Assembly (NCBI GenBank): GCA_013816505.1
Contig: JACDEG010000001.1
Location: 1 to 55,871, forward strand
Source: Pyrinomonadaceae bacterium
Lineage (GTDB): Bacteria; Acidobacteriota; Blastocatellia; Pyrinomonadales; Pyrinomonadaceae
Reading direction: 5' to 3'
DNA: 55,871 nt
Numbering within the stretch: the first letter of the stretch is position 1; the number at the start of each line of letters is the position of its first letter. The translations under genes and the position numbers were made by a program. Positions 1-55,871 of the stretch are shown piece by piece. The notes under the pieces were generated by a model. That model saw only the letters and a list, made by a program, of their open reading frames with translations, made no database searches and was not told where the DNA came from.

Positions 1-2
1 GA

Positions 3-1046
3 AATGCGTTGCTGCGAAAGAAACTGGTCGACGTTACGGCCTCGGACCGCGCTTACGCGACGAGTGTCGGGTTCACGTTGCCCTCCGGCCCCGATGCCGT
101 GTATCCCGGCTTCGGCGGTCAAACCGGTAGTTCACTACTCGAAAGATCGGTGGCGCAGTCACTCAGGCCGTTCCCGCAATACGGCAACATCAACAACCGC
201 CTCGAAAGCCAGGGGCAGAGTTTCTACAACGCCCTCAAGGTCGAACTACAACGTCGCTTCACCGACGGCATTCAGTTCGGCGCGTCCTACACCTTCTCGA
301 AACTTCTCACTGACGCGGCGGAAGACTTGTACGGCGGTTCCGCGCTGACAGGCATTTTGCAGAACCCGGCTGACCGGCGCTCGTTGCGCTCGCTCTCGCC
401 GGGCGACGTTCCGCACTCGTTCGTCGTCAACTATCTTGTCGAGTTGCCGTTTGGCAAAGGTAAGCGTTTCCTGAATCAGGGAGGATTCGTTGACCGCCTC
501 GTCGGCGGCTTCCAAATCAGTGGCATCCAACGCTATCGTTCGGGAACCCCGATTGCCATCTTCATCGGCGGTGGGCGACGGGAGTTTTTGGATTTGCTCG
601 GTATCGGCGGCAACGTGCGCCCGAACCTCACCGGGCAACCGGTCTTCACTGACAATCTGGGTGGCGGATCTGATTTCTTCCGCTACTTCAACCGAGCGGC
701 GTTCGCTCTCCCTACCGACTTTAGAGGCACTACAGCGGCTATTGGAAGCGCCGAGTATCGCGCGTTCTACGCCAACCCGTCCGTGTTTCTCGGCACCGCT
801 GCGCCGACGTCTAATGATCTGCGCACCAAACCGTTTTTTAGTGAAGACTTGAGCATCCTCAAGAAGACACGCATCACCGAAACGACCGCAATCGAATTTC
901 GCGCTGAGTTCTTCAATTTGTTTAACCGCAGTCGTCCCATCGCGCCGGGGGCTAACTTTGACGCCGGCAACTTCGGCGACTCAGGATTCTTCGCTGACAT
1001 CTTCCAGCCGCGTCGTATCCAACTCGGAGCGCGGTTCATATTCTAA
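3..1046 (+). CDS. TonB-dependent outer-membrane receptor, C-terminal beta-barrel part (5' end outside window)
   Basis: The frame is open from the window edge. It shows an alternating beta-strand pattern and ends ...RRIQLGARFIF with the terminal aromatic residue typical of OM beta-barrels. A GC hairpin follows. Confidence 0.7.
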   Translation, partial: NALLRKKLVDVTASDRAYATSVGFTLPSGPDAVYPGFGGQTGSSLLERSVAQSLRPFPQYGNINNRLESQGQSFYNALKVELQRRFTDGIQFGASYTFSKLLTDAAEDLYGGSALTGILQNPADRRSLRSLSPGDVPHSFVVNYLVELPFGKGKRFLNQGGFVDRLVGGFQISGIQRYRSGTPIAIFIGGGRREFLDLLGIGGNVRPNLTGQPVFTDNLGGGSDFFRYFNRAAFALPTDFRGTTAAIGSAEYRAFYANPSVFLGTAAPTSNDLRTKPFFSEDLSILKKTRITETTAIEFRAEFFNLFNRSRPIAPGANFDAGNFGDSGFFADIFQPRRIQLGARFIF

Positions 1047-1072
1047 CCACGAGGCTTGACTCAACCGGGCGG

Positions 1073-1103
1073 CGCGGGAAGGTACAAAATCGAACTTCCC
1101 GCG
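1073..1103 (+). terminator. Hairpin downstream of receptor gene (cgcgggaag / cttcccgcg, 9-bp perfect stem)
   Basis: A perfect inverted repeat lies 27 nt after the stop. There is no clear U-tract, so terminator function is only plausible. Confidence 0.4.
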
Positions 1104-1161
1104 TCGTTCGTGCTCACAGGCTTTAAAATTTACTTGCTGAAGTGATCGCTCGTAACGAATT

Positions 1162-2834
1162 ATGAACGCCGCCTGTTCGCCACGCCGCGTCTTCGTTTTA
1201 TTCGTCCTCTTCGCGCTCGCCGGCGCGATGCGAGAACGCGGCGCAACATGTCAGACGCAAACCCCTCGCACCTCAAGCCGCGTCGCCGCACGCTCATCGC
1301 AGCGCGCTGCCGTTAACGACAAATTACTCGCCGAAGGTATCGCCGCCTTTGAGCGTGGCGACACATCCGTTGCGCGCGATCTGCTCGAACGTGCGCTCGC
1401 CTCTGATTCGCAGAGCGTCGAAGCGCACACATACCTCGGTGTGCTCGCTGACCAAGCAGGCGAACTCGGTAACGCTGAACGTCACTTCGCCATCGCCGCG
1501 CTCCGCGCTCCAAAATCACCATCAGCGCGTAATAACTACGGCGCGATTCTTCTCCGCTTGAAGCGCACGCGGGAAGCCACCGCCGAGTTTGAGGCGTCGC
1601 TCAGCCTCGACCCGAATCAAGCAAACGCGCTCGTCAACCTCGCGCAGATTCGTTTCGCGGGCAACACTTCCGAAGACATGCGCGTCGCCGCCGAACTCTT
1701 CCGGCGCGCCGACGCACTCGCGCCTGACGCCGAAATCTCGCGCGCTCTAACCGGCATCGCACTGCGCCGCAACGACCGCACGCAAGCCGCTGAGCATTAC
1801 CAGAATTACGCGACGCGGGCGGCAACTGCGAACAGTGGCAGTGTGACTGATTCAGCCGCACGTGCCGAACTCGGCGGCGCACTCTTGGAAGCCAAATTAC
1901 TCGCGGAGGCGGAAGCAGAACTGAAGGCCGCGCTCGCGCTCGACGCGACGAACACGGCGGCAGTCGCGCGTTTGGCGCGCGTTTATCTGATGCGCAAAGA
2001 TATTCCGGCTGCGGGCCGCACGCTCGAAGCGGCAGTCGCGCGCCAAGTCGAGGCCGCGCCGATTTACTCTCTGCTCGCCGTGGTGTACGAGAAGAGTGGC
2101 CACATCGAAAACGCCATCCCGGCGATGCGGCTCGCCATCCAAGCCGATCCGCAGTCTGATAAATACCGCTTTCAATATGGCCTTCTGCTGGCGAACGCGG
2201 ATGCACCCGCCGCCGCCGTGATTCGCCTCAACGAAGCGTTGCAAACATTTCCGAAGCGCGTCTGTGGCTGGGGTTGGGAATAGCTAACTCCAGATTGGGC
2301 AAGAACGACGAAGCGGTCCAAGCCTTCAATCGCGCCATCGAGTTGAACGCGAATTTCGCACAGGCTTACGCTTATCTGGGAATGACGCGCGTCGAGATCG
2401 GACAGTACGACGAAGCGATCAGGCTTTATGAGCAGGCGCTGCGAAAAGACCCCGACATCGCCGTTGTTCACTACCTCATCGCCGACACGCTGCTCAAGCA
2501 GACCGACGCTGATCCCAAGCGCATCGAAACGCATCTCAAGCAGACAATCCGAATGGACGCGACTTACGCCCCGGCGCGGCTCGCTTTGGGCAAGCTTTAT
2601 GTGCGCACTGATCGCCCGACGGAAGCCGTCGCTGAGCTTGAGAGCGTCGTTAAAATTTCTCCCGATTTAGCCGAGACCTATTATCAACTCGGACGCGCTT
2701 ACGGGCGGCTCAAGCGCCCGGAAGACGCGCGCCAAGCGTTGGCGAAGTTCAAAACATTAAGCGACACACAGAAGCAACAGGAACAGGACGAGCGCCGCGA
2801 GATTGTGCATCGTCTGGCCGACGTGCTTTTCTAA
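1162..2834 (+). pseudogene. Secreted TPR-repeat protein, split by an apparent 1-nt frameshift near 2248-2252
   Basis: ORFs 1162..2283 and 2274..2834 both encode TPR repeats (AHTYLGVLADQAGELGNAERHF; AYAYLGMTRVEIGQYDEAIRLYEQAL). The frame of the second ORF read upstream gives SEARLWLGLGIANSRLGKNDEA. That directly continues ...LNEALQTFP of the first ORF. The N-terminus is hydrophobic and signal-like (VFVLFVLFALAGA). Confidence 0.65.
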
Positions 2835-2896
2835 AATCTGAAATTCGTGCGGGCAAAATTCCACTCCTCGCCCGGCGCTCTAAGAATTCGGGAACA

Positions 2897-3625
2897 ATGA
2901 TGAATTGCATAAATCAGTTTCGGATGACGAGTGACCGCGCGCGTGTCGCAATCTTTGCGCTCTCGTGTCTGTTCACGATCCCGGCGGGCCTCGCGGCGCA
3001 GCAAACTTCTAATCCTCCAAGCAATCAGTCGACGTCAGCCCCGCCGGCGAACGTGCAGCGGTGGGAGGATGATTTCAGCGGCGACAAGCTGGATGAGGCA
3101 AAATGGGAGCGTTACTCACTGGAAGGCGGGGCCGGGAAGATTGCGGTCAGCGATGGACAATTACAACAGCGCGGCACCAACAATTCACGCGCCGGCGTGC
3201 GCACCAAAAACACCTTCGATGCCGACCGATTCGTGGTCGAAGCGACGGTGGCGAAAGTGGGCGTCAGATACCCGGAGCTGGGCAGCTCAGGGCCGCCGCC
3301 GGGGAACGCCATCGTCACTGTGCTATTTGGCGGCAGAGCTGATCGCATCGAGTGGCTGATGACGAGCGAGGGCAGGCTCGAAGCGTGGCTGATGCGCGAC
3401 GATAAAAGCGAGCGTCTCGACAGCAAAAGTCTCGGCACGCGAGAGAAGTCACCGCGTCTCGCCGTCGCGCGACGCGGCGACCAAGTGTATTTCATGCTTA
3501 ACGGCCAAACCGGTTTGGAGAAGACAATCAAGTCGCTGCCCAGCACTTTCAGCGTCATGCTCTACGGCTTCGGGTCTTCGGAGAACAACTGGGACTCCGT
3601 CACGGTGCAGACACTGAAGCGGTGA
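2897..3625 (+). CDS. Secreted hypothetical protein, possibly concanavalin-A-like lectin/glucanase fold
   Basis: It has a signal-like N-terminus (VAIFALSCLFTIPAGLAAQQ). The segment WEDDFSGDKLDEAKWERYSLEGG..IAVSDGQLQ resembles the start of LamG/DUF1080-type beta-sandwich domains. The family assignment is tentative. Confidence 0.45.
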   Translation: MMNCINQFRMTSDRARVAIFALSCLFTIPAGLAAQQTSNPPSNQSTSAPPANVQRWEDDFSGDKLDEAKWERYSLEGGAGKIAVSDGQLQQRGTNNSRAGVRTKNTFDADRFVVEATVAKVGVRYPELGSSGPPPGNAIVTVLFGGRADRIEWLMTSEGRLEAWLMRDDKSERLDSKSLGTREKSPRLAVARRGDQVYFMLNGQTGLEKTIKSLPSTFSVMLYGFGSSENNWDSVTVQTLKR

Positions 3626-3727
3626 TTCTTGATGCGTACCGAAAGTCATGTCCTGATTGAATCTCACACGTGCCCGCTGAGGTTCGCTCGGTCGGGTAGA
3701 TATTCCAGGCCGGGTGCGCCTACTGGC

Positions 3728-5131
3728 ATGCAGGTCTCGACGCCGCCGTTGCGAACGGAGAGGCGACGCATCGGGCGTGCGTTCGCCGGGAAATTCGTGC
3801 TCTTCTTCGCGGCGGCGATTTTGCAGTTCGCCAGCGACGAGGTAAAAGCGCAGCCCGTGACTTTCACGAACCCAATCGTCAAATCGCAGAGCGCGGCCGA
3901 CCCGTGGATTGTGTATCACGGAGGATGGTACTACTTCACCGCGACGCTTGATCCGTCTGGCGGTGTGTGGGTGTGGCAATCGCGGACGCTCGCAGGTCTC
4001 GACGAGGGGAAGAAGGTTAAGGTGTACGACGCGCCGGCAACAGGAATGCGTAGTCGTCAGATATGGGCGCCCGAACTGCATCGCTTGGACGACCGTTGGT
4101 ATGTCTACTTCACGGCGTCGGACGGCGTAGACGAAAACCACCGCCTCTACGTTCTGGAGAGTCGGGGCGCCGACCCGCTCGGCCCGTACACACTCAAAGC
4201 GCGCTTGTATGATTCGACGAACGACGGATGGGCGATTGACCCGACAATCTTGCGCGCGCGCGACGGAAAGCTTTACTGTTTGTGGGTCGCGCACGTTCCC
4301 GGCAACGGTAATGGCATCCGCATCGCGCCGATGTCGAATCCGTGGACGATCAAAGGCGCGAGTGCGCTTATCGCCGCCACCGACTACGACTGGGAGCGCG
4401 TGCGCTACCCGATCAACGAAGGCCCGGTGGCGCTCGAACGCGATGGAAAGCTATTCATCGTGTACTCAGCGAGCGACACGGGCACGCCCGACTACGCTTT
4501 GGGCTTGCTGACACACATGGGCGGCGACGTGATGAACGTCAAGTCGTGGAAGAAGTCACCGCACCCCGTGTTCAGCCGCCACTCTGGCCCGGACGGCAAT
4601 GTGTACGGCCCAGGTCACAACGGCTTTTTCAATTCGCCGGACGGCACGGAAGATTGGATCATTTATCACGGCAAGGAAACCGCTGAGTATACCTACGAAA
4701 ACAGAACCACGCGCGCCCAGAAATTCACGTGGCGCGCCGACGGCACACCCGACTTCGGGCGTCCCATACCGCGCGGCGTCGCCGTGCGTGCTCCCGCGGG
4801 CGAAACCAGGATCAGCGTGATAAGGCCAAACGTCGAGGCAGTGATGAAGAAGAAAGCGTTGATAGCCGGTAGTCGCGCCTTTGCGGGCGGTGCGGGGACG
4901 TTCGGCGCGGCGTTGCTAAATGTCGGCGGCGGCGCGACGCAAGCCGTACACGCTCAAACGGCCGCACGTTTCGAGAAAGTTCTGACCTCCTTTGCCGATC
5001 ACGTCGGGCGCTGCTCGGCATCGAGCATGTTCACGCGCAACGTAAGCAGTACGAACAGGCGCGCCAAGCTCTCGAACGAGTGGTGGCGCTGCAACCCGAT
5101 TTCGCGAAGGCGCACTACCATCTGGGACTGA
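3728..5131 (+). CDS. Glycoside hydrolase family 43 (arabinofuranosidase/xylosidase type); reading frame lacks a stop at the expected end (~4820)
   Basis: GH43 propeller motifs are present: ADPWIVYHGGWYYFTAT, IWAPELHRLDDRWYVYFTASDG, NEGPVALERDGKLFIVYSAS. A signal-like segment follows ATG 3728. The catalytic domain ends around 4800. The ORF then runs in frame through the start of the next gene to 5131 (see findings). Confidence 0.8.
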   Translation: MQVSTPPLRTERRRIGRAFAGKFVLFFAAAILQFASDEVKAQPVTFTNPIVKSQSAADPWIVYHGGWYYFTATLDPSGGVWVWQSRTLAGLDEGKKVKVYDAPATGMRSRQIWAPELHRLDDRWYVYFTASDGVDENHRLYVLESRGADPLGPYTLKARLYDSTNDGWAIDPTILRARDGKLYCLWVAHVPGNGNGIRIAPMSNPWTIKGASALIAATDYDWERVRYPINEGPVALERDGKLFIVYSASDTGTPDYALGLLTHMGGDVMNVKSWKKSPHPVFSRHSGPDGNVYGPGHNGFFNSPDGTEDWIIYHGKETAEYTYENRTTRAQKFTWRADGTPDFGRPIPRGVAVRAPAGETRISVIRPNVEAVMKKKALIAGSRAFAGGAGTFGAALLNVGGGATQAVHAQTAARFEKVLTSFADHVGRCSASSMFTRNVSSTNRRAKLSNEWWRCNPISRRRTTIWD

Positions 5132-5286
5132 CCTACGCGCGGCTCGGTGACAAAGAAGCCGCGGTGCACGAGACCGAGTTGGCGACGAAGCTGGAGCGCA
5201 AACAAAAGCAGGCGGAGCGAGTCGTGCTGCGTCTGCTGGACGGAGACTCGAACAACCGCGCGGCGCAAGACGGCGTGAAGCCGTGA
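4844..5286 (+). pseudogene. Small secreted TPR protein, apparent 1-nt frameshift near 5006-5008
   Basis: GAGG lies 7 nt before ATG 4844. MKKKALIAGSRAFAGGAGTFGAALL is signal-like. The frame changes at gtcgggcgctg. The downstream frame reads ALLGIEHVHAQRKQYEQARQALERVVALQPDFAKAHYHLGLTYARLGDKEAA, which is canonical TPR. Confidence 0.55.
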
Positions 5287-5371
5287 TGTCAGCCGGACTG
5301 TGAAATCCTCGACGAGATACTCGACGCCGAACCCTCGATGCAAGCGGGTCATCTTCGACACCAACAATAGA

Positions 5372-7429
5372 ATGAAGTCCTCAATGAAAACGCGGTTAAG
5401 AGTATGCTGCCTGCTGCTCACCAGCTTCCTCTTCAACGCACCCTTTGGCCCGGCGGTCACAGCCACAGTCGCGCAGACCGGCGGCGCCAAGCCCATCGAT
5501 TCGCCAATCGTCAGGAATCGAAATCCGCTTCCGCCGAATGCGCTCTACCCGTTGCCGCTGACCGCGATTAAACCGCGCGACTGGCTGCGCCGGCAGTTGC
5601 AGACGCAGGCGGCGGGACTAACCGGCCAACTCGACGAATTCTGGCCTGACCTCAGTTCAAATAGCGCATGGCTCGGCGGCGCGGGCGAGGGTTGGGAGCG
5701 CGGCCCTTACTACCTGGACGGACTCGTGCCGCTCGCCTACCTGCTCGACGATTCAAAGCTGATTGCGAAGGCCAATAAGTGGGTCAACTGGACGCTCGAA
5801 AATCAGAGACCCGACGGTTCCATCGGCCCTGAAAAGAATAAAGATTGGTGGCCGAACATGATTATGCTGAAGGTGCTGACGCAGCACTACGAAGCGACCG
5901 GCGACCGGCGCGTGCTTCCGCTGATGCAGCGCTACTTTAATTATCACGCCCGCCACGCCGGGGAGCGTCCGCTACACGAGTGGGCGATCCCACGGTGGGG
6001 CGAGGAAGTTCTGAGCATCCTGTGGTTGTATAATCGCACGGGCGACCCCCAACTTCTCAGCCTCGCGCGCACGCTGCGCCGCCAGGGCTTCGACTGGAAG
6101 CAACACTTCGCTGATTTCAAGTTTCCCGACAAGACCAGCAAAGAACAACTCGGCCTGCGGCAGGACATGAGCAACACGACGCCGCTCTCGATGCGAGTTC
6201 ATGGCGTCAACAACGCGATGGCGATGAAATACTCTGCGCTCTGGTCGCTCGTCTCCGGTGATGCGACTGATCGTCACGCCATCTACCAAATGCTCGGCGA
6301 ATTGGACAAGCACCATCTATTGCCGAACGGGATGCACAGCGCCGACGAACATTACGCCGGACAGAATCCGTCGCAGGGCGTCGAGTTATGCGCCGTCGTC
6401 GAGACGATGTTCTCCTTAGAGCACGCGCTCGCCATCGTCGGTGATACGGCGCTCGGCGACCGTCTGGAAAGAATCACCTTCAACGCGCTGCCGGCGACTT
6501 TTTCCGGCGACATGTGGGCGCACCAGTATGACCAGCAACCTAATCAGGTGGCGTGTAGCATCGGGCCGCGCGACTGGACGACAAACGGGCCGGAGTCGAA
6601 CGTCTTCGGACTCGAACCAAACTTCGGCTGCTGCACCGCAATCATGCATCAAGGCTGGCCGAAGTTCGTCGCCAGCATGTGGATGCGGACGCGCGACGAC
6701 GGACTCGTCGCCATCGCTTACGCGCCGAGCGAAGTTCAAACAATCATCAGAGGCGTGCGCGTCCGCGTGACCGAAGAGACCGAGTACCCGTTCCGCGATC
6801 AGGTTCGTTTCGCGGTTGACCCTTCGTCGTCAATCACATTCCAGTTCCAACTCAGAATCCCGGCGTGGGCCGATGGCGCGATGGTCTCGGTCAACGGCGG
6901 GAAGTCGGAAGACGTGAAGGCCGGCGTGTTTCACACCATCATGCGCCGCTGGAAGAAGGGCGACCGTGTGGAGTTGCCGTTGCCGTTGCGCACGCGAACC
7001 TCGCGTTGGTATCAAGACTCAATCGGCATCGAACGGGGGCCGCTCGTCTTTTCCCTTAAGATCGGCGAAGACTGGCGGCGCATCACGAAGGGTATGCACA
7101 AGCCCGCCCCGTCGCCGGCGTCGGACTGGGAAGTTCTGCCGACGACGGCGTGGAACTACGGCCTGATCATCGACCCGTCCAACCCCGAACAGTCCGTCGA
7201 AGTAATCCCGAAGCCGCTCGGAGACATTCCGTTTTCTGCCGCGGGCGCGCCTGTCGAACTCCGCGTCAAGGGTCGGCGCATTCCCGGCTGGACGCTAGTC
7301 AACAACTCCGCCGGCCCGCTGCCGCCAAGTCCCGTTGACAGCCGCGAACCAATCGAGACGTTGACTTTGATTCCGTACGGCTCCGCGAAGCTGAGGGTCA
7401 CGGCCTTTCCGCAAGTAGCCGGGCGATGA
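5372..7429 (+). CDS. GH127/DUF1680-family glycoside hydrolase (beta-L-arabinofuranosidase-like)
   Basis: A signal peptide follows ATG 5372. GVELCAVVETMF (Glu-x-Cys) and NFGCCTAIMHQGWPKF (Cys-Cys) match the Cys/Glu cluster remembered for HypBA1-type GH127 enzymes. The roughly 685-aa size fits. Confidence 0.7.
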   Translation: MKSSMKTRLRVCCLLLTSFLFNAPFGPAVTATVAQTGGAKPIDSPIVRNRNPLPPNALYPLPLTAIKPRDWLRRQLQTQAAGLTGQLDEFWPDLSSNSAWLGGAGEGWERGPYYLDGLVPLAYLLDDSKLIAKANKWVNWTLENQRPDGSIGPEKNKDWWPNMIMLKVLTQHYEATGDRRVLPLMQRYFNYHARHAGERPLHEWAIPRWGEEVLSILWLYNRTGDPQLLSLARTLRRQGFDWKQHFADFKFPDKTSKEQLGLRQDMSNTTPLSMRVHGVNNAMAMKYSALWSLVSGDATDRHAIYQMLGELDKHHLLPNGMHSADEHYAGQNPSQGVELCAVVETMFSLEHALAIVGDTALGDRLERITFNALPATFSGDMWAHQYDQQPNQVACSIGPRDWTTNGPESNVFGLEPNFGCCTAIMHQGWPKFVASMWMRTRDDGLVAIAYAPSEVQTIIRGVRVRVTEETEYPFRDQVRFAVDPSSSITFQFQLRIPAWADGAMVSVNGGKSEDVKAGVFHTIMRRWKKGDRVELPLPLRTRTSRWYQDSIGIERGPLVFSLKIGEDWRRITKGMHKPAPSPASDWEVLPTTAWNYGLIIDPSNPEQSVEVIPKPLGDIPFSAAGAPVELRVKGRRIPGWTLVNNSAGPLPPSPVDSREPIETLTLIPYGSAKLRVTAFPQVAGR

Positions 7430-7489
7430 GATTTAGGATTTGCCGAATCAAGCCTTGTGAGTGGTGTTTGAAAGTTACGTGAAGGAAGG

Positions 7490-7658
7490 GTTGAGTGTGA
7501 TGCAAGTTAGGATTTAACACAGAGACACAGAGGACACACAGAGGACACAGAGAAATGCGTTGAGAGACGTGTTCTGTCTTCTGTATTCTTTCTTCCGTGT
7601 CCTCTGTGTCTTCAACTCTGTGTCTCTGTGTTAAATCCGTCTGACGCTTCCACTCAAC
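7490..7658. repeat. Long imperfect hairpin element A (arms of ACACAGAG(G) tandem repeats)
   Basis: ggatttaacacagagacacagag (7510-7532) is perfectly complementary to ctctgtgtctctgtgttaaatcc (7616-7638). The arms extend with gacacagaggacac repeats. Outer gttgagtg (7490-7497) pairs with cactcaac (7651-7658). Confidence 0.8.
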
Positions 7659-7705
7659 TGTAGCTTGCTCTACAACCTGACATCAGACGAGTGCCAAAAA
7701 CATCT

Positions 7706-9559
7706 ATGCCGACATCAAAAAGAATTTTCTCCAACCTGCTGCTCGCCATTCTGTGCTTCACTGCCATCGATACGTGGGCGCAGACTTCAGCCGTCCCGCG
7801 CCCCGAATATCCGCGCCCCGATTTCGTCCGCGCCGATTGGCAGACGCTGAACGGCGCGTGGGAGTTTGAGTTTGACGACGCGGATCGCGGTCTCGCCGAA
7901 CGCTGGTACGCGACGAGCGGTCAGCGTTTCGGCAAGACTATTCAGGTGCCATACGCTTTTCAGAGTAAGTTGAGCGGCATCGGCGACACTTCGTTTCATG
8001 ACGTGGTGTGGTATCGGCGGGCAGTGCGAATTCCCGAAAACTTTCGGCGCGATGCGCGGCGCGTGATGCTCAACTTCGGCGCGGTCGATTACGAAGCGAC
8101 GGTGTGGGTCAACGGCGCGCGCGTCGGCGACCATCAGGGCGGTCACGTTGGTTTTGGCCTCGACATCACCGACCTGCTCAAAGCAGGTGATAACCAGATC
8201 GTCGTGCGCGTCTTCGACCCTTCGACGGACCGGACGATTCCGCGCGGCAAGCAGTATTGGAAACCCAATTCGGAGATCATCTGGTATACGCGCACCACCG
8301 GCATCTGGCAGCCCGTGTGGCTCGAAGCGGTCGCGCCCGTTCATGTCGCGCGTCTGCGCATCACGTCCGACATTGATAATTCGCAGGTGCAGATCGAAAC
8401 CATCCTGAACAAGCCCGCGCCGCCGGACACGCGCCTGCGTCTGAGCGCGAGTTTGCGGGGCGAGGTGCAGGCGCGCTCCGAGTTCGCGGCGATTGCGACC
8501 GGCGGCGCGCATCCCGCGACGACGCTGAAACTCGACCGTCAGGAAACGTGGAGTCCGGAACGCCCGACGCTCTACGATCTGGACGTTGAGGTGGTCGGCG
8601 CGAACGGGCAGGTGCTCGATAAAGTCGCAAGCTACTTCGGGCAGCGCAAAGTGAGCGTGCATGACGGGAAAATCTACCTCAACAACTCACCGTATTATTT
8701 GAAGCTGGTTTTGGATCAAGGCTACTGGCCGGAAAGCGTGTTGACGCCGCCGACCGACGAGGCTATTCAGTACGACATCAAGATGACAAAAGCGTTCGGC
8801 TTCAACGGGGCGCGCAAGCACCAAAAGGTCGAAGACCCACGCTGGCTCTACTGGTGCGACAAACTCGGACTCGTGGTGTGGGGCGAAATTGCGAACGCCT
8901 TCGACATTTACACAGACGATTATGTGCGCCGCTTCACGGACGAGTGGCAGCAGGCCGTGCAGCGCGATTACAACCACCCTTCGATCATCGCGTGGACGCC
9001 GATCAACGAGAGTTGGGGTGTCAACCGCATCCTGACCGACGCACAGCAGCAGGCGCACGCTAAGACAATGTACTTTCTGACGCGCTCGCTCGATTCGACG
9101 CGGCTCGTACAGGACAACGACGGCTGGGAGCACACCGATGCAACCGACATCTTCGGCATCCATGACTATGCGCGCACCGGCGAGGAACTAGCGGCGAAGT
9201 ACAAAGTCCTGGAGACCGATCCGACCACCGTTCCGCGCAATGGCCGGGAAGCGCTGGCGCACGGCTATAAGTACAATGGTTCTCCGATTGTGTTGACAGA
9301 GTTCGGTGGCATCGCGTACCGGATGAACGCGCCGAAGGCAGCGAACGAGTTCGGGTACGGGAACACCGAGCCGACCAAAGAAGCTCTGCTTGTGAGACTC
9401 GACGGCCTTGTGAAGGCGTTGCGGTCGAACAAAATGATTGTCGGTTACTGCTACACGCAACTCACTGATGTCGAGCAGGAGATCAACGGGTTGATGACGT
9501 ATGACCGGAAGCCGAAAGCGGACCCGGCGGAGTTCGCGCGAATTTTCAATCAACGTTGA
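7706..9559 (+). CDS. Glycoside hydrolase family 2 enzyme (secreted)
   Basis: A signal peptide follows ATG 7706. VPRPEYPRPDF...WQTLNGAWEFEFDD marks the GH2 N-terminal sugar-binding domain. FGAVDYEATVWVNG is also present. The acid/base region is YNHPSIIAWTPINES and the nucleophile region is IVLTEFGG. Confidence 0.8.
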   Translation: MPTSKRIFSNLLLAILCFTAIDTWAQTSAVPRPEYPRPDFVRADWQTLNGAWEFEFDDADRGLAERWYATSGQRFGKTIQVPYAFQSKLSGIGDTSFHDVVWYRRAVRIPENFRRDARRVMLNFGAVDYEATVWVNGARVGDHQGGHVGFGLDITDLLKAGDNQIVVRVFDPSTDRTIPRGKQYWKPNSEIIWYTRTTGIWQPVWLEAVAPVHVARLRITSDIDNSQVQIETILNKPAPPDTRLRLSASLRGEVQARSEFAAIATGGAHPATTLKLDRQETWSPERPTLYDLDVEVVGANGQVLDKVASYFGQRKVSVHDGKIYLNNSPYYLKLVLDQGYWPESVLTPPTDEAIQYDIKMTKAFGFNGARKHQKVEDPRWLYWCDKLGLVVWGEIANAFDIYTDDYVRRFTDEWQQAVQRDYNHPSIIAWTPINESWGVNRILTDAQQQAHAKTMYFLTRSLDSTRLVQDNDGWEHTDATDIFGIHDYARTGEELAAKYKVLETDPTTVPRNGREALAHGYKYNGSPIVLTEFGGIAYRMNAPKAANEFGYGNTEPTKEALLVRLDGLVKALRSNKMIVGYCYTQLTDVEQEINGLMTYDRKPKADPAEFARIFNQR

Positions 9560-9613
9560 GAACAGTTTTCAGTTTTGAGTTTTCAGTGTTCAGCTCAAAA
9601 CTGAAAACTGTTC
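9560..9613. repeat. Hairpin element B: perfect 20-bp stem built from GTTTTCA/GTTTTGA heptamers
   Basis: gaacagttttcagttttgag (9560-9579) is complementary to ctcaaaactgaaaactgttc (9594-9613), with a 14-nt loop. It begins 1 nt after the GH2 stop (9557-9559). There is no U-tract. Confidence 0.85.
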
Positions 9614-9633
9614 AAAATTCACAGGGCCAGCGA

Positions 9634-9822
9634 ATGACGCAGCACGATACAAAGCAAGCGCACCACGACGGCACCACGATGCACCGCCGCCGCATCACGC
9701 TCAACGACGGGCGGTACATAATCTTCTATACCTTCGACGGGGCAACCGCGCCGCTTAACACAGGAGAGTCGGCACCGCAGCCTGAAGCAAAGCCGGTGGC
9801 CGAAGAGGAGCGTCGTGTCTGA
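9634..9822 (+). CDS. Small ORF matching the N-terminal extension of long-form GalT proteins (separate frame from galT)
   Basis: MHRRRITLNDGRYIIFYTFDG resembles the TRLADGRELIYFD-type N-terminus I recall in actinobacterial GalT. It ends 8 nt inside the galT ORF, in a different frame. Confidence 0.45.
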   Translation: MTQHDTKQAHHDGTTMHRRRITLNDGRYIIFYTFDGATAPLNTGESAPQPEAKPVAEEERRV

Positions 9823-10819
9823 GCTTCGCTGGAATCCACTCTTAGGCGAATGGGTCGCGACCGCGACGCACCGGCAGCAGCGGACGTTTCTGCCGCCCGC
9901 TGACTTTTGCCCGCTGTGCCCGACGAAGCCCGGCGGCTTTCCGACCGAAGTCCCCGAAAGCAGTTACGACATCGTCGTCTTCGAGAACCGCTTTCCATCC
10001 CTGCGCCCGAACCCTGAACCGCCGGCCATCGAAGGCACCGAGTTGTACCCGGTGCGCCCTTCGGCAGGCGTGTGCGAAGTGGTGCTCTATTCGCCGAACC
10101 ATACTTCGACGCTTGCCACCGAACCGGTCGAGCAGATTCATAAACTGGTCCAGGTGTGGACGGATCGCTTCCGCGAATTATCTGAACTGGAGTTCGTTGA
10201 TTACGTCTTCATCTTCGAGAACAAGGGCGAGGCAATCGGCGTGACACTGCACCACCCGCACGGCCAGATTTACGCTTACCCGTTCACGCCGCCGCGCGTC
10301 GCACGTCAAGTCGAACAGTCGCGCGCGCATTATGAAAAGACGAATCGCTATTTACTCTCCGACATCATCAACGAAGAGCGGCGCGACGGTCGGCGGATCA
10401 TCGCGGAGAACAGTTCTTTTGTCACCTACATCCCGTTCTTCGCGCGCTGGCCGTACGAGTTGCACATCGCGCCGCTGCGTCACGTGCAGGCGCTCACTGA
10501 TCTGACGGACGCGGAGCGGAAAGATATGGCTTCGATTTTAAAGGTGGTGCTGGTCGCGTTCGACGGTCTCTTCAATATTTCGCTCCCATACATGATGGTT
10601 TTATATCAGCGACCGAGCGACGGGAAAGATTATGACTACTACGGTTTTCATATCGAGTTCTTTCCGCCGCTCCGGGCTGCGAACCGTTTGAAATACCTTG
10701 CTGGCAGCGAAACCGGAGCGGGGATGTTCATCAACGACACGCTCGCCGAAGAGAAGGCCGCCGAGTTGCGTGCGCTCGTCAAGCCGGTTGCATGGAACAC
10801 AGAGAGGGCAGGCCGTTGA
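9815..10819 (+). CDS. galT: Galactose-1-phosphate uridylyltransferase
   Basis: The zinc motif is CPLCPTKPGG and the His-Pro-His active site is TLHHPHGQIYAYPF. LRWNPLLGEWV is typical of GalT. The gene lies immediately upstream of galK. Confidence 0.85.
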   Translation: MSELRWNPLLGEWVATATHRQQRTFLPPADFCPLCPTKPGGFPTEVPESSYDIVVFENRFPSLRPNPEPPAIEGTELYPVRPSAGVCEVVLYSPNHTSTLATEPVEQIHKLVQVWTDRFRELSELEFVDYVFIFENKGEAIGVTLHHPHGQIYAYPFTPPRVARQVEQSRAHYEKTNRYLLSDIINEERRDGRRIIAENSSFVTYIPFFARWPYELHIAPLRHVQALTDLTDAERKDMASILKVVLVAFDGLFNISLPYMMVLYQRPSDGKDYDYYGFHIEFFPPLRAANRLKYLAGSETGAGMFINDTLAEEKAAELRALVKPVAWNTERAGR

Positions 10820-11979
10820 TTGATCGAGTGAGACTCGCACGCACTTTCTATCAACGTTACGGACGCGAGCCGCGCCTGTTCCGCGCGCCGGGGCGGGTCA
10901 ATCTTATCGGCGAACACACCGACTATAACGACGGCTTTGTGCTGCCGATGGCGATTGACCGCGAAACCGTCATCGCTGGCGCGGCGCGCGACGACCGACG
11001 GGTGCGCGTCTATTCGTTGAACGCGGATGAAGCTGTGGAATTCGATCTTGACCATCCCGGCGAAAAGCAGCGCGGCATCTGGCTCGATTATGTCGAGGGC
11101 GTCGCGCAGAGCTTGCTGGGGCGCGGCGTCCGTTTGAAGGGCGCTGACCTCGCCGTGCTGTCGGACGTGCCGGTCGGCGCGGGACTGTCATCTTCGGCGG
11201 CGCTTGAAGTATCGGCGGGGTTGGCGTTCGTGTCGCTCTCGGATCAGCAACTGGATCGCGTGACGCTGGCGCTCGCCGGGCAGCAGGCCGAGCACGTTTA
11301 CGTCGGGACGATGTGCGGGATCATGGATCAGTTCGTCGCCGCGCTCGGGCGTGAGGGACACGCGCTGTTGATCGACTGCCGCTCGCTTGAAGCGACGCTC
11401 GTCCCGCTCGACACATCGGAGACGGCCATCGTTGTCTGCGACACCAACGTGAAACACGAGCTTTCGTCCTCCGAGTACAACGCGCGGCGCGCCGAGTGTG
11501 AACGCGGTGTCGAGATGCTCCGCGAAATGATGCCAGGAATACGCGCGCTGCGCGACGTGAGTGTGGCCGAGTTCGCACAACACGAAGAGCGTCTGCCCGA
11601 AACCATCCGGCGGCGCTGCCGTCACGTCGTGACAGAGAACGAGCGAACGCTCTCCGCCGCCCGCGCGTTGCAGGACGGCGACTTGAAAGAGATGGGGCGC
11701 TTGATGTACGCCTCGCATCGTTCGCTGCGCGACGACTACGAAGTGAGTTGCCGCGAGCTTGATGTGCTGGTGGAAATTGCCGAGAGTCTCGGCGGCGTGG
11801 TCGGCGCGCGAATGACCGGCGGCGGCTTCGGCGGCTGCACCGTCAACCTCGTGCGGCGTGAGGCACTTGGAGAGTTCGAGCAGGTAGTATCGCGAGAGTA
11901 CACGCGGGCGACCCATCTCAACCCGACCATCTACGTCTCCGAAGCAGGAGGCGGAGCAAAGGAGATAAAGGACTCTTAA
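10792..11979 (+). CDS. galK: Galactokinase
   Basis: The galactokinase signature GRVNLIGEHTDYNDGFVLPMAI is present. The GHMP loop is PVGAGLSSSAALEV, and MTGGGFGGC is also present. The start is uncertain: ATG 10792, or in-frame TTG 10816 overlapping the galT stop as TTGA. Confidence 0.9.
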   Translation: MEHREGRPLIDRVRLARTFYQRYGREPRLFRAPGRVNLIGEHTDYNDGFVLPMAIDRETVIAGAARDDRRVRVYSLNADEAVEFDLDHPGEKQRGIWLDYVEGVAQSLLGRGVRLKGADLAVLSDVPVGAGLSSSAALEVSAGLAFVSLSDQQLDRVTLALAGQQAEHVYVGTMCGIMDQFVAALGREGHALLIDCRSLEATLVPLDTSETAIVVCDTNVKHELSSSEYNARRAECERGVEMLREMMPGIRALRDVSVAEFAQHEERLPETIRRRCRHVVTENERTLSAARALQDGDLKEMGRLMYASHRSLRDDYEVSCRELDVLVEIAESLGGVVGARMTGGGFGGCTVNLVRREALGEFEQVVSREYTRATHLNPTIYVSEAGGGAKEIKDS

Positions 11980-12058
11980 GGGATGAGGGATGAAGGATGA
12001 GGGATGAATTAAAGCATGTGCGTTGCTTGTCATCAGTCATCACCGATCACTCATCATC
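11980..12058. repeat. Hairpin element C: arms of GGGATGA/AGGATGA heptamers (imperfect)
   Basis: gggatgagggatgaaggatgagggatgaa (11980-12008) faces tcatcagtcatcaccgatcactcatcatc (12030-12058). About 19 of 26 positions are complementary. It starts 1 nt after the galK stop. Confidence 0.6.
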
Positions 12059-12067
12059 ATTGTTTTT

Positions 12068-13162
12068 ATGAGAATCAAAGATGTGGCGCGTGAGGCGGGG
12101 GTTTCGACGGCGACCGTTTCACACGTCATCAACAAGACGAGGTTTGTTAGCGAGGAGATACGCGAGCGTGTGCTGCGTGCCGTCGAGCGCTGCAACTATT
12201 ACCCGAATGCGCACGCGCGGAGCCTCGCGTCGGGGCGCAGCCAAATCCTCGGTTTGTTAATCTCTGACATCTCGAACCCATTCTTCCCGGAACTGGTGAA
12301 GAGCATCGAAACGGCGGCCTCCGAGAGCGGCTACGAAGTCTTACTCTCCAACACGAACTACGACGTTGACCGCACGTCGAGCTTTGTGCGGCGCATGATC
12401 GAGCGCAAGGTGGCGGGCGTCGCGCTGATGACATCGGAATTAAACGTCGCGTTGATTGACGAACTCGCACGCCGCCACGTCTCGGTCGTCTTTCTCGACC
12501 TCGGCGCGCCGGGCGTGCGGATGAGCAACATCGCGGTCAACTACGAAGTCGGGATCGAAGAAGCAATGCGCCACTTGGTCGCGCTCGGCCATCAGAAAAT
12601 CGCATACATCGGCGGGCCGGAACATTTACGTTCGGCGGCGAAGCGGCGCGAAGCATTCGGCGACTACGTCTCAAAGCATCTGCGCGACGCACCACCGCCG
12701 TCGGTTTACGTCGGTGACTTTAAGCTCGACGGTGGGCGGCGGGCGGCGTGGGAGATGCTTGCGGTCGGAGAGATGCCGACGGCTATCGTCGCCGCGAACG
12801 ACATGATGTCGCTCGGCGCGATGCGCGAGTTGCGCGCCGCCGGGGTCAGCATCCCACGCGATGTGTCCATCATCGGCTTCGACGACATTGCGTTCGCGGC
12901 GCTGGCCGAGCCGCCGCTGACGACCATCTGTCTGCCGCGCGTCGAACTCGGACGCCGCGCCGTCGAAGCGCTGCTCGCGACCATCGAGCACCCGGAACAG
13001 GAAGGCGTCGAGATTCGACTCCCGACCTACCTTGTGATTCGCAACTCGACGGGGCCTGCGCGAACGGCTCCGACGAAAAAGGCTGTGCATCACAAAGTAA
13101 AAACAGAGGGTAAAGAAAGCGCGCGGCGCCCGCCGTCTTCAAGGACGAAGAAGCTAAATTGA
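12068..13162 (+). CDS. LacI-family transcriptional regulator
   Basis: The N-terminal HTH is MRIKDVAREAGVSTATVSHVINKTRFVSEEIRERV. A periplasmic-binding-protein-like sugar domain follows (ILGLLISDISNPFF, VAANDMMSLGAMREL, SIIGFDD). Confidence 0.9.
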   Translation: MRIKDVAREAGVSTATVSHVINKTRFVSEEIRERVLRAVERCNYYPNAHARSLASGRSQILGLLISDISNPFFPELVKSIETAASESGYEVLLSNTNYDVDRTSSFVRRMIERKVAGVALMTSELNVALIDELARRHVSVVFLDLGAPGVRMSNIAVNYEVGIEEAMRHLVALGHQKIAYIGGPEHLRSAAKRREAFGDYVSKHLRDAPPPSVYVGDFKLDGGRRAAWEMLAVGEMPTAIVAANDMMSLGAMRELRAAGVSIPRDVSIIGFDDIAFAALAEPPLTTICLPRVELGRRAVEALLATIEHPEQEGVEIRLPTYLVIRNSTGPARTAPTKKAVHHKVKTEGKESARRPPSSRTKKLN

Positions 13163-13240
13163 ACCGCACAACAATCGAAGGTCGAGCAGTGGCTTGTGTG
13201 CCAATCCTAATTCAGAACAATAGACGCTGAAACAATCCGC

Positions 13241-14842
13241 ATGAAAATCATCTCTACGTTATTTCGGGCATACGCCGCCGCGTTGTTGTTATTCACGGTT
13301 GGAGCTGTGGGTGCTTCGGCGCAACAGAGACCCGCATACACCAACCCGGCGGCGGCGGGCGATTACCCGGACCCGTCAGTGATTCGCGTCGGGCGGGATT
13401 ATTGGGCGACAGCGACTTCGTCGGAGTGGGCGCCGGAGTTTCCGATACTGCACTCGCGCGATTTGGTTAATTGGAACATTGTCGGCGCGGTCTTTCAAAA
13501 ACGTCCGGCGTGGTCGGTGGGAAATTACTGGGCGCCGGAGATTGCGCAGGATCGAGGGCGCTACTTCGTCTACTACACCGCGCGCAGGAAGGACGGGCCG
13601 CTGTGCGTCGCGGTCGCCACCGCCGGCAAACCATCGGGGCCGTACACGGATCGCGGCCCGCTCGTGTGCCAGGAGGTCGGCTCGATAGACGCTTTCCCGA
13701 TCAGGGATGAAACAGGACGACCATTCCTGGTGTGGAAGGAAGACGGCAACAGCGTGAAGAAGCCGACGCCGCTATGGGCGCAGAGACTCTCGCCGGACGG
13801 CACCAAGTTGATCGGCGAGCGGCAGGAGATTCTGCGCAACGACGCGCCGTGGGAAGCGCAGTTGATCGAAGGGCCGTACATCATGCGGCGCGACGGCTGG
13901 TTCTACATGTTCTATTCGGGCAACGCCTGCTGTGGTCGTGAATGCAACTACGCGCTTGGCGTCGCGCGCGCGCGCAAGCTGTTGGGGCCGTGGGAGAAGA
14001 ATCCGGCGAATCCCATTTTAAAAGGTAACGACGAGTGGAAATGTCCCGGTCACGGCAGCATCGTGCGAGACACGCGCGGGCGCGACTTTCTGATGTACCA
14101 CGCTTATCACCCGAAAGATTTTGTGTACGTCGGGCGTCAGGCGGTACTCGATCAAGTCGCCTGGGGTGCGGATGGGTGGCCGACTGTTAACGACGGCAAG
14201 GGGCCGAGCGGTCGGGCACTCGCGCCGCTCGGAGTCGCGGAGCGTAACGAGGAATATCAGTTCTTTGACGACTTCAACTCGCCGCGACTGGCGCCCGGCT
14301 GGCAGTGGCCGCAATCGAACGAACCGGTGTGGCGTGTCGAGACGGCTGGGCAAGGATGGCTCACGCTGACGCCGTCGAGCGGGCAGGGCGGCAATGTGGT
14401 CGGCGCCGTCGCCGCACACTTTACGACCGTGGGCGATTATGTCGCGACGACGGTTGTCGAGACGCGCGCGTTGAAACCGGGTGCGCTCGCCGGGCTGTCG
14501 GCATTTGGTGACAATGACAACGCGCTCGGCGTCGGCGTCGGGAGGGATGGCAGAGCTGTGCTGTGGCGACGAGAAAAGAACGAGCACCGCACAATGGCGA
14601 CGGTGGACGCGCCGAACACATCTTCGATCCATCTGCGGATGACGGCGCGTGGCGGCCACCGCTTTCAATTCGCGTTGAGCGGTGACGGCAAGACCTGGAC
14701 GGATGTGGGCGACGAATTGCGGGGCGAGTATCTGCCGCCGTGGGACAGGGGCGTCCGCGTCGCACTGACGACGGGCGGCACCGAGGGCGCGACGGGCCGG
14801 TTCGCGTCGCTGCGCATCGAACCCGCCAGCGATAATCAATAA
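13241..14842 (+). CDS. GH43 beta-xylosidase/alpha-L-arabinofuranosidase with C-terminal beta-sandwich domain
   Basis: A signal peptide is present. Motifs include GDYPDPSVIRVGRDYWATATS, NYWAPEIAQDRGRYFVYYTA and IEGPYIMRRDGWFYMFYSGNACCG. The C-terminal ~200 aa is LamG-like. It is a paralog of 18789..20426. Confidence 0.85.
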   Translation: MKIISTLFRAYAAALLLFTVGAVGASAQQRPAYTNPAAAGDYPDPSVIRVGRDYWATATSSEWAPEFPILHSRDLVNWNIVGAVFQKRPAWSVGNYWAPEIAQDRGRYFVYYTARRKDGPLCVAVATAGKPSGPYTDRGPLVCQEVGSIDAFPIRDETGRPFLVWKEDGNSVKKPTPLWAQRLSPDGTKLIGERQEILRNDAPWEAQLIEGPYIMRRDGWFYMFYSGNACCGRECNYALGVARARKLLGPWEKNPANPILKGNDEWKCPGHGSIVRDTRGRDFLMYHAYHPKDFVYVGRQAVLDQVAWGADGWPTVNDGKGPSGRALAPLGVAERNEEYQFFDDFNSPRLAPGWQWPQSNEPVWRVETAGQGWLTLTPSSGQGGNVVGAVAAHFTTVGDYVATTVVETRALKPGALAGLSAFGDNDNALGVGVGRDGRAVLWRREKNEHRTMATVDAPNTSSIHLRMTARGGHRFQFALSGDGKTWTDVGDELRGEYLPPWDRGVRVALTTGGTEGATGRFASLRIEPASDNQ

Positions 14843-14872
14843 TCTTGATTTTGAATCAGTGGAGAAACCGGA

Positions 14873-15904
14873 ATGATGAAATCATCGAATCATACTCGCC
14901 GACTCTCGACAATCGTCGGCATCCTCTTCGCCCTTGCGTCGCTGACGATGACGAGTTGTGTTAAGCAGGAAGGCGGCGGCGTCAGTGGAGTCAGCGGCGC
15001 GGGCGCGTCCGAAGTCGCGGGAATCAAGAAGGAAGGGAAGCTGGTGATCGGATTTGCGCAGATGGAGAACAACAATCCGTGGCGCATCGCCGAAACCAAC
15101 AGCTTCAGGGAAGAGGCGGCGAAGCGCGGACATGAGATCGTCGTCTCTGACGCGCAGGGTGACGCGGCCCGCCAAGTTAACAACGTCGAGGATTTGGTGA
15201 CGCGCCGGGTCGACGTCATTATGCTGCCGCCGCGCGAGTTCGAAGGTCTGTCGCCGGCTCTGAAGGCCGCGCGCGAGGCGAAGATTCCCGTCTTCCTGAT
15301 TGACCGCGAGGCCGCCGGCACGTCCGGTGAAGATTACGTCGCATTCATCGGCTCGAACTTTGTGCAGCAGGGTCAGCGCGCCGGCGAGTGGTTGATTAAT
15401 AAGACCGGCGGCAAGGCGAACATCGTCGAATTGCAGGGCACCTCCGGCGCTTCGGTGACGCGCGACCGCAAGCAGGGTTTCGCCGACGCGATCAGCAAAA
15501 GCCCTGACATGAAGATCATCGCTTCGCAGACCGCGAACTTCTCGCGCGCCGAAGGCCAGAAGGTGATGGAGACGATCATTCAGGCGCGCGGCAAAGAGAT
15601 CACCGCCGTCTACGCGCACAACGACGAGATGGCGATTGGCGCGATCCAAGCGTTAAAGGCCGCCGGGATGAAGCCGGGCACGGACGTGTTGGTGGTTTCG
15701 GTGGACGGCGAGAAGGATGCGCTGAAGGCGATTACCGCGGGTGAGATGAACGTGACCGTCGAGTCGAATCCGCGCCTCGGCCCGCTTGCCTTCGACACGC
15801 TGGAACGCTTCCGTCGCGGCGAAAAGATCGAACCTCGGATCATCATCCAGGATCGTTTGTTTGATTCGAGCAACGCCGCGCAGTTCGTCGATGAAGCGTA
15901 CTAA
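14873..15904 (+). CDS. ytfQ: Furanose-type sugar ABC transporter periplasmic binding lipoprotein (YtfQ-like)
   Basis: There is a lipoprotein-like LTMTSC signal. Long collinear similarity to E. coli YtfQ as I remember it includes VELQGTSGASVTRDRKQGFADAI, VYAHNDEMAIGAIQALKAAGMKPGTDVL and KIPVFLIDRE. Confidence 0.8.
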   Translation: MMKSSNHTRRLSTIVGILFALASLTMTSCVKQEGGGVSGVSGAGASEVAGIKKEGKLVIGFAQMENNNPWRIAETNSFREEAAKRGHEIVVSDAQGDAARQVNNVEDLVTRRVDVIMLPPREFEGLSPALKAAREAKIPVFLIDREAAGTSGEDYVAFIGSNFVQQGQRAGEWLINKTGGKANIVELQGTSGASVTRDRKQGFADAISKSPDMKIIASQTANFSRAEGQKVMETIIQARGKEITAVYAHNDEMAIGAIQALKAAGMKPGTDVLVVSVDGEKDALKAITAGEMNVTVESNPRLGPLAFDTLERFRRGEKIEPRIIIQDRLFDSSNAAQFVDEAY

Positions 15905-15907
15905 GAG

Positions 15908-15981
15908 AGGGGCCAGGGGTCAGGGGTCAGGGGCCGGTAAAAGCTGATCGTCTGACCCCCGGCTCCCGACCCCCGGCCCCT
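15908..15981. repeat. Hairpin element D: arms of AGGGGCC/AGGGGTC heptamers
   Basis: aggggccaggggtcaggggtcaggggccgg (15908-15937) faces ctgacccccggctcccgacccccggcccct (15952-15981). About 23 of 30 positions are complementary, and the mismatches are transitions. It starts 4 nt after the ytfQ stop. Confidence 0.75.
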
Positions 15982-15987
15982 AATTTT

Positions 15988-17550
15988 ATGATGACAAACG
16001 TTCCGCTGCTCCGCATGGAGGGCATCACGAAAATCTTCGGCGGGTATAAAGCGCTCGACGGCGTGGCCCTGACGCTTGAGCGTGGCGAGGTGCATGCGCT
16101 GGTTGGCGAGAACGGCGCGGGCAAGTCGACGCTGATCAAGATCATGACGGGCGCGTACGGGCGTGACGGCGGGCAGATGTGGCTGGATGGTCAGTCCGTC
16201 AATTTTCGCACGCCGGAAGACGCGCAGGGCGCGGGCGTGGTCGCCGTCTATCAGGAGGTGAATCTGCTCGCGTACCGCACGGTGGCCGAGAACATCTATC
16301 TCGGTCGCGAGCCGCGGCGCTTCGGCTTCGTCAACTGGAAAAAGATGAACGCCGACGCGCGCGAGATTCTCGAAAGACTCGGTTTGAACATCGATCCGCG
16401 CGCGACTCTGGGTAGTCTGAATATCGCGCTCAGGCAGATGGTCGCAATTGCGCGCGGCGTTTCGTTCAATGCGAAAGTCGTGGTGCTCGACGAGCCGACC
16501 AGTTCGCTGACGGAGCATGAAGTCTCGATCCTCTATGACGTGGTGCGAAGGTTGAAGGCGGAGGGCGTCGGCGTCGTCTACATCAGCCACCGTTTCGATG
16601 AGTTGTACACGGTCTGTGACCGCGTGACGGTATTGCGCGACGGACGGTTCGTCGCGACGCGCTCGCTCGCGGGGCTGGAGAAGATCGACCTGGTGTGCAT
16701 GATGCTCGGCAAGCGTCGCGAAGAGTTGCGGCAGGGCACGACCGCTTTCAGACACATCGAGCGGCGGGGTGATGAAGCGCCGTTGCTGCGCGCCGAAAAC
16801 CTGACGCGCGGGCGCAAGCTGAACGATGTGACAATCGAGGCCGCGCGCGGCGAGATCGTCGGGATGGCGGGCTTGCTCGGTTCCGGGCGGACGGAGACGG
16901 CGCGGGCGATTTTCGGTGCTGACCGCATTGAGCGGGGCGAGGTTTATCTCGAAGGCAAGCGTTTGAATCTGCGCACGCCCGGCGACGCGATTGACGCCGG
17001 ACTCGCCTTTCTCTCCGAAGACCGCAAGGCCGAGGGCATCATTCCGGAACTATCGGTGCGCGAGAATCTGACACTCGCCGCGCTACCCGCGCTCAGCAAA
17101 ATGGGGATTGTCAACAATGCACGTCAACGCGAGATCGTGGAAAAGTTTATGAAGCGGCTCGGCATCAAGGCGACGAGCGCTGACCAGAAGATTCGCGAGC
17201 TATCCGGCGGCAATCAACAGAAGGTGCTGCTCGCGCGATGGTTATGTAAGAATCCGAAGTTTTTAATTCTCGACGAACCGACGCGCGGCATCGACATCGG
17301 CGCGAAGGGTGAAATTCAGGCGCTCGTCGGCGAACTCGCCGAAGCTGGCCTCGGCGTGTTGATGATCTCGTCCGAGTTAGAGGAGTTGGTCGAAGGCAGT
17401 TCGCGCGTGCTGGTGATGCGTGACGGCGAGTGCGTCGCGGAGTTGCGCGGCAATCAGATTTCGCAGGACTCGATTATTCACGCGATGGCCGAGGGCAGCG
17501 CCGTCCAAGCTGACCAACATGTGGCGGACGACGTAAGTAAACAGTTTTGA
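15988..17550 (+). CDS. ytfR: Sugar ABC transporter ATP-binding protein, duplicated ATPase cassette (YtfR-like)
   Basis: Walker A is GENGAGKST. Signature motifs include LSGGNQQKVLLARWL, and Walker B is ILDEPTRGID. Two cassettes fit in 520 aa. Its position between ytfQ and ytfT homologs supports the call. Confidence 0.85.
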   Translation: MMTNVPLLRMEGITKIFGGYKALDGVALTLERGEVHALVGENGAGKSTLIKIMTGAYGRDGGQMWLDGQSVNFRTPEDAQGAGVVAVYQEVNLLAYRTVAENIYLGREPRRFGFVNWKKMNADAREILERLGLNIDPRATLGSLNIALRQMVAIARGVSFNAKVVVLDEPTSSLTEHEVSILYDVVRRLKAEGVGVVYISHRFDELYTVCDRVTVLRDGRFVATRSLAGLEKIDLVCMMLGKRREELRQGTTAFRHIERRGDEAPLLRAENLTRGRKLNDVTIEAARGEIVGMAGLLGSGRTETARAIFGADRIERGEVYLEGKRLNLRTPGDAIDAGLAFLSEDRKAEGIIPELSVRENLTLAALPALSKMGIVNNARQREIVEKFMKRLGIKATSADQKIRELSGGNQQKVLLARWLCKNPKFLILDEPTRGIDIGAKGEIQALVGELAEAGLGVLMISSELEELVEGSSRVLVMRDGECVAELRGNQISQDSIIHAMAEGSAVQADQHVADDVSKQF

Positions 17551-17725
17551 GTTTTGAGTTTTGAGTTTTCAGCCTGATGTCGGGATACATTTTGTCCCGG
17601 AGGGACATGTGACAATAGCGAGAGCGATTAATCACTGGGCTATTATCATTCAGTCCCTGCGGAACAATTTGAAAACTATCCAAACATCAGGCTCTCAGCT
17701 GAAAACTCAAAACTGAAAACTGTTT
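17539..17725. repeat. Hairpin element E: 187-nt nested rod, outer arms of AGTTTTG heptamers, distinct palindromic core
   Basis: aaacagttttgagttttgagttttgagttttcagcctgatgt (17539-17580) faces acatcaggctctcagctgaaaactcaaaactgaaaactgttt (17684-17725). The inner tgtcccggagggac...gacaatagc faces ggctattatc...gtccctgcggaaca. The ytfR stop (17548-17550) lies inside the left arm. Confidence 0.85.
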
Positions 17726-17743
17726 GATGGGGCGTGATGAACG

Positions 17744-18730
17744 ATGCAGCAGGCCACAGGAATTAACAGTACAGCGGCGGCGCGTGGCGGCGTGATGTCG
17801 AGCCTCGCGGCTTACGGGCCAACGTATGGCGCGCTGGCCGCGCTGGTGCTGCTGATCGTCTTTAACGCGATTTTCACACGCAACTTCGCGACGCCCGACA
17901 ATTTGTGGAATACGCTCCTGCAGATGACGCCGACGGCGCTGGTTGCCACCGGGATGACGCTGGTGATTGCGACCGGCGGCATTGATCTATCGGTCGGTTC
18001 GGTGATGGCGATTGCCTCGGCGCTCGCGGCCACGTTGATCGCGGGAGGGACGGGTGTCGGCGTCGCCGCGCTGCTCGCGCTCGCCGTGGCGTGCGGCTGC
18101 GGGGCGTTGAACGGCGCGCTCATCTCCGGCTTCCGCATTCAGCCGATCATCGTCACGCTCGCGCTGTTGATCGCGGGGCGCGGCGCGGCGCAGGTCATCA
18201 GCCAGGGCGGGCAGTTGATTCCGCTCAACAATCCGGCGTTCGGCTATCTGGGTCGGGGCTACGTCGGACCGGTGCCGGCGCAGGTGCTGATTATGATAGT
18301 GGTGGCGGTCGTCGCTGTGTTCGTGATGCGGCGGTCGAGTTTCGGGCGGTACGTCGTCGCGGTCGGCGGGAATGAAGCGGCGGCGCGTCTCGCCGGAATC
18401 AAGACGCATCGCACGAAGATTACGGTCTATGCCATCAGTGGGTTACTCGCCGGCATCGCGGGCTTGATCGAGACGGCGCGACTCGGCGCCAGCGACGCCG
18501 CGAAGGTCGGGCTGAACATCGAGCTTGACGCCATCGCGGCGGTCGTCGTTGGCGGCACTCCGTTGACCGGCGGGCGGGCGACCGTCGGCGGTACGATCAT
18601 CGGCGCGCTCATCATGCAGATCATTTCGATGACATTCATCATGAACGACATCAAATTCTCGTGGTCGCTAGTGCTCAAGGCGGCGATCATTCTCATCGCT
18701 GTTTATGTCCAGCGTCCGAAGGTCGCTTGA
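17744..18730 (+). CDS. ytfT: Sugar ABC transporter permease (YtfT-like)
   Basis: It is a multi-TM protein. GMTLVIATGGIDLSVGSVMAIAS and LDAIAAVVVGGTPLTGGRATVGGTIIGALI align with the remembered YtfT sequence. Confidence 0.8.
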   Translation: MQQATGINSTAAARGGVMSSLAAYGPTYGALAALVLLIVFNAIFTRNFATPDNLWNTLLQMTPTALVATGMTLVIATGGIDLSVGSVMAIASALAATLIAGGTGVGVAALLALAVACGCGALNGALISGFRIQPIIVTLALLIAGRGAAQVISQGGQLIPLNNPAFGYLGRGYVGPVPAQVLIMIVVAVVAVFVMRRSSFGRYVVAVGGNEAAARLAGIKTHRTKITVYAISGLLAGIAGLIETARLGASDAAKVGLNIELDAIAAVVVGGTPLTGGRATVGGTIIGALIMQIISMTFIMNDIKFSWSLVLKAAIILIAVYVQRPKVA

Positions 18731-18788
18731 CGCTCAGACCACGTCCGAATTACGTGCGGTAAGTTTACAGTCGGTTTCATATTCGATA

Positions 18789-20426
18789 ATGGGTCGATCA
18801 CTTCGCGTTAGCTGTTTCGTTGTTCTGCTCAGTCTCAGTCTGCTTGCGTCCGGCGCCGCACAGACCACAGCGACATTCATTAACCCTGTCATCCCCGGCG
18901 ATTATCCAGACCCATCGGTGATTCGCGTCGGGCGTGACTATTGGGCGACGGCGACTTCAGGTGACTGGGCACCACATTTCCCCATTCTGCATTCGCGCGA
19001 TTTGGTTAACTGGCGAACAATCGGCGCGGTCTTTACGAAGTCGCCCGCGTGGGCCGCACGAAATTTCTGGGCGCCCGAAATCATCAAAGACAGAGGACGG
19101 TTTTTTGTTTACTACACGGCGCGAAAAAAAGGCGGGCCGCTGTGCGTCGCGGTCGCCACCGCCAGTAAACCAACGGGGCCGTACACGGACCACGGCCCGC
19201 TCGTGTGTCAGGAGGCTGGCTCGATAGACGCCTTCATGGTGAGGGACGAACATGGCCGCCCGTATTTAATCTGGAAAGAGGATGGCAACAGCCGCAACCA
19301 GCCGACGCCGCTCTGGGCGCAACGCCTCTCAGAGAGTGGGACGAACTTGATCGGCGAACCAACAGTGATTCTGCGTAACGACGCGCCGTGGGAGAGACAC
19401 GTCGTCGAAGGCTCGTTCATCATCAGACGCGGCGGCTGGTTCTATCACTTCTATTCGGGCAACGCTTGTTGTGGTCGCGAGTGCCGGTATGCGTCGGGTG
19501 TGGCCCGCGCGAGAAAACTTTTGGGGCCGTGGGAAAAGAACCCGGCGAACCCGATTCTCGCCGCCAACGAGCAGTGGCAGTGTCCGGGGCACGGCAGCAT
19601 CGTCACCGACCACCGCGGGCGAGACTTCCTTCTGTACCACTCGTATCGTCAACGCCGCGATACGTTCAATGTCGGACGCGAAGCGTTGCTCGACGAAATC
19701 AGGTGGAACGCGGACGGTTGGCCGAGCATCAACGGTGGTGAGGGGCCGAGCCGAATCGCAGACGCGCCTGCATCGCTCGGTGAGCGTCACCTGAACGCGC
19801 AAATTTTTGACGACTTCGATGGACCTCGACTGGATTTATCCTGGCAATGGCCGCTTGCCAACAAACAGTCCGCGCGCATCGAGACAGCGCGGCGGGGCAA
19901 TCGGCTCAGGCTCGCGCCCGTCGTCGACGTCGCTGGTGACGACTTCACGGACGCAGTTCTCGGACGGCGGACGACTTCCGGCGATTACACCGCGACGACG
20001 TTGATTGACACTCACGGAATGAAACCGGGGGCGCGCGCCGGTCTGTGTGCTTACAGTTGGCGCGGCAGCGCGGTCGGGGCGGCCATTGGTGGCGGGAAGA
20101 TTGACGTGTGGCGGCGCAGGAACGGGAAGGAAGAGAGACTCGCGGCGGTGGATGCTCCTGATGTCAGACACGTCAATTTGCGGATGACGGCGAGCGACGG
20201 CAAGTCGTTCCGCTTCGCCTTTAGCACCGACGGGCGTGAGTGGAAAGAGTTAAGCGAGCCGGTCGCGGGCGGCCACGTCGAAGGCGCGCGCATTGCGTTG
20301 ACGGCGGGCGGAAATCGGGGCGCGGCGGCAAACTTTGAGTGGATCCGAATCATGCCGGCGGTGCGTCCGGGTGCGGGGGATGGATTCACCGCGGAGAACG
20401 CAGAGGGCGCAGAGAAATACAAGTAG
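18789..20426 (+). CDS. GH43 paralog inserted between the two permease genes
   Basis: A signal peptide follows ATG 18789. GDYPDPSVIRVGRDYWATATSGDWAPHFPILHSRDLVNW is near-identical to 13241..14842, with identical nucleotide runs such as gggccgctgtgcgtcgcggtcgccaccgcc. The last 13 codons and the stop lie in hairpin element F. Confidence 0.85.
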   Translation: MGRSLRVSCFVVLLSLSLLASGAAQTTATFINPVIPGDYPDPSVIRVGRDYWATATSGDWAPHFPILHSRDLVNWRTIGAVFTKSPAWAARNFWAPEIIKDRGRFFVYYTARKKGGPLCVAVATASKPTGPYTDHGPLVCQEAGSIDAFMVRDEHGRPYLIWKEDGNSRNQPTPLWAQRLSESGTNLIGEPTVILRNDAPWERHVVEGSFIIRRGGWFYHFYSGNACCGRECRYASGVARARKLLGPWEKNPANPILAANEQWQCPGHGSIVTDHRGRDFLLYHSYRQRRDTFNVGREALLDEIRWNADGWPSINGGEGPSRIADAPASLGERHLNAQIFDDFDGPRLDLSWQWPLANKQSARIETARRGNRLRLAPVVDVAGDDFTDAVLGRRTTSGDYTATTLIDTHGMKPGARAGLCAYSWRGSAVGAAIGGGKIDVWRRRNGKEERLAAVDAPDVRHVNLRMTASDGKSFRFAFSTDGREWKELSEPVAGGHVEGARIALTAGGNRGAAANFEWIRIMPAVRPGAGDGFTAENAEGAEKYK

Positions 20427-20606
20427 GAAGGCAAAAGTAAAAAGGGAACAGGCAAAAGTGAAAGCCACCGAGGAACAGATGTGAGATGTTAGATGCTGGA
20501 TGTTAGTCAAGATGCGCAGGTGTTCTGTCCAACATCTGACATCCGACATCTGACATCAGCAATTGTTTTCCTCTCTCTCCGCGTTCTCCGCGTCCTCTCG
20601 CGGTGA
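20386..20606. repeat. Composite hairpin element F (outer GAGAACGCA-type arms, inner GATGTTA-type heptamer arms, internal direct repeats)
   Basis: Outer tcaccgcggagaacgcagagggcgcagagaaa (20386-20417) faces ctctctctccgcgttctccgcgtcctctcgcggtga (20571-20606). Inner gatgtgagatgttagatgctggatgttag (20478-20506) faces ccaacatctgacatccgacatctgacatc (20529-20557). ggcaaaagt(a/g)aaa occurs as a direct repeat twice. Confidence 0.7.
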
Positions 20607-20630
20607 AATGATTTTTCGGGAGATTGAAGT

Positions 20631-21656
20631 ATGAGCCAGGTCGGGACGACGATTGAGCACGGTTCTACGCGCGGCACCGTCGCGCGCGCGAAGTTCGCTT
20701 CATTCATCCAGCGGCAGGGCGCACTGATCGCATTGCTGCTGGTGTGCGTCGTCGCCGCGTTGCGCTACGAAAGATTTCTGACGGACGCGAATTTGACGAA
20801 CATCCTGCGGCAGAACAGTTGGCCGGGTCTCGTCGCGCTCGGCATGACGTTTGTGATCTTAACCGGCGGCATTGATCTGTCGGTCGGGTCGCTGCTCGCT
20901 GTCGCGGGCGTCGTCGCCGCATATCTTTCGGGGCAGGGCTTAATCGTCGCATTGCTCGCGGGCGTCGGGGTGGCAACCGTGCTCGGTCTCATCAACGGCG
21001 TGGTGATCGCGAAGGCCCGCATCCAGCCGTTCATCGTCACACTGGCGATGATGATTGCGGCGCGCGGGTTGGCGCTCGTCGTCACGAGCGAAGACTCGGT
21101 GCCGGTCAGCCGTCAGGCCACAGACTTCGCGTGGCTCGGGCAGGGCAGTCTCGCGACCCTGTACATCCCCGGCATCAATTTCGACTTTCCGCTGTACATC
21201 CCGGTGTTGATCTTAATCGCGGCCTTCGTCGTCGGGTGGGTCGGGCTGAATCACACGCGCTTCGGGCGGCACGTCTTCGCGCTCGGCGACAACGAAGAGG
21301 CGGCGCGATTGATGGGGCTGAACGTCAATCGCACGACCATCGGCGTCTACACGTTGAGCGGGGCGATGGCGGGTTTGGCGGGCGTGATTCTCGCTTCAAG
21401 ACAGGGGACGGGGCAGCCGACGGCGGGGGTCGGCGCGGAACTCGACGCGATTGCGGCGGTGGTCGTCGGCGGCACGCTGTTGACCGGCGGGCAGGGTGGC
21501 GTCGGTTCGACATTGGTCGGCGTGCTGCTGCTCGGCGTGATTTATAATCTGTTCAACCTCGAAGGCACGATCAGCTCGTGGTGGCAGTGGGTCTTGCGCG
21601 GCGTGTTTCTGCTCGCGGTGGTAATCGTGCAGAACCGTCTGAGCGCGCGCAAGTGA
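20631..21656 (+). CDS. yjfF: Sugar ABC transporter permease (YjfF-like)
   Basis: GMTFVILTGGIDLSVGSLLAVAG, GVGAELDAIAAVVVGGTLLTGGQGGVGSTLVG and EGTISSWWQWV align with the remembered YjfF segments GMTFVILSGGIDLSVGS and DGTLSSWWTKI. Confidence 0.8.
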   Translation: MSQVGTTIEHGSTRGTVARAKFASFIQRQGALIALLLVCVVAALRYERFLTDANLTNILRQNSWPGLVALGMTFVILTGGIDLSVGSLLAVAGVVAAYLSGQGLIVALLAGVGVATVLGLINGVVIAKARIQPFIVTLAMMIAARGLALVVTSEDSVPVSRQATDFAWLGQGSLATLYIPGINFDFPLYIPVLILIAAFVVGWVGLNHTRFGRHVFALGDNEEAARLMGLNVNRTTIGVYTLSGAMAGLAGVILASRQGTGQPTAGVGAELDAIAAVVVGGTLLTGGQGGVGSTLVGVLLLGVIYNLFNLEGTISSWWQWVLRGVFLLAVVIVQNRLSARK

Positions 21657-21696
21657 ATTCGTTGACGTACTCTTCTCAGTATGACGTTCAGGAACA

Positions 21697-23514
21697 ATGG
21701 AAACTTTACAAACAACAGTCCCGCGGCCTGAGTACCCGCGCCCACAATTCGTCCGTCGCCAATGGTTGAACCTCAACGGCGAGTGGGAGTTCGCCTTCGA
21801 CGATGCCGAGCAAGGTATTCAGAACAATTGGCACGACGGCCGCGTGCTGCCTAAGCGGATCACCGTCCCGTACCCGTACCAGTGTGAACTCTCCGGCATT
21901 AATGACAAAGGCGTTCACGAAATGGTCTGGTACGCGCGCACTTTCGAGGTGCCGCACGAGTGGCGCGGACAGGACATACTTTTACACTTCGGCGCGGTCG
22001 ATTATCTCGCAATCGCATGGATCAACGGCGAAGAGGTCGGGAACAACCGGGGCGGGCATGTGCCTTTCCTGTTCGAAATCGCCCCTTACTTGCGCGACGG
22101 CGAGAACCGTTTGACCGTGCGCGTCATCGACCGGCAAGACGCGCACAAGCCGCGCGGCAAGCAATCGACCAGCGGGGTGCCACATGATATCGATTATTAC
22201 TGCACGACTGGTATCTGGCAGACAGTGTGGCTGGAACCTGCCCCTTCAATCCGCATCGAAGAGGTGAGGATCACGCCGCATGCCGAGAGGGGCGCGGTTG
22301 AGATGAGCGTCTATCTGCACGCCCCGGCCGCCGCGCGAAGGTTGGAGGCCGAGGCGCTCGATGGTATCCAAGTTGTGGCGCGCGCCGAAGAAATGACCGC
22401 CGCTGCTGCCGGCTGGCTGACGCTAAACATCCCCTATCCAAAGCTGTGGTCGACGGAATCGCCGCACCTCTATGACTTGCGTATCAGGCTTTACGAGGAC
22501 GACAAGCTGATTGATGAGATCGGGTCTTACGCGGGCCTCCGCAGTGTCGAACTGCGCGACGGTCGCGTGGTGCTGAACGGCAAGCCGACCTACCTGGCGA
22601 TGGTGCTCGATCAAGGGTACTGGCCTGAGAGTTACATGGCCGCGCCTTCGGACGAGGCGCTCCGGGCAGATGTGGAGTGGATCAAACGTTTCGGCTTCAA
22701 TGGGGCGCGCAAGCACCAGAAGATCGAAGACCCGCGCTGGCTCTACTGGTGCGACCGCCTCGGACTATTGGTGTGGGAGGAGATGCCGAATGCGCGCGCG
22801 TGGTCGTCAGACGCCGAGGAGCGTTTGGCGAATGAATGGAGGCGTGCAGTGCGTCGCGACTACAACCACCCGTCGATCATCGCGTGGGTGCCAGTCAACG
22901 AAAGCATGGGCTTCCCCGGACTGGAGCGAAACCACCCGGGGCAGTACGCTTTCATCGAGCGGATGGTCTCTGCGACGCGGCGAATCGACCCGAAGCGTCC
23001 CATCATCGACAACGATGGGTGGGAACATAGTGATGTGACCGACATCTTAGCGATTCACGACTACACGCCGACCGGCGAAGGGCTGCGCGCGCGCTACCGT
23101 GAGACTTTAGAAGGCGGGTCGTTGCCCCCGACGGCGTGGTTGGAAAACAAGCCGCTGTTCGTGCTCGGCTCCTGCTATCGTGGACAACCGGTGATGCTGA
23201 CCGAAGTCGGCGGGTTCCTGATGGAGCCGTCGGATGTACCCGAAGAGAAGCTCGATATGCTGTACCAGTTCTACGGCTCTGTTCGTTCGCGCGATGAGTT
23301 GCTGGCGAAGTACCGCGACTTGATGGAGGGCATTGCCTCGCTCCACTTCCTCGCCGGATTCTGCTACACGCAACTGACCGACATCGAGCAGGAGTCGAAC
23401 GGATTGCTGACTTACGACCGGAAGCCGAAGTTCGCCCCGGAGCTAATCGCGGAAATTCATCGCGAGCTTCTCAGTCTCGATGCACGACAGCAGGGAGGAG
23501 GACAAGATGTCTAA
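21697..23514 (+). CDS. GH2 paralog (no obvious signal peptide)
   Basis: VPRPEYPRPQFVRRQWLNLNGEWEFAFDD, FGAVDYLAIAWINGEEVG, YNHPSIIAWVPVNES and VMLTEVGG are present. It is collinear with 7706..9559. Confidence 0.8.
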   Translation: METLQTTVPRPEYPRPQFVRRQWLNLNGEWEFAFDDAEQGIQNNWHDGRVLPKRITVPYPYQCELSGINDKGVHEMVWYARTFEVPHEWRGQDILLHFGAVDYLAIAWINGEEVGNNRGGHVPFLFEIAPYLRDGENRLTVRVIDRQDAHKPRGKQSTSGVPHDIDYYCTTGIWQTVWLEPAPSIRIEEVRITPHAERGAVEMSVYLHAPAAARRLEAEALDGIQVVARAEEMTAAAAGWLTLNIPYPKLWSTESPHLYDLRIRLYEDDKLIDEIGSYAGLRSVELRDGRVVLNGKPTYLAMVLDQGYWPESYMAAPSDEALRADVEWIKRFGFNGARKHQKIEDPRWLYWCDRLGLLVWEEMPNARAWSSDAEERLANEWRRAVRRDYNHPSIIAWVPVNESMGFPGLERNHPGQYAFIERMVSATRRIDPKRPIIDNDGWEHSDVTDILAIHDYTPTGEGLRARYRETLEGGSLPPTAWLENKPLFVLGSCYRGQPVMLTEVGGFLMEPSDVPEEKLDMLYQFYGSVRSRDELLAKYRDLMEGIASLHFLAGFCYTQLTDIEQESNGLLTYDRKPKFAPELIAEIHRELLSLDARQQGGGQDV

Positions 23515-24310
23515 TGGTCGTTACGACAAAACGGAAATCGAAGCATTCACGAGAGGGGTTTTAGAGGACGGCTTCTGCGTCCTGCGCGGTCATTTCTCAA
23601 TTGAGAAGCTGATGGCGTGGCGCGTGGCGTTCGGGCCGCTCTTCGAACAGCACGTCGCGCGCGAAGGTCATTTGCAAAACCGTGGGGCTGGGCGCTACTA
23701 CGTCACGCTGCCATTCGCTGAGCCGTTTGCTGACCCGCACTTCTACGAGGACGATGACATCCTGGCCGTCGTTGCAGGACTCGTCGGCGAAGACGCGACG
23801 CTCGTCCAACTGGCGACCGACACGCCGGTGCTTGGCTCGGACTATCAGGACATACATCGCGACGCCCCGCCGCTGTTTCCCGAAGCGGGAATCGAAACGC
23901 CGCCGTTTCAACTCGCCATTAATTTCCCACTCGTCGACGTTGAGATCGAGAATGGCCCATTCGAAGTCGCGCGCGGCACGCACATGATGCCAAAGGCAGA
24001 AGGTATGAAGCTGATTGAGTCAGGAGCGATTAAGCTGGAGCCGATCACGATGCGTCTCGGCGACGTGATGATCCGCGATGTGCGGGGGCTCCATCGCGGC
24101 ACCCCGAACCGCACCCGCATGCCGCGCCCGATGGTCGTCATCGGCTACAGCCGACACTGGCTGCTTCGCCCTGAAGTTTCAATCCGCGTCTCGCGCTCGG
24201 CGTTCGGCGATTTGTCGGAACGCGCCCGTCACTTGCTGCGCTTCAATCCGATTGTCGACGCGCTCGAACAGGAATCGGCGACGGAGGTTTATCAATCGTT
24301 CGCTTACTGA
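23507..24310 (+). CDS. Fe(II)/2-oxoglutarate dioxygenase, phytanoyl-CoA dioxygenase (PhyH)-like
   Basis: It has an HxD motif (DIHRDAPP), a distal His (RGLHRGTPNRT) and a ~270-aa size with PhyH-like layout. ATG 23507 overlaps the GH2 stop (ATGTCTAA). The family call comes from motif memory only. Confidence 0.5.
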   Translation: MSNGRYDKTEIEAFTRGVLEDGFCVLRGHFSIEKLMAWRVAFGPLFEQHVAREGHLQNRGAGRYYVTLPFAEPFADPHFYEDDDILAVVAGLVGEDATLVQLATDTPVLGSDYQDIHRDAPPLFPEAGIETPPFQLAINFPLVDVEIENGPFEVARGTHMMPKAEGMKLIESGAIKLEPITMRLGDVMIRDVRGLHRGTPNRTRMPRPMVVIGYSRHWLLRPEVSIRVSRSAFGDLSERARHLLRFNPIVDALEQESATEVYQSFAY

Positions 24311-24395
24311 TACTGAAAGACTCTGAAAAGTATCTTGACGCAAGGAGGGTTGGTGTTATCAGCACGCGACATGAGTGATGCGGAACGGAGAAGGT

Positions 24396-24665
24396 ATGAA
24401 AGAAAGTAAGAGTTCTATTTCAGAGGCACAGTCCTATCAAGAGATTGGCGAGTATTGGGACACGCATGATCTCAGCGAGCAGTGGGAGCAGACCGAGGCA
24501 GTTGAATTTGAGGTAGACATAGAATCAGAGAAGACCTACTACGCTGTCGAAACTGTATTGTCGGCCAAACTGCGCTCGATAGCTGAACGGCAAGGTGTCT
24601 CTGCAGAGACCTTGTTGAATCTGTGGGTCCAGGAGGAAGTGGGAGAAGAGACAATACGCAAGTAA
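24396..24665 (+). CDS. BrnA/CopG-like antitoxin-family small protein (no adjacent toxin gene)
   Basis: EIGEYWDTHDLSEQWEQTEAVEFEVDIE plus a C-terminal RHH-like LRSIAERQGVSAETLLNLWVQE resembles BrnA-type antitoxins. GGAGAAGG lies upstream of the ATG. Local GC is lower. Confidence 0.5.
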   Translation: MKESKSSISEAQSYQEIGEYWDTHDLSEQWEQTEAVEFEVDIESEKTYYAVETVLSAKLRSIAERQGVSAETLLNLWVQEEVGEETIRK

Positions 24666-24697
24666 GCTTTGTGCCAAGCCACGCACATAACACCCAA

Positions 24698-24743
24698 GTT
24701 AAGCTGCCCGATGAGAGCGTAGCGAGCAGCGAATCAGCTTAAC
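24698..24743. terminator. Hairpin between convergent genes (gttaagctg / cagcttaac)
   Basis: It has a 9-bp perfect stem and a 28-nt loop. It sits between the stop at 24665 (+) and the stop at 24751 (-). Confidence 0.4.
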
Positions 24744-24750
24744 GCGCTTG

Positions 24751-25374
24751 TTAACTGGCGGGAACCGCCACAAGCACATACTTTGCGAATCGCTCTACGT
24801 CGGGCAGCGACTTACCAACCACCTTGACCACTAAATCATCCAGCCTAAACATAAGAGTATAGTTCAGATGTCCTTCAAAGGGCGGTGTCACATACGCTTC
24901 GTCACCCAAGTCATGCTTCTGACCTCTCCACTTTCCCCATAGCTCCTCATGCACTAAACGCCCCATCCACAGAACTACGCCTTCGCACGTCCCGGCTTCG
25001 TAGATTTCTACCAGGACCTCCTCCGACTCCCTGTTTTTAGCCTTCCTTTCCCATGAACCTAAGATGATTGCCTTCTCGTCAGGAATCATCGCGCCACAGG
25101 TACAGAGACCAGGTGTAAAATCCCACCCCGGCTCTTTCTCTCTAACCATACGTTCGACTCTGGAAAGGATAGACCTGTCCGCTCTGAGCGAAGAATTCCG
25201 GCACGGCGCGGCCCTCTCTTCTTGCACTTCTGATTTATAAGTCAGTTCGGGATTCTCGTAGCTCAAGGTCGGTGACTCGTAAGGAATAAAGAAGAATAGG
25301 TGGTAAGAAGCTACTCCCACGAGAAAAGAAAGAGCAACCGCCATCAATCTCAAGATAATGTTTCGCATACGCAA
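24751..25374 (-). CDS. Hypothetical membrane-anchored protein
   Basis: It is a 207-aa ORF with one N-terminal TM helix (ILRLMAVALSFLVGVASYHLFFFI). I recognise no family. GC is lower than the surroundings. Confidence 0.5.
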   Translation of the reverse strand: MRMRNIILRLMAVALSFLVGVASYHLFFFIPYESPTLSYENPELTYKSEVQEERAAPCRNSSLRADRSILSRVERMVREKEPGWDFTPGLCTCGAMIPDEKAIILGSWERKAKNRESEEVLVEIYEAGTCEGVVLWMGRLVHEELWGKWRGQKHDLGDEAYVTPPFEGHLNYTLMFRLDDLVVKVVGKSLPDVERFAKYVLVAVPAS

Positions 25375-25569
25375 AGCACACCTCGTAAATTTTGTTGAGC
25401 AGGTTAGCAGGAGATTTGTGACCCACCAATAAGCAAGCCAACTAACAAATCGTTGGACGCGAGGCGGAAACAGTTACCTTTATCAAACGTCGCCGCTGAA
25501 ATTTTACGTTGTGTGTAATCGGTTTTCGCCCGCGCCAATTCAATCGTTATAAATCGTACCGGACGCGAA

Positions 25570-26247
25570 TCACAAAGTGAACGGCCCGTAGAACGCGCTG
25601 TTCTCGTGACCGCGCTCCCATGCCTCGCCGAGGACGCCGCCGGAGTAAGTGACTTTTGAAGTGTAGCCAACCTTACGATCTTTGACGGGAACGAGCGGCG
25701 CGTACCAAACCAGATGCGGCATCTTGCAGCACTCTTTGTTTGGCATCGCGTCGACGTTCAGCGAAGCAAAGCCCACCGCTTCCACCCGGTAGGAATCTTT
25801 CACGTGACGGAAAGTGACCGGCGCACGATGCACCGATGTGACCTGCCCGAACGAAGATGCGTACTTCTTCTCAAGCACACGGACGAAGGCGGCGGCTTGC
25901 GCCTCGCTCGCGGAGGTGTCGATGGTCACCTCCATGCGGCGCAGAGCGTCGGTCGACAGCAGCGTGTCGTCGGAGGTGACGACCGCGATGGCGCGCACGC
26001 CCGCCAAATCAACACCGTTCCATTTACCTGAGGTCACGTTCCAGGCTACGACGGCGTCGCGCCCGGTGGTCACAACCTCGCCGTTGAAGTGGCATGCGCC
26101 GGCGAACACGCTCGCCGTTCTGGCTTCGACGTAATCACCGCTGATCGTCGTAGTCGTCGGCTCAGACGCGAACGCGACGAGTGACGCGCACACGATAAAG
26201 AGCGCCGCTGCTAAAATCTGAAATCTTCTCATCGTACTTCTCCTCAT
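25570..26247 (-). CDS. Secreted hypothetical protein (last gene of Mo-hydroxylase operon)
   Basis: The signal peptide is MRRFQILAAALFIVCASLVAFASE. The segment SGDYVEARTASVFAGACHFNGE...GKWNGVDLAGV is loosely reminiscent of DUF1326-type proteins, which is very tentative. It is on the same strand as, and close to, the upstream genes. Confidence 0.55.
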   Translation of the reverse strand: MRRSTMRRFQILAAALFIVCASLVAFASEPTTTTISGDYVEARTASVFAGACHFNGEVVTTGRDAVVAWNVTSGKWNGVDLAGVRAIAVVTSDDTLLSTDALRRMEVTIDTSASEAQAAAFVRVLEKKYASSFGQVTSVHRAPVTFRHVKDSYRVEAVGFASLNVDAMPNKECCKMPHLVWYAPLVPVKDRKVGYTSKVTYSGGVLGEAWERGHENSAFYGPFTL

Positions 26248-26274
26248 TTAAAGCTGTGTGAATAAGTTGAACTC

Positions 26275-26547
26275 TTAAGCGAATGCCGACTGGTAGCACG
26301 AGCGAGTGGGCACGCACTGGTCGGGGTGAACTCTGCCGCCGTCCGGCCCGATCACCTGCTGCGTATCATAACACCAACAGTGGTTGCTGCTGTCCATGTA
26401 CTGGTCGGCGTCAGTCGCCAGGGCGTCGAACATAAAGAACTTTTTCGACCGCAGTTGATGGCAGAACGGGCTTTCGGGCACGACCGTTTCAGACGCGTCC
26501 GCCGCGTTCGCTGTTGGCTCTTCGACCTGAGACGTTTCGTTTGTCAT
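26275..26547 (-). CDS. Small Cys-rich conserved hypothetical protein
   Basis: It is 90 aa and has spaced cysteines (FCHQLRSKKFF...HCWCYDTQQVIGPDGG...DQCVPTRSCY). It starts 24 nt after the FAD-subunit stop. Confidence 0.55.
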   Translation of the reverse strand: MTNETSQVEEPTANAADASETVVPESPFCHQLRSKKFFMFDALATDADQYMDSSNHCWCYDTQQVIGPDGGRVHPDQCVPTRSCYQSAFA

Positions 26548-26571
26548 AAATCGATTCGACCTCCTCTTCGA

Positions 26572-27597
26572 TTAAGCGGTTGTCGCGCCGCCCACTTTAG
26601 CCAGCGCGCGCCGCACCAGAGTTTGCGTCAGAGGAACCTTGTAAGCGTTCTTTTCAAGTGGCACCGCCCCTTGCAGCGCGAGCCGCGCGGCTTCGGCCAG
26701 CGTGCCGGCGTCGAGTCGTTTGCCGACGAGCGACTTTTCTGCATCCGGCGCGCGCCACGGTACGGGTGCCACTCCGCCGAGGACGATGCGCGCCTGGCGG
26801 ACTGTGCCGCCCGCGTCCATCTCGACGGCCGCCGCGACCGACGACAGCGCGAAGTCGAGCGACGAGCGCTCTTTGAACTTCAGATATGTCGAACGCGCGG
26901 CCATCGCCGATGCGGGCACTTGAATCTCGGTAATGATGTCGTCATTGTTCAAAACATTCTCGCGTCGGACGTTGCCCTCCTTCGGGAGCGTGAAGAACTT
27001 GTCGAGCGCGATGGTGCGCTTACCGCTCGGCCCTTCGACCACGACGCTCGCGCCGAGCGCGATCAACATCGGCGCGAGATCGGACGGGTGGACGATGTAA
27101 GACGGGCCGCCGCCGAGGATGGCGTTGTATTTATTCTCGCCGACGGCGGCGTAACATTCGGTGCCGCCCTTCTTGAGACAGACGACCTGCTCAAGCCGGA
27201 AGTACCAGCAGCGCGGTCGCTGGCAGAGGTTGCCGCCGACGGTGCCGAGATTGCGAATCTGCGGTGTCGCGATTGACTGGGCCGCCTCCGCTAGTCCGGG
27301 AAAGCCGCGCCGTATTTCGGAATGCTCTTCTAACTGCGTGAGCGTGACGAGCGCGCCGATTCGCAGCCCGCGCCGGGCGTTGCCTTCAATCTTGTCGAGG
27401 CCGCGAATGCCTTTCAAATTAACGAGTCGAGCGGGGCGCGTGATGCGCTCCTTCATCGTCGTCAGAATGTCCTGACCGCCGCCCAGCGGTTGGGGCACGC
27501 CGTCCTGATCACGAGCCGCCGCGCCCTCCTGCTCAACGCGCAAAAGTTTGACCGCTTCGGCCACACTGGTCGGATTAGTCCACTCGAAAGTGTTCAT
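26572..27597 (-). CDS. Xanthine dehydrogenase/CO dehydrogenase-family FAD-binding (medium) subunit
   Basis: PLGGGQDILTTMKERITRPARLVNLKGIRGLDKIE matches the FAD_binding_5 pattern, and a CO-dehydrogenase flavoprotein C-terminal domain follows. Its start overlaps the large-subunit stop by 4 nt. Confidence 0.85.
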   Translation of the reverse strand: MNTFEWTNPTSVAEAVKLLRVEQEGAAARDQDGVPQPLGGGQDILTTMKERITRPARLVNLKGIRGLDKIEGNARRGLRIGALVTLTQLEEHSEIRRGFPGLAEAAQSIATPQIRNLGTVGGNLCQRPRCWYFRLEQVVCLKKGGTECYAAVGENKYNAILGGGPSYIVHPSDLAPMLIALGASVVVEGPSGKRTIALDKFFTLPKEGNVRRENVLNNDDIITEIQVPASAMAARSTYLKFKERSSLDFALSSVAAAVEMDAGGTVRQARIVLGGVAPVPWRAPDAEKSLVGKRLDAGTLAEAARLALQGAVPLEKNAYKVPLTQTLVRRALAKVGGATTA

Positions 27598-29912
27598 GAT
27601 TTTTGACGCTCCTCCTTCATCATTCCCATCAGGATTTTGTCGGGCGTGATTGGCAATTCCCGAACGCGGATGCCGCAGGCGTTAAAGACCGCGTTGGCGA
27701 CTGCGCCGACCGCCGGAATCAGCGACGGCTCGCCGACGCCGAGCACCGCTTCGCGCAAGTCTTCGTCGTCAATGATGGAAACGAGTTGGGGCATCTCCAG
27801 CGTGCCCGGCAGCTTGTAATCATTGAATGAAGGGTTGAGCATGATGCCAAGCTGCGCGTCCATCACGCGCCCTTCGTAAAGCGCCATGCCGAGCGACTGG
27901 ATCATTCCGCCGTTGATCTGGCTGGCGACCGCGAGACGGTTGAGCGGTAGGCCGATGTCCTGCACATGCACCATCTTAATGGGACGTACGAAGCCGGTTT
28001 CAATGTCCACTTCGACTTCGGCGAAGCACACGCCGTGAACGCCGCGCGCCTGCAACGGTTCCTTCCACGCACCGCGCGCCGAGATGCCCGAAGCTGGCAG
28101 GGCCGCGCACGCCTGTTTCCACGCCAGCGACTTGCCGCCGCCGCTCAGCTTGCCATCGGCGAATATTACTTCTTCGGGTTTGATGCCGAGCAGCGGAGCA
28201 ACTTTTCCAGCCACTGCCAGGCGGGCGTTAACGGCGGCGTCTTTTAACGCTGGGGCGAGCGACGGCACAGTGGTCGAGCCGCCCGAAGCATTAGCGTTGC
28301 CGAGCTTCGAGTTGCCGATTTTTTCCAGGACATCGGAAATCGACAGCCCTAACTCTTCGGCGATAATCGCGCGTGTGTAGGTGCGTGTGCCGGTGCCCAA
28401 ATCCTGCGAGCCAACGGCGACCACCACCGCGCCGTCGCGTGCCACGTTAACATCGACCACACACGACGGGCCGCCACCCGCGCCCCACGTGCCGACCGCG
28501 CAACCCATGCCACGCTTCAGCGGGCCGGCACTGCCGCCCGGCGTTTTGTTACGGCGCTCCCATCCGATCTCTCGCGCGCCGCGGTCAATCTGACGGTGAT
28601 AAATGGTATCCGGCAAATTCTTTTTGCGAAACACAATCGGGTCGATGTTGATCTTGGCGGCTAGATCATCAATCAAGCATTCAATCGCGAACGACGCCTG
28701 CGGATGGCCGGGCGCACGCATCGCCCGCGAAGAGTCCTGGTTGGTGTAGACCGAGGAGACTTCGCGGTAAGACTGTGTGGGGCGATAGACGTATGGCTGG
28801 TTGGCTTGCGAACCGTCGCCGAGTCCGCCGAGCCGATACTGCGTGGCGTCAAGCGCGACGAGCGTTCCGTCGGCCATCGCCCCGCCTTTCAATTTCTGCC
28901 ACGAGCCGGAGCGATTTCCGGCGAACAGAAACTCGTCGGTGCGAGTCAGCATCATCTTCACCGGCGCTTTGGTCTGCTTCGAGAGTTGGCAGGCGAGCTT
29001 GCCTTCGACGCCGATCCCGAACTTGGCGCCGAAGCCACCGCCCATGTGCTCGACAACGGCGGTCACGGCGCTCTCCGGCAGGCCCAGTTCTTTCGCCGTG
29101 TCGCCGGGGATGGTGAATGTGCCTTGCGTCGAAGCGTACGCGGTCGCGGTGTTGCCGCCCCGGTAATCAACGACCATGCCGTGCGTTTCGAGGCACGCAT
29201 GATGAACGGTCGGGGTACTGTATTCTGCCTCGATGATCGCGTCGCAGCCGGCGATTGCCGCCGCCACCTTCTCGCGGTCGCCGCTCTTGCTGGCGGCTTT
29301 GATGTTCCCTTCGGGCATCACCTTGGGCGCGTCGGGTTTCATTGCCAAGCGCGCTTCGACGGCGTGCGGCAGGGCTTGGTACTCGACCACTATCGCCCGG
29401 ATCGCGTCGTCGGCGATTTCAGGCGTGAGGGCCGCGACCGCCGCTACGGGTTCGCCTTCGAATCGCACGATCTTAAGCACGGCGTTACTGGCCGGTTGCG
29501 CTGTTCCGCCGACTTTGATCGGATTCTTCTTGTCGGCCTCTTCGGTCGCCTTCTGGCTGCCCTCGACCACCGCCGCGGAAGGGACGACCGTCACCGCTCG
29601 CACCCCCGGAATGCGCTCGGCTGCCGTTGTATCCAACTTGGTGATGCGGGCGTGGGCGTGCGGCGAACGAAGGATGCGACCGTAGAGCATGCCCGGCAGA
29701 CGCACGTCATAAGAGTAGATAGCGGCGCCGGTAACTTTGAGCGGCGCGTCGACGCGCGTGATATTTTTGTTCAGCAACCGGTGCGCGTTGTTGGGTCCCC
29801 ATTTCGGCGAATCGCCGGTATCTTCGACTTCGATCTCGACCATCGTCTCTTTGCCGTCGACGACTCGCGGGACCATCACCTTCTTCATTTTCTTAGCAGG
29901 TTGCTGCATCAA
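27594..29912 (-). CDS. Molybdopterin-binding (large) subunit of xanthine dehydrogenase/aldehyde oxidase family
   Basis: It is 772 aa. LKVTGAAIYSYDVRLPGMLYGRILRSPHAHARI marks the a/b-hammerhead domain. GGGFGAKF, ACLETHG and RAPGHPQASFAIE are Moco-domain motifs. Confidence 0.9.
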   Translation of the reverse strand: MMQQPAKKMKKVMVPRVVDGKETMVEIEVEDTGDSPKWGPNNAHRLLNKNITRVDAPLKVTGAAIYSYDVRLPGMLYGRILRSPHAHARITKLDTTAAERIPGVRAVTVVPSAAVVEGSQKATEEADKKNPIKVGGTAQPASNAVLKIVRFEGEPVAAVAALTPEIADDAIRAIVVEYQALPHAVEARLAMKPDAPKVMPEGNIKAASKSGDREKVAAAIAGCDAIIEAEYSTPTVHHACLETHGMVVDYRGGNTATAYASTQGTFTIPGDTAKELGLPESAVTAVVEHMGGGFGAKFGIGVEGKLACQLSKQTKAPVKMMLTRTDEFLFAGNRSGSWQKLKGGAMADGTLVALDATQYRLGGLGDGSQANQPYVYRPTQSYREVSSVYTNQDSSRAMRAPGHPQASFAIECLIDDLAAKINIDPIVFRKKNLPDTIYHRQIDRGAREIGWERRNKTPGGSAGPLKRGMGCAVGTWGAGGGPSCVVDVNVARDGAVVVAVGSQDLGTGTRTYTRAIIAEELGLSISDVLEKIGNSKLGNANASGGSTTVPSLAPALKDAAVNARLAVAGKVAPLLGIKPEEVIFADGKLSGGGKSLAWKQACAALPASGISARGAWKEPLQARGVHGVCFAEVEVDIETGFVRPIKMVHVQDIGLPLNRLAVASQINGGMIQSLGMALYEGRVMDAQLGIMLNPSFNDYKLPGTLEMPQLVSIIDDEDLREAVLGVGEPSLIPAVGAVANAVFNACGIRVRELPITPDKILMGMMKEERQKS

Positions 29913-30658
29913 CTTCGCACCTCACTTTCCGTACCCAACGCGAGCGGGTTGTTCATCGCGATGGTCTTCGCCGCTGACAGCGCGGCCTCGAAGACGTGCG
30001 GATAGGTGCCGCACCGGCAGAAGTTTCCCTTGCACGCTTCTTTCACTTGATCGAGCGACGGGTTCGGGTTTTTCTTGAGATAAGCGGAGATCGTCGTGAC
30101 GAAGCCGGGCGTGCAGAATCCGCACATCAGCGCGTCCTTCTCGACGAATGCGGTTTGGACTTCGTTCAGTTTGCCGAGTGTGCCGAGGCCCTCGACGGTG
30201 GTAATTTTTTTGTTCGTCGCGTCGACCGCGAGCACGAGGCAGGAATAAACCGGCTTGTCATCGAGCAGCACCGTGCAGGCACCGCACGTGCCCTGGTCGC
30301 ACACCAGTTTCGGCCCAGACACTTGCGGCTCAAGATGGTTGCGCATCGCGTTCAGCAGAGTGGTGCGCGTCTCGACCCGTGCCGTACGCTTCTGGCCGTT
30401 GACGTTCAGCACCACATCGGCCGCACCTTGCTCGACACTTGCGCCCCCCGCGGCGGCGGGTTTGGCCTGCTCGCTCGCGTGGAGCAGCAACTGGTCGGCA
30501 ATCGCCGCACCGGCGCCGACCACGCCGACGCCTTTCAGGAATTTTCTGCGGCCCGGGTCGGGCGGCGCCTCCGGCTTGTTGGAGTTGTCGTCACGTTCGT
30601 CTGCCATGTGAATTGTCCTTTGTCCATCGACCCCGCTCGTCTGGTCGGCAGGAGTCAT
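29909..30658 (-). CDS. (2Fe-2S)-binding small subunit with twin-arginine signal
   Basis: The Tat motif is GRRKFLKGVGVVGAGAAIA. The ferredoxin motif is CDQGTCGACTV, and the second cluster is CGFCTPG...NFCRCGTY. An alternative start is ATG 30607. Confidence 0.9.
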   Translation of the reverse strand: MTPADQTSGVDGQRTIHMADERDDNSNKPEAPPDPGRRKFLKGVGVVGAGAAIADQLLLHASEQAKPAAAGGASVEQGAADVVLNVNGQKRTARVETRTTLLNAMRNHLEPQVSGPKLVCDQGTCGACTVLLDDKPVYSCLVLAVDATNKKITTVEGLGTLGKLNEVQTAFVEKDALMCGFCTPGFVTTISAYLKKNPNPSLDQVKEACKGNFCRCGTYPHVFEAALSAAKTIAMNNPLALGTESEVRS

Positions 30659-30688
30659 CTCGAGCGAAAAAAGGTGGAAAGGGAAGTC

Positions 30689-30718
30689 TTACAACCCGCG
30701 CGTTTTTGTCACTATAAT
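30689..30718 (+). promoter_or_regulatory. Sigma70-like promoter candidate for nth (TTACAA-18-TATAAT)
   Basis: ttacaa (30689-30694) and a perfect tataat (30713-30718) lie in the divergent intergenic region, 68 nt before the first possible start. Confidence 0.45.
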
Positions 30719-30785
30719 GAAAGTGGAGGCGCAAGCATAACACCATCCAGCCTGACGGTGCACATGGTTTTTTTGTAAAATTCGC

Positions 30786-31520
30786 GTGACAACTTCCGCC
30801 TGCGCAGTAAGGCAGAAAGCGACACCACGTTCATCAACACGACGGAGCGACGTTTTGGAGAGCCACGAACAACAGCGGCGGCGAACGCATCAGATCATCA
30901 AGCTGCTCAGGCGAGAGTACCCCGGCGCGCGGTGTGCGCTGGTTCACGCGAACCCGCTTGAATTGCTGATTGCCACGATTCTTTCGGCGCAGTGTACAGA
31001 CGAGCGCGTGAACCTGGTAACGGCCGATCTGTTCAGAAAATATCGCGCGGCGGCGGACTATCTCGAAGTGCCGCAGACGGAGCTTGAGGCGGACATTCAT
31101 TCGACCGGATTCTTTCGCAACAAGGCGCGCGCCATTCAGGGAACGTGCCGCATCATCAGCGAGCAACACGACGGGCGCGTGCCTGATGACCTCGAACAAC
31201 TGCTGCAACTGCCGGGCGTCGCGCGCAAGACGGCGAACGTGGTGCTCGGCAACGCTTTCGGAATCGCGTCGGGCGTGGTCGTCGATACGCACGTTGCGCG
31301 ACTCGCCGGACGACTGGCATTGAGCGTACAGAAGCAGCCTGAGAAAATCGAACGTGACTTGATGACGCTCATGCCGAAAACGGACTGGATCGATTTTTCG
31401 CACCTGCTGATCGCGCATGGCCGCAAAGTTTGCAACGCACGTACCCCACTGTGTGCCGGGTGCGTGCTCGAACCGCGATGCCCCTCTTCGATATTGAAGA
31501 CGGGCGTGATGCCGAGTTGA
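30786..31520 (+). CDS. nth: Endonuclease III
   Basis: PLELLIATILSAQCTDERVN is present. The HhH is LPGVARKTANVVLGNAFG, followed by VDTHV. The C-terminal 4Fe-4S motif is CNARTPLCAGCVLEPRC. The start codon is uncertain (GTG 30786 or downstream). Confidence 0.9.
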   Translation: MTTSACAVRQKATPRSSTRRSDVLESHEQQRRRTHQIIKLLRREYPGARCALVHANPLELLIATILSAQCTDERVNLVTADLFRKYRAAADYLEVPQTELEADIHSTGFFRNKARAIQGTCRIISEQHDGRVPDDLEQLLQLPGVARKTANVVLGNAFGIASGVVVDTHVARLAGRLALSVQKQPEKIERDLMTLMPKTDWIDFSHLLIAHGRKVCNARTPLCAGCVLEPRCPSSILKTGVMPS

Positions 31521-31621
31521 ACACGCCGTTACTCGTCGACGATCTCGATTGAGGAATCGTTGATCGAGCGTTGGCATGCTTGCCGTGCGTCGTCGCCATT
31601 CGTCGTCCATCAGGTTGCCGG

Positions 31622-32649
31622 TTAAGTCGCGCCTGCGAAGCCGCGTGCTTCAGCGGCGAGCGCATCATCATTCAACCAGTCGCGCGTCAAGTCGCACCAC
31701 AGTGCGAGGCCGCGCCACGTTTTGAAGCGGGAATAGTAGCGCGCGATTTTGGCGTCCGAACAGACCCGTCCGCGGTAATGCGTGCGTGCGAACTTGGCGC
31801 GCACCCACGAATCGAGCGCCAGTCCGTCATAGCGTCCGAGTAACTTCAATAAATAGGACTTACGCAGTTCAACGAGGAATCAACAACTTACGGTAAGTCG
31901 CGGTTCCGGTAAGTCCTTTGTTTTCAACAAAGCCTTTTTCAAGTGCGTAAGTCCTATAAATTCTCCGCCGCATAATCGCCTGCGCCTTTGACCTGCTTGA
32001 TCTCGCGCTTGAGTTCGGCGGTCGAGAGCTTGCTCGTCAGCCACGCCTCAACATTGAGCGACCCGGAAGCGACGCGCACGGCCAACTCTTTCAGGTACGG
32101 CGCGCGGTAACCGGAACGCACCATGTCACGATAAAACTTTTCCGGCGCATCGGCCATCGCTTCCGGCGTCGGGAAGGCGCGTTGCCCGTCATTGGTTGCG
32201 CGTCCCAGGTTCGTCACCAGCGCCGTGACCATGATCTTCGTCAACGCCCACGAGCAGCTAGTGGTGCAGAGCGTTTTCACCAAATCTTCGTAGACCGTCG
32301 GCGAGCGGAGCAGACGGCCCGCGCCCGCCGCGCTGACCCACGCGAAAGAAGGATCGACGTCCATCATCCGATAAAACTCATTCAGGTCGTCGTCGAGTCG
32401 GAACATGTGGCGCACGTCGCGCGACACAACCTCGGCGGCACGCGCGCCGAGTCGTCGCGGTGCTTGAATTCGCAGCGCGTCCTCGGTCCCGTCGATGGCG
32501 ACGGTCAGGGCCTTGTCGCCGACGCCCAATACGCGCCGCAGCGTCCAACTTTGGTCGTCGAACGCGCACGGTGATAACTCACACCAACCGTGACTGAGCA
32601 CCGTCCGGCGGTAATTGAATGAGGGCGGAGTGGAAATCAGGATTTCCAT
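31622..32649 (-). pseudogene. HhH-GPD DNA glycosylase (AlkA / 3-methyladenine glycosylase II-like) interrupted by a MITE
   Basis: ORF 31954..32649 ends ...VKGAGDYAAENL*, and ORF 31622..31849 starts (L)KLLGRYDGLALDSWVR. Joined, they form a canonical HhH-GPD motif (G.G.y.Ae..L..lgr.D.l..D). The stop codon TAG is supplied by the inserted element. Confidence 0.8.
31854..31956. mobile_element. 103-bp MITE with perfect 13-bp terminal inverted repeats and TAAA target-site duplication
   Basis: The TIRs are taggacttacgca (31854-31866) and tgcgtaagtccta (31944-31956). taaa flanks both sides (31850-31853 and 31957-31960). Five internal copies of the GTAAGT/ACTTAC motif are present. The element encodes no ORF. 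Removing the element plus one TAAA (107 bp) restores the host reading frame. Confidence 0.8.
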
Positions 32650-32755
32650 CGGCGGCCATCAAAAGCATGATGTGTGAAAGGTGACGCGCCGAACGAAACG
32701 GGGCGCGCGACAAGATGTTTCATTTAGAGCGGTCTCAGTATAAAAATTATGCGAC

Positions 32756-35506
32756 TTAAAACCTGATGCGGTAACGCGCGGTGATGCTTCGTCCGGGGCC
32801 GTCGATGCCCCACCCCGGATTGCGGTGGCTCTTGTCCGCGATGTTCTCGAAGTATAAATCGAGTTCGTTGCTTTCGTTGAAACGAAAGCCGCCGCGCAGG
32901 CTGATTAGCCCGTAGCCTGGTATGGCGGTGAAGAGTGGCGCGGAGTTCGCGGAACCGAGCACGCGAGTCTGCACTTGCGCTAGTGTTTCGCCCGTCGGGA
33001 TCAGGATGTCATCGGACGTGTCCTGGCGACCGTCGGGACCGTTACCGATGAGTCCGCGCACACGCGCGCCGCGCCGAAAAAAGTTTTGAATGTTAGTGCG
33101 CGAGCGCGTCGCGCCGGTGCGCCGATCAGACAGGTCGAGCGTCGAGAGACGGTCTTGCCTGCCGGCCAATGTCGAATAAGCTTCGACGAAGTAGCGAACG
33201 TTGGCGGGTTGGTAACGCAGGCGCAGGAATCCGAGCGGCGGCGGGACGCCCGCGCCGCCGAGGTTAGGCGGATCGTTCGTCTCTTTGTCTGCGGCGCGAA
33301 CATAGCTGAAATTGCCGCCGAAGTTCAGCGACTCGGTCAGGCGCAGATCGAGTGTGTATTCAAGACCACGCAAGCGGGTGGCATTGAAATTCGCCTGCAC
33401 CAGCACCGGGCTGGTTGAGAGCGGCACGAAGACCGCGCCGTTCGCGCTCTGACGCTCGACGCGCTGACTGCCGAGCACCAGACCCACCGCGCCGGGCGGC
33501 AGGATCAGCGTCTGTCGAACAATGGCGTTGTTGTAGTCAATCAGGTAGCCGGTCAGATCGGTGCGGACGCGACCCTTGCGGAGACGGAAGCTGAGGTCGA
33601 AGTTATTGGTGGTCTCCGACGAAAGCGGCGAGACGGGTATGCCGGTGGAGACGGCTGCGTCGTCGGCGGTCGAACCGACAATCGCACCTAAGTTCGCGAG
33701 GTCCGCCGTCGCGACCTGGAAGCCGACGCCGACCAGACCGAGCGAGCCGAGGCTGGTGATGTTCGGCGCCCGGAAGCCGCGACTGTAATTGAAGGTGATG
33801 TTCATCTCGTCAGCAATTGTCCCGACCACGCCGATGCGCCCTGAGAAATCGTCGACGCGCAGGCTGTCGTCGGGGAACAGGGGCCGACCGTCGACGAGTG
33901 GGCTGTCGGCGGCGTGTGCACGGTACGAAGCGACGTTGTAGCGCAACGCCCCGCTCAAACGCAGGCGTTCCGGCACGACGTCGTAAGAGTCTTGCACGAA
34001 CAAGCCAGCGAGGATGTAGCGCGCCCCGTTCGGCACGCGCGGGCGCACGAGTGTGACCGCGCTCGTCGCCGGATCGGTCGAAAAAGACGGCGCGTCCACA
34101 CTGTCGCGGTAGACATCTCCGCCGATGAGAAGGGTGTTGTCTTTGGTGATCTGCTTGTCGAGGTAGAAGTTGAAGCCGAAGGTGCTGGTCCGTTCACGGT
34201 CGTTCGTGATCGAAGCGAGCGGGTTGCCCTGCCCGCCTTGATTGATGCGTTCTTCACGCTGGCTGTTGAAGGAAAAGGTTGCCGAGAGGTTGTCGAAGAA
34301 GCCGACACGCTGCTTCGCGTAGCGCGCGTAGAAGAAGTCGAGCATCAGATTGCGCAGGTCGGCGACGAGGTTGCCGTCGCCGCCGAGGAGTTGGTCGTAA
34401 CGTTTGCCCCCATCCTGCTGGCTGCGTTGGTAGCGAAAGTTGAGTTGCTGATCGTCACGCGGCGCGTAGGTTAAGTGGAGCGTGCCGCCGTACTGCGTAA
34501 ACGCCGTGTCGTCCAAACGCTCTCCGAAGACGTTCGAGGGGAGTCCGAGAAAGCGCGTGACCGCCGCGTGGCCGTCGACGCCGCCGCCAGGGCGGAGCGT
34601 GTTGACGCGGCGGCTGTTGATGTTGGCGAGTAGCCCAAAGCGCTTCGTGCCGTAGGTCAGAAGCGTGTTGCCGCCGAACGAAAGATCGGCGATGGTGAAA
34701 AAAGAATTGATTTCGCCGTGCAGTTCCGGCTTGTCGAAGCCAATCTCCGGGGTGCGTGAGATGAGCTGGATCGTGCCGCCGAGCGAGTCAGAGCCGTACT
34801 GCGCGCTGTTGGTGCCGCGCACGATTTCGACCGAGCGCAGCGAACTCGGTTCGTTGAGATTGAAGAACGTGTTGATGCCGCCGCGCTGCGTTGACTGTGT
34901 GGAGCGCACGCCGTCAACGTATACGCCGACCTCCGTCAGCCCCCGCACCACGACCGCGCCGATGGTCGGGCTGGTGCGTTGGAGCGCGACGCCCACTTCT
35001 TCGTCGGCGACCTGAGCGAGCACGGCCGTTGTGCGCGAGATGATCGAGTCTTCTGAGATGACGTTGACTTGTTGGGCGACGCGGTCGGTGCTCTCGGTTT
35101 GGCCCGTCTCGGCCGTGACCGTCACTTGTTCGGCAAGCGAGCTGACTTCCAAAACCAGGGACACATTCGCCGCAGCGCCGCCCGCCGTCACCAGCGTGGC
35201 CACACTTTGATCGTTAAAGCCAGAGTGCGTGACACTGACTTCGTAAGTGCCCGGCGACACATTGTCAAAACTGAAGCGGCCGGTCGCGTCCGATTCAGTT
35301 CGGCGCGAAACTAATTGTTGCGTGTTGACGAGCGACACTTTGGCCTTCTCGACGCGGGCGCCCGACGCATCATAGAGCGTCCCTTCGACCGCGCCGCGCG
35401 CGCCCCCTTGAGCGTTCACCGGGACGGCGAAAATCAGCAATATCAAAAACGTCATCAGCGATTTAATCGAAGGTGTCAGTCTCTGTGGAAGTATTGGGTG
35501 ATTCAT
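32756..35506 (-). CDS. TonB-dependent receptor with N-terminal carboxypeptidase-regulatory-like domain
   Basis: A signal peptide is present. GAVEGTLYDASGARVEKAKVSLVN...TGRFSFDNVSPGTYEVSV marks the CarboxypepD_reg domain. Plug-domain segments are VNVISEDSI, VVRGL and GTIQLISR. The C-terminus is ...ITARYRIRF. Confidence 0.9.
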   Translation of the reverse strand: MNHPILPQRLTPSIKSLMTFLILLIFAVPVNAQGGARGAVEGTLYDASGARVEKAKVSLVNTQQLVSRRTESDATGRFSFDNVSPGTYEVSVTHSGFNDQSVATLVTAGGAAANVSLVLEVSSLAEQVTVTAETGQTESTDRVAQQVNVISEDSIISRTTAVLAQVADEEVGVALQRTSPTIGAVVVRGLTEVGVYVDGVRSTQSTQRGGINTFFNLNEPSSLRSVEIVRGTNSAQYGSDSLGGTIQLISRTPEIGFDKPELHGEINSFFTIADLSFGGNTLLTYGTKRFGLLANINSRRVNTLRPGGGVDGHAAVTRFLGLPSNVFGERLDDTAFTQYGGTLHLTYAPRDDQQLNFRYQRSQQDGGKRYDQLLGGDGNLVADLRNLMLDFFYARYAKQRVGFFDNLSATFSFNSQREERINQGGQGNPLASITNDRERTSTFGFNFYLDKQITKDNTLLIGGDVYRDSVDAPSFSTDPATSAVTLVRPRVPNGARYILAGLFVQDSYDVVPERLRLSGALRYNVASYRAHAADSPLVDGRPLFPDDSLRVDDFSGRIGVVGTIADEMNITFNYSRGFRAPNITSLGSLGLVGVGFQVATADLANLGAIVGSTADDAAVSTGIPVSPLSSETTNNFDLSFRLRKGRVRTDLTGYLIDYNNAIVRQTLILPPGAVGLVLGSQRVERQSANGAVFVPLSTSPVLVQANFNATRLRGLEYTLDLRLTESLNFGGNFSYVRAADKETNDPPNLGGAGVPPPLGFLRLRYQPANVRYFVEAYSTLAGRQDRLSTLDLSDRRTGATRSRTNIQNFFRRGARVRGLIGNGPDGRQDTSDDILIPTGETLAQVQTRVLGSANSAPLFTAIPGYGLISLRGGFRFNESNELDLYFENIADKSHRNPGWGIDGPGRSITARYRIRF

Positions 35507-35566
35507 TTTGAAAAGTAGTACGGATGGAAGTTTACGGTCCGGCTGGGCGTCGTGAAGAGCCTGGAA

Positions 35567-35595
35567 AGAGAGTCTCCGGTAGCAGAAGACTCTCC
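35567..35595 (-). terminator. Hairpin downstream of tRNA-His on minus strand
   Basis: gagagtct and agactctc form an 8-bp stem (9 bp with a G-U pair). On the minus strand it is followed by UUUCC. It separates the tRNA genes from the receptor gene. Confidence 0.45.
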
Positions 35596-35623
35596 TTATT
35601 TGAAATGGAGAAGTGAGAAGGGG

Positions 35624-35701
35624 TGGGGCGATAGGAGGGTCTTGAACCCTCGACCTCCGGTGCCACAGACCGGCGCTCTAACCAACTGAGCTACTATCGC
35701 C
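35624..35701 (-). tRNA. tRNA-His (anticodon GTG) with encoded G-1 and CCA
   Basis: The hand-folded reverse complement reads G-GCGATAG TA GCTC AGTTGGTTA GAGC G CCGGT CTGTGGC ACCGG AGGTC GAGGG TTCAAGA CCCTC CTATCGC C CCA. The extra 5' G opposite C73 is diagnostic for tRNA-His. Confidence 0.9.
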
Positions 35702-35861
35702 ACAATCTTAAGTTCTAACCAGCTGAGCGATCACCGTCATCAACATTTTCGTCCGGATACCCGGCAGCGTTTACCGAAGCACGCTGTGAAGAGACGGGGA
35801 CATCAAACAGGTCGAATCATACCGGACTGGTCGCTCGACTGACAAGCGTTGGAAGATGGCT

Positions 35862-35937
35862 TGGTGCCCCCGGCTGGACTCGAACCAGCGGCCCTCTGCT
35901 TAGAAGGCAGATGCTCTATCCGCTGAGCTACGGGGGC
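35862..35937 (-). tRNA. tRNA-Arg (anticodon TCT), CCA encoded
   Basis: The hand fold reads GCCCCCG TA GCTC AGCGGATA GAGC A TCTGC CTTCTAA GCAGA GGGCC GCTGG TTCGAGT CCAGC CGGGGGC A CCA. Confidence 0.9.
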
Positions 35938-36121
35938 GTGTCTGTTAAGCGACGAGTGATGTTAGCATGCGGTCGACGGTCGCCGTCAACCGGCCTCATT
36001 TGTGCCACCGCGAAGACCGCACGGACCGCGAAAATTCCTGGCTCGATTCCTGGCTGGTCAGTGCGATTCGAGACCGAACTGGTGTGTTAAAGTGAGCGCA
36101 ACTTTAATCGAGGGGGAAGAG

Positions 36122-37231
36122 ATGAGAAAACTCCAGGCAAACTGGGTCGCGCTATTCGCCGCGACCTTGATTGCATTCTATTTATGCTGGCTGATGCTTC
36201 AGCCATTTGTCGACGTGCTGATGTGGGCCGCGGTGCTGGCGATTGTCTTTTATCCGATTCATCGCCGCATCGTGCGACGCACCGCCAGCCCCGGCTGGGG
36301 CTCATTGCTGTCTTGCTTGTTGGTGATTGTGACGATCCTGCTGCCACTGACGCTGCTCACAATCGCGGTCGTCAACGAAGTAGGTAAGGTCGCACAGAAT
36401 CTACAACAGAATGTTGAAAGCCTCCTCGACCCTAATTCGCCGGTCACGGGGCGCGCTCTGAATTGGCTCGGCCAGTATGTCGATGTCGAGCGCCTGCGCT
36501 CTCAACAGTTCTTCGTTGAGCGGCTGAAAAGCATGAGTGGGGCCATCGCCGGACGAACTATCGGCGTTGTCGGTGGGCTGGTCGGCGTGGTGGTGCAAGT
36601 ATTTTTCATCATCTTCACGATGTTCTATTTCTTCCGCGACGGCGAACTGCTCAGGAACGCGCTACGCGACGTGCTGCCGTTAGAGCGCGCGCAGGCCAAC
36701 GAGATTTTCGTGCGCACTCGTGATGTGATCGGCGCGAGCGTCTACGGGGTCTTGGTCATCGCCACGATTCAGGGCACGCTGGGGGCGCTCGCCTTCTGGG
36801 TGCTGGGGCTTCCGTCGCCGCTGTTGTGGGGCGTCGTGATGCTGTTTCTCTCGATGATCCCGATGGCCGGTTCGTTCATCGTGTGGGTCCCGGCAGCCAT
36901 CTACCTAGCGGTCACGGGGGCGTGGCTGAAGGCCGTTCTGCTCACCGTCTGGGGCCTGCTCGTGATCGGGACGGTTGATAACTTTTTGAGGCCGAAGTTG
37001 GTTGGTGAGCGGACACATCTGCACGAGTTGCTGATCTTCTTTTCGGTGCTCGGCGGGCTACAGGTTTTCGGGGTTCTTGGTTTGGTGATCGGGCCTGTCG
37101 TCGTCGCTATCACGCTTGCGCTGCTCGACGTGTTTCGGCAGGCAGAGCGGCCGTCTGAAGTGACCATGCAGGAGCCGACCGTGATGGAAGAGCAGTCCGC
37201 GCTGCGTAACGTCGCAACCGCCAATGAATAG
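36122..37231 (+). CDS. AI-2E family (PerM/UPF0118) transporter
   Basis: It has about 8 TM segments, and LRPKLVGERTHLHELLIFFSVLGGLQVFGVLGLVIGP is typical of the family. ATG 36122 is preferred over the upstream extension. Confidence 0.75.
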   Translation: MRKLQANWVALFAATLIAFYLCWLMLQPFVDVLMWAAVLAIVFYPIHRRIVRRTASPGWGSLLSCLLVIVTILLPLTLLTIAVVNEVGKVAQNLQQNVESLLDPNSPVTGRALNWLGQYVDVERLRSQQFFVERLKSMSGAIAGRTIGVVGGLVGVVVQVFFIIFTMFYFFRDGELLRNALRDVLPLERAQANEIFVRTRDVIGASVYGVLVIATIQGTLGALAFWVLGLPSPLLWGVVMLFLSMIPMAGSFIVWVPAAIYLAVTGAWLKAVLLTVWGLLVIGTVDNFLRPKLVGERTHLHELLIFFSVLGGLQVFGVLGLVIGPVVVAITLALLDVFRQAERPSEVTMQEPTVMEEQSALRNVATANE

Positions 37232-37316
37232 AAAATCAGCGCGGGCGGTGTATTGTGAAGGTCGCTCAACTGACCTTATGAAGCAGAGGCTTGATGAGAC
37301 CCGGCTAACATAACAC

Positions 37317-37871
37317 ATGGAAATTGATGAAACGGTGAACCCCTGGCGCACACTCTCTTCGCGTCAGGTCTATGACAATCCCTGGATCAACGTCCGCGAG
37401 GATGCAGTGGTGCGACCTGACGGGAAGGACGGAATCTACGGTGTCGTGCATTACAAAAACCTCGCCATTGGTGTCCTCGCGTTGGACGGTGATTTTGTCT
37501 ACCTGGTCGGGCAATATCGTTACCCGCTCGGACGGTATTCGTGGGAGATTCCCGAAGGCGGTTGTGCCGAAGGTGAAGACCCGCTCGACGCCGCGCGGCG
37601 CGAATTAGAGGAAGAGACGGGACTTCAAGCTCGGCAGTGGGTTCGCGCCGGCGAAGCCCACCTCTCAAACTCGGTGGGCGACGAGTACGCCATCTGGTTT
37701 ATCGCCACCGACCTGGCGCAGGGCGAGCCGCGCCCCGACGGCACCGAACTCCTGCACGTGCGCCGCCTGCCTTTTACTGAAGCGGTGCGGATGACCCTCG
37801 CCGGAGAGATCACCGACGCCTTAAGCGTGCTGGCGATTACGCGCCATCGAATAACAGGAATCCTGAGTTGA
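37317..37871 (+). CDS. NUDIX hydrolase (ADP-ribose pyrophosphatase-like)
   Basis: The Nudix box is GGCAEGEDPLDAARRELEEETGL, preceded by WEIPEG. Confidence 0.85.
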   Translation: MEIDETVNPWRTLSSRQVYDNPWINVREDAVVRPDGKDGIYGVVHYKNLAIGVLALDGDFVYLVGQYRYPLGRYSWEIPEGGCAEGEDPLDAARRELEEETGLQARQWVRAGEAHLSNSVGDEYAIWFIATDLAQGEPRPDGTELLHVRRLPFTEAVRMTLAGEITDALSVLAITRHRITGILS

Positions 37872-37902
37872 GGCCTGCGGTCGGGGCAGTGTCAAATAAA
37901 AA

Positions 37903-37935
37903 CAGGGCCGCCGGTTCCGATTTCCGGCAGCCCTG
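37903..37935. terminator. Bidirectional-type hairpin between convergent genes
   Basis: cagggccgccgg and ccggcagccctg form a 12-bp stem with one mismatch and a 9-nt loop. A-rich sequence lies upstream and T/A-rich sequence downstream. Confidence 0.55.
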
Positions 37936-37975
37936 CAATCTAAATAATTAGTATTGAGTTAAGTTGCTGCACTCC

Positions 37976-38353
37976 CTAGGCGGCAACGTAATGATCATCC
38001 TGCGTTTCGGCAAAGACCCGACGACCATTCAAAGCATCGTCGATGATTTCGCGCACAGCCGCGACGTCCGGGTTTACGTCCATCCGGTTGCAAGCTCGCA
38101 GATGACGTAAAATGCCCTCAGTAGCTATATCGAGCGTCGGACCGTTCAACTTGGAATAGCGCCGGGCCTGAATGTGATCGATTGCTTTAAGCCGCTCGTC
38201 AAGCGGCAACGTCATGTTGAAATTCACTTTGCTCATCTCCTTAAGAATTGCCCTCTCCGTGAAGTACCCTGAAAAATAGGACTGTGACCAAATCAATGCG
38301 TCAAAACTTGAGATGTTTGAAACGCAAACTTGGATGCGTGATCGTGACATCAT
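37976..38353 (-). CDS. Hypothetical protein (possibly shorter, starting at ATG 38236; RHH-like N-terminus in that case)
   Basis: It lies in a low-GC region. The internal start gives MSKVNFNMTLPLDERLKAIDHIQARRY, a pattern compatible with ribbon-helix-helix. I recognise no family. Confidence 0.4.
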   Translation of the reverse strand: MMSRSRIQVCVSNISSFDALIWSQSYFSGYFTERAILKEMSKVNFNMTLPLDERLKAIDHIQARRYSKLNGPTLDIATEGILRHLRACNRMDVNPDVAAVREIIDDALNGRRVFAETQDDHYVAA

Positions 38354-38644
38354 AGGTCACATCCGCCAAAGCACGATCTAATCATGCTCGTCAAACACAG
38401 TCGTATATTTTGGGGCCTTATAAAACTCAGTATATTAAAATAATATGAACCAAAATGCTATAAAATTTTTCACGGAGGTACGGGCCTCAATCGACCCTTG
38501 CAAATCTTGCCTAATCCTCTGAAAAGCAAAGTTTTGTTTGATTGACCGAGCAGGAAAATGGCCGGGCCTTAAAGCGATCCGGCTTTTTTCTTTGAGCGGA
38601 GAGATGGTGGAAAAGGACATCATGACCAGTCAATCATAAAATTA

Positions 38645-38700
38645 ACGCCGCCTGCGGGTCAGAAGCGATATGTCTCGCTCGTGCTGAACGCGGGCGGCGT
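38645..38700 (-). terminator. Intrinsic terminator candidate for the HU gene
   Basis: On the minus strand, acgccgcccgcg...cgcaggcggcgt forms a 12-bp stem with one mismatch, followed by UAAUUUUAU. It begins 41 nt after the HU stop. Confidence 0.55.
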
Positions 38701-38740
38701 GTAAAAGACTTTCGAAGGGAGAATGATAAAAGAGCCGGAG

Positions 38741-39049
38741 CTACTTTTTGGGCACTACCGTGTCTTTCATGCCTTTACTAACGCGGAACTTGAGCGTTGT
38801 TTTGGCCGGTATTTGGATCGTATCGCCAGTCTGTGGGTTGCGGCCCTCCCGCGCTTTACGCTCCGAGAGAACTAATTTACCGAAGCCCGGTAGGGAGAAT
38901 TCACCGTTAGTTTTCACTTCACCGCCCGCCAGTGTGGCTAATTCATCAAAAATTTCCTTCACCTGCGAACGTTTCATATCAAATTTCTCGACGAAGTGGT
39001 TAAACACTTCGGACTGAGTCATGCGTTTCTTGGCTGCTTTGGTCGCCAT
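38741..39049 (-). CDS. HU/IHF-family histone-like DNA-binding protein
   Basis: GFGKLVLSERKAREGRNPQTGDTIQIPAKTTLKFRVSK is the HU beta-arm signature. AGGAGG lies 14 nt upstream of the ATG. Confidence 0.9.
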   Translation of the reverse strand: MATKAAKKRMTQSEVFNHFVEKFDMKRSQVKEIFDELATLAGGEVKTNGEFSLPGFGKLVLSERKAREGRNPQTGDTIQIPAKTTLKFRVSKGMKDTVVPKK

Positions 39050-39355
39050 ATCGAGATGTTGCTACCTCCTGTGATTCAGTGGAATTGAAAAATACGAACA
39101 AAACGACATATATCACACAGAATGGCGTCTCGTCTCTTAAAAAAAGCCAAATCTTCCAGTATCAGGCTAAAAAAAGCTGTCTTGCTTAACTTCAGTGCTG
39201 ATAAGGCGCAAAAGCCCGATTGCTGGTATGTAAAGACGGAAAAAGAGATGAGTCACGACCTAAGTGCGAAAGTCACGGGTAACACGGCGCGGGCCTAACT
39301 GTTCCGACATCCGGATGTCAGGACAAAAGAGAATCTTCGCGGAAGGCAAGTGTAA

Positions 39356-39429
<74 letters not shown>

Positions 39430-39505
39430 TCGACATCAAGCGAAGTTTTCTGATCGCCGAATGCTATAAACAACCCGGGCATTCTATGGCGGGTTTGAGG
39501 ACTGG

Positions 39506-40123
39506 TCAAGGCATTTGCGGAAGGCGTGTGCGAATGAACTGATAGGCTGCGTTGAACGCGCGAGCGCGGTGGCTGATCTGTTGTTTGATTGCTTCCGGCA
39601 ATTCGCCGAATGTCTGTTCGTACCCATCGGGAACAAATACAGCATCGTACCCAAAGCCATTGGTCCCGCGCGGCGCATCAGAAATCTGACCTTCGCAACA
39701 GCCGTCGAACATCCATGTCTCGCTTGTCGCGGGATCGGAGATAGCGACGCAGCAGAAGAAGCGTGCGCTTCGTGTCGTGGCGCTGACACGTTCGAGTTCG
39801 GATAAAAGGCGCGCGATCCTTTGCCCGTCCGTCGCCGCTACCCCGGCATACCGCGCCGAGAAAACGCCGGGCGCGCCGCCGAGCGCGTCAACCATCAGTC
39901 CCGAGTCGTCAGCGAGTGTCCAGCACTGAGTGGCCGTCGCATAAAAACGAGCCTTAAGAGAGGCGTTCTCCGCGAAGGTCTGACCGGTTTCTTCGACTGA
40001 ACCCACCCGCGAAAACTCGGCTAAAGTTCGTAAGCGCACCGGCGAATCCTTGAGCAGTGATACAAGCTCTCGAAGCTTTCCCGCATTGTGCGTGGCGATT
40101 AGCAAGTCTACTAACTGTGGCAT
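39506..40123 (-). CDS. rdgB: RdgB/HAM1 non-canonical purine NTP pyrophosphatase
   Basis: LLIATHNAGKLRE, DDSGLMVDALGGAPGVFSARYAG and GTNGFGYDAVFVPDGYEQTFGELPEAIKQQISHRARA are present. Confidence 0.85.
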   Translation of the reverse strand: MPQLVDLLIATHNAGKLRELVSLLKDSPVRLRTLAEFSRVGSVEETGQTFAENASLKARFYATATQCWTLADDSGLMVDALGGAPGVFSARYAGVAATDGQRIARLLSELERVSATTRSARFFCCVAISDPATSETWMFDGCCEGQISDAPRGTNGFGYDAVFVPDGYEQTFGELPEAIKQQISHRARAFNAAYQFIRTRLPQMP

Positions 40124-40216
40124 ACCAGAAACGATACGCGGCCAGGTCTCCGCATTCCAACGTTCGACTTGGGGGAAATAATTTTGTGATGAACCTTTTG
40201 CCAGTGACAGCGATTC

Positions 40217-41671
40217 GTGTTTACAATCAAATCGCGCGAGGCGTGTTTGTCATGCTTCTCGCGTCCCTGCCGAGAAAGGTACGCCGAGTTGAACATCAAC
40301 ACAAATTTCAGCGAACAAGTAACACTGAACGAATCACCCAACGACCGTCAAGCTTTGAGCACGGCAACGGTCGAGGTGGGACAAGATGAGCAGATCGAGA
40401 CGACTGTATGCGAGTTGGGGTTATGGTTGCGCGGAGTCGAAAGTTTCTTCGACGCAAGCAATTTGTTGTTCTCACCAAACGACCGAGCGCGAATAGTTAC
40501 CCGCGACTTTACTGATGAAATGCTTGTTGCGCATTCGGCTCTCCAGCGTTGCCTGCAACTCATTTCGGCTTTGAGTCGTGCAGGGACGCCGGGCCTTCGT
40601 CAGAGCCAGGACCACGCCTTGATAAACGGAGGTGAGTCGGCGCGCCTGACTGATGCGCTGGCGAGCGAAGCCGCGCACGTTCAGCCGGCGTCCTTAGCCG
40701 ATCCACTGACGGATGCGGGTGTCGTGTGCCGGACGTTAGTCCGAACGCAGGCCGTTAGTTTTGAGGCTTGGTCGAGCGTCGGCCGACTGCTGGTACGCGA
40801 GTTGAAGCGTTCGGAACATGCAAAACAGATTGTGCGGGCGGCGCGGCGCATCTCTTCATCGAATGTGCGACCGGAACTGTTGACACTGACCGAGCGCGTT
40901 CAGCCCGAATCTCTCGGCGCGGACTTGCGCGAAGTGTTCGTCAAACTAAATGACCTGCTCGATCAACTGCGATTCATCGAAGCATCTTTGAAACTCGACC
41001 GGCCACTTAAACAGATGTTGATCGTGTTTACCTTAATACATCAAGAGACGCGGTCTTTGCTGATGATGATTGAGGCGCGTGCGCTCCGCTCAGAGGATAT
41101 TGAACCGAGCATTTTCGAAATACTGGACAGTACCGCGTACGCCATCCGGATGGAACTGCGCAAGGCGCTTGAGTACGAACTGGCGGACCTCAGTGGCTCG
41201 CGCCAAATGCCCTTGATCTATGCCAAAGTCGAGAACGCCCACGGCATACTGCGCGATTGTTTCCAGCAGTCCGTTGTTGCCCTGGCGCAGGTTTTTGACG
41301 ACACCCTTGACGGAAAGCTGCTGTTCCAAAACTTTCAAACGAAGCTTGATCAATCACTCGCCCTGCGCCGCGATTTATGGACTCAGTTAAAATGCGTCGA
41401 GCGCGCCGAAAGCAGGTGCGACCCCCAAGCGGTGGCGGCGCTTAAAGAGTCTCTCTCTGCTTTCCGTGAAGGAGGATTGCGCCACCTGATGTATAAAGAT
41501 TGGGAGTCTTACGAGCTTTTCTTTGAAGAGATCGCTGTGGTGCGCAAGCCAGCCGAATTGTTACCCGTGCTGCACCGGTTTGCGGCGTACCTCGAAACGC
41601 TGCTCGGCCAGGTCAACATGCGCGCCGTACTCTCTGAGCATGCTTTCGACTACCCGAAGATAATAGTTTAG
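40217..41671 (+). CDS. Hypothetical protein, 484 aa, predicted all-helical, no recognised domain
   Basis: It is a long ORF with coding-like composition. It has no TM segment or signal peptide. The GTG start is uncertain. Confidence 0.5.
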   Translation: MFTIKSREACLSCFSRPCRERYAELNINTNFSEQVTLNESPNDRQALSTATVEVGQDEQIETTVCELGLWLRGVESFFDASNLLFSPNDRARIVTRDFTDEMLVAHSALQRCLQLISALSRAGTPGLRQSQDHALINGGESARLTDALASEAAHVQPASLADPLTDAGVVCRTLVRTQAVSFEAWSSVGRLLVRELKRSEHAKQIVRAARRISSSNVRPELLTLTERVQPESLGADLREVFVKLNDLLDQLRFIEASLKLDRPLKQMLIVFTLIHQETRSLLMMIEARALRSEDIEPSIFEILDSTAYAIRMELRKALEYELADLSGSRQMPLIYAKVENAHGILRDCFQQSVVALAQVFDDTLDGKLLFQNFQTKLDQSLALRRDLWTQLKCVERAESRCDPQAVAALKESLSAFREGGLRHLMYKDWESYELFFEEIAVVRKPAELLPVLHRFAAYLETLLGQVNMRAVLSEHAFDYPKIIV

Positions 41672-43431
41672 CGCGACGTGTCTCGGTCGTCGGTGCGTTG
41701 CGGTGCAAAGCGCCCGACCGCGTCGCCGAGTTGTCCGAAGGCTGAAAAGGTCTGCCGCATAAAGCCGTCCTCTTCTAACTCCGTCAACGTTACCGCGAAA
41801 CTCTCCCGCTCAAGTCTCTCCCGAAACTCGTTGTGATTCGTGGCTGCGCCATCCCGCCGCGACGCGGCGGCGAGGTATGAAATGAAAGAGTAAATTGACT
41901 CATCTTCGATGGTAAACGTCAGGATGCCGGCGGGCGACCCGGCGGGTATCAACCTTACGGCCCGCTTAAAACCCTCGACAGTGTCGAGCGTCTGGTTATT
42001 GGCCGACGCTTCGAGACAGTGGCGCACGCTTTCTTCACTGCCCATGATGAGGTGTTCCGCGACGTAGCCAGCGGCGCCGCGCTCCGGTGTGTTGGAAACA
42101 AACATCTCCGCTTCACCCACACGAGTCCGGCGCAGAGAGTTGCCGAGCCTCTTACGCACTTGCTCGCGCAGTGCTTGCTGGTCCTTCACGGCGACAATCA
42201 AAACCGTACCGCCCCGTTCCTGGCCGAGCCGAGCCGTCGTGACGGGCGCCTTCGCCGCGCGAAGAAAACTGCGTGGGGATTCGATGCCGTAGGGTTTCAA
42301 AGCCTCGTCGAGCAGGACGCTCACGAAAGGGGCGCTGAGTGCGTCAAGCTGTGAGGCGATGGCCGCATTAAAGCCGCGCCATGCGGCCTCAGGTTCTTGA
42401 TAGCGGTATTGCGTTACTTGCTGTGAGTCGGCAGGCAAAAGTTTTGCGGCGGGCATCGGCGCGGCGGCGTCCGACGTAACAAGCGCTTCGCGCAGGCGTG
42501 GCGCGAGGCCGTTGCGCAACGTAATGATATACCGATCCTCCATCCGCCCATTGGTCACACGCGCGCTCCAGCCGGCGGCGCCTAAAATTTTGTTTGAGAG
42601 TTGCGGCAACAGGCTCGCCGCGCCGCTTTGAATCTGCTGGCTGGAAGAGAGCTGGCCGACGTATGGCAGCACCGCGACCTCAAGGAGTTTGGCGGCATTC
42701 CCTTCGGAGACGAAACCGAAAGCCAGAGCGTCTCCGGCAGAAAGGCGCGCGCGCGCGTCAGCGAGTTGAGGATTGCCGATCAGCGTCGGCCGCTCGCCAT
42801 GTCGAGCGGCGAGGCATGATTCCACAACCGCTTCATCATTCCCGATGACGGCGACGCTCTCTGAGACGGCGGCGACAATCTTCCGCCGCGGTTCGCCCGG
42901 AGCACTCCACGTCACGAAGCTTATGCCATCCACGTCTTTACGCTCGATTCGTGGTGCACGGTAGGCGCGACGCGCGAAGTCGCCGACAAGTCTTTCGACT
43001 GCCGCGCGGACGCGCGCCTCGCCGGTGTGAGTCTCAGCGACGAGGGCGGCGCGTGGCACAATTCTGAGGGTCGTGGCGTCGCCTTCATTGGCTTCAAACC
43101 CAATCACGGTCACGGCGACCTGAGAACGCGATAGGACGACAGCCTCCGCCGGCCCGATTCCGGTCCACCAGACAAGCTTGCTCAGCCACCCCGCCCGCTC
43201 CAGGTTGTTTTCATCGGCGGCCAAAGGCGCGAGGGAGCGCCAAGCATCCGTCGAACGAAAGCCTTCGACGATGTCAGGTAAACTGTTCGCTTCGATGAAC
43301 ACGATTGAATCGGCTGGAACATAACCCGACATGTCGACCTTCTGCGGGCGATTCCACCACAGCCATCCGCCACTAATGACAATGAGCGTCGTCGTGACCA
43401 GCAGCAACTTCTTTAGGATGCCCATACACAC
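41668..43431 (-). CDS. Hypothetical N-terminally membrane-anchored protein (DUF3352-like?)
   Basis: The TM helix is LLLVTTTLIVISGGWLWW, followed by YVPADSIVFIEANSLPDIVEGF, which resembles the start of DUF3352 proteins (tentative). Its stop overlaps the stop of 40217..41671. Confidence 0.5.
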   Translation of the reverse strand: MCMGILKKLLLVTTTLIVISGGWLWWNRPQKVDMSGYVPADSIVFIEANSLPDIVEGFRSTDAWRSLAPLAADENNLERAGWLSKLVWWTGIGPAEAVVLSRSQVAVTVIGFEANEGDATTLRIVPRAALVAETHTGEARVRAAVERLVGDFARRAYRAPRIERKDVDGISFVTWSAPGEPRRKIVAAVSESVAVIGNDEAVVESCLAARHGERPTLIGNPQLADARARLSAGDALAFGFVSEGNAAKLLEVAVLPYVGQLSSSQQIQSGAASLLPQLSNKILGAAGWSARVTNGRMEDRYIITLRNGLAPRLREALVTSDAAAPMPAAKLLPADSQQVTQYRYQEPEAAWRGFNAAIASQLDALSAPFVSVLLDEALKPYGIESPRSFLRAAKAPVTTARLGQERGGTVLIVAVKDQQALREQVRKRLGNSLRRTRVGEAEMFVSNTPERGAAGYVAEHLIMGSEESVRHCLEASANNQTLDTVEGFKRAVRLIPAGSPAGILTFTIEDESIYSFISYLAAASRRDGAATNHNEFRERLERESFAVTLTELEEDGFMRQTFSAFGQLGDAVGRFAPQRTDDRDTSR

Positions 43432-43657
43432 GCATCCTATAGTCCGTGGTGCTGCACAGGCAAGGAAGCCACGCTTAGATGTTTGGGCGCGTGAGTGATC
43501 CTGTCACCCACAGCGCAAGGTCGGCCCGAAGAGTTTCTCGCAACCCCTCAATTAATCCGTAAAGAACGCCGTTGAGACTCCGGAAACTGTTTCATAATGC
43601 ATTGCTCAACAGGCGTAAATGCAGAAATACCGTCGTTTAAACAATCAAAAATATTAT

Positions 43658-43687
43658 TTGACACGAATTGCGATGGGCTGTTATAGT
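43658..43687 (+). promoter_or_regulatory. Sigma70-like promoter candidate (TTGACA-18-TATAGT) for the pil leader
   Basis: ttgaca (43658-43663) and tatagt (43682-43687) sit in an AT-rich stretch. The near-palindrome tactaac-cggtt-gttagta follows at 43703-43721. Confidence 0.5.
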
Positions 43688-43826
43688 TGCCGCGTCGATC
43701 AGTACTAACCGGTTGTTAGTATTTACGAGCAGGGATGCATACAAGAGGGCCACGACCGAGATTTTCGAGCAGCCGGCAGAACCTGATGAATCGAAGTCTC
43801 GTCATCGCATCTATTGAAACTCAACG

Positions 43827-43920
43827 ATAAAGGCACACCTCGTGCGAGCGGGGGTCGCAAAGCCTAAGGGGGTCGCACCGAACGAAGCTCGGTTTCGACT
43901 CAGCCAGGTTGCCGAAGGAG
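43827..43920 (+). promoter_or_regulatory. Candidate c-di-GMP-I (GEMM-I) riboswitch aptamer
   Basis: AUAAAGGCACACC-UCGU-GCGA-GCGG-GGGUCGCAAAGCC-[P2: GGGUCG CA CCGA ACGAAGC UCGG UUU CGACUC]-AGCCAGGUUGCCGAAGG. This is block-wise collinear with the remembered Vc2 aptamer: GGGCAAACC-stem-GNRA-stem-GGGACGCAAAGCC-P2-AGCGGGGUUACCGAUGG. Confidence 0.6.
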
Positions 43921-44252
43921 AGACGGTTGCCGCGTGACCACGAGTGCTAATTCGTACGCAGCGCGCTCCTTCCACCTACTTCTTCCAATCATCCATCAAC
44001 CTAATTTCAAGCGGCGCGTTAGATTGAAAGTCTTGCCACACGACCCTCTGCTGTGAGCCAGGGGCGTGTCAGCAATCCCCCGATGAGTAAGCACGCACCG
44101 ACCTCCCCCAAGCCATATGAAAACCCTAGAACCGAACGAATTAAAGCCTACCCACGTGCGCCCGACGCGTTTCCGAGTCCGCCGCGTCCGTGACCGCTTG
44201 CGTCGAGTAAAATCGCCGGAGAATCGGACCACTCGCGAGGAACAATTAACCT

Positions 44253-45311
44253 ATGTTTGGAAAAAGTAGAAAAAAGAATTTGGTCGGTCTGGACATCGGA
44301 TCATGCTCGGTGAAAGCCGTCGAGCTGCAAGGCGAATTGGGCAACCTCTCCCTCGCCCACCTCGGTCTGGAGTTGCTTCAGCCGGACACGGTGGTTGACG
44401 GACAGATCATGGAATTCAACGACGTGTCACACGTCATCGCGTCGATTTTCAGCACAAATCAGATCAAAACCGAGCGCGTCGCGGCCGGCGTGAGCGGCGG
44501 TTCGGTGATCGTCAAAAACATCACCGTGCCGCAGATGAGCCGGAAAGAGTTGGAAGATTCAATCGACTGGCATGCCGAAGAGCACATCCCCTTTGATATT
44601 TCCGATGTCAGTTTGGATTACCAGGTTATCGGCTCGGACGGGGACTCGCTGCACGTTTTGATGGCCGCCTGCAAGCGCGACTTCGTCGCCAATCTAAAGC
44701 AGGCGGTGCAACTCGCTGGGAAGCAGCCTGTAATCATCGATGTCGACGCCTTCGCGCTGCAAAACTGCTACGAGATGAATTACCAACCAACTGACGATCA
44801 ACTGGTCGCGCTGCTCAACATCGGTGCCTCCAAAATGAATATCAATATCCTGCAGGGCACGAAGAGCATCTTCACGCGCGACGTCTCTTCCGGGGGGAAC
44901 AAGTACACTGCGTTGCTGCAGAAGGAACTCGGCTTGACGTACGAGCAGGCGGAGGCGGTGAAGCGGGGCGCGCCGGCGCCGGCTGAAGTGGGAGAGCATG
45001 ACTTCGAGTCATCCTTCGAGACTGTCTCTGACATGCTGGCGCTGGAGATTCAAAAGACTTTGGATTTTTACCGCGCGACCGCGGCAGAGGGCAACACTTC
45101 GGTGCAAAAAATCCTGATCTCGGGTGGCGGCTCGAAACTCAAAGTGCTGCCCCAACGCCTGGCAAATCGACTCGAGATTCCGGTCGAGGCCTTCGACCCG
45201 TTCCGCCGCATTAAAATCGACCCCAAACGTTTCGACGCCGCCTTCGTGCAGGACATGATGCCGTTGATGGCCGTCGCGGTGGGCCTTGCGCTGAGAGGAG
45301 TTGAGGCTTAA
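44253..45311 (+). CDS. pilM: Type IV pilus assembly ATPase-fold protein PilM
   Basis: LVGLDIGSCSVKAVEL is the actin-like fold N-terminus. ILISGGGSKL and AVAVGLALR at the C-terminus are also present. It is the first gene of a pilMNOPQ order. Confidence 0.9.
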   Translation: MFGKSRKKNLVGLDIGSCSVKAVELQGELGNLSLAHLGLELLQPDTVVDGQIMEFNDVSHVIASIFSTNQIKTERVAAGVSGGSVIVKNITVPQMSRKELEDSIDWHAEEHIPFDISDVSLDYQVIGSDGDSLHVLMAACKRDFVANLKQAVQLAGKQPVIIDVDAFALQNCYEMNYQPTDDQLVALLNIGASKMNINILQGTKSIFTRDVSSGGNKYTALLQKELGLTYEQAEAVKRGAPAPAEVGEHDFESSFETVSDMLALEIQKTLDFYRATAAEGNTSVQKILISGGGSKLKVLPQRLANRLEIPVEAFDPFRRIKIDPKRFDAAFVQDMMPLMAVAVGLALRGVEA

Positions 45312-46052
45312 ATGATTAAGATTAATTTGCTGGACTCAGTCACCGACAGAACTTCCCACGGGGTGGTCGAGGCAAGGGTCACTAACCCGCAGAATCGCAT
45401 GTTGATGCTGGCCGTCGCGGTCGGCGCACTGTTAGCGGTCGGGATCGCCTTCGACTGGTTCAGCGCGAACTCCGCGCATGCCGCGGCGTTGGCCGAGCTG
45501 CAGCGGCAGGAGCAGATCAAGGCGCAGATGGAGGCCGTCAATAAAGAGCAGGCCGAACTCGAAAAGAAGATCAAAGACATCCAGGCGCGCATCGACGCGA
45601 TCAAGAAACTGCGCGCCTCGCAGCAAGGTCCGGTCGCCGTGCTGTCGGCGGTTAATGAGCGGTTGCCGGCCATCGCCAATTTCCGCCTCGATACCATCGA
45701 GCAGAAGAGCGGCGAACTTATCATCGACGGTAACTCGCCGAACGAGGCCGCCGTGACGCAGTTCGGTCGCAGCCTTGAATTTTCTTCGGGGCTTTTTTCG
45801 AACGTCAATATTGAGCTTGTGCGCAAACCGATGGATGTTAACCCGGCGGATTATCCCGTCGGGGCTGATGCCACCGCGCCGAAGCCGGAGACAGTGACGT
45901 TTAAGATCAGGTGCAAGTACACCGAGCCGGGCGCGAACCTGCCCGCCAGCGCCCCGGTAGCGGCGGCGACTGTTGGTCCGGCGACCGGCGCCCAGCCGCG
46001 TGCGGGTGCAAGCGCCGCGACCACGCCCGCAAGCCAGGTCGCCCGAAACTAA
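45312..46052 (+). CDS. pilN: PilN (fimbrial assembly) with Ala/Pro-rich C-terminal extension
   Basis: MIKINLL is the N-terminus. A single TM helix, a coiled coil (ELQRQEQIKAQMEAVNKEQAELEKKIKDIQARIDAIKKL) and the position after pilM support the call. Confidence 0.8.
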   Translation: MIKINLLDSVTDRTSHGVVEARVTNPQNRMLMLAVAVGALLAVGIAFDWFSANSAHAAALAELQRQEQIKAQMEAVNKEQAELEKKIKDIQARIDAIKKLRASQQGPVAVLSAVNERLPAIANFRLDTIEQKSGELIIDGNSPNEAAVTQFGRSLEFSSGLFSNVNIELVRKPMDVNPADYPVGADATAPKPETVTFKIRCKYTEPGANLPASAPVAAATVGPATGAQPRAGASAATTPASQVARN

Positions 46053-46065
46053 TCACTAAGGGCGG

Positions 46066-46734
46066 GTGACGACCGACGCCTCAAGGAATCTTTACGACAT
46101 GCTGAAACTCAACACGTTGCAGGAAAAGCCGTGGCACATCCAACTGGCTGTCTTCGGCGCCGTCGCGCTGGTGCTCTACGCCGGCTTCTGGTATCTGGTG
46201 ACGAAGGACACACGCGCGCAGACGCGCGAGACCGATGAGAAAGTCGCCGAACTGGTACAGGCCAACGCCCGCGCTCAGATCGCTTCGCAGCGCCTTAGCG
46301 AATTTAGGGTCGCGCACGCCCGCGCCCAGCTGGACTACGAAGAGGTCAAGGTGTTGCTGCCGGAGCAACGCGAGTTGACGATTGTTCTGCAGGGGCTGCA
46401 GGACCGTGCGCGCGGTCAACTCTCTTTGCGGCGCTTCTCACCCAAGGAGGACATCCAGCAGGACTACTACTCCGGGAAGCCAATCGAGGTCGAGGTCAGC
46501 GGCTCTTATAATAATCTCGGCGTGTTCTTCGCTCAGATGGCGGCCTACCAGCGGATCGTCTCGATCTCCGACTTCAAGATCAGACAGTCTCCTGACCAAC
46601 GCACGGGAAAATCCATCGACAGTCAGTTCATCCTGACGGCTTACTACGCTTCACCGGAAAAATTGGTGAGTGCTGCCAAACCGGCGACGACAACTCCGGC
46701 CACCGCCGCGACTCCGGCGGGCGCCAAGCCGTAA
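46066..46734 (+). CDS. pilO: PilO
   Basis: It has a TM helix (IQLAVFGAVALVLYAGFWYL), a coiled coil, and a C-terminal ferredoxin-like segment (IEVEVSGSYNNLGVFFAQMAAYQRIVSISDFKI). An alternative start is ATG 46099. Confidence 0.8.
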   Translation: MTTDASRNLYDMLKLNTLQEKPWHIQLAVFGAVALVLYAGFWYLVTKDTRAQTRETDEKVAELVQANARAQIASQRLSEFRVAHARAQLDYEEVKVLLPEQRELTIVLQGLQDRARGQLSLRRFSPKEDIQQDYYSGKPIEVEVSGSYNNLGVFFAQMAAYQRIVSISDFKIRQSPDQRTGKSIDSQFILTAYYASPEKLVSAAKPATTTPATAATPAGAKP

Positions 46735-46887
46735 CCCCGGCGGGCGGTGGTGCCGCCCCGTGTGGCGTCTGGTGCGACCTGTTTTTGAAAGTCTCTTGAT
46801 AACAACCTCCGGCCCGAAATCCACTGGCCACTGATCAATCCGTCGATGGCACCAGGGGTGCACGACGAGGCGCGGGAAAGGACAACG

Positions 46888-47526
46888 ATGAGATACGAAA
46901 AGTTTGCGCGTTCCATGATGCTTGGTTGCGTTGCTCTGTGTGCCGTCGGCTTCGGCGGTGCCGGCACGGCGGCGCGGGCGCAAGAGGCGAGCACTTCCTA
47001 CCAAGGCACTCAGCGTGACCCGTTCATGAAGTACCGGCCTCCGGTCAAACGCAAGGCCGTCAAGAAATCCCTGGTGCCGGTGCAACTTCCGGCCCCGAGC
47101 ATCCAGGAGCGCATCGCACAGTTCAAAGCTCAAAAGGCGGCGGCGATGAGCGCGCAGCGGGTCGCACCGAAGCCAACGACCGCATTGCTGTTGGAAGAAC
47201 TGCAAGTGATCGGTATCTTTCGCACCCCGCGCGGCCCCGCAGCGATGGTCGAAGCGACGCCGATCAAACTCTCCTACGTAGTCTATCCGGGCGAATCTTT
47301 CTTCAACGGACTGCTCGTCGCGATTGAAGAGAACCGCTTAGTGTTTCGCCGCGAGACGAAGTGGAGCAACGGACGCCTCGAAATCTCAGTTGAGAATAAG
47401 CCTCTGCGCCTGCCCGGCGCGGTCGAAAACTCTCTGACATCAAACAACTCCGCCGCGGCGAAGGCCGCTTCGTCCCAGACGATCAAGGGTCGGGAAGATA
47501 CTGTGCCCGTCACAGACAAACAGTGA
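46888..47526 (+). CDS. pilP: PilP-like pilus assembly protein
   Basis: A signal or lipoprotein-like N-terminus is present. The C-terminal beta-domain is LQVIGIFRTPRGPAAMVEATPIKLSYVVYPGESFFNGLLVAIEENRLVF. Confidence 0.65.
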   Translation: MRYEKFARSMMLGCVALCAVGFGGAGTAARAQEASTSYQGTQRDPFMKYRPPVKRKAVKKSLVPVQLPAPSIQERIAQFKAQKAAAMSAQRVAPKPTTALLLEELQVIGIFRTPRGPAAMVEATPIKLSYVVYPGESFFNGLLVAIEENRLVFRRETKWSNGRLEISVENKPLRLPGAVENSLTSNNSAAAKAASSQTIKGREDTVPVTDKQ

Positions 47527-47784
47527 TTCTGCTTTTCACGGCGGGACGGGTGAGCCGGAAGTCCGGACCTTAACCGCCGCCCCCTCACGACACGCCTGTT
47601 CAGTCGCGCCGAGTCACAAACTCGCTCGGCACGAGTCATCGCAAACATTAAGAGTCGTTTCGTTAATCAGGCCGGGCTGACCCGTGTTGTGCGGCGCGCG
47701 CACTCAATGAGCACTCGATTCCGAGCGGCTCTGACGAGCGTGGGCGCGTGGCGGGTGAGGCCGGCGAATCTGCAAAGGAAAAAT

Positions 47785-49659
47785 ATGACCTACCACCAAC
47801 ATTCACTCTCAGCGGTTACCAGCAGAGGCTCGCTCGTTCTCTTGCTCGTGTGTTCGCTGATTACGTTTGCTGACGCGGCCCGCGCGAACACGCCGTCCGC
47901 GATTGGAACCCAGACCCCGACGCAGCGCGTTCAACCGTCGCCGTCTCCGCGCAATCAGCAGACGCCCGCCACCCGCCCGACGCCTCCCAACCCAGGCGTC
48001 ACCACCACCACTTCCACCGCTACGCCGCCCGCCGCCACGCAGTCGAGCCAGGGTCAGCAGTACGGCCAGCCCGGATTCATCGGCGAGCCGACCAACCTGA
48101 ACGTCGTTAATGCCGACATCCGCGACATCCTCAATTACATCACCGAACAGTACGGCGTGAACTTCATCATCGATTCGTCGGTCAAGGCCGTCCCGGTAAC
48201 GGTCAACGTCACGGAAGTTCCATGGAACATCGCGCTCGACTCGATCCTGAGGGCTAACCGCCTGGGAGTCGAAGTCACGGGAAGCATTCTGCGCGTCGCG
48301 ACGATAGATGTGATTGTGAGCGAAGCGGCGTCGCAGCAAATCATCAGGAACTCGCAGTTGGACGCCTCGCCGCTAGTCACGGAGTTCATCCGCCTCAACT
48401 ATGCGCGCGCCTCCGGCACACTCGAACAGACCGCCGGATCAAACGGCGGCTTCTCTGGCGGCGTCGTCAACTCGCCCGTGCTGATCGCCGGTCGGCTGAC
48501 CGAAGTGGCATCCGTGAGCCGCGCCACAAGCGGCCGCGGTGCTGACGAAGGTATCCTGCCGATCATCCAGCGCCGCCTGTCGCGACGCGGCGGCATCGAG
48601 GTCGACGGTCGCAGCAACACCCTGATTATCACCGACGTGCGCGAGAACATCGTGGCGATCAAGCAACTCGTGTCGCTGCTCGATCAGCCGGAGCCGCAGG
48701 TCGAGATCGAGACGCGCATCGTCATCGCCAACCGCAACTTCAGCCGCGACCTCGGCGTGCAGCTTTCCGCCGCGGTATTCGGCACCACCGCCGCCGGCTC
48801 GTTCGCCACATTGCCGAACTCAAGTTCCAACACCACCGGGTTACAGCCTGGCGGCGTGCCGGTCGGCTTGTCCGGTATTTCGCAGCCGACATCATCGCTC
48901 GGCGCGAACCTTCCGAGCACCGTGATCGGATTGACCACCGGCATCTTCGGCACCGCCCAGATCAGCGCGGCAATCACCGCCGCCGAAAGTAAAGGCCAGG
49001 CCAAGATCGTCGCCACCCCCCGTGTCACCGCGCTCAACAACCGTACGGCGCAGATCGAAGCCGGCCAGCAGATTCCGGTGGTCACGCCGCAGGTCGGGGG
49101 AGCAGGCGGCGCCGTCATCTTCACGACGACTTACGTCTCCGTCCCACTGCGCCTCTCGGTCACGCCGCAGATTACCGACGCCGGCACCGTCATCCTGCGC
49201 GTCACCGCTGAGAACAACAGCATCAACACCGCGATTGCCGTGGCCGGCACGCCCGGCATCGACACTCAGCGGATGCAGACCGAAGTGCTTGTGCCGGATG
49301 GCGGAACGACCGTGGTCGGCGGTGTGCTGGCCGACAACGAAACTGAACTGCGCAACCGCACGCCTGGATTGGGCAGCCTGCCGGTGATTGGCAACTTGTT
49401 CAAGCGCCGTGCGACCTCGCGTCAGACCAACGAGATTCTGTTCTTCATCACGCCGCGCATCTACCGCCCGGACTACAACGGCAACCAGACAACCGGCGCG
49501 GTCAGCACCAGCAATCGTACGTACTCAATCGCGCAGCCGGTACCACTCGGCAACCCGCAGAGCAATTCGGGTCCGCAATCACAATCGCAGCAGAACAATC
49601 AGCAGTCCCCCGACCGTTCGGCACCGTCATTACCGAATGGCTCTGACGCGCGCCCCTAA
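47785..49659 (+). CDS. pilQ: Type IV pilus secretin PilQ
   Basis: A signal peptide and a Pro/Thr/Gln-rich linker precede the N0-type domain (VVNADIRDILNYITEQYGVNFIIDSSV). The secretin domain is ATPRVTALNNRTAQIEAGQQIPV...LGSLPVIGNLFKRRATSRQTNEILFFITPRI. Confidence 0.9.
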   Translation: MTYHQHSLSAVTSRGSLVLLLVCSLITFADAARANTPSAIGTQTPTQRVQPSPSPRNQQTPATRPTPPNPGVTTTTSTATPPAATQSSQGQQYGQPGFIGEPTNLNVVNADIRDILNYITEQYGVNFIIDSSVKAVPVTVNVTEVPWNIALDSILRANRLGVEVTGSILRVATIDVIVSEAASQQIIRNSQLDASPLVTEFIRLNYARASGTLEQTAGSNGGFSGGVVNSPVLIAGRLTEVASVSRATSGRGADEGILPIIQRRLSRRGGIEVDGRSNTLIITDVRENIVAIKQLVSLLDQPEPQVEIETRIVIANRNFSRDLGVQLSAAVFGTTAAGSFATLPNSSSNTTGLQPGGVPVGLSGISQPTSSLGANLPSTVIGLTTGIFGTAQISAAITAAESKGQAKIVATPRVTALNNRTAQIEAGQQIPVVTPQVGGAGGAVIFTTTYVSVPLRLSVTPQITDAGTVILRVTAENNSINTAIAVAGTPGIDTQRMQTEVLVPDGGTTVVGGVLADNETELRNRTPGLGSLPVIGNLFKRRATSRQTNEILFFITPRIYRPDYNGNQTTGAVSTSNRTYSIAQPVPLGNPQSNSGPQSQSQQNNQQSPDRSAPSLPNGSDARP

Positions 49660-49699
49660 TGAACGGCCATGATCCAGGAAAATCGTGATAGGAGAGACC

Positions 49700-50071
49700 A
49701 TGAATGATTTTAAGAAAGTGCTTGGAAATATTCTTGAAAGCACTGAGGGCGCTATCGGCGTGATGCTGATGGGGACGGACGGCATCTCCGTCGAGAAGGT
49801 GACACTGCCGGGGACCGGCGAGGACAACCTTGACATCGCTGCCACTGAAATGACCTCACTCGTCCGTAACGCCCAGCGCACGGGTCACAATGTCGGGTTC
49901 GGCTCCTTACGCGAACTCGTCGTGTGCTTGCAAAACGCCACTTTCGTGATACGGCAAATGAGCAACGAATACTTTATCGTCCTCGCGCTTGACTCGGAGG
50001 GCAACATCGGTCGCGGTCGCTTCGAGTTACGCAAGGCGGAACTTGATCTATCGCGGGAGTTCGCGCTGTGA
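49700..50071 (+). CDS. Roadblock/LC7 (MglB-like) domain protein
   Basis: GAIGVMLMGTDGISVEKV...ATEMTSLVRNA...LRELVVCLQNATFVIRQMSNEYFIVLALDSEGNIGRGRFELRK follows the roadblock/LC7 pattern. GGAGAG lies before ATG 49700. Confidence 0.7.
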   Translation: MNDFKKVLGNILESTEGAIGVMLMGTDGISVEKVTLPGTGEDNLDIAATEMTSLVRNAQRTGHNVGFGSLRELVVCLQNATFVIRQMSNEYFIVLALDSEGNIGRGRFELRKAELDLSREFAL

Positions 50072-50081
50072 CTTTCTGACG

Positions 50082-50348
50082 ATGCGCTCTCCGATTGAGA
50101 AAAGAGAAGGGCGGTTCTCACAACTGTCACTCAAAGTGACAATCGAGCAGCGGCGACGCCGGCGAGTTTCAACCTCGCCAAGCGTGCCGCTGTTGTCGCG
50201 TAAAGAGTTAGCCGGAGTTGACGAACTCTTTGGTGATGCGGAACAGGCATTGCACAACTCAACGCTTGCGGAAGCCGGTTCCGACCCGGTGATCACCCCA
50301 GCGGATGTCTTGGTCCGCCGAGAGAAGACGAACAATGAGAAAACCTGA
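50082..50348 (+). CDS. Possible small ORF (88 aa) between roadblock gene and minor pilin genes
   Basis: The open frame runs from ATG 50082 and overlaps the next gene start by 14 nt. I recognise no family. The composition is basic then acidic. Confidence 0.3.
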   Translation: MRSPIEKREGRFSQLSLKVTIEQRRRRRVSTSPSVPLLSRKELAGVDELFGDAEQALHNSTLAEAGSDPVITPADVLVRREKTNNEKT

Positions 50349-51036
50349 AATCAGAAATCGAACGGCACAGGCGGGTTTTACGCTTGTTGAATTGCTCATC
50401 GTCATAGCCGTGATCGGCATCCTCAGTGTGATCGCGGTGCCGCAATTGATGTCGGCGCGCCGGGCATTCCGCGCCGCCGGCATGTCGCGCGAAATCGCAT
50501 CGCAGTTGCGTTACGCACGACAGTTGGCGATGTCGGAACGCAGGGCCATCACATTCCGGTATGACGACACGCTGAAACAAATCTCGATCATCCGGCACAC
50601 GCTGGTGTACGCGGGGCCTGACGGAATCTTAGGCGGGGCGGGAGCGACGGATGACACACGGGTGGGAGTTTCCGTGTTGACTGATCCTAATTACCCGTTG
50701 ACGACCGGCTTCGTGCAAGTCAAAACAATCGACCTTGCTTCAAGCGCCACCCCGGCGACGGACATCGTCTACGGTAAACCCACGGATGCTTCGACGGCGG
50801 CCCTCAGCGACGGCACCAACCTGCCCGCCGCGATCCCGACCATGGTCAACATTACGTTCCAACCGACCGGCGCGGTCATCAACGGCGCCGGCGCGACCGT
50901 CGACAACGCGCTCTTTTTCTACAACACGAAAAGCCCGAAGAACACCGCGACGGCAATCTCCGTGCTCGGCTCCGCCGGGCGGGTCGCCATTTGGAGATAC
51001 AACGGCAGTGTCGATCCGGGCATATACGTCGAATAG
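50335..51036 (+). CDS. Type IV minor pilin, FimT/GspH-like
   Basis: The prepilin N-methylation motif is AQAGFTLVELLIVIAVIGILSVIAVPQL. Confidence 0.75.
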   Translation: MRKPEIRNRTAQAGFTLVELLIVIAVIGILSVIAVPQLMSARRAFRAAGMSREIASQLRYARQLAMSERRAITFRYDDTLKQISIIRHTLVYAGPDGILGGAGATDDTRVGVSVLTDPNYPLTTGFVQVKTIDLASSATPATDIVYGKPTDASTAALSDGTNLPAAIPTMVNITFQPTGAVINGAGATVDNALFFYNTKSPKNTATAISVLGSAGRVAIWRYNGSVDPGIYVE

Positions 51037-51046
51037 CGAGTCACAC

Positions 51047-51589
51047 ATGAAAAACTCAAACACTTCTCATCAATCCGGTTTCACGCTGATCGAAGCGGTG
51101 GTATCGATACTGATTCTGACAATCGGTTTGCTCGCGATGGCGAGTGCGATTTCCTACGCCGTGATGGCGCGGAGCCGATCTCGCAACTCGACGGAAGCGA
51201 AACTGCTCATCGTCTCGACGCTCGAGCATCTCGAAAGCCTGCGCAACACGAAGCACCTCACCTTCGGGCAGATTGCGAACGTCGGCGGCGTCAATCCCGA
51301 CGGCAAGGTGGTGGACTTCTTGGGCTTTTCGGCTGCGTTCTTAACGGTTTCGAACGACCCGGGGCCTGATGGGATTTACGGCACTACCGACGATCTCGCG
51401 ACCGCGCTCAGGCCCAGAATCGAACGGAAGATTTTGATCGAGCCGCTGCCCGCCAACGCGGCCATCGCGAACGTGAGTTTAAAGAAGATCACGGTCACAA
51501 TCCGCTACCCGGCCCCGAACGGCGGCACGCAGGAACTGGCCGGCATCGGATACCTGAACAACGACTCGCGCAGCAACTTTATTAAATAG
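51047..51589 (+). CDS. Type IV minor pilin, PilV-like
   Basis: The prepilin-type N-terminus is HQSGFTLIEAVVSILILTIGLLAMASA. ATG 51047 lies within the longer ORF 50735..51589. Confidence 0.7.
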   Translation: MKNSNTSHQSGFTLIEAVVSILILTIGLLAMASAISYAVMARSRSRNSTEAKLLIVSTLEHLESLRNTKHLTFGQIANVGGVNPDGKVVDFLGFSAAFLTVSNDPGPDGIYGTTDDLATALRPRIERKILIEPLPANAAIANVSLKKITVTIRYPAPNGGTQELAGIGYLNNDSRSNFIK

Positions 51590-51627
51590 CTGAGATTTGC
51601 GCCCACTTCACGCCCGGAGTAACACAC

Positions 51628-52758
51628 ATGCAATCGCCGAAAGAAACAAAGAACCAGCGCGGATTTTCACTGCTTGAGTTGTTGGTCACGATGGGAGTGA
51701 TGCTCGTCATCATGGCGGCGGTCTTTTCGCTGATGGGCAGCGCGCTGAAGACCAGTACCGTCGCCTACGAGCTGACGAACGCGCAGCAGAGTGTGCGCAC
51801 CGCGCATGAGTTTTTCAACCGCGACCTGACGGTGGCGGGCGACGGCCTGCTCGGCATCAGCGACAACGGGATTCAGGTCCGCCTGCCATTCGCGCAGCGG
51901 TTGATGCAGAACCCGTATCAACCAACAATTGCGGAGGGAGGGTTCGATAGCACCAGCTTCGCGGTGCTATCGATTGTCAACTCCGATAACGAAGTGGCCG
52001 CCGGGGTGGTTGAACCGGCGAATAGCGGCGCCACCGTGCCGGCTCGCACTGTACGCAGCGCACCTAATGCTACCGACCGAATGACGATGGTGACCATTGA
52101 CCCGGACGGCGCCTTCACCCCGATCTCGCCGATCCCGCCGGCCAGCGTATCTGCCGATGGCACCACCGTGACCGTCACCATTGCGCAATCGGGCCAATGC
52201 ACAGCGGGTGACATTCTCTTCATCTCGAACGGCGACCTCGCCACGTTTGGGACTGTCACCGGCGGATGTGGCGCGACCGGCACGATTGTCTTCGCAAACG
52301 ACGCATACGAACTGAACACGCTGAGCACCGGCACCACCCCGGGAAGGGCGCTCGCTAAACTCGCCGCGCTCGGATCGCCGCTCATCATCAGCCGGATGCT
52401 GATCCACCACTATTTCGTTGATACGGATGGCCTGCTCCGGCGGCGTACATACGGCGTCGGCGGCGGCGTCGGGTTCACCGACAGTGTCATCGCCGAGCGC
52501 GTCACGAGATTCCAGGTTCGCTACCGCTTGTTCGGGTTTGACTCGGCCTTCAACCTGCTTTACGCGGGTCTCCAAAACGACCTCTCGTATGTGGCTGTGG
52601 CGCCGGCGATTCCGAATCTGCCAAGTGCTGTCCGCGAAGTGGAAACGGCGGTGACAATCGAAACCGCGCACGCCGTCGTCAACAATCAGCGCAGTAGTGT
52701 CAACGCGACTGCGACGACGAGCGTCCGCAATCTCGAATTCCGTAACAACGCTCAATAG
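51628..52758 (+). CDS. Type IV minor pilin, PilW-like
   Basis: The prepilin-type N-terminus is QRGFSLLELLVTMGVMLVIMAAVFSL. Size and position match pilW in fimT-pilVWX clusters. Confidence 0.7.
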   Translation: MQSPKETKNQRGFSLLELLVTMGVMLVIMAAVFSLMGSALKTSTVAYELTNAQQSVRTAHEFFNRDLTVAGDGLLGISDNGIQVRLPFAQRLMQNPYQPTIAEGGFDSTSFAVLSIVNSDNEVAAGVVEPANSGATVPARTVRSAPNATDRMTMVTIDPDGAFTPISPIPPASVSADGTTVTVTIAQSGQCTAGDILFISNGDLATFGTVTGGCGATGTIVFANDAYELNTLSTGTTPGRALAKLAALGSPLIISRMLIHHYFVDTDGLLRRRTYGVGGGVGFTDSVIAERVTRFQVRYRLFGFDSAFNLLYAGLQNDLSYVAVAPAIPNLPSAVREVETAVTIETAHAVVNNQRSSVNATATTSVRNLEFRNNAQ

Positions 52759-52823
52759 AGCGTCAACGACCCCCAATCGGTCTCAGGGTTTTAATAATCA
52801 ATTTATTGAAGGAGAAGTTTGTT

Positions 52824-55800
52824 ATGTTTTCCGAAAAGTTCAATCAAACTGCCGAGCGATCCTCATTGTCGGCGGAGCGCACCGGAGAGCGCGGCGCGGC
52901 GCTGGTGACGGCACTGGTGATTATGGCGTTGATGATGACTATCTCAGCCTCGGTGCTGACGGTGGTCACGACCGAAGCCAACATCACCGGGAGTGATTTA
53001 AAGCGCACGCAGGCGTTCTACGCCACGCAAGCGAGCATTGAGCAGATGACAAACGGCTTCAGTTCGCTGTTCTCGTTGACGGCGCGCCCGACGACCGCGG
53101 CCCTTCAAGAGATTGCCGACACTTTCCCAGCCGAGTTGATCAGCGAAGGCTTCACCTTTCAGCAGACATTAGTCAAAGATGAAGCGCGGCTCACAAAGAT
53201 GCGGTCTGACATGGGACTGGCTATCGATGCGACCCCGACGACGAATATCACGACCGGACCGTTCGCCGGACTCTTCGGCAGCATCACCCCTTACAAGCTG
53301 GCGTCGACCGCGACCAACTCACAGGGCTATGCGGAAGTTACGCTCGAGCGCGAAATTAACAACTTCCTGATCCCGCTCTTTCAATTCGGTATGTTCACCG
53401 ACGGCGACATGGAGATTCACCCCGGCCCGGCGTTCTACTTCAATGGCCGCGTTCATGCCAACGGGAATTTCTACATCAGCGGACCGGAAACTGGGACCAA
53501 CTTTGTTAACTTTCTGGGCAAGGTGACGATTGGCCGCGAGGCCGTGTATAACGTGATGCGGAACGGACAACCCAGAACAGGAAATGTCAAAGTGTGGGTC
53601 GGAGCGACCGGCGTCACTCTTAATCAGGGCAGCTTCACCGACGGGCCGCATAAGTCGGGCTCGACGGCGACTTCGCCGAATTACTTCCCGGATTCGCCGA
53701 CCGGCACGAAGACGACGGCCATCAATTGGGAAACGCAGACGGTGCAAGCTCCGAGCGGGGCCACGCCGACCAATAAGTTCAACCGGCAACTGCTGACCCG
53801 CACGACCGGCGCGGTGCCGCTGCTGCTGCCGTTCCAACTCGATGGCGCCCCGACGCGAGAGATCATCAAGCGCGCGATAACAACTGACACGCAATCGCTC
53901 AGCGAGTCGCGCTACCATAACAAGGCGCAGATTCGCATCCTGATTGATGATGCGCCATCGCTCGCCACCGGCTGGCCGTCACTCACCGCCGGTGTCAATC
54001 TGGCTGCCTTCGTCCCCACCCGGCTCGGCGCGAACGTCTTGCGCCGTCACGACGACAGCGGCAACGTGGTTGGGGTCACAGTCAAACAAGGGACTGGCTC
54101 AGTGAACGCGAACGCGGTGCGCGGGGGGTTATTAGGAGATGCTACAGCTCCGGCGATTCCGACGGGAGCGCCGCTGACGGGAAGAATTCTTATCCAACTC
54201 GTGCAAGAGAATGGGACGGCGGTCGATGTCACGCAGAGGATACTGAGCATGGGTATCACCGAGGGCGAGCCGAACGGCATCGTCTACTTGCAGCGGCCGA
54301 TGTGGGCGGCGTTCATGCAGGGGAGCCGTGACCGCGACACGCTCGGCGGTCCATATAACCTGGCAAGTTTGACCGACACGACGAATTACGTTGCCGACGG
54401 TGAAGTTTCCACCACCACGCCCCCGACGATACACTCGACCAAAGGTTACCTCAACACCGGGATTGACGACGACACGAGCGGGCTGGAGCGCCGCGGCGAT
54501 GCACCGCCAGCGATCACTGATCCCTCGAATTGGTGGAACAGCATCGTCCCGATCAACGTCTACAATGTGCGCGAGGGGTTGATTCACAGCCGCCTGAACA
54601 GTAATCAAATCTACGAGCGTGGAATCACGAGCGTGGTCGAGATCAATATGAAGAATCTGGCCCGCTGGGTCGGCGGTGTCTATGACAGCACGCTGCTCGC
54701 CGGCTCCGCGCCCGACGCCCGCGCCTCTAACATCAAGAGGGGCGACGGCTACATCCTCTACGTCTCGGATCGCCGGGGCGACAGCGTGCCCGTCGGCGGA
54801 ACCACGAACGGCATCGTCGACAACGAAGACATCTACATCTTCCCGTCGACCTCGACCACCGGGAGCAGCGCCGATGCATCAACCGGCACACTCGATCCGG
54901 GCGAGGATGTCAACGGTGACGGTCTGTTATCAAGCAACATCCTCGAGTTGCCATACCCGTTCCCGTATATAACCACCGATGTAAACGTCATCACTGATTT
55001 TACCCCCACTTTCACCCCTACCGTCGCTGCTCCCTGGACATGGGGGGTCGCTACCGCTGAGAGGCTCAACCGGGCGAAGAAGGTTCTGAGTCACAACGTC
55101 AGGTACTTCCGCCGCGCCGTTCGCCTTTTTAACGGGGAGAGGATTCAGGCCGGGGCCGCGACCGCGACCAGCAACCTCTCGATCAACCGGGGTATCAGCG
55201 TCACCACCGAAAACATGGTCTACATCTGGGGCAACTTCAACACGACCGGCATCACCTGCCAGCCGGCCAATGGATCGACGCTCAATCAGTTAACCGCGAC
55301 TAACCCGACGACCACGCTGATGCCCTGCCGCTATAAAGGCGACCAGGTTCCGTCCTCGATTGTCAGCGATGCGTTCTTCCCACTCTCGAAGACGTGGGCC
55401 GACAGCTTGAGCGCGATGTACCCGCAAGGCGGGCGCCCGGCTGACGATATGTTGCCGGCGGATCCGGGCGCGCCACTGCCTAATTACGAAACGGCGGTGC
55501 GCGCCGGGATCATCGCCGGCAACAACAAGTCGGCGATCAAGGTCGGCTACAGCATGACCGGAAACACCAGCCTCGACGCAGGCAACGGTACCGAGTCACG
55601 TCTCAACGGCGGGATGCACAACTATCCGCGCTTCCTGGAGGGTTGGAGCCAGCGATGGAATCTGGTTGGTGCGCTGATCCCGCTCTACAACTCGACACAG
55701 GCGGTCGGGCCATACAGGGCGGTCGGAGAAATCTACGGCGCCCCGATTCGCAATTGGTCGTTTGACGACACGTTCAAAGACCCGAACCGTCTGCCACCGG

Positions 55801-55859
55801 GGACGCCGCAGTTCCAGTACATCGAGCCGACCGGCTTCAGACAAAAACTCCAACAGTAG
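52824..55859 (+). CDS. Very large PilX-N-terminal-domain protein (1011 aa), putative pilus tip/minor pilin-associated protein
   Basis: GAAGGAG lies 9 nt before ATG 52824. The N-terminus ERGAALVTALVIMALMMTISASVLTVVTTEANITGSDLKRTQAFYATQASIE matches the PilX_N pattern. The rest is Thr/Gly/Asn-rich and beta-rich. Confidence 0.6.
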   Translation: MFSEKFNQTAERSSLSAERTGERGAALVTALVIMALMMTISASVLTVVTTEANITGSDLKRTQAFYATQASIEQMTNGFSSLFSLTARPTTAALQEIADTFPAELISEGFTFQQTLVKDEARLTKMRSDMGLAIDATPTTNITTGPFAGLFGSITPYKLASTATNSQGYAEVTLEREINNFLIPLFQFGMFTDGDMEIHPGPAFYFNGRVHANGNFYISGPETGTNFVNFLGKVTIGREAVYNVMRNGQPRTGNVKVWVGATGVTLNQGSFTDGPHKSGSTATSPNYFPDSPTGTKTTAINWETQTVQAPSGATPTNKFNRQLLTRTTGAVPLLLPFQLDGAPTREIIKRAITTDTQSLSESRYHNKAQIRILIDDAPSLATGWPSLTAGVNLAAFVPTRLGANVLRRHDDSGNVVGVTVKQGTGSVNANAVRGGLLGDATAPAIPTGAPLTGRILIQLVQENGTAVDVTQRILSMGITEGEPNGIVYLQRPMWAAFMQGSRDRDTLGGPYNLASLTDTTNYVADGEVSTTTPPTIHSTKGYLNTGIDDDTSGLERRGDAPPAITDPSNWWNSIVPINVYNVREGLIHSRLNSNQIYERGITSVVEINMKNLARWVGGVYDSTLLAGSAPDARASNIKRGDGYILYVSDRRGDSVPVGGTTNGIVDNEDIYIFPSTSTTGSSADASTGTLDPGEDVNGDGLLSSNILELPYPFPYITTDVNVITDFTPTFTPTVAAPWTWGVATAERLNRAKKVLSHNVRYFRRAVRLFNGERIQAGAATATSNLSINRGISVTTENMVYIWGNFNTTGITCQPANGSTLNQLTATNPTTTLMPCRYKGDQVPSSIVSDAFFPLSKTWADSLSAMYPQGGRPADDMLPADPGAPLPNYETAVRAGIIAGNNKSAIKVGYSMTGNTSLDAGNGTESRLNGGMHNYPRFLEGWSQRWNLVGALIPLYNSTQAVGPYRAVGEIYGAPIRNWSFDDTFKDPNRLPPGTPQFQYIEPTGFRQKLQQ

Positions 55860-55871
55860 ACTCGACTGAAA

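Follow-up and report, generated by a model that had tools for sequence, protein, structure and literature searches.

The malE-malF hairpins are a precedent for the setting of differential mRNA stability by hairpins. In Clostridia, stem-loops 3′ of binding-protein genes set the stoichiometry of ABC importers (PMC9045158). In several cyanobacteria, 7-bp STRR hairpins lie between hupS and hupL, where a role in transcript stability or translational coupling has been proposed (PMC2670836). In Xanthomonas, Rehm et al. (2015; PMC4692102) described 70–75 inverted pairs of GGGAATC heptamer arrays, of which 89–93% were intergenic, at a mean of 28 nt from the upstream ORF. In Acidobacteria, RayT-like genes are reported to be flanked by inverted repeats with the common motif GGGGWSAS (PMC3733652).

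Here, we analyzed a 56-kb stretch of DNA (55,871 nt; hereafter, the window) from a member of the Pyrinomonadaceae (Acidobacteriota), in which a first-pass annotation had described six hairpins with tandem-repeat arms at stop codons of a sugar locus. Each of these elements, A to F, can be described as a loop flanked by two arrays that complement each other and have a unit of 7 nt (sometimes 8–9 nt).

Six repeat-armed hairpins in a sugar locus

All six inverted repeats were found where they had been annotated (Table 1). They are real and not artifacts of assembly, a reading that fails because five independent assemblies (ENA, JGI, and NCBI; 99.5–99.8% identical) each carry C–F or a subset of these elements. 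L029, a strain 99.5% identical to the window, spans C–F, and L032 and L033 span D–F, with the elements present and zero indels; in L030/L031, E and F are unchanged and D is a divergent allele with indels.

Table 1. Repeat elements and adjoining transporter genes in the window
Feature	Position	Strand	Remarks
Element A, 171-nt palindrome	7489..7659	+	between GH127 and GH2; arms are ACACAGAG(G) 8–9-nt repeats, perfectly complementary over 23 nt; ends ATTTAAC...GTTAAAT
Element B, simple (CAGTTTT/GAGTTTT)n hairpin	9560..9613	+	begins directly 3′ of GH2 stop codon
Element C, (GGGATGA/AGGATGA)n left arm, decayed right arm	11980..12058	+	between GalK and LacI
Element D, (AGGGGTC/AGGGGCC)n hairpin	15908..15981	+	fills spacer between sugar-binding-protein gene and ABC ATPase gene; 3 nt 3′ of stop, 6 nt 5′ of ATG
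Element E, outer left arm, (AGTTTTG)4	17538..17573	+	includes ATPase stop codon (17548–17550)
Element E, inner, ~124-nt palindromic insert	17574..17697	+	nested at apex of CAGTTTT hairpin
Element E, outer right arm, (AAAACTS)3	17698..17726	+	repeat and fold analysis
Element F, outer left arm, GAGAACGCA/GAGGGCGCA nonamers with TTCACCGC end	20385..20416	+	inverted-repeat and fold analysis
Element F, middle, unpaired AAAAGGC/AAAAGTA heptamer array	20425..20465	+	matches arrays in other loci
Element F, inner, (GATGTGA/GATGTTA/GATGCTG)n hairpin	20476..20560	+	fold −37.1 kcal/mol, z −3.8
Element F, outer right arm	20566..20607	+	inverted-repeat analysis
YtfQ-like sugar-binding-protein gene	14873..15904	+	Pfam Peripla_BP_4, 7e-56; stop codon abuts D; homologue names: galactofuranose/ribose transport substrate-binding protein
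ABC ATPase gene	15988..17550	+	Pfam ABC_tran, 6e-53; start 6 nt 3′ of D; last four codons within left arm of E

RNA folding energies were compared with those of 200 dinucleotide shuffles and expressed as z scores. Five of the six elements were far more stable than their shuffles (z −4.3 to −12.6): A (7480–7665) folded at −94.4 kcal/mol (z −10.5), B, with a perfect 20-nt arm pair, at −30.9 (z −7.1), D at −52.0 (z −4.3), the whole of E at −93.1 (z −12.6), and the whole of F at −94.7 (z −7.8). The exception was C, which is weak (−27.2 kcal/mol, z −1.95, with 10 of 200 shuffles equally good); its orthologue in L001, a relative at 93% identity, is a much better hairpin (GGATGAA/TTCATCC, −44.9 kcal/mol). 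The second GH43 gene, GH43b (stop codon 20424–20426), has a C-terminal tail that is not conserved and is encoded by the outer left arm of F; in all relatives, the conserved part of GH43b stops near residue 552.

Tandem Repeats Finder, run on the window, reported period 7 at B, C, D, E, and F-inner and period 9–11 at A and F-outer, where the units are 8–9 nt long. It found no comparable tandem arrays elsewhere in the 56 kb. With one detector used throughout, the window held 11 period-7 arrays against 0–1 for each of periods 8–12.

It had been argued from the mismatches that wobble pairing would be possible in RNA, and this argument was not upheld: G-U pairs were few (0–9 per hairpin) and D folded slightly better in antisense than in sense. 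There is no strand-specific RNA signal in the stability comparison, because the sense strand was the more stable one in 14 of 20 elements, a non-significant excess (p = 0.12). As a correction to the reported lack of a U-tract, T4–T5 runs are present on the 3′ sides of C, D, and F, although a terminator scan called none of the six elements.

Placement, dispersal, and turnover

The elements are confined almost wholly to the few nucleotides that separate a stop codon from the following gene. From the stop codon to the hairpin base, the distance is 0 nt in B, 2 nt in C, 3 nt in D, and 59 nt in A; the left arms of E and F each include the stop codon (base at −13 and −42, respectively). The tight placement noted at first is therefore correct, whereas the statement that every larger gap holds a hairpin applies to six of the seven gaps of ≥60 nt, the LacI-to-GH43 gap of 78 nt (13163–13240) being unstructured (z +0.6). 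The placement also generalizes to other loci. Of the hairpin-type heptamer pairs, 15 of 18 (83%) in Pyrinomonadaceae loci and 40 of 86 in metagenome contigs lay within −15 to +20 nt of the stop of a frame of ≥150 aa, compared with 5% of random positions; in another hairpin set, 31 of 49 (63%) were near a stop (random, ~5%).

Arrays of 7-nt units occurred at ~0.20/kb in the window and Pyrinomonadaceae loci (~0.3 Mb covered, much of it around one operon) and at 0.015/kb in 329 kb of loci from other phyla, a ~13-fold difference. Periods 8–12 were near zero, so the excess is specific to period 7. No paired arrays were found in the orthologous operons of Gemmatimonadaceae and others.

The elements are dispersed across loci and genomes in families that share a unit. 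CAGTTTT, AAAAGGC, GATGTCA, GGGGTCA, and other unit families recur at unrelated loci and contigs. The CAGTTTT array was present in at least 120 metagenome stretches, from contigs of unassigned taxonomy, which leave the breadth of the class uncertain, and 30 of 80 examined were hairpins (control, 2 of 80). These hairpins sit 3′ of unrelated housekeeping genes (PheS, SecD, NuoH, ThiE, MreD, and others). Eleven more unit families from Pyrinomonadaceae loci recurred as arrays in the CAGTTTT-bearing contigs and none of the eleven did in the loci from other phyla; the 8-nt unit of A was not found as arrays in the CAGTTTT-bearing contigs. B, the outer hairpin of E, and E of L001 are one family (B and E match 26/26). 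The A family occupies a non-orthologous site in L012 and has arm matches in L096, L126, L131, L154, and L046, and F-outer copies with TCACCGC...GCGGTGA ends occur in L156. F-mid matches arrays in L097, L112 (two sites), L095, L004, and L154, with hairpins in L097, L112, and L154; both arms of F-inner match L150, with further matches in L058 and L047. The six are indeed not one MITE family, as first stated, but each belongs to a dispersed family of its own.

Turnover between close relatives is fast and takes the form of gain, loss, nesting, copy-number change, and allele replacement. In L001, E-inner (~124 nt) and F (~220 nt) are missing; its E is the outer hairpin only, plain and 52 nt long, and of F it retains only the outer right arm (TTCTCCGCGTCCTCTGCGGTGAAATGA), read there as the end of GH43b. 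L001 also carries an extra 144-nt element with ends GTAAGC...GCTTAC and a 7-bp direct repeat, AATAATC, on both flanks, for which the window has the empty site. Strains that are 99.5% identical show 17 differences within the 74 nt of D, and the B site in L029 holds an A-family element instead.

We think it rather probable, taking selection on D and the explanation of placement given here as parts of the same reading, that the six elements are copies of a lineage-wide palindromic short-tandem-repeat class in Pyrinomonadaceae. Arms would grow and homogenize by replication slippage of 7-nt units, hairpin-templated correction between arms would add to the homogenization, and some further process would spread the families between sites. 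Placement at stop codons may be mainly a survivorship effect, in which insertion into ancestral spacers of perhaps 1–30 nt must disrupt neither the coding sequence nor the following gene's ribosome-binding region. A near-perfect palindrome would fold out of the mRNA and leave stop and start 4–14 nt apart in space, so operon expression would still work. As survivors tolerated at short spacers, most copies (A, B, C, E, and F) would be selfish or mutational DNA, with effects that are mild at most.

The elements could alternatively be ordinary MITEs, that is, cut-and-paste elements that have terminal inverted repeats but are non-autonomous and depend in trans on transposases from other loci, for which the tandem units would be subterminal binding sites. 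The 144-nt element of L001, with its ends, direct repeat, and empty site, fits this explanation, as do E-inner (10-nt inverted ends AGCCTGATGT...ACATCAGGCT between TCAGC direct repeats; no further copies among the sequences compared), the A-type ends TTAAC...GTTAA common to the window, L012, and L003, and the fact that the families are multi-copy and break assemblies. We nevertheless consider it unlikely. At least 12 different units would require as many transposases, and transposase genes are absent from the window and from the vicinity of the elements. The flanks of most CAGTTTT hairpins are palindromic, not direct repeats; the target-duplication-like repeat is seen in just the one L001 element, and slippage-mediated deletion also leaves direct repeats flanking a palindrome. 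D, moreover, evolves in place with a conserved loop.

Element D at the binding-protein–ATPase junction

When the same gaps were compared in relatives, as had been suggested, it was D that recurred. A repeat-armed hairpin was present at the D junction in 14 of 16 Pyrinomonadaceae/Blastocatellia loci; L158 has a decayed D, and L010 and L159 have none. In the first nine loci, D was present in eight, compared with 13 of 41 other gaps (p = 0.002), and in seven independently sampled loci, it was clear in five and decayed in a sixth, compared with 7 of 115 other gaps (p = 7e-5). Duplexes of D's own arms had an energy of −1.21 kcal/mol/nt against −0.65 for cross-genome pairings, and 0 of 5000 permutations reached the observed value. 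Of the 20 pairs in the consensus structure, 7 show compensatory changes, and the loop start, GGTAAAAG, is common to the loci; the units form a graded series (CAGGGGT/CAGAGGT/CAGGAGT/CTGGAGT). Where a locus has the hairpin, the stop-to-base and base-to-start distances together leave 4–14 nt, and in the hairpin-free L010 and L159, the spacer is 1–19 nt.

By these sequence comparisons, the D hairpin is kept at its junction across deep divergence while concerted changes to its sequence preserve the pairing. Selection most likely maintains it as an mRNA stem-loop, which probably adjusts expression inside the transporter operon by one or both of two routes. D may guard the binding-protein cistron against 3′ decay or act as a leaky internal terminator, which would give more binding protein than transporter. 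The base of the helix may also hold the stop codon and the next AUG together for translational coupling of the ATPase gene, which has no Shine-Dalgarno motif outside hairpin D. The recurrence of D may be due in part to a hot spot for insertion, or to a palindrome that perpetuates itself, and not to selection, and co-variation of its arms is also expected from hairpin-templated correction at the DNA level.

Whether such a role extends to the other elements bears on the REP/BIME-like function first suggested for the locus. Three elements, D, E, and F, are inside the ytfQ-like ABC operon, as annotated, and each of the six occupies a co-directional gap of a single carbohydrate locus; elsewhere in the window, only one gap is strongly structured, and it is of ordinary type (Fisher p = 0.0045). 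The ATPase-to-permease gap has a repeat-armed hairpin in 5–6 of the first nine loci, and malE-malF and the clostridial importers offer precedents. That each of the six has been selected individually as an RNA regulator for the sugar locus, acting as a stabilizer or attenuator, is nonetheless quite unlikely in our view. Comparative support is found for D but not for A, B, C, E, and F, which are gained, lost, nested, or swapped at 93–99.5% identity (E-inner and F at 93%, B at 99.5%). C is decaying, and CAGTTTT hairpins also follow housekeeping genes. Among seven genomes at greater distance, five have an E-site spacer of 3–13 nt, and D alone recurs.

Comparison with described repeat systems

Like REPs, the elements are extragenic hairpins found 3′ of stop codons without target duplications, and REP/REPIN-type elements could be mobilized by a RayT-like (IS200/IS605 Y1) transposase reading single-stranded DNA hairpins. 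A Y1_Tnp fragment (Pfam 5e-07) is encoded on L118, one of the contigs with the CAGTTTT array, and the D unit GGGGTCAG fits the acidobacterial GGGGWSAS motif. The link was tested through a full-length homologue, P0128 (L162–L164), and was not found: P0128 is flanked by five copies of a classical double palindrome with a GTAG head, not heptamer arrays. The elements here have neither a GTAG nor a CGTC head and comprise many unrelated unit sequences side by side, and we regard this origin as improbable. A purely in-place origin without mobility, by slippage of 7-nt units and template switching that copies arm to arm, would suit the strong period-7 preference, Mrazek's polymerase-footprint idea (as far as it is quoted in PMC4692102), the differing unit number and sequence of orthologous C and D, and the graded units and co-varying arms of D, but is highly improbable, as near-identical arms and ends at unrelated loci and in different genomes (the B/E match; copies of A, F-mid, F-inner, and F-outer elsewhere) are poorly explained by independent origin.

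The comparison with cyanobacterial STRR repeats made in the first-pass annotation is apt; its remark that such hairpins had no description as a class is not, as the Xanthomonas (PMC4692102) and cyanobacterial (PMC2670836) cases precede. In kind, the Pyrinomonadaceae elements match both the STRR hairpins found in heterocystous cyanobacteria and the inverted arrays of GGGAATC in Xanthomonas. A kind already reported in cyanobacteria and Xanthomonas is found here in one group of soil Acidobacteria.

Repeat-armed hairpins of the sugar locus

By Pfam, the genes of the sugar locus run GH127, GH2, a 62-aa ORF, GalT, GalK, LacI and GH43, and then YtfQ-like binding protein, ABC ATPase, permease, a second GH43 (GH43b), permease, GH2 and PhyH. 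MAGs of Pyrinomonadaceae/Acidobacteriota are the nearest genomic relatives; their ATPase identity is 98% in L001 (a relative 93% identical in nucleotides) and 74-83% in the others. Named homologues of the binding protein are called galactofuranose or ribose transport binding protein and originate from Pyrinomonadaceae or Blastocatellia; exact-protein look-ups for GH2 and GalT gave no matches. The 62-aa ORF has no Pfam match and shares 8 nt with the start of GalT. The same site is occupied by small ORFs (51-70 aa) in L029, L155, L156, L157 and L160, and L012 has a similar sequence; the 62-aa ORF likely encodes a small conserved Leloir-cluster protein. L001 lacks the second GH2 gene, and PhyH directly follows the permease gene there.

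Direct reading of the region, together with searches for inverted and tandem repeats, bore out the first-pass annotation, which had placed six long hairpins, A to F, within this locus. Their RNA folds were scored against 200 dinucleotide shuffles; the weakest hairpin is C, whose right arm has decayed. Across the six elements, stems measure 20-70 pairs and loops 10-80 nt. Periods were assigned by Tandem Repeats Finder, which found no comparable tandem arrays in the remaining 43 kb of the window; the unit in the arms of A and of the outer part of F is 8-9 nt long, unlike that of the 7-nt elements. With a single detector run over periods 5-12, the window yielded 11 arrays of period 7 and 0-1 for periods 8-12. 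Among window gaps of at least 30 nt, z-scores of -3.5 or below were found only in those with A, B, D, E and F and in one with an ordinary GC hairpin. The earlier proposition that every larger gap has a hairpin holds for six of seven such gaps and fails for the one between LacI and GH43, which is 78 nt long and unstructured.

Features of the window and of compared loci, with RNA fold energies (kcal/mol) and shuffle z-scores
Feature	Contig	Position (strand)	Period	Fold	z
Ordinary GC hairpin	window	1060-1110			
Element A	window	7490-7658	9-11	-94.4	-10.5
Element B	window	9560-9613	7	-30.9	-7.1
62-aa ORF	window	9634-9822 (+)			
Element C	window	11980-12058	7	-27.2	-1.95
Element D	window	15908-15981	7	-52.0	-4.3
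Element E	window	17538-17726	7	-93.1	-12.6
ATPase tail encoded by arm of E	window	17539-17550			
GH43b tail encoded by arm of F	window	20361-20426			
Element F, whole	window	20385-20607		-94.7	-7.8
F, outer part	window		9-11		
F, inner part	window	20478-20557	7	-37.1	-3.8
Second GH2 gene	window	21697-23459			
CopG-antitoxin-like ORF	window	24375-24665 (+)			
AGGACTTAC(G) copies	window	31845-31962			
tRNA-His, tRNA-Arg, tRNA-Pro	window	35624-35937; 39356-39429			
HU-like DNA-binding ORF	window	38741-39049 (-)			
c-di-GMP-I riboswitch aptamer	window	43822-43916 (+)			
ORF downstream of aptamer	window	44253-45311			
Repeat with TCAG-type core	L001	5034-5178			
BrnT toxin gene and partner ORF	L005	11516-12141			
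GATTTTG-armed hairpin	L006	3355-3540			
GTGAGTC heptamer array	L162	7610-7637			
RayT-like gene with flanking GTAG palindromes	L162	7660-7980; 8625-8825			

G-U wobble, put forward at first as an RNA signal, did not stand up: comparison of sense and antisense folds gave 14/20 (p = 0.12, not significant). Folds computed with DNA parameters were weaker for D and F-inner, which does not identify the strand. In NNNTCAG phase, a TCAG/CCAG/TGAG core seems to be common to many unrelated units (D, F-inner, B, E, the L001 repeat, L036, L092 and L094). The idea that 7-nt units serve to put stops in all three frames is true of C, E and F-inner and was rejected, as it fails for A, D and L012.

Elsewhere in the window, an ORF is preceded, at a distance of about 340 nt, by a riboswitch aptamer of the c-di-GMP-I type (Rfam RF01051; 45.5 bits, gathering score 35). 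In a convergent gap, AGGACTTAC(G) occurs four times with its orientation alternating; this repeat type is unlike the heptamer hairpins. The stretches at 24-26 kb and 38-40 kb have a G+C of 0.51-0.54 vs about 0.60. These two stretches contain a CopG-antitoxin-like ORF (below the Pfam cut-off) and an HU-like DNA-binding ORF (from reading of its translation). Three tRNA genes were also noted.

Breadth, placement and turnover of the class

In eight other Pyrinomonadaceae, most intercistronic gaps above about 80 nt in the orthologous operon hold repeat-armed hairpins, with units unlike those of the window (for example GAGTCTG, GTCCAAA, GTTGTCC, GTTCAAA, GATTTTG and GGTAAGT); none was found in loci of Gemmatimonadaceae and twenty other taxa. 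The density of 7-nt arrays per 100 kb is 19.7 for the window and 19.8 for Pyrinomonadaceae loci, compared with 1.5 for loci of other phyla; the corresponding counts of paired inverted arrays are 6, 12 and 0 (the last in 329 kb). A metagenome scan for CAGTTTTSAGTTTTSAGTTTT gave matches in at least 120 stretches, and among the first 80 of these loci, 30 had a complementary array within 300 nt, vs 2 in a complement-only control. A further 113 arrays of 7-nt units, of which 32 have a partner, were seen on the same contigs. Eleven further unit families of Pyrinomonadaceae loci reappear as arrays in metagenome contigs, and none of these families was found in the loci of other phyla; the 8-nt unit of A was not found as an array in the metagenome contigs. 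The arms of A and the outer, mid and inner parts of F have copies at unrelated sites. The first-pass view that the elements are not one family is right in that the units differ, but every element belongs to a dispersed family of its own; families recur across loci and contigs and vary between relatives.

A hairpin was counted as near a stop when an open frame of at least 150 aa closed within -15 to +20 nt of its base. By this measure 31 of 49 hairpins (63%) lie near a stop, compared with 5% of random positions. For hairpins of any unit the counts are 15/18 in Pyrinomonadaceae and 40/86 in the metagenome, and lone arrays reach 22-24%, each vs about 5% of random positions. Tight placement at stop codons, as first proposed, is confirmed. 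The genes upstream of CAGTTTT hairpins are varied (PheS, SecD, NuoH, ThiE, MreD and kinases), so the feature is not restricted to sugar loci. Most hairpins end near the next start too, so that the spacer is essentially filled. Where the stop codon lies inside the element, as in E and F, conservation of the protein stops sooner and its tail comes from the element: GH43b homology ends near residue 552 of 573, before the stop codon held in F, and element arms encode the last 21 residues of GH43b and the last 4 of the ATPase, tails that are not conserved among relatives.

An identical ATPase occurs in five independent assemblies, 99.5-99.8% identical to the window and each spanning part of the locus, and the presence of the elements in all five rules out an assembly artefact. 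L029 spans C-F, and L032 and L033 span D-F, with the elements free of indels. The L030 and L031 contigs start inside D (positions 1-90) and carry another D allele, with 17 differences in 74 nt vs 0.2% elsewhere; L029 starts (positions 1-47) with an A-family right arm, precisely at the B site of the window. Since contigs of near-identical strains start inside elements, the repeats evidently break short-read assemblies.

Comparison with L001 extends this variation. There, E lacks its inner 124 nt (E-inner) and consists of a plain CAGTTTT hairpin of 52 nt, similar to B; F lacks about 220 nt, and its right-arm remnant is read as the GH43b end; unit number and sequence of C and D are not those of the window. 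An extra element of 144 nt with CAGCAGT arms lies between GH43 and the binding-protein gene, with AATAATC at both flanks, and the corresponding window site is empty. We favour deletion as the simpler account of the absence of F from L001 because the right-arm remnant is kept there; in an insertion, the incoming left arm would have to match pre-existing downstream sequence. The E-inner difference may be an insertion or a deletion, both of which are consistent with the TCAGC repeats. In L005, the loop of a GATTTTG-armed hairpin between the ATPase and permease genes holds the gene for a BrnT toxin (Pfam 9.9e-25) together with a partner ORF; in the related L006, this hairpin has a gene-free loop of about 100 nt. 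Hairpin apexes seem to accept insertions, as with the BrnT pair in L005 and E-inner in the window.

The elements were compared with several known kinds of sequence. REP/REPIN elements are 20-40-nt palindromes, one end of which carries a conserved tetranucleotide, GTAG (or CGTC), and RayT-like genes of Acidobacteria are reported to be flanked by repeats with a GGGGWSAS motif (PMC3733652). The D unit GGGGTCAG fits the latter motif. The ends of A-F, read directly, bear neither a GTAG nor a CGTC head, and the window was found to contain no Y1 transposase. An E. coli RayT query against all ORFs examined returned one Y1_Tnp fragment, on the CAGTTTT-bearing contig L118; the RayT homologues found lie mostly on contigs shorter than 3 kb. 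A full-length homologue (on L162, and also L163 and L164) is flanked by five 77-nt units, each made of two palindromes, one of them GTAG-headed, which is a classical REPtron; these GTAG REPs, which come from the same environment, do not resemble A-F. No heptamer hairpins flank this homologue (one RayT family checked), so a RayT link is unsupported for that family. A GTGAGTC heptamer array adjoins the RayT-like gene region of L162.

Inverted ends with a target duplication, as in MITEs, are seen at the 144-nt L001 element, where the duplication is 7 bp, and possibly at E-inner (TCAGC); target-site duplications were not seen at B, C, D or the metagenome CAGTTTT hairpins. A scan for intrinsic terminators over 7000-22000 called none of the six elements. 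Such terminators have a short GC-rich stem and a loop of 3-8 nt with a U tract right behind it, whereas the stems and loops of the elements are longer, and U-tract-like runs consist only of T4-T5 after C, D and F. Rfam 15 gave no match in the region at gathering score, and at E <= 1 it gave only sub-threshold matches to generic microRNA-precursor hairpin models. Integron attC sites, suggested by the ends of A (ATTTAAC...GTTAAAT) and the BrnT pair in the L005 loop, were rejected: there is no integrase, the genes form a conserved operon, and the other elements have no core sites.

Element D at the binding-protein/ATPase junction

Beyond the first nine loci, seven further loci were picked by binding-protein homology, with no repeat criterion. 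In four of the seven, the spacer between the binding-protein and ATPase genes is 95-121 nt long and carries a repeat-armed hairpin 3-6 nt after the stop. The D hairpins are built of CAGAGGT in L154, CAGGAGT/CAGAATT in L155, CAGGGGA/CAGGTGC in L156 and CAGGGGT in L157; L160 has GGGGTCA arms and a loop start as in the window, L158 has a decayed copy, and the spacer of L159 is 19 nt. In the first nine loci, hairpins are found at 8 of 9 D junctions vs 13 of 41 other gaps (Fisher, p = 0.002), and the independent sample gave 5 of 7 vs 7 of 115 (Fisher, p = 7e-5). D is nearly the sole such hairpin in 21 kb of these more distant genomes, and in five of the seven loci no more than two inverted repeats rank above it.

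The arms also co-vary. Own-arm pairing averages -1.21 kcal/mol/nt vs -0.65 for cross-genome pairing, a result reached by none of 5000 permutations. In an alignment of seven D spacers, the consensus has 20 pairs, of which 7 show compensatory changes, and the loops begin alike, with GGTAAAAG. A stable stem-loop with co-varying arms directly 3' of the binding-protein gene is conserved, D being found in 14 of 16 loci (the seven further and the first nine). The D units form a graded series, which supports in-place descent with concerted change over repeated replacement. There is no strand-specific RNA signal, so the co-variation of the arms may have a DNA-level explanation. The stop-to-start distance is 1-19 nt in hairpin-free relatives, and the summed residual distances in hairpin-bearing loci are 4-14 nt. 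At the start of the ATPase gene (consensus YTTATG), the sequence outside the stem contains no Shine-Dalgarno motif. D offers a concrete, testable case of domestication: a single hairpin at the binding-protein/ATPase junction, open to deletion or exchange.

Proposed origin and known counterparts

Most copies are probably tolerated selfish or mutational DNA, which would survive solely where the coding sequence and ribosome-binding region are spared; being palindromes, they would fold out of the mRNA. The arms may be homogenised through slippage of 7-nt units and hairpin-templated correction. Judging from its sequence, D is probably kept as an mRNA stem-loop. By analogy with Clostridia, it would raise the ratio of binding protein to transporter via 3' protection or leaky termination (PMC9045158), and, by analogy with the hupS-hupL STRR hairpins, it may also keep stop and start close for coupling (PMC2670836).

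A more far-reaching account, which taken as a whole we think improbable, is that one sequence-independent process makes and maintains tandem-heptamer palindromes in at least three phyla (Acidobacteriota, Cyanobacteria and Xanthomonas), and that fold-out devices have been recruited from them repeatedly, with D as an example. Candidates for that single process would be 7-nt-step slippage together with copying from a hairpin template where translated regions end, or an unrecognised structure-specific mobilising enzyme. In a fold-out device, the base of the helix would join the stop and the next start; the terminating ribosome would open this base and be handed to the downstream gene without a Shine-Dalgarno motif, and the stem would shield the upstream cistron. 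D would then be a conserved device for coupling and stability.

Intergenic heptamer repeats have been noted from 1990 in cyanobacteria and later in Xanthomonas, with no accepted origin or function. The heptamer hairpin architecture is abundant here in a third, unrelated phylum. Its unit families are many and are shared between genomes, the elements change on the time scale of strain divergence, and at least one copy has stayed at the same operon junction while its arms changed with pairing preserved. In practical terms, the elements cause breaks in metagenome assemblies and replace the C-terminal tails of neighbouring proteins.

The STRR units that Mazel et al. reportedly described in 1990 are CCCCAGT, TTGGTCA and CAACAGT. 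The elements here are not STRR in the strict sense: the relatives are Pyrinomonadaceae/Acidobacteriota MAGs, and the units are unlike those of STRR1-3. For the hupS-hupL STRR hairpin, a part in transcript stability or in translational coupling has been suggested, not proven (PMC2670836). The likeness lies in intergenic tandem 7-nt units, several families per genome, and inverted arrays forming hairpins between cistrons. STRR belong to heterocystous cyanobacteria, whereas the present elements belong to Acidobacteriota (Pyrinomonadaceae) and differ in unit sequence; unlike STRR, hairpin pairs dominate the Pyrinomonadaceae loci, are nested and have bases a few nucleotides from the stop, and one site is kept across many genomes.

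REP-type palindromes (e.g., E. coli malE-malF) can stabilise the upstream cistron of a binding-protein-first operon. REP/BIME/REPIN elements are multi-copy extragenic palindromes after stops, without target duplications; those described here are likewise extragenic palindromes after stops, recur across loci and mostly show no such duplication, and they differ in having neither a GTAG/CGTC head nor one conserved sequence, and in having arms made of tandem repeats. Stem-loops 3' of ABC-importer binding-protein genes in Ruminiclostridium are stable, with a U tract that is weak or absent, and are expected to make the binding protein exceed the transporter, a function shown experimentally (PMC9045158); selective RNA processing and stabilisation has also been described (PMC4423207). 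D resembles them in its site, which immediately follows the binding-protein gene and precedes the translocator genes. The Ruminiclostridium stem-loops have no tandem repeats and are not dispersed families, and the role of D would be a similar one to judge by sequence and position.

In Beggiatoaceae, TAACTGA forms direct arrays ending just 5' of start codons, with 1 inverted case in 170 sets (PMC4679880); the likeness is in intergenic heptamer arrays that are non-random relative to genes and shared across distant taxa. Xanthomonas GGGAATC repeats form 186 arrays with 70 inverted pairs, and 70-75 convergent pairs would be able to form stem-loops (Rehm et al. 2015, PMC4692102). These arrays are 89-93% intergenic and mostly between co-directional genes, lie on average 28 nt from the upstream ORF and 160 nt from the downstream one, and vary in length and sequence among close species (PMC4692102). 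The elements here share with them heptamer arrays, inverted pairs, proximity to the upstream ORF and variability between close relatives. The Xanthomonas arrays are a single G-rich unit family, read as G-quadruplex-forming, whereas many unrelated units, most of them unable to do so, occur here; placement is also tighter here (0-20 nt from the stop), and nesting and presence or absence among strains are documented. The first-pass annotation knew of no description of such a class, for which the cyanobacterial STRR hairpins and the Xanthomonas GGGAATC arrays (PMC4692102) are precedents; our literature search found no description of such elements in Acidobacteria. The feature is real and of a kind already known from cyanobacteria and Xanthomonas. 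New are its occurrence in this phylum, the coexistence of many unit families, the nested elements, the changes between strains and the conservation of the D site.

What the first reader, a model, noticed from the sequence alone, without database searches (positions are those of the whole stretch)
31850..31960. 103-bp MITE with TAAA duplication inserted into the helix-hairpin-helix motif of an AlkA-like glycosylase gene
Perfect 13-bp terminal inverted repeats (taggacttacgca / tgcgtaagtccta) are flanked by taaa on both sides. The element carries five copies of GTAAGT/ACTTAC, including the palindrome acttacggtaagt. It also carries an internal hairpin plus T-run (ctttgtt-ttc-aacaaag-cctttttc). Deleting the element and one TAAA (107 bp) fuses the two minus-strand ORFs in frame. 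The result is ...VKGAGDYAAENLLKLLGRYDGLALDSWVR, a textbook HhH-GPD motif. The premature TAG comes from the TIR itself. This is a clean, apparently recent insertional inactivation of a DNA repair gene next to nth. A TA duplication with 11-bp TIRs (101 bp removed) also keeps the frame, so the element superfamily is unresolved.
Basis: seen in the sequence. Interest (0 to 1): 0.7.

Follow-up and report, generated by a model that had tools for sequence, protein, structure and literature searches.

The report
ISAba11-type MITE disrupting a DNA glycosylase gene
A 103-bp non-coding mobile element, whose ends match a known insertion-sequence group (IS701 family, ISAba11/ISPlag1 group), has jumped into and broken a DNA-repair glycosylase gene of an uncultured acidobacterium; it is a clean example of an ordinary process.

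Summary
Window 31854-31956 is a 103-bp, 42% GC element with perfect 13-bp terminal inverted repeats (TIRs), TAGGACTTACGCA/TGCGTAAGTCCTA, and TAAA on both sides. It splits a minus-strand HhH-GPD glycosylase gene. Syntenic orthologs (96% and 93% aa identity) are intact and carry the exact empty site, so 107 bp were inserted.

The unresolved superfamily is now resolved. The 13-bp ends are identical to those of ISAba11 (Acinetobacter) and of related IS701-family elements in Moraxella, Anabaena, Chondrinema and a Pyrinomonadaceae MAG; ISPlag1 (Planktothrix) differs only in its outermost base (C...G). All of these with readable flanks except ISPlag1 have 5-bp target duplications.

Three more identical 103-bp copies lie at other loci of one soil metagenome, with duplications ATGGT, AGAGT and ATTG. 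A fourth contig shares the left 88 bp and then runs into an RBS plus ATG, so it is a candidate autonomous parent. The TA/IS630 alternative is rejected.

This is a recently active MITE, presumably mobilised in trans by an ISAba11/ISPlag1-group DDE transposase, and it has inactivated the gene. It is a new member of a known kind, of modest interest. In passing, small elements with these same ends but unrelated cores turned up in more than 120 genome stretches across many phyla.

The parts
31854..31956 (+). 103-bp MITE. Orientation is given as that of the parent-like element L129, whose putative transposase start lies downstream of this left end.
   Evidence: The element is absent from orthologs. 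Identical copies occur in L130, L131 and L132. GC is 0.42.
31854..31866 (+). Left terminal inverted repeat, TAGGACTTACGCA.
   Evidence: It is identical to the ends of ISAba11 (L137), the Moraxella IS (L128), the Anabaena IS (L138), the Chondrinema IS (L134) and the Pyrinomonadaceae IS (L139).
31944..31956 (+). Right terminal inverted repeat, TGCGTAAGTCCTA. Its last three bases, read on the minus strand, are the premature TAG stop of the glycosylase 5' fragment.
31850..31853 (.). Left copy of the target-site duplication, TAAA.
   Evidence: The ortholog empty site has a single TAAA.
31957..31960 (.). Right copy of the target-site duplication, TAAA.
31886..31918 (.). Internal copies of the TIR core: the palindrome ACTTACGGTAAGT and CGGTAAGTCCT, a 9-bp near-copy of the right end.
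   Evidence: They are also present in the parent-like L129 but absent from the other family IS examined. Their function is unknown; extra transposase-binding sites is an inference.
31916..31940 (+). A+T-rich hairpin CTTTGTT/AACAAAG followed by CCTTTTTC.
   Evidence: In L129 it lies just upstream of the RBS and ATG. The consensus terminator scan does not call it.
31957..32649 (-). 5' fragment of the glycosylase gene (231 codons). It contains the HhH hairpin but lacks the catalytic Asp.
31622..31849 (-). 3' fragment of the glycosylase gene (75 codons plus the stop codon). It encodes KLLGRYDGLALDSW..., which includes the conserved Asp.
30786..31520 (+). Neighbouring intact nth (endonuclease III-type HhH-GPD protein), convergent with the disrupted gene. 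This is context, not part of the element.
   Evidence: PF00730 at 80 bits, PF00633. Synteny in L002 and L003.

Best explanation
The 103-bp sequence is a non-autonomous deletion derivative (MITE) of an insertion sequence of the IS701 family, ISAba11/ISPlag1 group. It keeps the left ~88 bp and the right ~15 bp of its parent, including the 13-bp ends that the group's DDE transposase is presumed to recognise. A transposase supplied in trans, by a full-length element elsewhere in the genome or community, inserted it into an A+T-rich patch (AATTTATTG) of the glycosylase coding sequence by staggered cleavage. This duplicated 4 bp, or 5 bp if one terminal base is shared. The insertion adds 107 bp, so it shifts the frame and brings in a TAG from the TIR. 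The protein is truncated after the HhH hairpin and loses the catalytic Asp, which inactivates the gene.

Shown: the insertion, the duplication, the empty site, the identity of the ends with autonomous IS, the multiple identical copies, and the gene disruption.

Inferred: trans-mobilisation by this transposase group, the transposition chemistry, and loss of enzyme activity.
For: 1. Exact empty site in syntenic orthologs of 96% and 93% aa identity: a 107-bp difference and nothing else.
2. The 13-bp ends are identical to those of ISAba11 (1101 bp, duplication CATAT), a Moraxella osloensis IS (ATAAT), an Anabaena cylindrica IS (TCATT), a Chondrinema IS and A. baumannii pAba79f. ISPlag1 differs only in the outermost base. 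Published descriptions agree: ISPlag1 TIR CAGGACTTACGCA..., IS701 group (PMC2464740); ISAba11 with 13-bp IRs, related to IS701 (PMC7519801).
3. The ISPlag1 transposase scores 408 bits on NCBIfam NF049921, IS701 family transposase.
4. An intact 1091-bp IS with the same 13-bp ends and a TGATG duplication, encoding a 339-aa transposase, sits in a Pyrinomonadaceae MAG. This is the family that source annotations give for several of the glycosylase homologs (60-70% aa identity).
5. Three further 100%-identical 103-bp copies lie at unrelated loci in metagenome Ga0136617, with their own duplications ATGGT, AGAGT and ATTG.
6. L129 shares the left 88 bp (1 mismatch) and then continues into GAGAGGAGG...ATG at the contig end, as expected of the autonomous parent.
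7. Among 126 small elements with these ends from more than 120 genome stretches, 85 have an exact 5-bp A+T-rich duplication outside 13-bp Y...R ends.
8. The restored ORF has no other lesion, and the copies are identical, so the event is recent.
Against: No transposase of this family lies in the 55.9-kb window, and the rest of the source genome could not be searched, so a partner in the same cell is not shown.

The parent candidate L129 shows only 11 codons, and no database protein with that N-terminus was found.

The duplication here reads as 4 bp rather than the family-typical 5 bp. One sister copy (L131, ATTG) also has 4 bp, and 6 of 126 elements do.

The host of the sister copies is not established; those contigs have 49-56% GC against 59.5% for the window.
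Confidence: 0.9

Rival explanations
1. A full-length IS inserted into the glycosylase gene and was later reduced in place to 103 bp by internal deletion. On this view the 103-bp unit itself never transposed.
For: MITEs arise by such deletions. L129 shows that a longer element sharing the left 88 bp exists.
Against: The same 103-bp sequence, with the same deletion junction, occurs at three other loci, each with its own target duplication. The deleted form is therefore the unit that moves.
Confidence: 0.04
2. It is an IS630/Tc1-mariner-type MITE with a TA duplication and 11-bp TIRs.
For: TA lies next to both ends, and removing 101 bp also keeps the frame.
Against: That excision predicts AAENLYLLKLL, whereas all aligned homologs have NLLKLL/NLFKLL with no extra residues, and the ortholog DNA shows a 107-bp difference. 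The sister copies have ATGGT and AGAGT duplications, not TA. The ends match IS701-family elements.
Confidence: 0.01
3. It is an assembly artefact: a repeat wrongly placed inside the gene by the metagenome assembler.
For: The element is a dispersed repeat. A second assembly (L126) is chimeric or recombinant exactly at this element: one flank is the glycosylase gene and the other is the flank of the L131 copy.
Against: In the window both flanks are collinear with the ortholog gene and the target bases are duplicated, which a misjoin would not produce. L126 independently shows the element abutting the same glycosylase position.
Confidence: 0.02
4. The element is removed or bypassed at the RNA or protein level (a small self-splicing or recoding element), so the gene still works.
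For: The transcript would fold very stably (-36.1 kcal/mol, z = -5.2), and it contains GTAAGT motifs.
Against: There is no Rfam match. At 103 nt it is far below the size of group I or II introns. The stable fold follows from the TIRs. The same element sits in intergenic DNA and over a stop codon elsewhere. 107 nt is not a multiple of three, and there is an in-frame TAG.
Confidence: 0.01

Closest known systems
ISAba11 (Acinetobacter baumannii; IS701 family, ISAba11 group)
   Same: The 13-bp terminal inverted repeats TAGGACTTACGCA/TGCGTAAGTCCTA are identical. It inserts in A+T-rich sites, with a 5-bp duplication in the copy examined (L137, CATAT). It is known to be active and to inactivate genes such as lpxA, lpxC and adeN (PMC9771954; PMC7519801).
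   Different: ISAba11 is 1101 bp and encodes its own transposase, whereas the window element is 103 bp with no ORF. The sequence inside the 13-bp ends is unrelated. The hosts are in different phyla.
ISPlag1 (Planktothrix agardhii) and its 197-bp remnants at the deleted mcy locus (Christiansen et al. 2008, PMC2464740)
   Same: The terminal sequence is the same (CAGGACTTACGCA...). It has an IS701-group transposase (NF049921, 408 bits). Short transposase-less derivatives that keep the TIRs are documented.
   Different: The ISPlag1 TIR extends to 29 bp with a different inner part. Its outermost base pair is C...G rather than T...A. The Planktothrix remnants are associated with a large deletion rather than a simple insertion.
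The IS in a Pyrinomonadaceae MAG (L139 1975-3065; transposase P0240)
   Same: It has the same 13-bp ends and a 5-bp duplication (TGATG). It comes from the bacterial family that source annotations give for several of the glycosylase homologs. It is a plausible type of trans-acting partner.
   Different: Its subterminal sequence differs from that of the MITE, so it is not the direct parent. L129 is the better parent candidate.
Classical bacterial MITEs (Correia, RUP, Nezha, MaeMITE; reviewed in PMC3184786)
   Same: Size is about 100-200 bp. They have TIRs matching a resident IS, target duplications, empty and filled sites in relatives, and a strong predicted hairpin.
   Different: They come from different IS families and have different duplication lengths. 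Most described copies are intergenic, whereas this one interrupts a coding sequence.

Membership tests
MITE (non-autonomous DNA transposon derivative) | Terminal inverted repeats | tested here: met
   A perfect 13-bp TIR, and the only two matches in the window.
MITE (non-autonomous DNA transposon derivative) | Target-site duplication, and an empty site in relatives | tested here: met
   TAAA is duplicated. Five ortholog loci have a single copy and lack the 103 bp.
MITE (non-autonomous DNA transposon derivative) | Small size with no transposase gene | tested here: met
   The element is 103 bp. No ORF of at least 40 aa lies wholly inside it, and there is no tblastn match to the transposases.
MITE (non-autonomous DNA transposon derivative) | Several near-identical copies at different loci | tested here: met
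   L130, L131 and L132 are 100% identical over 103 bp and have different flanks. Copy number in the source genome itself could not be tested.
MITE (non-autonomous DNA transposon derivative) | A cognate autonomous element with the same ends | tested here: met
   ISAba11, the Moraxella, Anabaena, Chondrinema and Pyrinomonadaceae IS, and ISPlag1. L129 is a parent-like element.
IS701 family, ISAba11/ISPlag1 group (as source and mobiliser) | Conserved terminal sequence YAGGACTTACGCA | tested here: met
   All 13 of 13 bases match ISAba11 and four other family IS.
IS701 family, ISAba11/ISPlag1 group (as source and mobiliser) | 5-bp target duplication | tested here: inconclusive
   The window copy reads as 4 bp (TAAA), or as 5 bp only if one terminal base is counted as target. 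Sister copies give 5, 5 and 4 bp. Across the wider set, 85 of 126 have an exact 5 bp and 6 of 126 have 4 bp. One 6-bp case is published for ISAba11.
IS701 family, ISAba11/ISPlag1 group (as source and mobiliser) | A DDE transposase of the family present in the same cell and acting on these ends | not testable with these tools
   There is none in the window, and the whole source genome is not available. The family does occur in Pyrinomonadaceae.
IS630/Tc1-mariner MITE | TA target duplication | tested here: not met
   The empty site requires removal of 107 bp, not 101 bp. The sister duplications are ATGGT and AGAGT.
HhH-GPD DNA glycosylase (the disrupted gene) | A helix-hairpin-helix, a Gly/Pro-rich loop and a conserved catalytic Asp | tested here: met
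   The restored protein aligns across the junction with C. acetobutylicum Ogg (3i0w, E 2.8e-8), with the Asp of LDSW opposite that of VDTW. G222, G224 and D244 are invariant in homologs. The Pfam HhH-GPD score of 21.4 bits is below the 26.2 cut-off, although many homologs carry PF00730.
HhH-GPD DNA glycosylase (the disrupted gene) | Assignment to the Ogg (bifunctional, catalytic Lys) or AlkA (monofunctional) subfamily | tested here: inconclusive
   The scores on TIGR00588 ogg (42.5 bits against a 397.85 cut-off) and on AlkA NF007641 (28.6 against 229) are both far below threshold. The position of the Ogg catalytic Lys (from memory; Q in the mutant structure 3i0w) is Tyr here (GAGDYAAEN), which suggests a monofunctional enzyme. 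That is an inference.

The most novel reading that the evidence does not exclude
The insertion might be a population-level, reversible mutator switch. An active MITE would sit in a base-excision-repair gene and could be lost again, either by transposase-mediated excision or by recombination between the duplicated target bases. Lineages of this acidobacterium would then alternate between repair-deficient and repair-proficient states.

A second, wider reading concerns the ends themselves. The same 12-13 bp ends flank unrelated ~90-120 bp cores in Cyanobacteria, Poribacteria, Burkholderiales, Chloroflexota, a CPR bacterium and a Methanosarcina. That could reflect repeated de novo MITE birth on an unusually constrained end sequence, shared by transposases that are only ~25-28% identical.
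Probability: 0.06. Interest if true: 0.55.

Novelty: new member of a known kind. Interest (0 to 1): 0.25.

Why it matters
This is a well-documented natural case of a MITE knocking out a base-excision-repair gene in an uncultured soil acidobacterium. The empty site, sister copies and candidate partner elements are all in hand.

It assigns a previously unplaced small repeat to the ISAba11/ISPlag1 group of the IS701 family. That helps annotation: the two gene halves should be called one pseudogene and the 103 bp a mobile element.

Loss of the glycosylase could raise the mutation rate, but this was not tested. The broader by-product may be worth a dedicated survey: small elements with these ends and unrelated cores are abundant across many phyla.

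Tried and rejected
1. Rfam on the element and its flanks (E up to 10) and on the whole window: nothing at the element. An RNA-family explanation was dropped.
2. Full-length IS among the 120 genome loci, sought as TIR pairs 0.4-4 kb apart and by the transposase motif. Only chance pairs around ordinary genes turned up.
3. tblastn of the ISPlag1 and Moraxella transposases against the window and all loci: no hit in the window.
4. Searching for the L129 parent's protein by its 11-residue N-terminus. The tool does not allow E above 10. None of the 120 best family members or of the 150 best 50%-cluster representatives starts with MQKKAQTNLVH.
5. The L126 foreign flank was looked for in the window and is absent. 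It matches the L131 flank instead.
6. The similarity of the left target flank (GTAACTTCAATAAAT) to the element's right end (GTAAGTCCTATAAAT, 80%) was considered as a target preference. The sister copies show no such similarity, so it is treated as coincidence.
7. The Rieck et al. 2012 paper on ISAba11 is not held. Statements about its HHEK motif and 5-bp repeats rest on my memory and on citing papers.
8. The consensus scan found no promoter or terminator in 31400-32800.

Full report
**Observation.**

The sequence at 31850-31960 is as described.
- TAGGACTTACGCA (31854-31866) and its exact reverse complement (31944-31956) are the only matches to this 13-mer in the 55,871-bp window, even with two mismatches allowed.
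- TAAA flanks both ends.
- GC falls to 0.42 over the element, against about 0.60 on either side.
- Five of the window's 14 GTAAGT/ACTTAC hexamers lie in these 103 bp.
- The A+T-rich hairpin CTTTGTT-TTC-AACAAAG followed by CCTTTTTC is present at 31916-31940. The consensus terminator scan does not call it.
- As RNA the element folds at -36.1 kcal/mol (z = -5.2), which is what TIRs produce.

**The disrupted gene.**

- Two minus-strand ORFs abut the element. One is 231 aa (31954-32649) and ends ...AAENL with a TAG supplied by the TIR. The other is 75 aa (31622-31849) and starts at a TTG, reading KLLGRYDGLALDSW.
- Removing the element and one TAAA (107 bp) gives a 306-aa ORF.
- This ORF aligns across the junction with Clostridium acetobutylicum Ogg (3i0w, E 2.8e-8), with LDSW opposite VDTW.
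- It also gives sub-threshold matches to Pfam HhH-GPD, TIGR00588 (ogg) and the AlkA model.
- 5662 database proteins match at E<=1e-10. In the alignment of ten of them, NLLKLLGRYDGLALDSW is contiguous and almost invariant.
- The position of the Ogg catalytic lysine, as I recall it, is Tyr here. That suggests a monofunctional, AlkA/Mag-like enzyme, but this is an inference.
- The neighbour at 30786-31520 is an endonuclease III-type protein.

**Empty site.**

P0001 (96% identity) and P0002 (93%) are intact 307-aa proteins. They sit in the same gene neighbourhood: TonB-dependent receptor, glycosylase, nth, CoxS-like Fer2 protein. Their DNA reads GGATAATTTATTGAAGTTACTC where the window has GGAGAATTTA[103 bp]TTTATTGAAGTTACTC. 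The difference is therefore exactly the element plus one copy of the 4 bp.

**What the element is.**

- These stretches hold 126 small elements. They share only the ends, and their cores are unrelated between lineages.
- 85 of the 126 have an exact 5-bp, A+T-rich duplication outside a 13th base. That base is always a pyrimidine on the left and a purine on the right.
- A full-text search for the end sequence found Christiansen et al. 2008. There ISPlag1 of Planktothrix is described as 1306 bp, with a 337-aa transposase of the IS701 group and the TIR CAGGACTTACGCAAGCACGCTATATATAG.
- Using the published transposase motif, I recovered ISPlag1 on a P. agardhii plasmid. PGAP annotates it as 'IS701-like element ISPlag1 family transposase', and it scores 408 bits on NF049921.

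Relatives recovered the same way are listed below.

| Element | Locus | Ends | Duplication |
|---|---|---|---|
| Moraxella osloensis IS | L128 | TAGGACTTACGCA...TGCGTAAGTCCTA | ATAAT |
| ISAba11, 1101 bp | L137 | same 13 bp | CATAT |
| Anabaena cylindrica IS | L138 | same 13 bp | TCATT |
| Chondrinema (Bacteroidota) IS | L134 | same 13 bp | not readable |
| A. baumannii pAba79f IS | L133 | same 13 bp | not readable |

The transposases of the ISAba11 and ISPlag1 subgroups are only about 25-28% identical, yet the 13 terminal bases are the same. ISAba11 is an experimentally active IS that inactivates genes (PMC9771954). It is described as having 13-bp inverted repeats and being related to IS701 (PMC7519801).

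**Evidence of mobility in the relevant lineage.**

- A metagenome scan for the element's core found four contigs in one JGI sample, Ga0136617.
- Three of them carry copies 100% identical over all 103 bp at unrelated sites, with duplications ATGGT, AGAGT and ATTG.
- Two of these copies (L130, L132) appear intergenic. The third (L131) replaces a stop codon and extends an ORF by 14 residues.
- The fourth contig, L129, shares the left 88 bp (one mismatch). It then continues as GGTAGTGGCTCAATCGGGTGAGAGGAGGCTAAGATTGTAGCG-ATG-CAA-AAA-AAG..., reaching the contig end after 11 codons. This is what the autonomous parent should look like, but it is not proven.
- The transposase family is very large. At least 7994 90%-identity clusters have E<=1e-20, and 342 50%-identity clusters have E<=1e-30.
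- One member, P0240, comes from a Pyrinomonadaceae MAG. Its 1091-bp IS has the same 13-bp ends and a TGATG duplication.
- Source annotations of the glycosylase homologs place the lineage in Acidobacteriota, and several of them in Pyrinomonadaceae or Blastocatellia.

**Second assembly.**

L126, a 3.4-kb contig of GCA_020064125.1, is 98.3% identical to the window. All but one of the 55 differences lie in the TonB-receptor gene and none in the glycosylase fragment. It carries the element at the same glycosylase position, with one mismatch in a TIR. Beyond the element, however, it continues with the flank of the L131 copy. This is either an assembly chimera across the repeat or a real recombinant. 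Either way, the two insertion sites co-occur in that sample, and the glycosylase junction is seen independently.

**Mechanism and limits.**

The best reading is a deletion-derived MITE mobilised in trans by an ISAba11/ISPlag1-group DDE transposase. It landed in an A+T-rich patch of a GC-rich gene and inactivated it by frameshift plus a TIR-borne stop codon. The following points are not shown:
- a transposase in the same genome (there is none in the window);
- the transposition chemistry;
- loss of enzyme activity;
- any phenotype.

The duplication reads as 4 bp here, against the family's usual 5 bp. One base could belong either to the element or to the target, so this point stays open.

**Novelty.**

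This is an ordinary kind of event, now assigned to a known IS group: a new member of a known kind. I found no paper in the held library describing MITEs of this group as such. The Planktothrix '197-bp remnants' are the nearest published thing.

Noticed in passing
L006-L125 (genome-contig loci): More than 120 genome stretches carry 88-151-bp elements that share only the ends YAGGACTTACGCA...TGCGTAAGTCCTR, with unrelated cores. Most are cyanobacterial (Nostoc, Okeania, Trichodesmium IMS101, Moorena, Microcoleus). Others come from Poribacteria, Undibacterium and other Burkholderiales, Anaerolineae, Desulfobacteraceae, Ca. Moduliflexus, a Ca. Daviesbacteria (CPR) MAG and Methanosarcina sp. Z-7115. 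85 of the 126 elements have 5-bp A+T-rich duplications. The outermost base varies (C or T on the left, A or G on the right) independently at the two ends.
   Followed up: partly
L126 3306-3423 against L131: A second assembly's contig joins the glycosylase-side flank of the MITE to the flank of a different MITE copy (the L131 site). It is either an assembly chimera across the repeat or a real recombination between two copies.
   Followed up: partly
window about 34096-35143 (TonB-dependent receptor gene, minus strand): 51 of the 55 differences between the window and L126 (54 of them in this gene) cluster here, while the adjacent ~1 kb, including the glycosylase fragment, is identical. The split is 35 synonymous to 17 non-synonymous codon changes. 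This suggests a recombination tract or a fast-evolving receptor segment.
   Followed up: no
L131 3094-3196: The sister MITE copy is inserted exactly over the stop codon (TAT TAT TGA) of a 194-codon (stop-to-stop) ORF of unknown function. The ORF then reads into the element and gains 14 residues (CRTYAVQRGINNLR).
   Followed up: no
window 43822-43916 (+): A c-di-GMP-I riboswitch aptamer matches above the Rfam gathering score (45.5 bits, E 9.6e-6).
   Followed up: no
window 35624-35700, 35862-35937, 39356-39429 (-): tRNA-His(GTG), tRNA-Arg(TCT) and tRNA-Pro(TGG) genes.
   Followed up: no
window 31886-31918: Three internal copies of the TIR core (ACTTAC/GTAAGT) include a 9-bp near-copy of the right end, GTAAGTCCT. 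They occur only in this MITE and in the L129 parent-like element, not in the seven other family IS examined. They may be extra transposase-binding sites or a relic of a nested end.
   Followed up: partly
homolog annotations: Several orthologs of this HhH-GPD glycosylase are named 'Fe-S cluster assembly protein HesB' in NCBI MAG annotations. This looks like a propagated misannotation.
   Followed up: no

Follow-up and report, generated by a model that had tools for sequence, protein, structure and literature searches.

GEMM riboswitches have been linked to pilus genes since 2007, when pilM, pilO, and pilQ were listed as GEMM-associated (Weinberg, 2007; PMC1950547), and the riboswitch of Geobacter pilM is well characterised (PMC9262584; PMC6456294). 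Aptamers of a receptor-less type with a GYRA loop have also been described, absence of the 11-nt receptor being the rule for such loops (PMC1950547). The distinction between c-di-GMP and cGAMP follows a rule of G versus A at position 20 (PMC6140456), and long aptamer-gene distances occur in the c-di-GMP-I class, in which Bc1 has a long expression platform (PMC11218506).

Here we describe a locus of a Pyrinomonadaceae bacterium, contained in a 55.9-kb stretch of DNA that was analysed whole and is referred to as the window. A preliminary description placed a candidate c-di-GMP-I (GEMM-I) riboswitch before its pilMNOPQ operon and knew of no such arrangement in this kind of organism. The candidate is confirmed by a score above the gathering threshold of its Rfam family, by occurrence at the same site in relatives, and by covariation. 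In general the arrangement is not new, given the 2007 listing and the Geobacter studies; for Acidobacteria (Acidobacteriota), no published case was found in the literature searched. The element adds one more ordinary example to a riboswitch class that is well known. With it, this sensor of a second messenger reaches soil Acidobacteria of the family Pyrinomonadaceae, in which it is conserved before type IV pilus assembly genes. It offers a direct and testable connection of c-di-GMP to pilus formation in a phylum whose regulatory genetics has hardly been studied. The genome of Pyrinomonas methylaliphatogenes K22 carries the element (locus L079), so the link can be tested in this named strain, which we take to be cultured.

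Identity and conservation of the aptamer

Among the Rfam covariance models run against the whole 55.9-kb window, RF01051 (c-di-GMP-I) was the only riboswitch model matched, at 43822-43916 on the + strand with 45.5 bits (E 9.6e-6; gathering score 35 bits); this search had been suggested in the preliminary description. The match is full-length, covering model positions 1-87 of 87, and our own clade-specific model, R1, scores 103.5 bits at 43816-43925. The sequence blocks first recognised from the letters alone lie at 43827-43864 (AUAAAGGCACACC-UCGU-GCGA-GCGG-GGGUCGCAAAGCC) and, for the 3′ block AGCCAGGUUGCCGAAGG, at 43902-43918. The parts of the aptamer are as follows:

43820-43922, + strand: c-di-GMP-I aptamer including the extended P1 (RF01051, model R1, covariation, column composition)
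43820-43922, + strand: P1 pairs C43825-G43914 and G43826-C43913, with an extension of CUC (43820-22) pairing with GAG (43920-22)
43833-43858, + strand: P2, with its GCGA loop at 43844-47
43861-43910, + strand: P3
43832, 43859, and 43912, + strand: predicted ligand-contact positions G43832 (G20), A43859 (A47), and C43912 (C92), in Vc2 numbering
43867-43906, + strand: A.A mismatch A43867/A43906 near the P3 base (alignment pair 53-119, which is CG in 75 rows and other in 1, the window row)

The Vc2 numbering was placed on the Rfam consensus by inference from the "GGC" consensus of RF03167 and from two published accounts (PMC6140456; PMC9262584). The aptamer, which has no 11-nt receptor, is of the receptor-less, GYRA-capped type, and the P2 tetraloop reads GYGA (GCGA or GUGA) in 76/76 aligned sequences. 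A bulged A near the P3 base is invariant in the same 76 aptamers, and the GNRA loop may dock to P3.

The element recurs in relatives with little change of place. In 19 of 20 related Pyrinomonadaceae pilM loci, the Rfam gathering score is passed at the same position, with 45-57 bits and the aptamer lying 210-380 nt upstream of pilM. Of 81 sources searched with model R1, 76 gave a single match, always at the same place and in the same orientation, and the model found the aptamer in 37 more metagenome loci. Across the 76 sequences, 98% of cells are paired, vs 19-42% with the partners slid, and double changes occur at 13 pairs; none of 500 shuffles reached the observed values on any of five measures, for an alignment that was fitted to the model and thereby favours the structure. 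Compensatory changes fall in the P1 extension, in P2, and in the distal part of P3; a comparison of orthologous pilM leaders had been proposed in the preliminary description. An independent MAFFT/RNAalifold run likewise recovered covariation in P2 and P3. Recurrence at the same place together with covariation makes the element more than a chance match. At the predicted contact positions, the G20 column holds G in 73/76 and C in 3/76 with no A, while the columns for A47 and C92 are A and C in 76/76. The window segment 43820-43922 is thus very probably a class I cyclic-di-GMP riboswitch aptamer, and its G20/A47/C92 contact residues predict c-di-GMP rather than 3′3′-cGAMP as the ligand. The best explanation as a whole, taking identity and mechanism together, is one that we hold with good confidence; its mechanistic part is graded separately below.

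Promoter, operon, and a small arginine-rich reading frame

The leader and the genes that follow it contain these features:

43637-43652, + strand: block TTAAAC-N4-AAAAAT just 5′ of the -35 hexamer, nearly invariant in aligned leaders
43658-43687, + strand: TTGACA-18-TATAGT, a sigma-70-type promoter whose -10 hexamer is preceded by TG (11/12 matches in a consensus scan)
44117-44269, + strand: small ORF, 50 aa in this allele, beginning MKTLEPNELKPTHVRPTRFRVRRVRDRLRRV, conserved in related loci
44253-45311, + strand: pilM (Pfam PilM_2, 1e-67)
45312-46052, + strand: pilN (Pfam PilN, 3.8e-5)
46066-46734, + strand: pilO (Pfam PilO, 5e-22)
46846-47526, + strand: PilP-sized ORF, assigned by position and size and without a Pfam match
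47689-49659, + strand: pilQ secretin (Pfam Secretin, 1.3e-44)

The pilus operon context therefore stands as first described, with PilM, PilN, PilO, a PilP-sized ORF, and the PilQ secretin downstream of the aptamer. So does the promoter: the region 43300-44400 has no sigma-70-like site other than TTGACA-18-TATAGT, both hexamers of which are kept in essentially all related loci. Transcription would start at about 43694-43696, and the aptamer would then begin about 125 nt into the transcript. The upstream block TTAAAC-N4-AAAAAT, a candidate UP element or binding site of a regulator, is also present in a sister clade without the riboswitch. For the leaders of that clade, which carry GCCACC...GGUGGC, RNAalifold gave no consensus on a poor alignment, and Rfam returned nothing relevant.

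Between the long ORFs lies a gap of 821 nt (43432-44252), and 336 nt separate the aptamer end from the pilM ATG (44253). The preliminary description gave 820 bp and 333 nt. The gap is not, however, wholly non-coding, and pilM does not provide the first regulated start, for a conserved small ORF lies inside, about 200 nt from the aptamer. Nearly all related loci have this ORF, which typically stops some 7 nt short of pilM; its length ranges over 35-57 aa and it ends just before or just inside pilM. Same-species contigs show an indel polymorphism at 44208. Without T44208, the product would read ...RRENRRRIGPLARNN, with a stop at 44247-44249, 3 nt before pilM. The motif R-x-R-R-x-R-A-R-L-R-R is conserved, entropy by codon position is 0.58 / 0.60 / 1.45, and the invariant Arg and Leu are each written with six codons. 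No Pfam or NCBIfam family matches the product, and a database search gave only 9 matches, called "hypothetical protein" where the source names them. This strongly conserved, unannotated Arg-rich gene, possibly coupled to pilM, may turn out more valuable than the riboswitch. No Shine-Dalgarno (SD) sequence is recognisable for the small ORF. The SD of pilM is a conserved AGGAAC, and its ribosome-binding region in the window (GAGGAA, 44237-42) lies within the translated small ORF.

Platform comparison depends on which relatives are available; these are either near-identical same-species contigs or genomes whose PilM is at most 78% identical, and the leaders of the latter align with the window only at the aptamer and the small ORF.

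Possible expression platform and direction of switching

Three features follow from the 3′ edge of the aptamer:

43914-43922, + strand: purine tract GAAGGAGAG, which forms the 3′ side of the extended P1 and is SD-like, a candidate switching strand
43925-43965, + strand: intervening hairpin (MFE folds), not conserved in sequence outside locus L002
43964-44012, + strand: C-rich, G-poor tract, by composition a candidate Rho-utilisation site or anti-SD region

The purine tract appears in relatives as GAAGGGGAG or GAAGGUGAG, and throughout the clade a pyrimidine tract comes after it; in the 76 loci, pyrimidines make up 72% and G 14% of the interval 60-75 nt beyond the aptamer. In the window, two CU tracts, CUCCUUCC (43966-73) and CUUCUUCC (43979-86), are both complementary to the purine tract. 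The pairing of GAAGGAG (43914-43920) with CUCCUUC (43966-43972) that had been pointed out earlier is thus real, CUCCUUC being one of two pairable tracts. On the + strand of the window, no stretch containing a single G or none is longer than the one in 43964-44012 (47 nt; the next longest is 36). The 5′ part of the intervening hairpin, GGUUGCCG at 43925-32, repeats the GGUUGCCG of the aptamer at 43907-14. An ORF starting with GTG at 43934 (40 aa), with GGAG right after the aptamer, was also seen and set aside; its spacing is 13 nt and the leader there is unconserved.

Whole-leader MFE folding (580 nt) gave long-range pairings that we do not trust, such folds being unreliable as support for a mechanism, and constrained folding was done on 207 nt. 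In the free 207-nt fold, 43914-22 pairs with 43979-85. Enforcing the aptamer with P1 costs 13.7 kcal/mol and raises the probability of being unpaired from 0.11 to 0.99 for 43979-86; the purine tract, paired with the CU tract in the free fold, is unpaired with a probability of 0.01 there vs 0.56 with P1 enforced. The duplex of purine and pyrimidine tracts shows no significant excess in energy over shuffled purine tracts (on average -15.8 vs -14.6 kcal/mol), in a control that is conservative since shuffling keeps the purine richness. As stated in the preliminary description, there is no U-tract terminator: a consensus scan found no terminator-like site on the + strand of 43300-44400.

These folds point, tentatively, to an OFF switch. 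When the ligand is absent, GAAGGAGAG (43914-22) would pair with the CU tracts at 43966-73 or 43979-86. When c-di-GMP is bound, P1 and its CUC/GAG extension would keep the purine tract, and the freed CU tracts would leave about 47 nt of C-rich, G-poor RNA unpaired, some 100-150 nt before the first start codon (44117). This unpaired RNA would promote premature termination of transcription, which in this species is proposed to be Rho-dependent because no U-tract terminator exists; from composition, Rho dependence is possible. At high c-di-GMP, the small ORF and the pilus assembly genes would accordingly be expressed less. We prefer this direction and mechanism with somewhat less than even confidence.

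An ON switch is possible, if rather unlikely. Here the hairpin 43914-43985, formed without ligand, would act as a terminator, a pause, or a destabilising structure, and P1 stabilised by c-di-GMP would prevent it and allow expression of the small ORF and pilMNOPQ. The 5′ strand of this hairpin is the 3′ strand of P1, which makes the two mutually exclusive, and their competition can fit an ON design of the kind reported for Geobacter pilM (PMC9262584) equally well. In one large subclade, moreover, ACUCCYGCCUUCGGA, 62-73 nt downstream, complements GCCGAAGGGGAGA, including C92-G94. However, no U tract follows the hairpin either in the window or in that subclade. Another subclade has a strong hairpin and UUUU after the aptamer (found with our own script), and there the complementary CU tract comes after the U run and so cannot be the 3′ strand of a terminator, while the predicted antiterminator, pairing GGGUUGCC of the aptamer with the 5′ strand of the hairpin, implies OFF logic. 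The consensus scan did not call these hairpins, which have four U only, as terminators. A general antiterminator between the aptamer 3′ strand and the next 40 nt was rejected for the clade, with a mean z of +0.17 and significance in this one subclade only; for the window, the pairing is at -7.9 vs -9.8 kcal/mol for its own shuffles.

Translational control is improbable. It would have the CU tracts CUCCUUCC, CUUCUUCC, and CCUCCCCC (44102-09) act as anti-SD sequences, with the purine tract, held in P1 or not, deciding whether they are free to mask the ribosome-binding region belonging to the small ORF or, at GAGGAA, to pilM. The SD-like purine tract, the resemblance of the CU tracts to the 16S anti-SD core, the occurrence in many relatives of another such tract, CCCCUCCUCA, some 100 nt past the aptamer, and the conserved SD of pilM would all suit such a scheme, but the spans involved are large (130-270 nt), the SD of pilM sits within a translated ORF, the small ORF has no recognisable SD to mask, and a covarying pairing was not found.

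A broader proposal, speculative and to us similarly improbable, makes the riboswitch the sensor of a clade-specific module, in which a purine/pyrimidine switching helix and Rho, in place of an intrinsic terminator, would control a conserved Arg-rich microprotein of about 45 aa translationally coupled to PilM. The microprotein might be an unrecognised type IV pilus assembly component or regulator, or might bind RNA and act on the leader from which it is made. In the sister clade, the same promoter would drive another structured leader, not described so far, where GEMM-I stands here.

It is very unlikely that the aptamer of this species is decaying, or altered in affinity or specificity, so that the c-di-GMP response of its relatives has been lost. 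The A.A mismatch could weaken ligand binding; it is unique, the C-G pair being kept in the 75 other aptamers of 76, and the Rfam score of 45.5 bits is in the lowest class of those compared (45-57 bits). Natural loss exists as well, locus L014 lacking the aptamer though its promoter and small ORF remain. Against decay, every ligand-contact and junction nucleotide is intact, the score is above gathering, the mismatch only widens a bulge already there, and five independent contigs of the species, from other samples, carry the aptamer unchanged.

Least likely of all is another cyclic dinucleotide (3′3′-cGAMP, as in GEMM-Ib and at Geobacter pilM) or a variant class such as c-di-GMP-I-GGC: a permissive Rfam search of 43400-44300, which omits lower-scoring overlapping matches of the same clan, did list RF03167 for the clan, and one relative (L056) passes the RF03167 gathering score, but the window reaches 43.7 bits against a gathering score of 59 and reads GCAAA where the variant needs G at 47 (GCGAA), and GEMM-Ib needs A at Vc2 position 20, which is G43832 here and A in 0/76 relatives. 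Apart from GEMM-I, no match to an RNA element in this permissive search, run across 43400-44300, rose above chance level.

Comparison with described riboswitches

The platforms differ by subclade, some having a hairpin and U run and others, such as the window, a purine/pyrimidine switch and C-rich tract. This variety, which may outweigh the riboswitch itself in worth, could serve as a natural series for platform evolution or for tests of Rho-dependent control by a c-di-GMP riboswitch. Rho-dependent riboswitches were reportedly described by Hollands et al. in 2012, for the Mg2+ element of mgtA in Salmonella and the FMN element of ribB in E. coli; we know of no description of Rho-dependent termination by a c-di-GMP-I riboswitch. 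The window resembles mgtA and ribB in its long leader without an intrinsic terminator and in a C-rich, G-poor tract whose access would be set by the state of the aptamer. Unlike in those two, Rho dependence in the window is a proposal only.

With V. cholerae Vc2, the element shares the three-helix junction, the AAA-type junction, the GNRA-capped P2, and the G20/A47/C92 contacts, whereas Vc2 has a GAAA loop with the 11-nt receptor and the window a receptor-less GYGA. As in the c-di-GMP-I class (RF01051), its place is the 5′ leader of a cluster of pilus genes. It differs in having no canonical terminator or SD-sequestering platform, in the small ORF that separates the aptamer from the main operon, and in its host, which belongs to Acidobacteriota. 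The closest counterpart in position is the GEMM-Ib riboswitch of Geobacter pilM, where a GEMM-I fold likewise stands directly before a pilM-led operon and the P1 3′ strand can likewise pair with a downstream strand (PMC9262584; PMC6456294). The Geobacter riboswitch has A at position 20, responds to cGAMP, and is an ON switch with an intrinsic terminator adjoining the aptamer; the window, in contrast, has G20, no U-tract terminator, about 200 nt to the first start codon, and a predicted polarity that is the opposite.

The pilM leader and its aptamer

The long open reading frames (ORFs) leave a gap of 821 nt (43432-44252), followed by PilM, PilN, PilO, a PilP-sized ORF and the PilQ secretin. The features in and around this gap are:

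40217-41671, + strand: 484-aa ORF, on the upstream side of the pilM leader
41668-43431, - strand: 587-aa ORF, divergent from the riboswitch promoter region and bordering the gap upstream
about 43575-43586, further upstream of the promoter: conserved TCCGGA palindrome (TTTCCAGAAA/TTTCTGGAAA-like in relatives)
43637-43652, immediately upstream of the -35 hexamer: TTAAAC-N4-AAAAAT block, conserved in essentially all loci
43658-43687, + strand: sigma-70-type promoter TTGACA-18-TATAGT with a preceding TG, the only such site in 43300-44400
44117-44269, + strand: small Arg-rich ORF, window allele (alternative end 44249), with its stop just inside pilM
downstream border of the gap, + strand: pilM (PF11104, 1e-67)
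50305-51036 and 51628-52758, downstream of pilQ: minor-pilin-like genes with prepilin N-methylation motifs
52806-55859, downstream of pilQ: 1017-aa PilX_N-domain protein

Neither the 484-aa nor the 587-aa ORF matched Pfam or NCBIfam, and the PilP-sized ORF had no Pfam match. The N-methylation-motif genes and the PilX_N protein (50305-55859) indicate that the pilus cluster reaches beyond pilMNOPQ.

The sequence blocks from which the preliminary description had proposed a c-di-GMP-I (GEMM-I) riboswitch were all found in place. The riboswitch is confirmed as an observation, and its interpretation is supported: RF01051 matches 43822-43916 (+ strand) over model positions 1-87 of 87, at 45.5 bits against a gathering threshold of 35 (E 9.6e-6 for the entire 55.9-kb window). 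Since the aptamer passes this curated threshold, standard annotation pipelines would be expected to label it. The only other Rfam matches to pass in the whole window are three tRNA genes on the - strand (35627-35700, 35865-35937, and 39356-39429; 69-74 bits against RF00005). When just the gap was searched permissively, with lower-scoring overlapping matches to same-clan families left out, the clade entry listed was the c-di-GMP-I-GGC variant (RF03167); this identity was rejected, as 43.7 bits is well under the gathering threshold of 59 and the junction reads GCAAA, not GCGAA.

The comparison set comprised 80 pilM loci from species-representative genomes, and PilM homologues of named source (72-78% identity) were labelled Pyrinomonadaceae or Acidobacteria. 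Rfam found the aptamer above gathering in 19 of 20 loci tested, including Pyrinomonas methylaliphatogenes K22, each time on the pilM strand and 210-380 nt ahead of the gene. A covariance model of our own, built from 20 of the related loci, gave exactly one match in 76 of 81 sources, the exceptions being three with the upstream DNA cut off and the loci L014 and L063, and it matched 37 further loci (metagenomes and same-species contigs). The aptamer occurs at every locus whose PilM shares some 64% identity or more with that of the window, and is absent, by our model and by Rfam, from a sister group with 59-62% identity. In the Pyrinomonadaceae genome L014, promoter, CCCUCCUCA tract and small ORF are retained without an aptamer (pilM at 2501, region ~310 nt upstream), which looks like a natural riboswitch deletion.

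Covariation in orthologous pilM leaders, proposed earlier as a check, was seen in P2, distal P3, and the P1 extension. In the 76-sequence alignment, which was fitted to the model and so favours the structure, standard pairs fill 98.0% of cells, vs. 19-42% after shifting the 3′ partners by 1-3 columns. Both sides change at 13 of the 27 pairs, and none of 500 shuffles equalled the observed values on any measure. Four of six P2 pairs covary (one occurs as AU, UG, CG, GC, GU, and UA), as does the three-pair P1 extension, CUC 43820-22 with GAG 43920-22. P2 and P3 covariation likewise appeared with an independent MAFFT alignment and RNAalifold. The P2 loop is GCGA (n = 66) or GUGA (n = 10) and no aptamer contains the 11-nt tetraloop receptor, in agreement with the published rule for GYRA-capped GEMM RNAs (PMC1950547).

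The equivalents of the Vc2 ligand contacts G20, A47, and C92 are G43832, A43859, and C43912, with Vc2 numbering mapped to the Rfam consensus by deduction from the RF03167 “GGC” consensus and the published ligand-pairing C just before the P1 3′ strand. Across the clade these positions are G in 73/76, A in 76/76, and C in 76/76. In cGAMP-sensing GEMM-Ib RNAs, A takes the place of G20 (PMC6140456); because it does not do so here, the ligand predicted from sequence is c-di-GMP. The three remaining aptamers carry C at this position (alignment column 18; e.g., locus L023 around 2101) and could be variants that recognize their ligand differently. Near the base of P3, the window alone (1/76) has an A43867.A43906 non-pair where the others have C-G. 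An assembly error is excluded, as five same-species contigs from other samples have the identical aptamer; the mismatch widens a bulge that is already there and may reduce affinity.

Promoter, upstream elements and a small ORF

The -35 and -10 hexamers of the promoter proposed earlier are conserved in essentially all loci while the sequence from the -10 to the aptamer varies; the conserved hexamers support this promoter and place the aptamer inside the transcript, with a transcription start site that we infer. The TTAAAC block and the TCCGGA palindrome are candidate regulator-binding or UP elements, common to clades with and without the riboswitch. In the sister clade (L124-L160; PilM 59-62% identical), the same TTAAAC..TTGACA promoter block, about 300-350 nt upstream of pilM, drives a leader of ~300 nt that has no Rfam match and no Arg-rich ORF. 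It contains conserved complementary blocks, CCYWUCGCCACC and, ~170 nt later, GGUGGCA (GCCGCC with GGCGGC in L156), and may be an undescribed structured leader replacing GEMM-I. Upstream of the pilM leader on one sister-clade contig (L134, 803-847, - strand) is a sub-threshold Acido-Lenti-1 match (RF01687; 33.9 bits, gathering 37).

The pilM leader had been called non-coding, which holds for long ORFs only: between aptamer and pilM, nearly all loci carry a small ORF of 35-57 codons whose stop lies ~7 nt before the pilM ATG. The conserved features of the leader alignment downstream of the aptamer, an ATGAA start and a G+C-rich block, both belong to it. Its peptides begin M-K/N and share the motif R-x-R-R-x-R-A-R-L-R-R. 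Mean entropy at codon positions 1, 2, and 3 is 0.58, 0.60, and 1.45 bits (13 core codons, 69 loci), and the invariant Arg and Leu residues each use six different codons, Arg sometimes being replaced by Lys. Together, codon-position entropy and synonymous codon use are those expected of a gene that is translated and held under purifying selection. The ORF is mostly unannotated: Pfam and NCBIfam gave no match, and only nine database entries matched, the source-named ones as “hypothetical protein.” In the window it follows the family frame through ...DRLRR and is out of frame beyond. Same-species contigs are polymorphic at 44208 by indel and substitution, which switches the C-terminal frame: the window and L163 have T, L165 has C, and L161, L162, and L164 have no base there. 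Without T44208 the ORF ends ...RRENRRRIGPLARNN, with its stop at 44247-49, 3 nt before pilM, which restores the family-typical ending ...ARNN. The small ORF puts the first regulated start codon ~200 nt from the aptamer, closer than the 333 nt previously counted to pilM.

Expression platform and direction of control

The window holds no canonical expression platform and, as noted previously for a U-tract terminator, no terminator-like site on the + strand of 43300-44400. Three platform features are visible: a purine tract, a variable hairpin, and a pyrimidine-rich tract. The purine tract is the 3′ strand of P1 with its extension (GAAGGAGAG in the window, GAAGGGGAG or GAAGGUGAG in relatives). 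In the 76 loci, G makes up 44% of the 15 nt that follow CCGAA, whereas in the bin at 60-75 nt downstream pyrimidines account for 72% and G for 14%. No other + strand segment of the window carrying no more than a single G is as long as the one in 43964-44012 (47 nt, runner-up 36). The direct repeat GGUUGCCG (43907-43914 and 43925-43932), whose first copy takes in J3/1 and the 3′ strands of P3 and P1, could provide a decoy or partner strand; near-repeats of the aptamer 3′ strand also occur downstream in L002, L004, and L018.

When 43810-44016 is folded without constraint, the purine tract (P unpaired 0.01) pairs with CUUCUUC at 43979-85. The GAAGGAG/CUCCUUC pairing suggested earlier is the alternative register. 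Enforcing the aptamer and P1 costs 13.7 kcal/mol and raises P unpaired of the CUUCUUC tract from 0.11 to 0.99. Purine/pyrimidine duplexes are no better than composition-matched shuffles. We tentatively favour, at somewhat under even odds, an OFF switch acting by premature termination: c-di-GMP would lock the purine tract into P1, exposing a C-rich, G-poor tract within a long untranslated stretch, and this would lead to termination that in the window species would be Rho-dependent.

Platforms clearly differ between subclades of this one riboswitch-operon pair. The largest subclade has a conserved ACUCCYGCCUUCGGA, 62-73 nt downstream, complementary to GCCGAAGGGGAGA. In another (L007-L010, L012, L017-L021, L025, and L028), a hairpin (-11 to -26 kcal/mol, most -20 to -26) with UUUU(U)ACCC behind it stands 47-56 nt beyond the aptamer, and next comes CCGCCACCUUC, which can pair with the purine tract by complementarity. 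The U runs of these hairpins are limited to four or five residues, and the consensus scan does not call them terminators. Several minimum-free-energy folds there form an antiterminator from aptamer GGGUUGCC and the 5′ strand of the hairpin, so ligand binding would favour the hairpin, an OFF logic for this subclade; the pairing is not general across loci and is weak in the window. The main rival to our OFF model is an ON switch resembling that of Geobacter pilM, with the long hairpin blocked once P1 forms; we regard it as somewhat less likely. Less likely still is control of translation by tracts that resemble anti-Shine-Dalgarno sequences.

Comparison with known systems

Vc2 reportedly acts as an OFF switch, and the platform of Bc1 is long (PMC11218506). 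No paper was found on c-di-GMP riboswitches in Acidobacteria, in line with the preliminary description. The pilM riboswitch of Geobacter metallireducens, dissected by biophysical methods, is an ON switch for cGAMP (PMC9262584), and the pilMNOP operon of G. sulfurreducens is responsive to the level of cGAMP (PMC6456294). What is new in the window is confined to the host phylum, a pilM operon whose riboswitch has the signature for c-di-GMP instead of cGAMP, the small ORF lying in between, and a platform that is not canonical.
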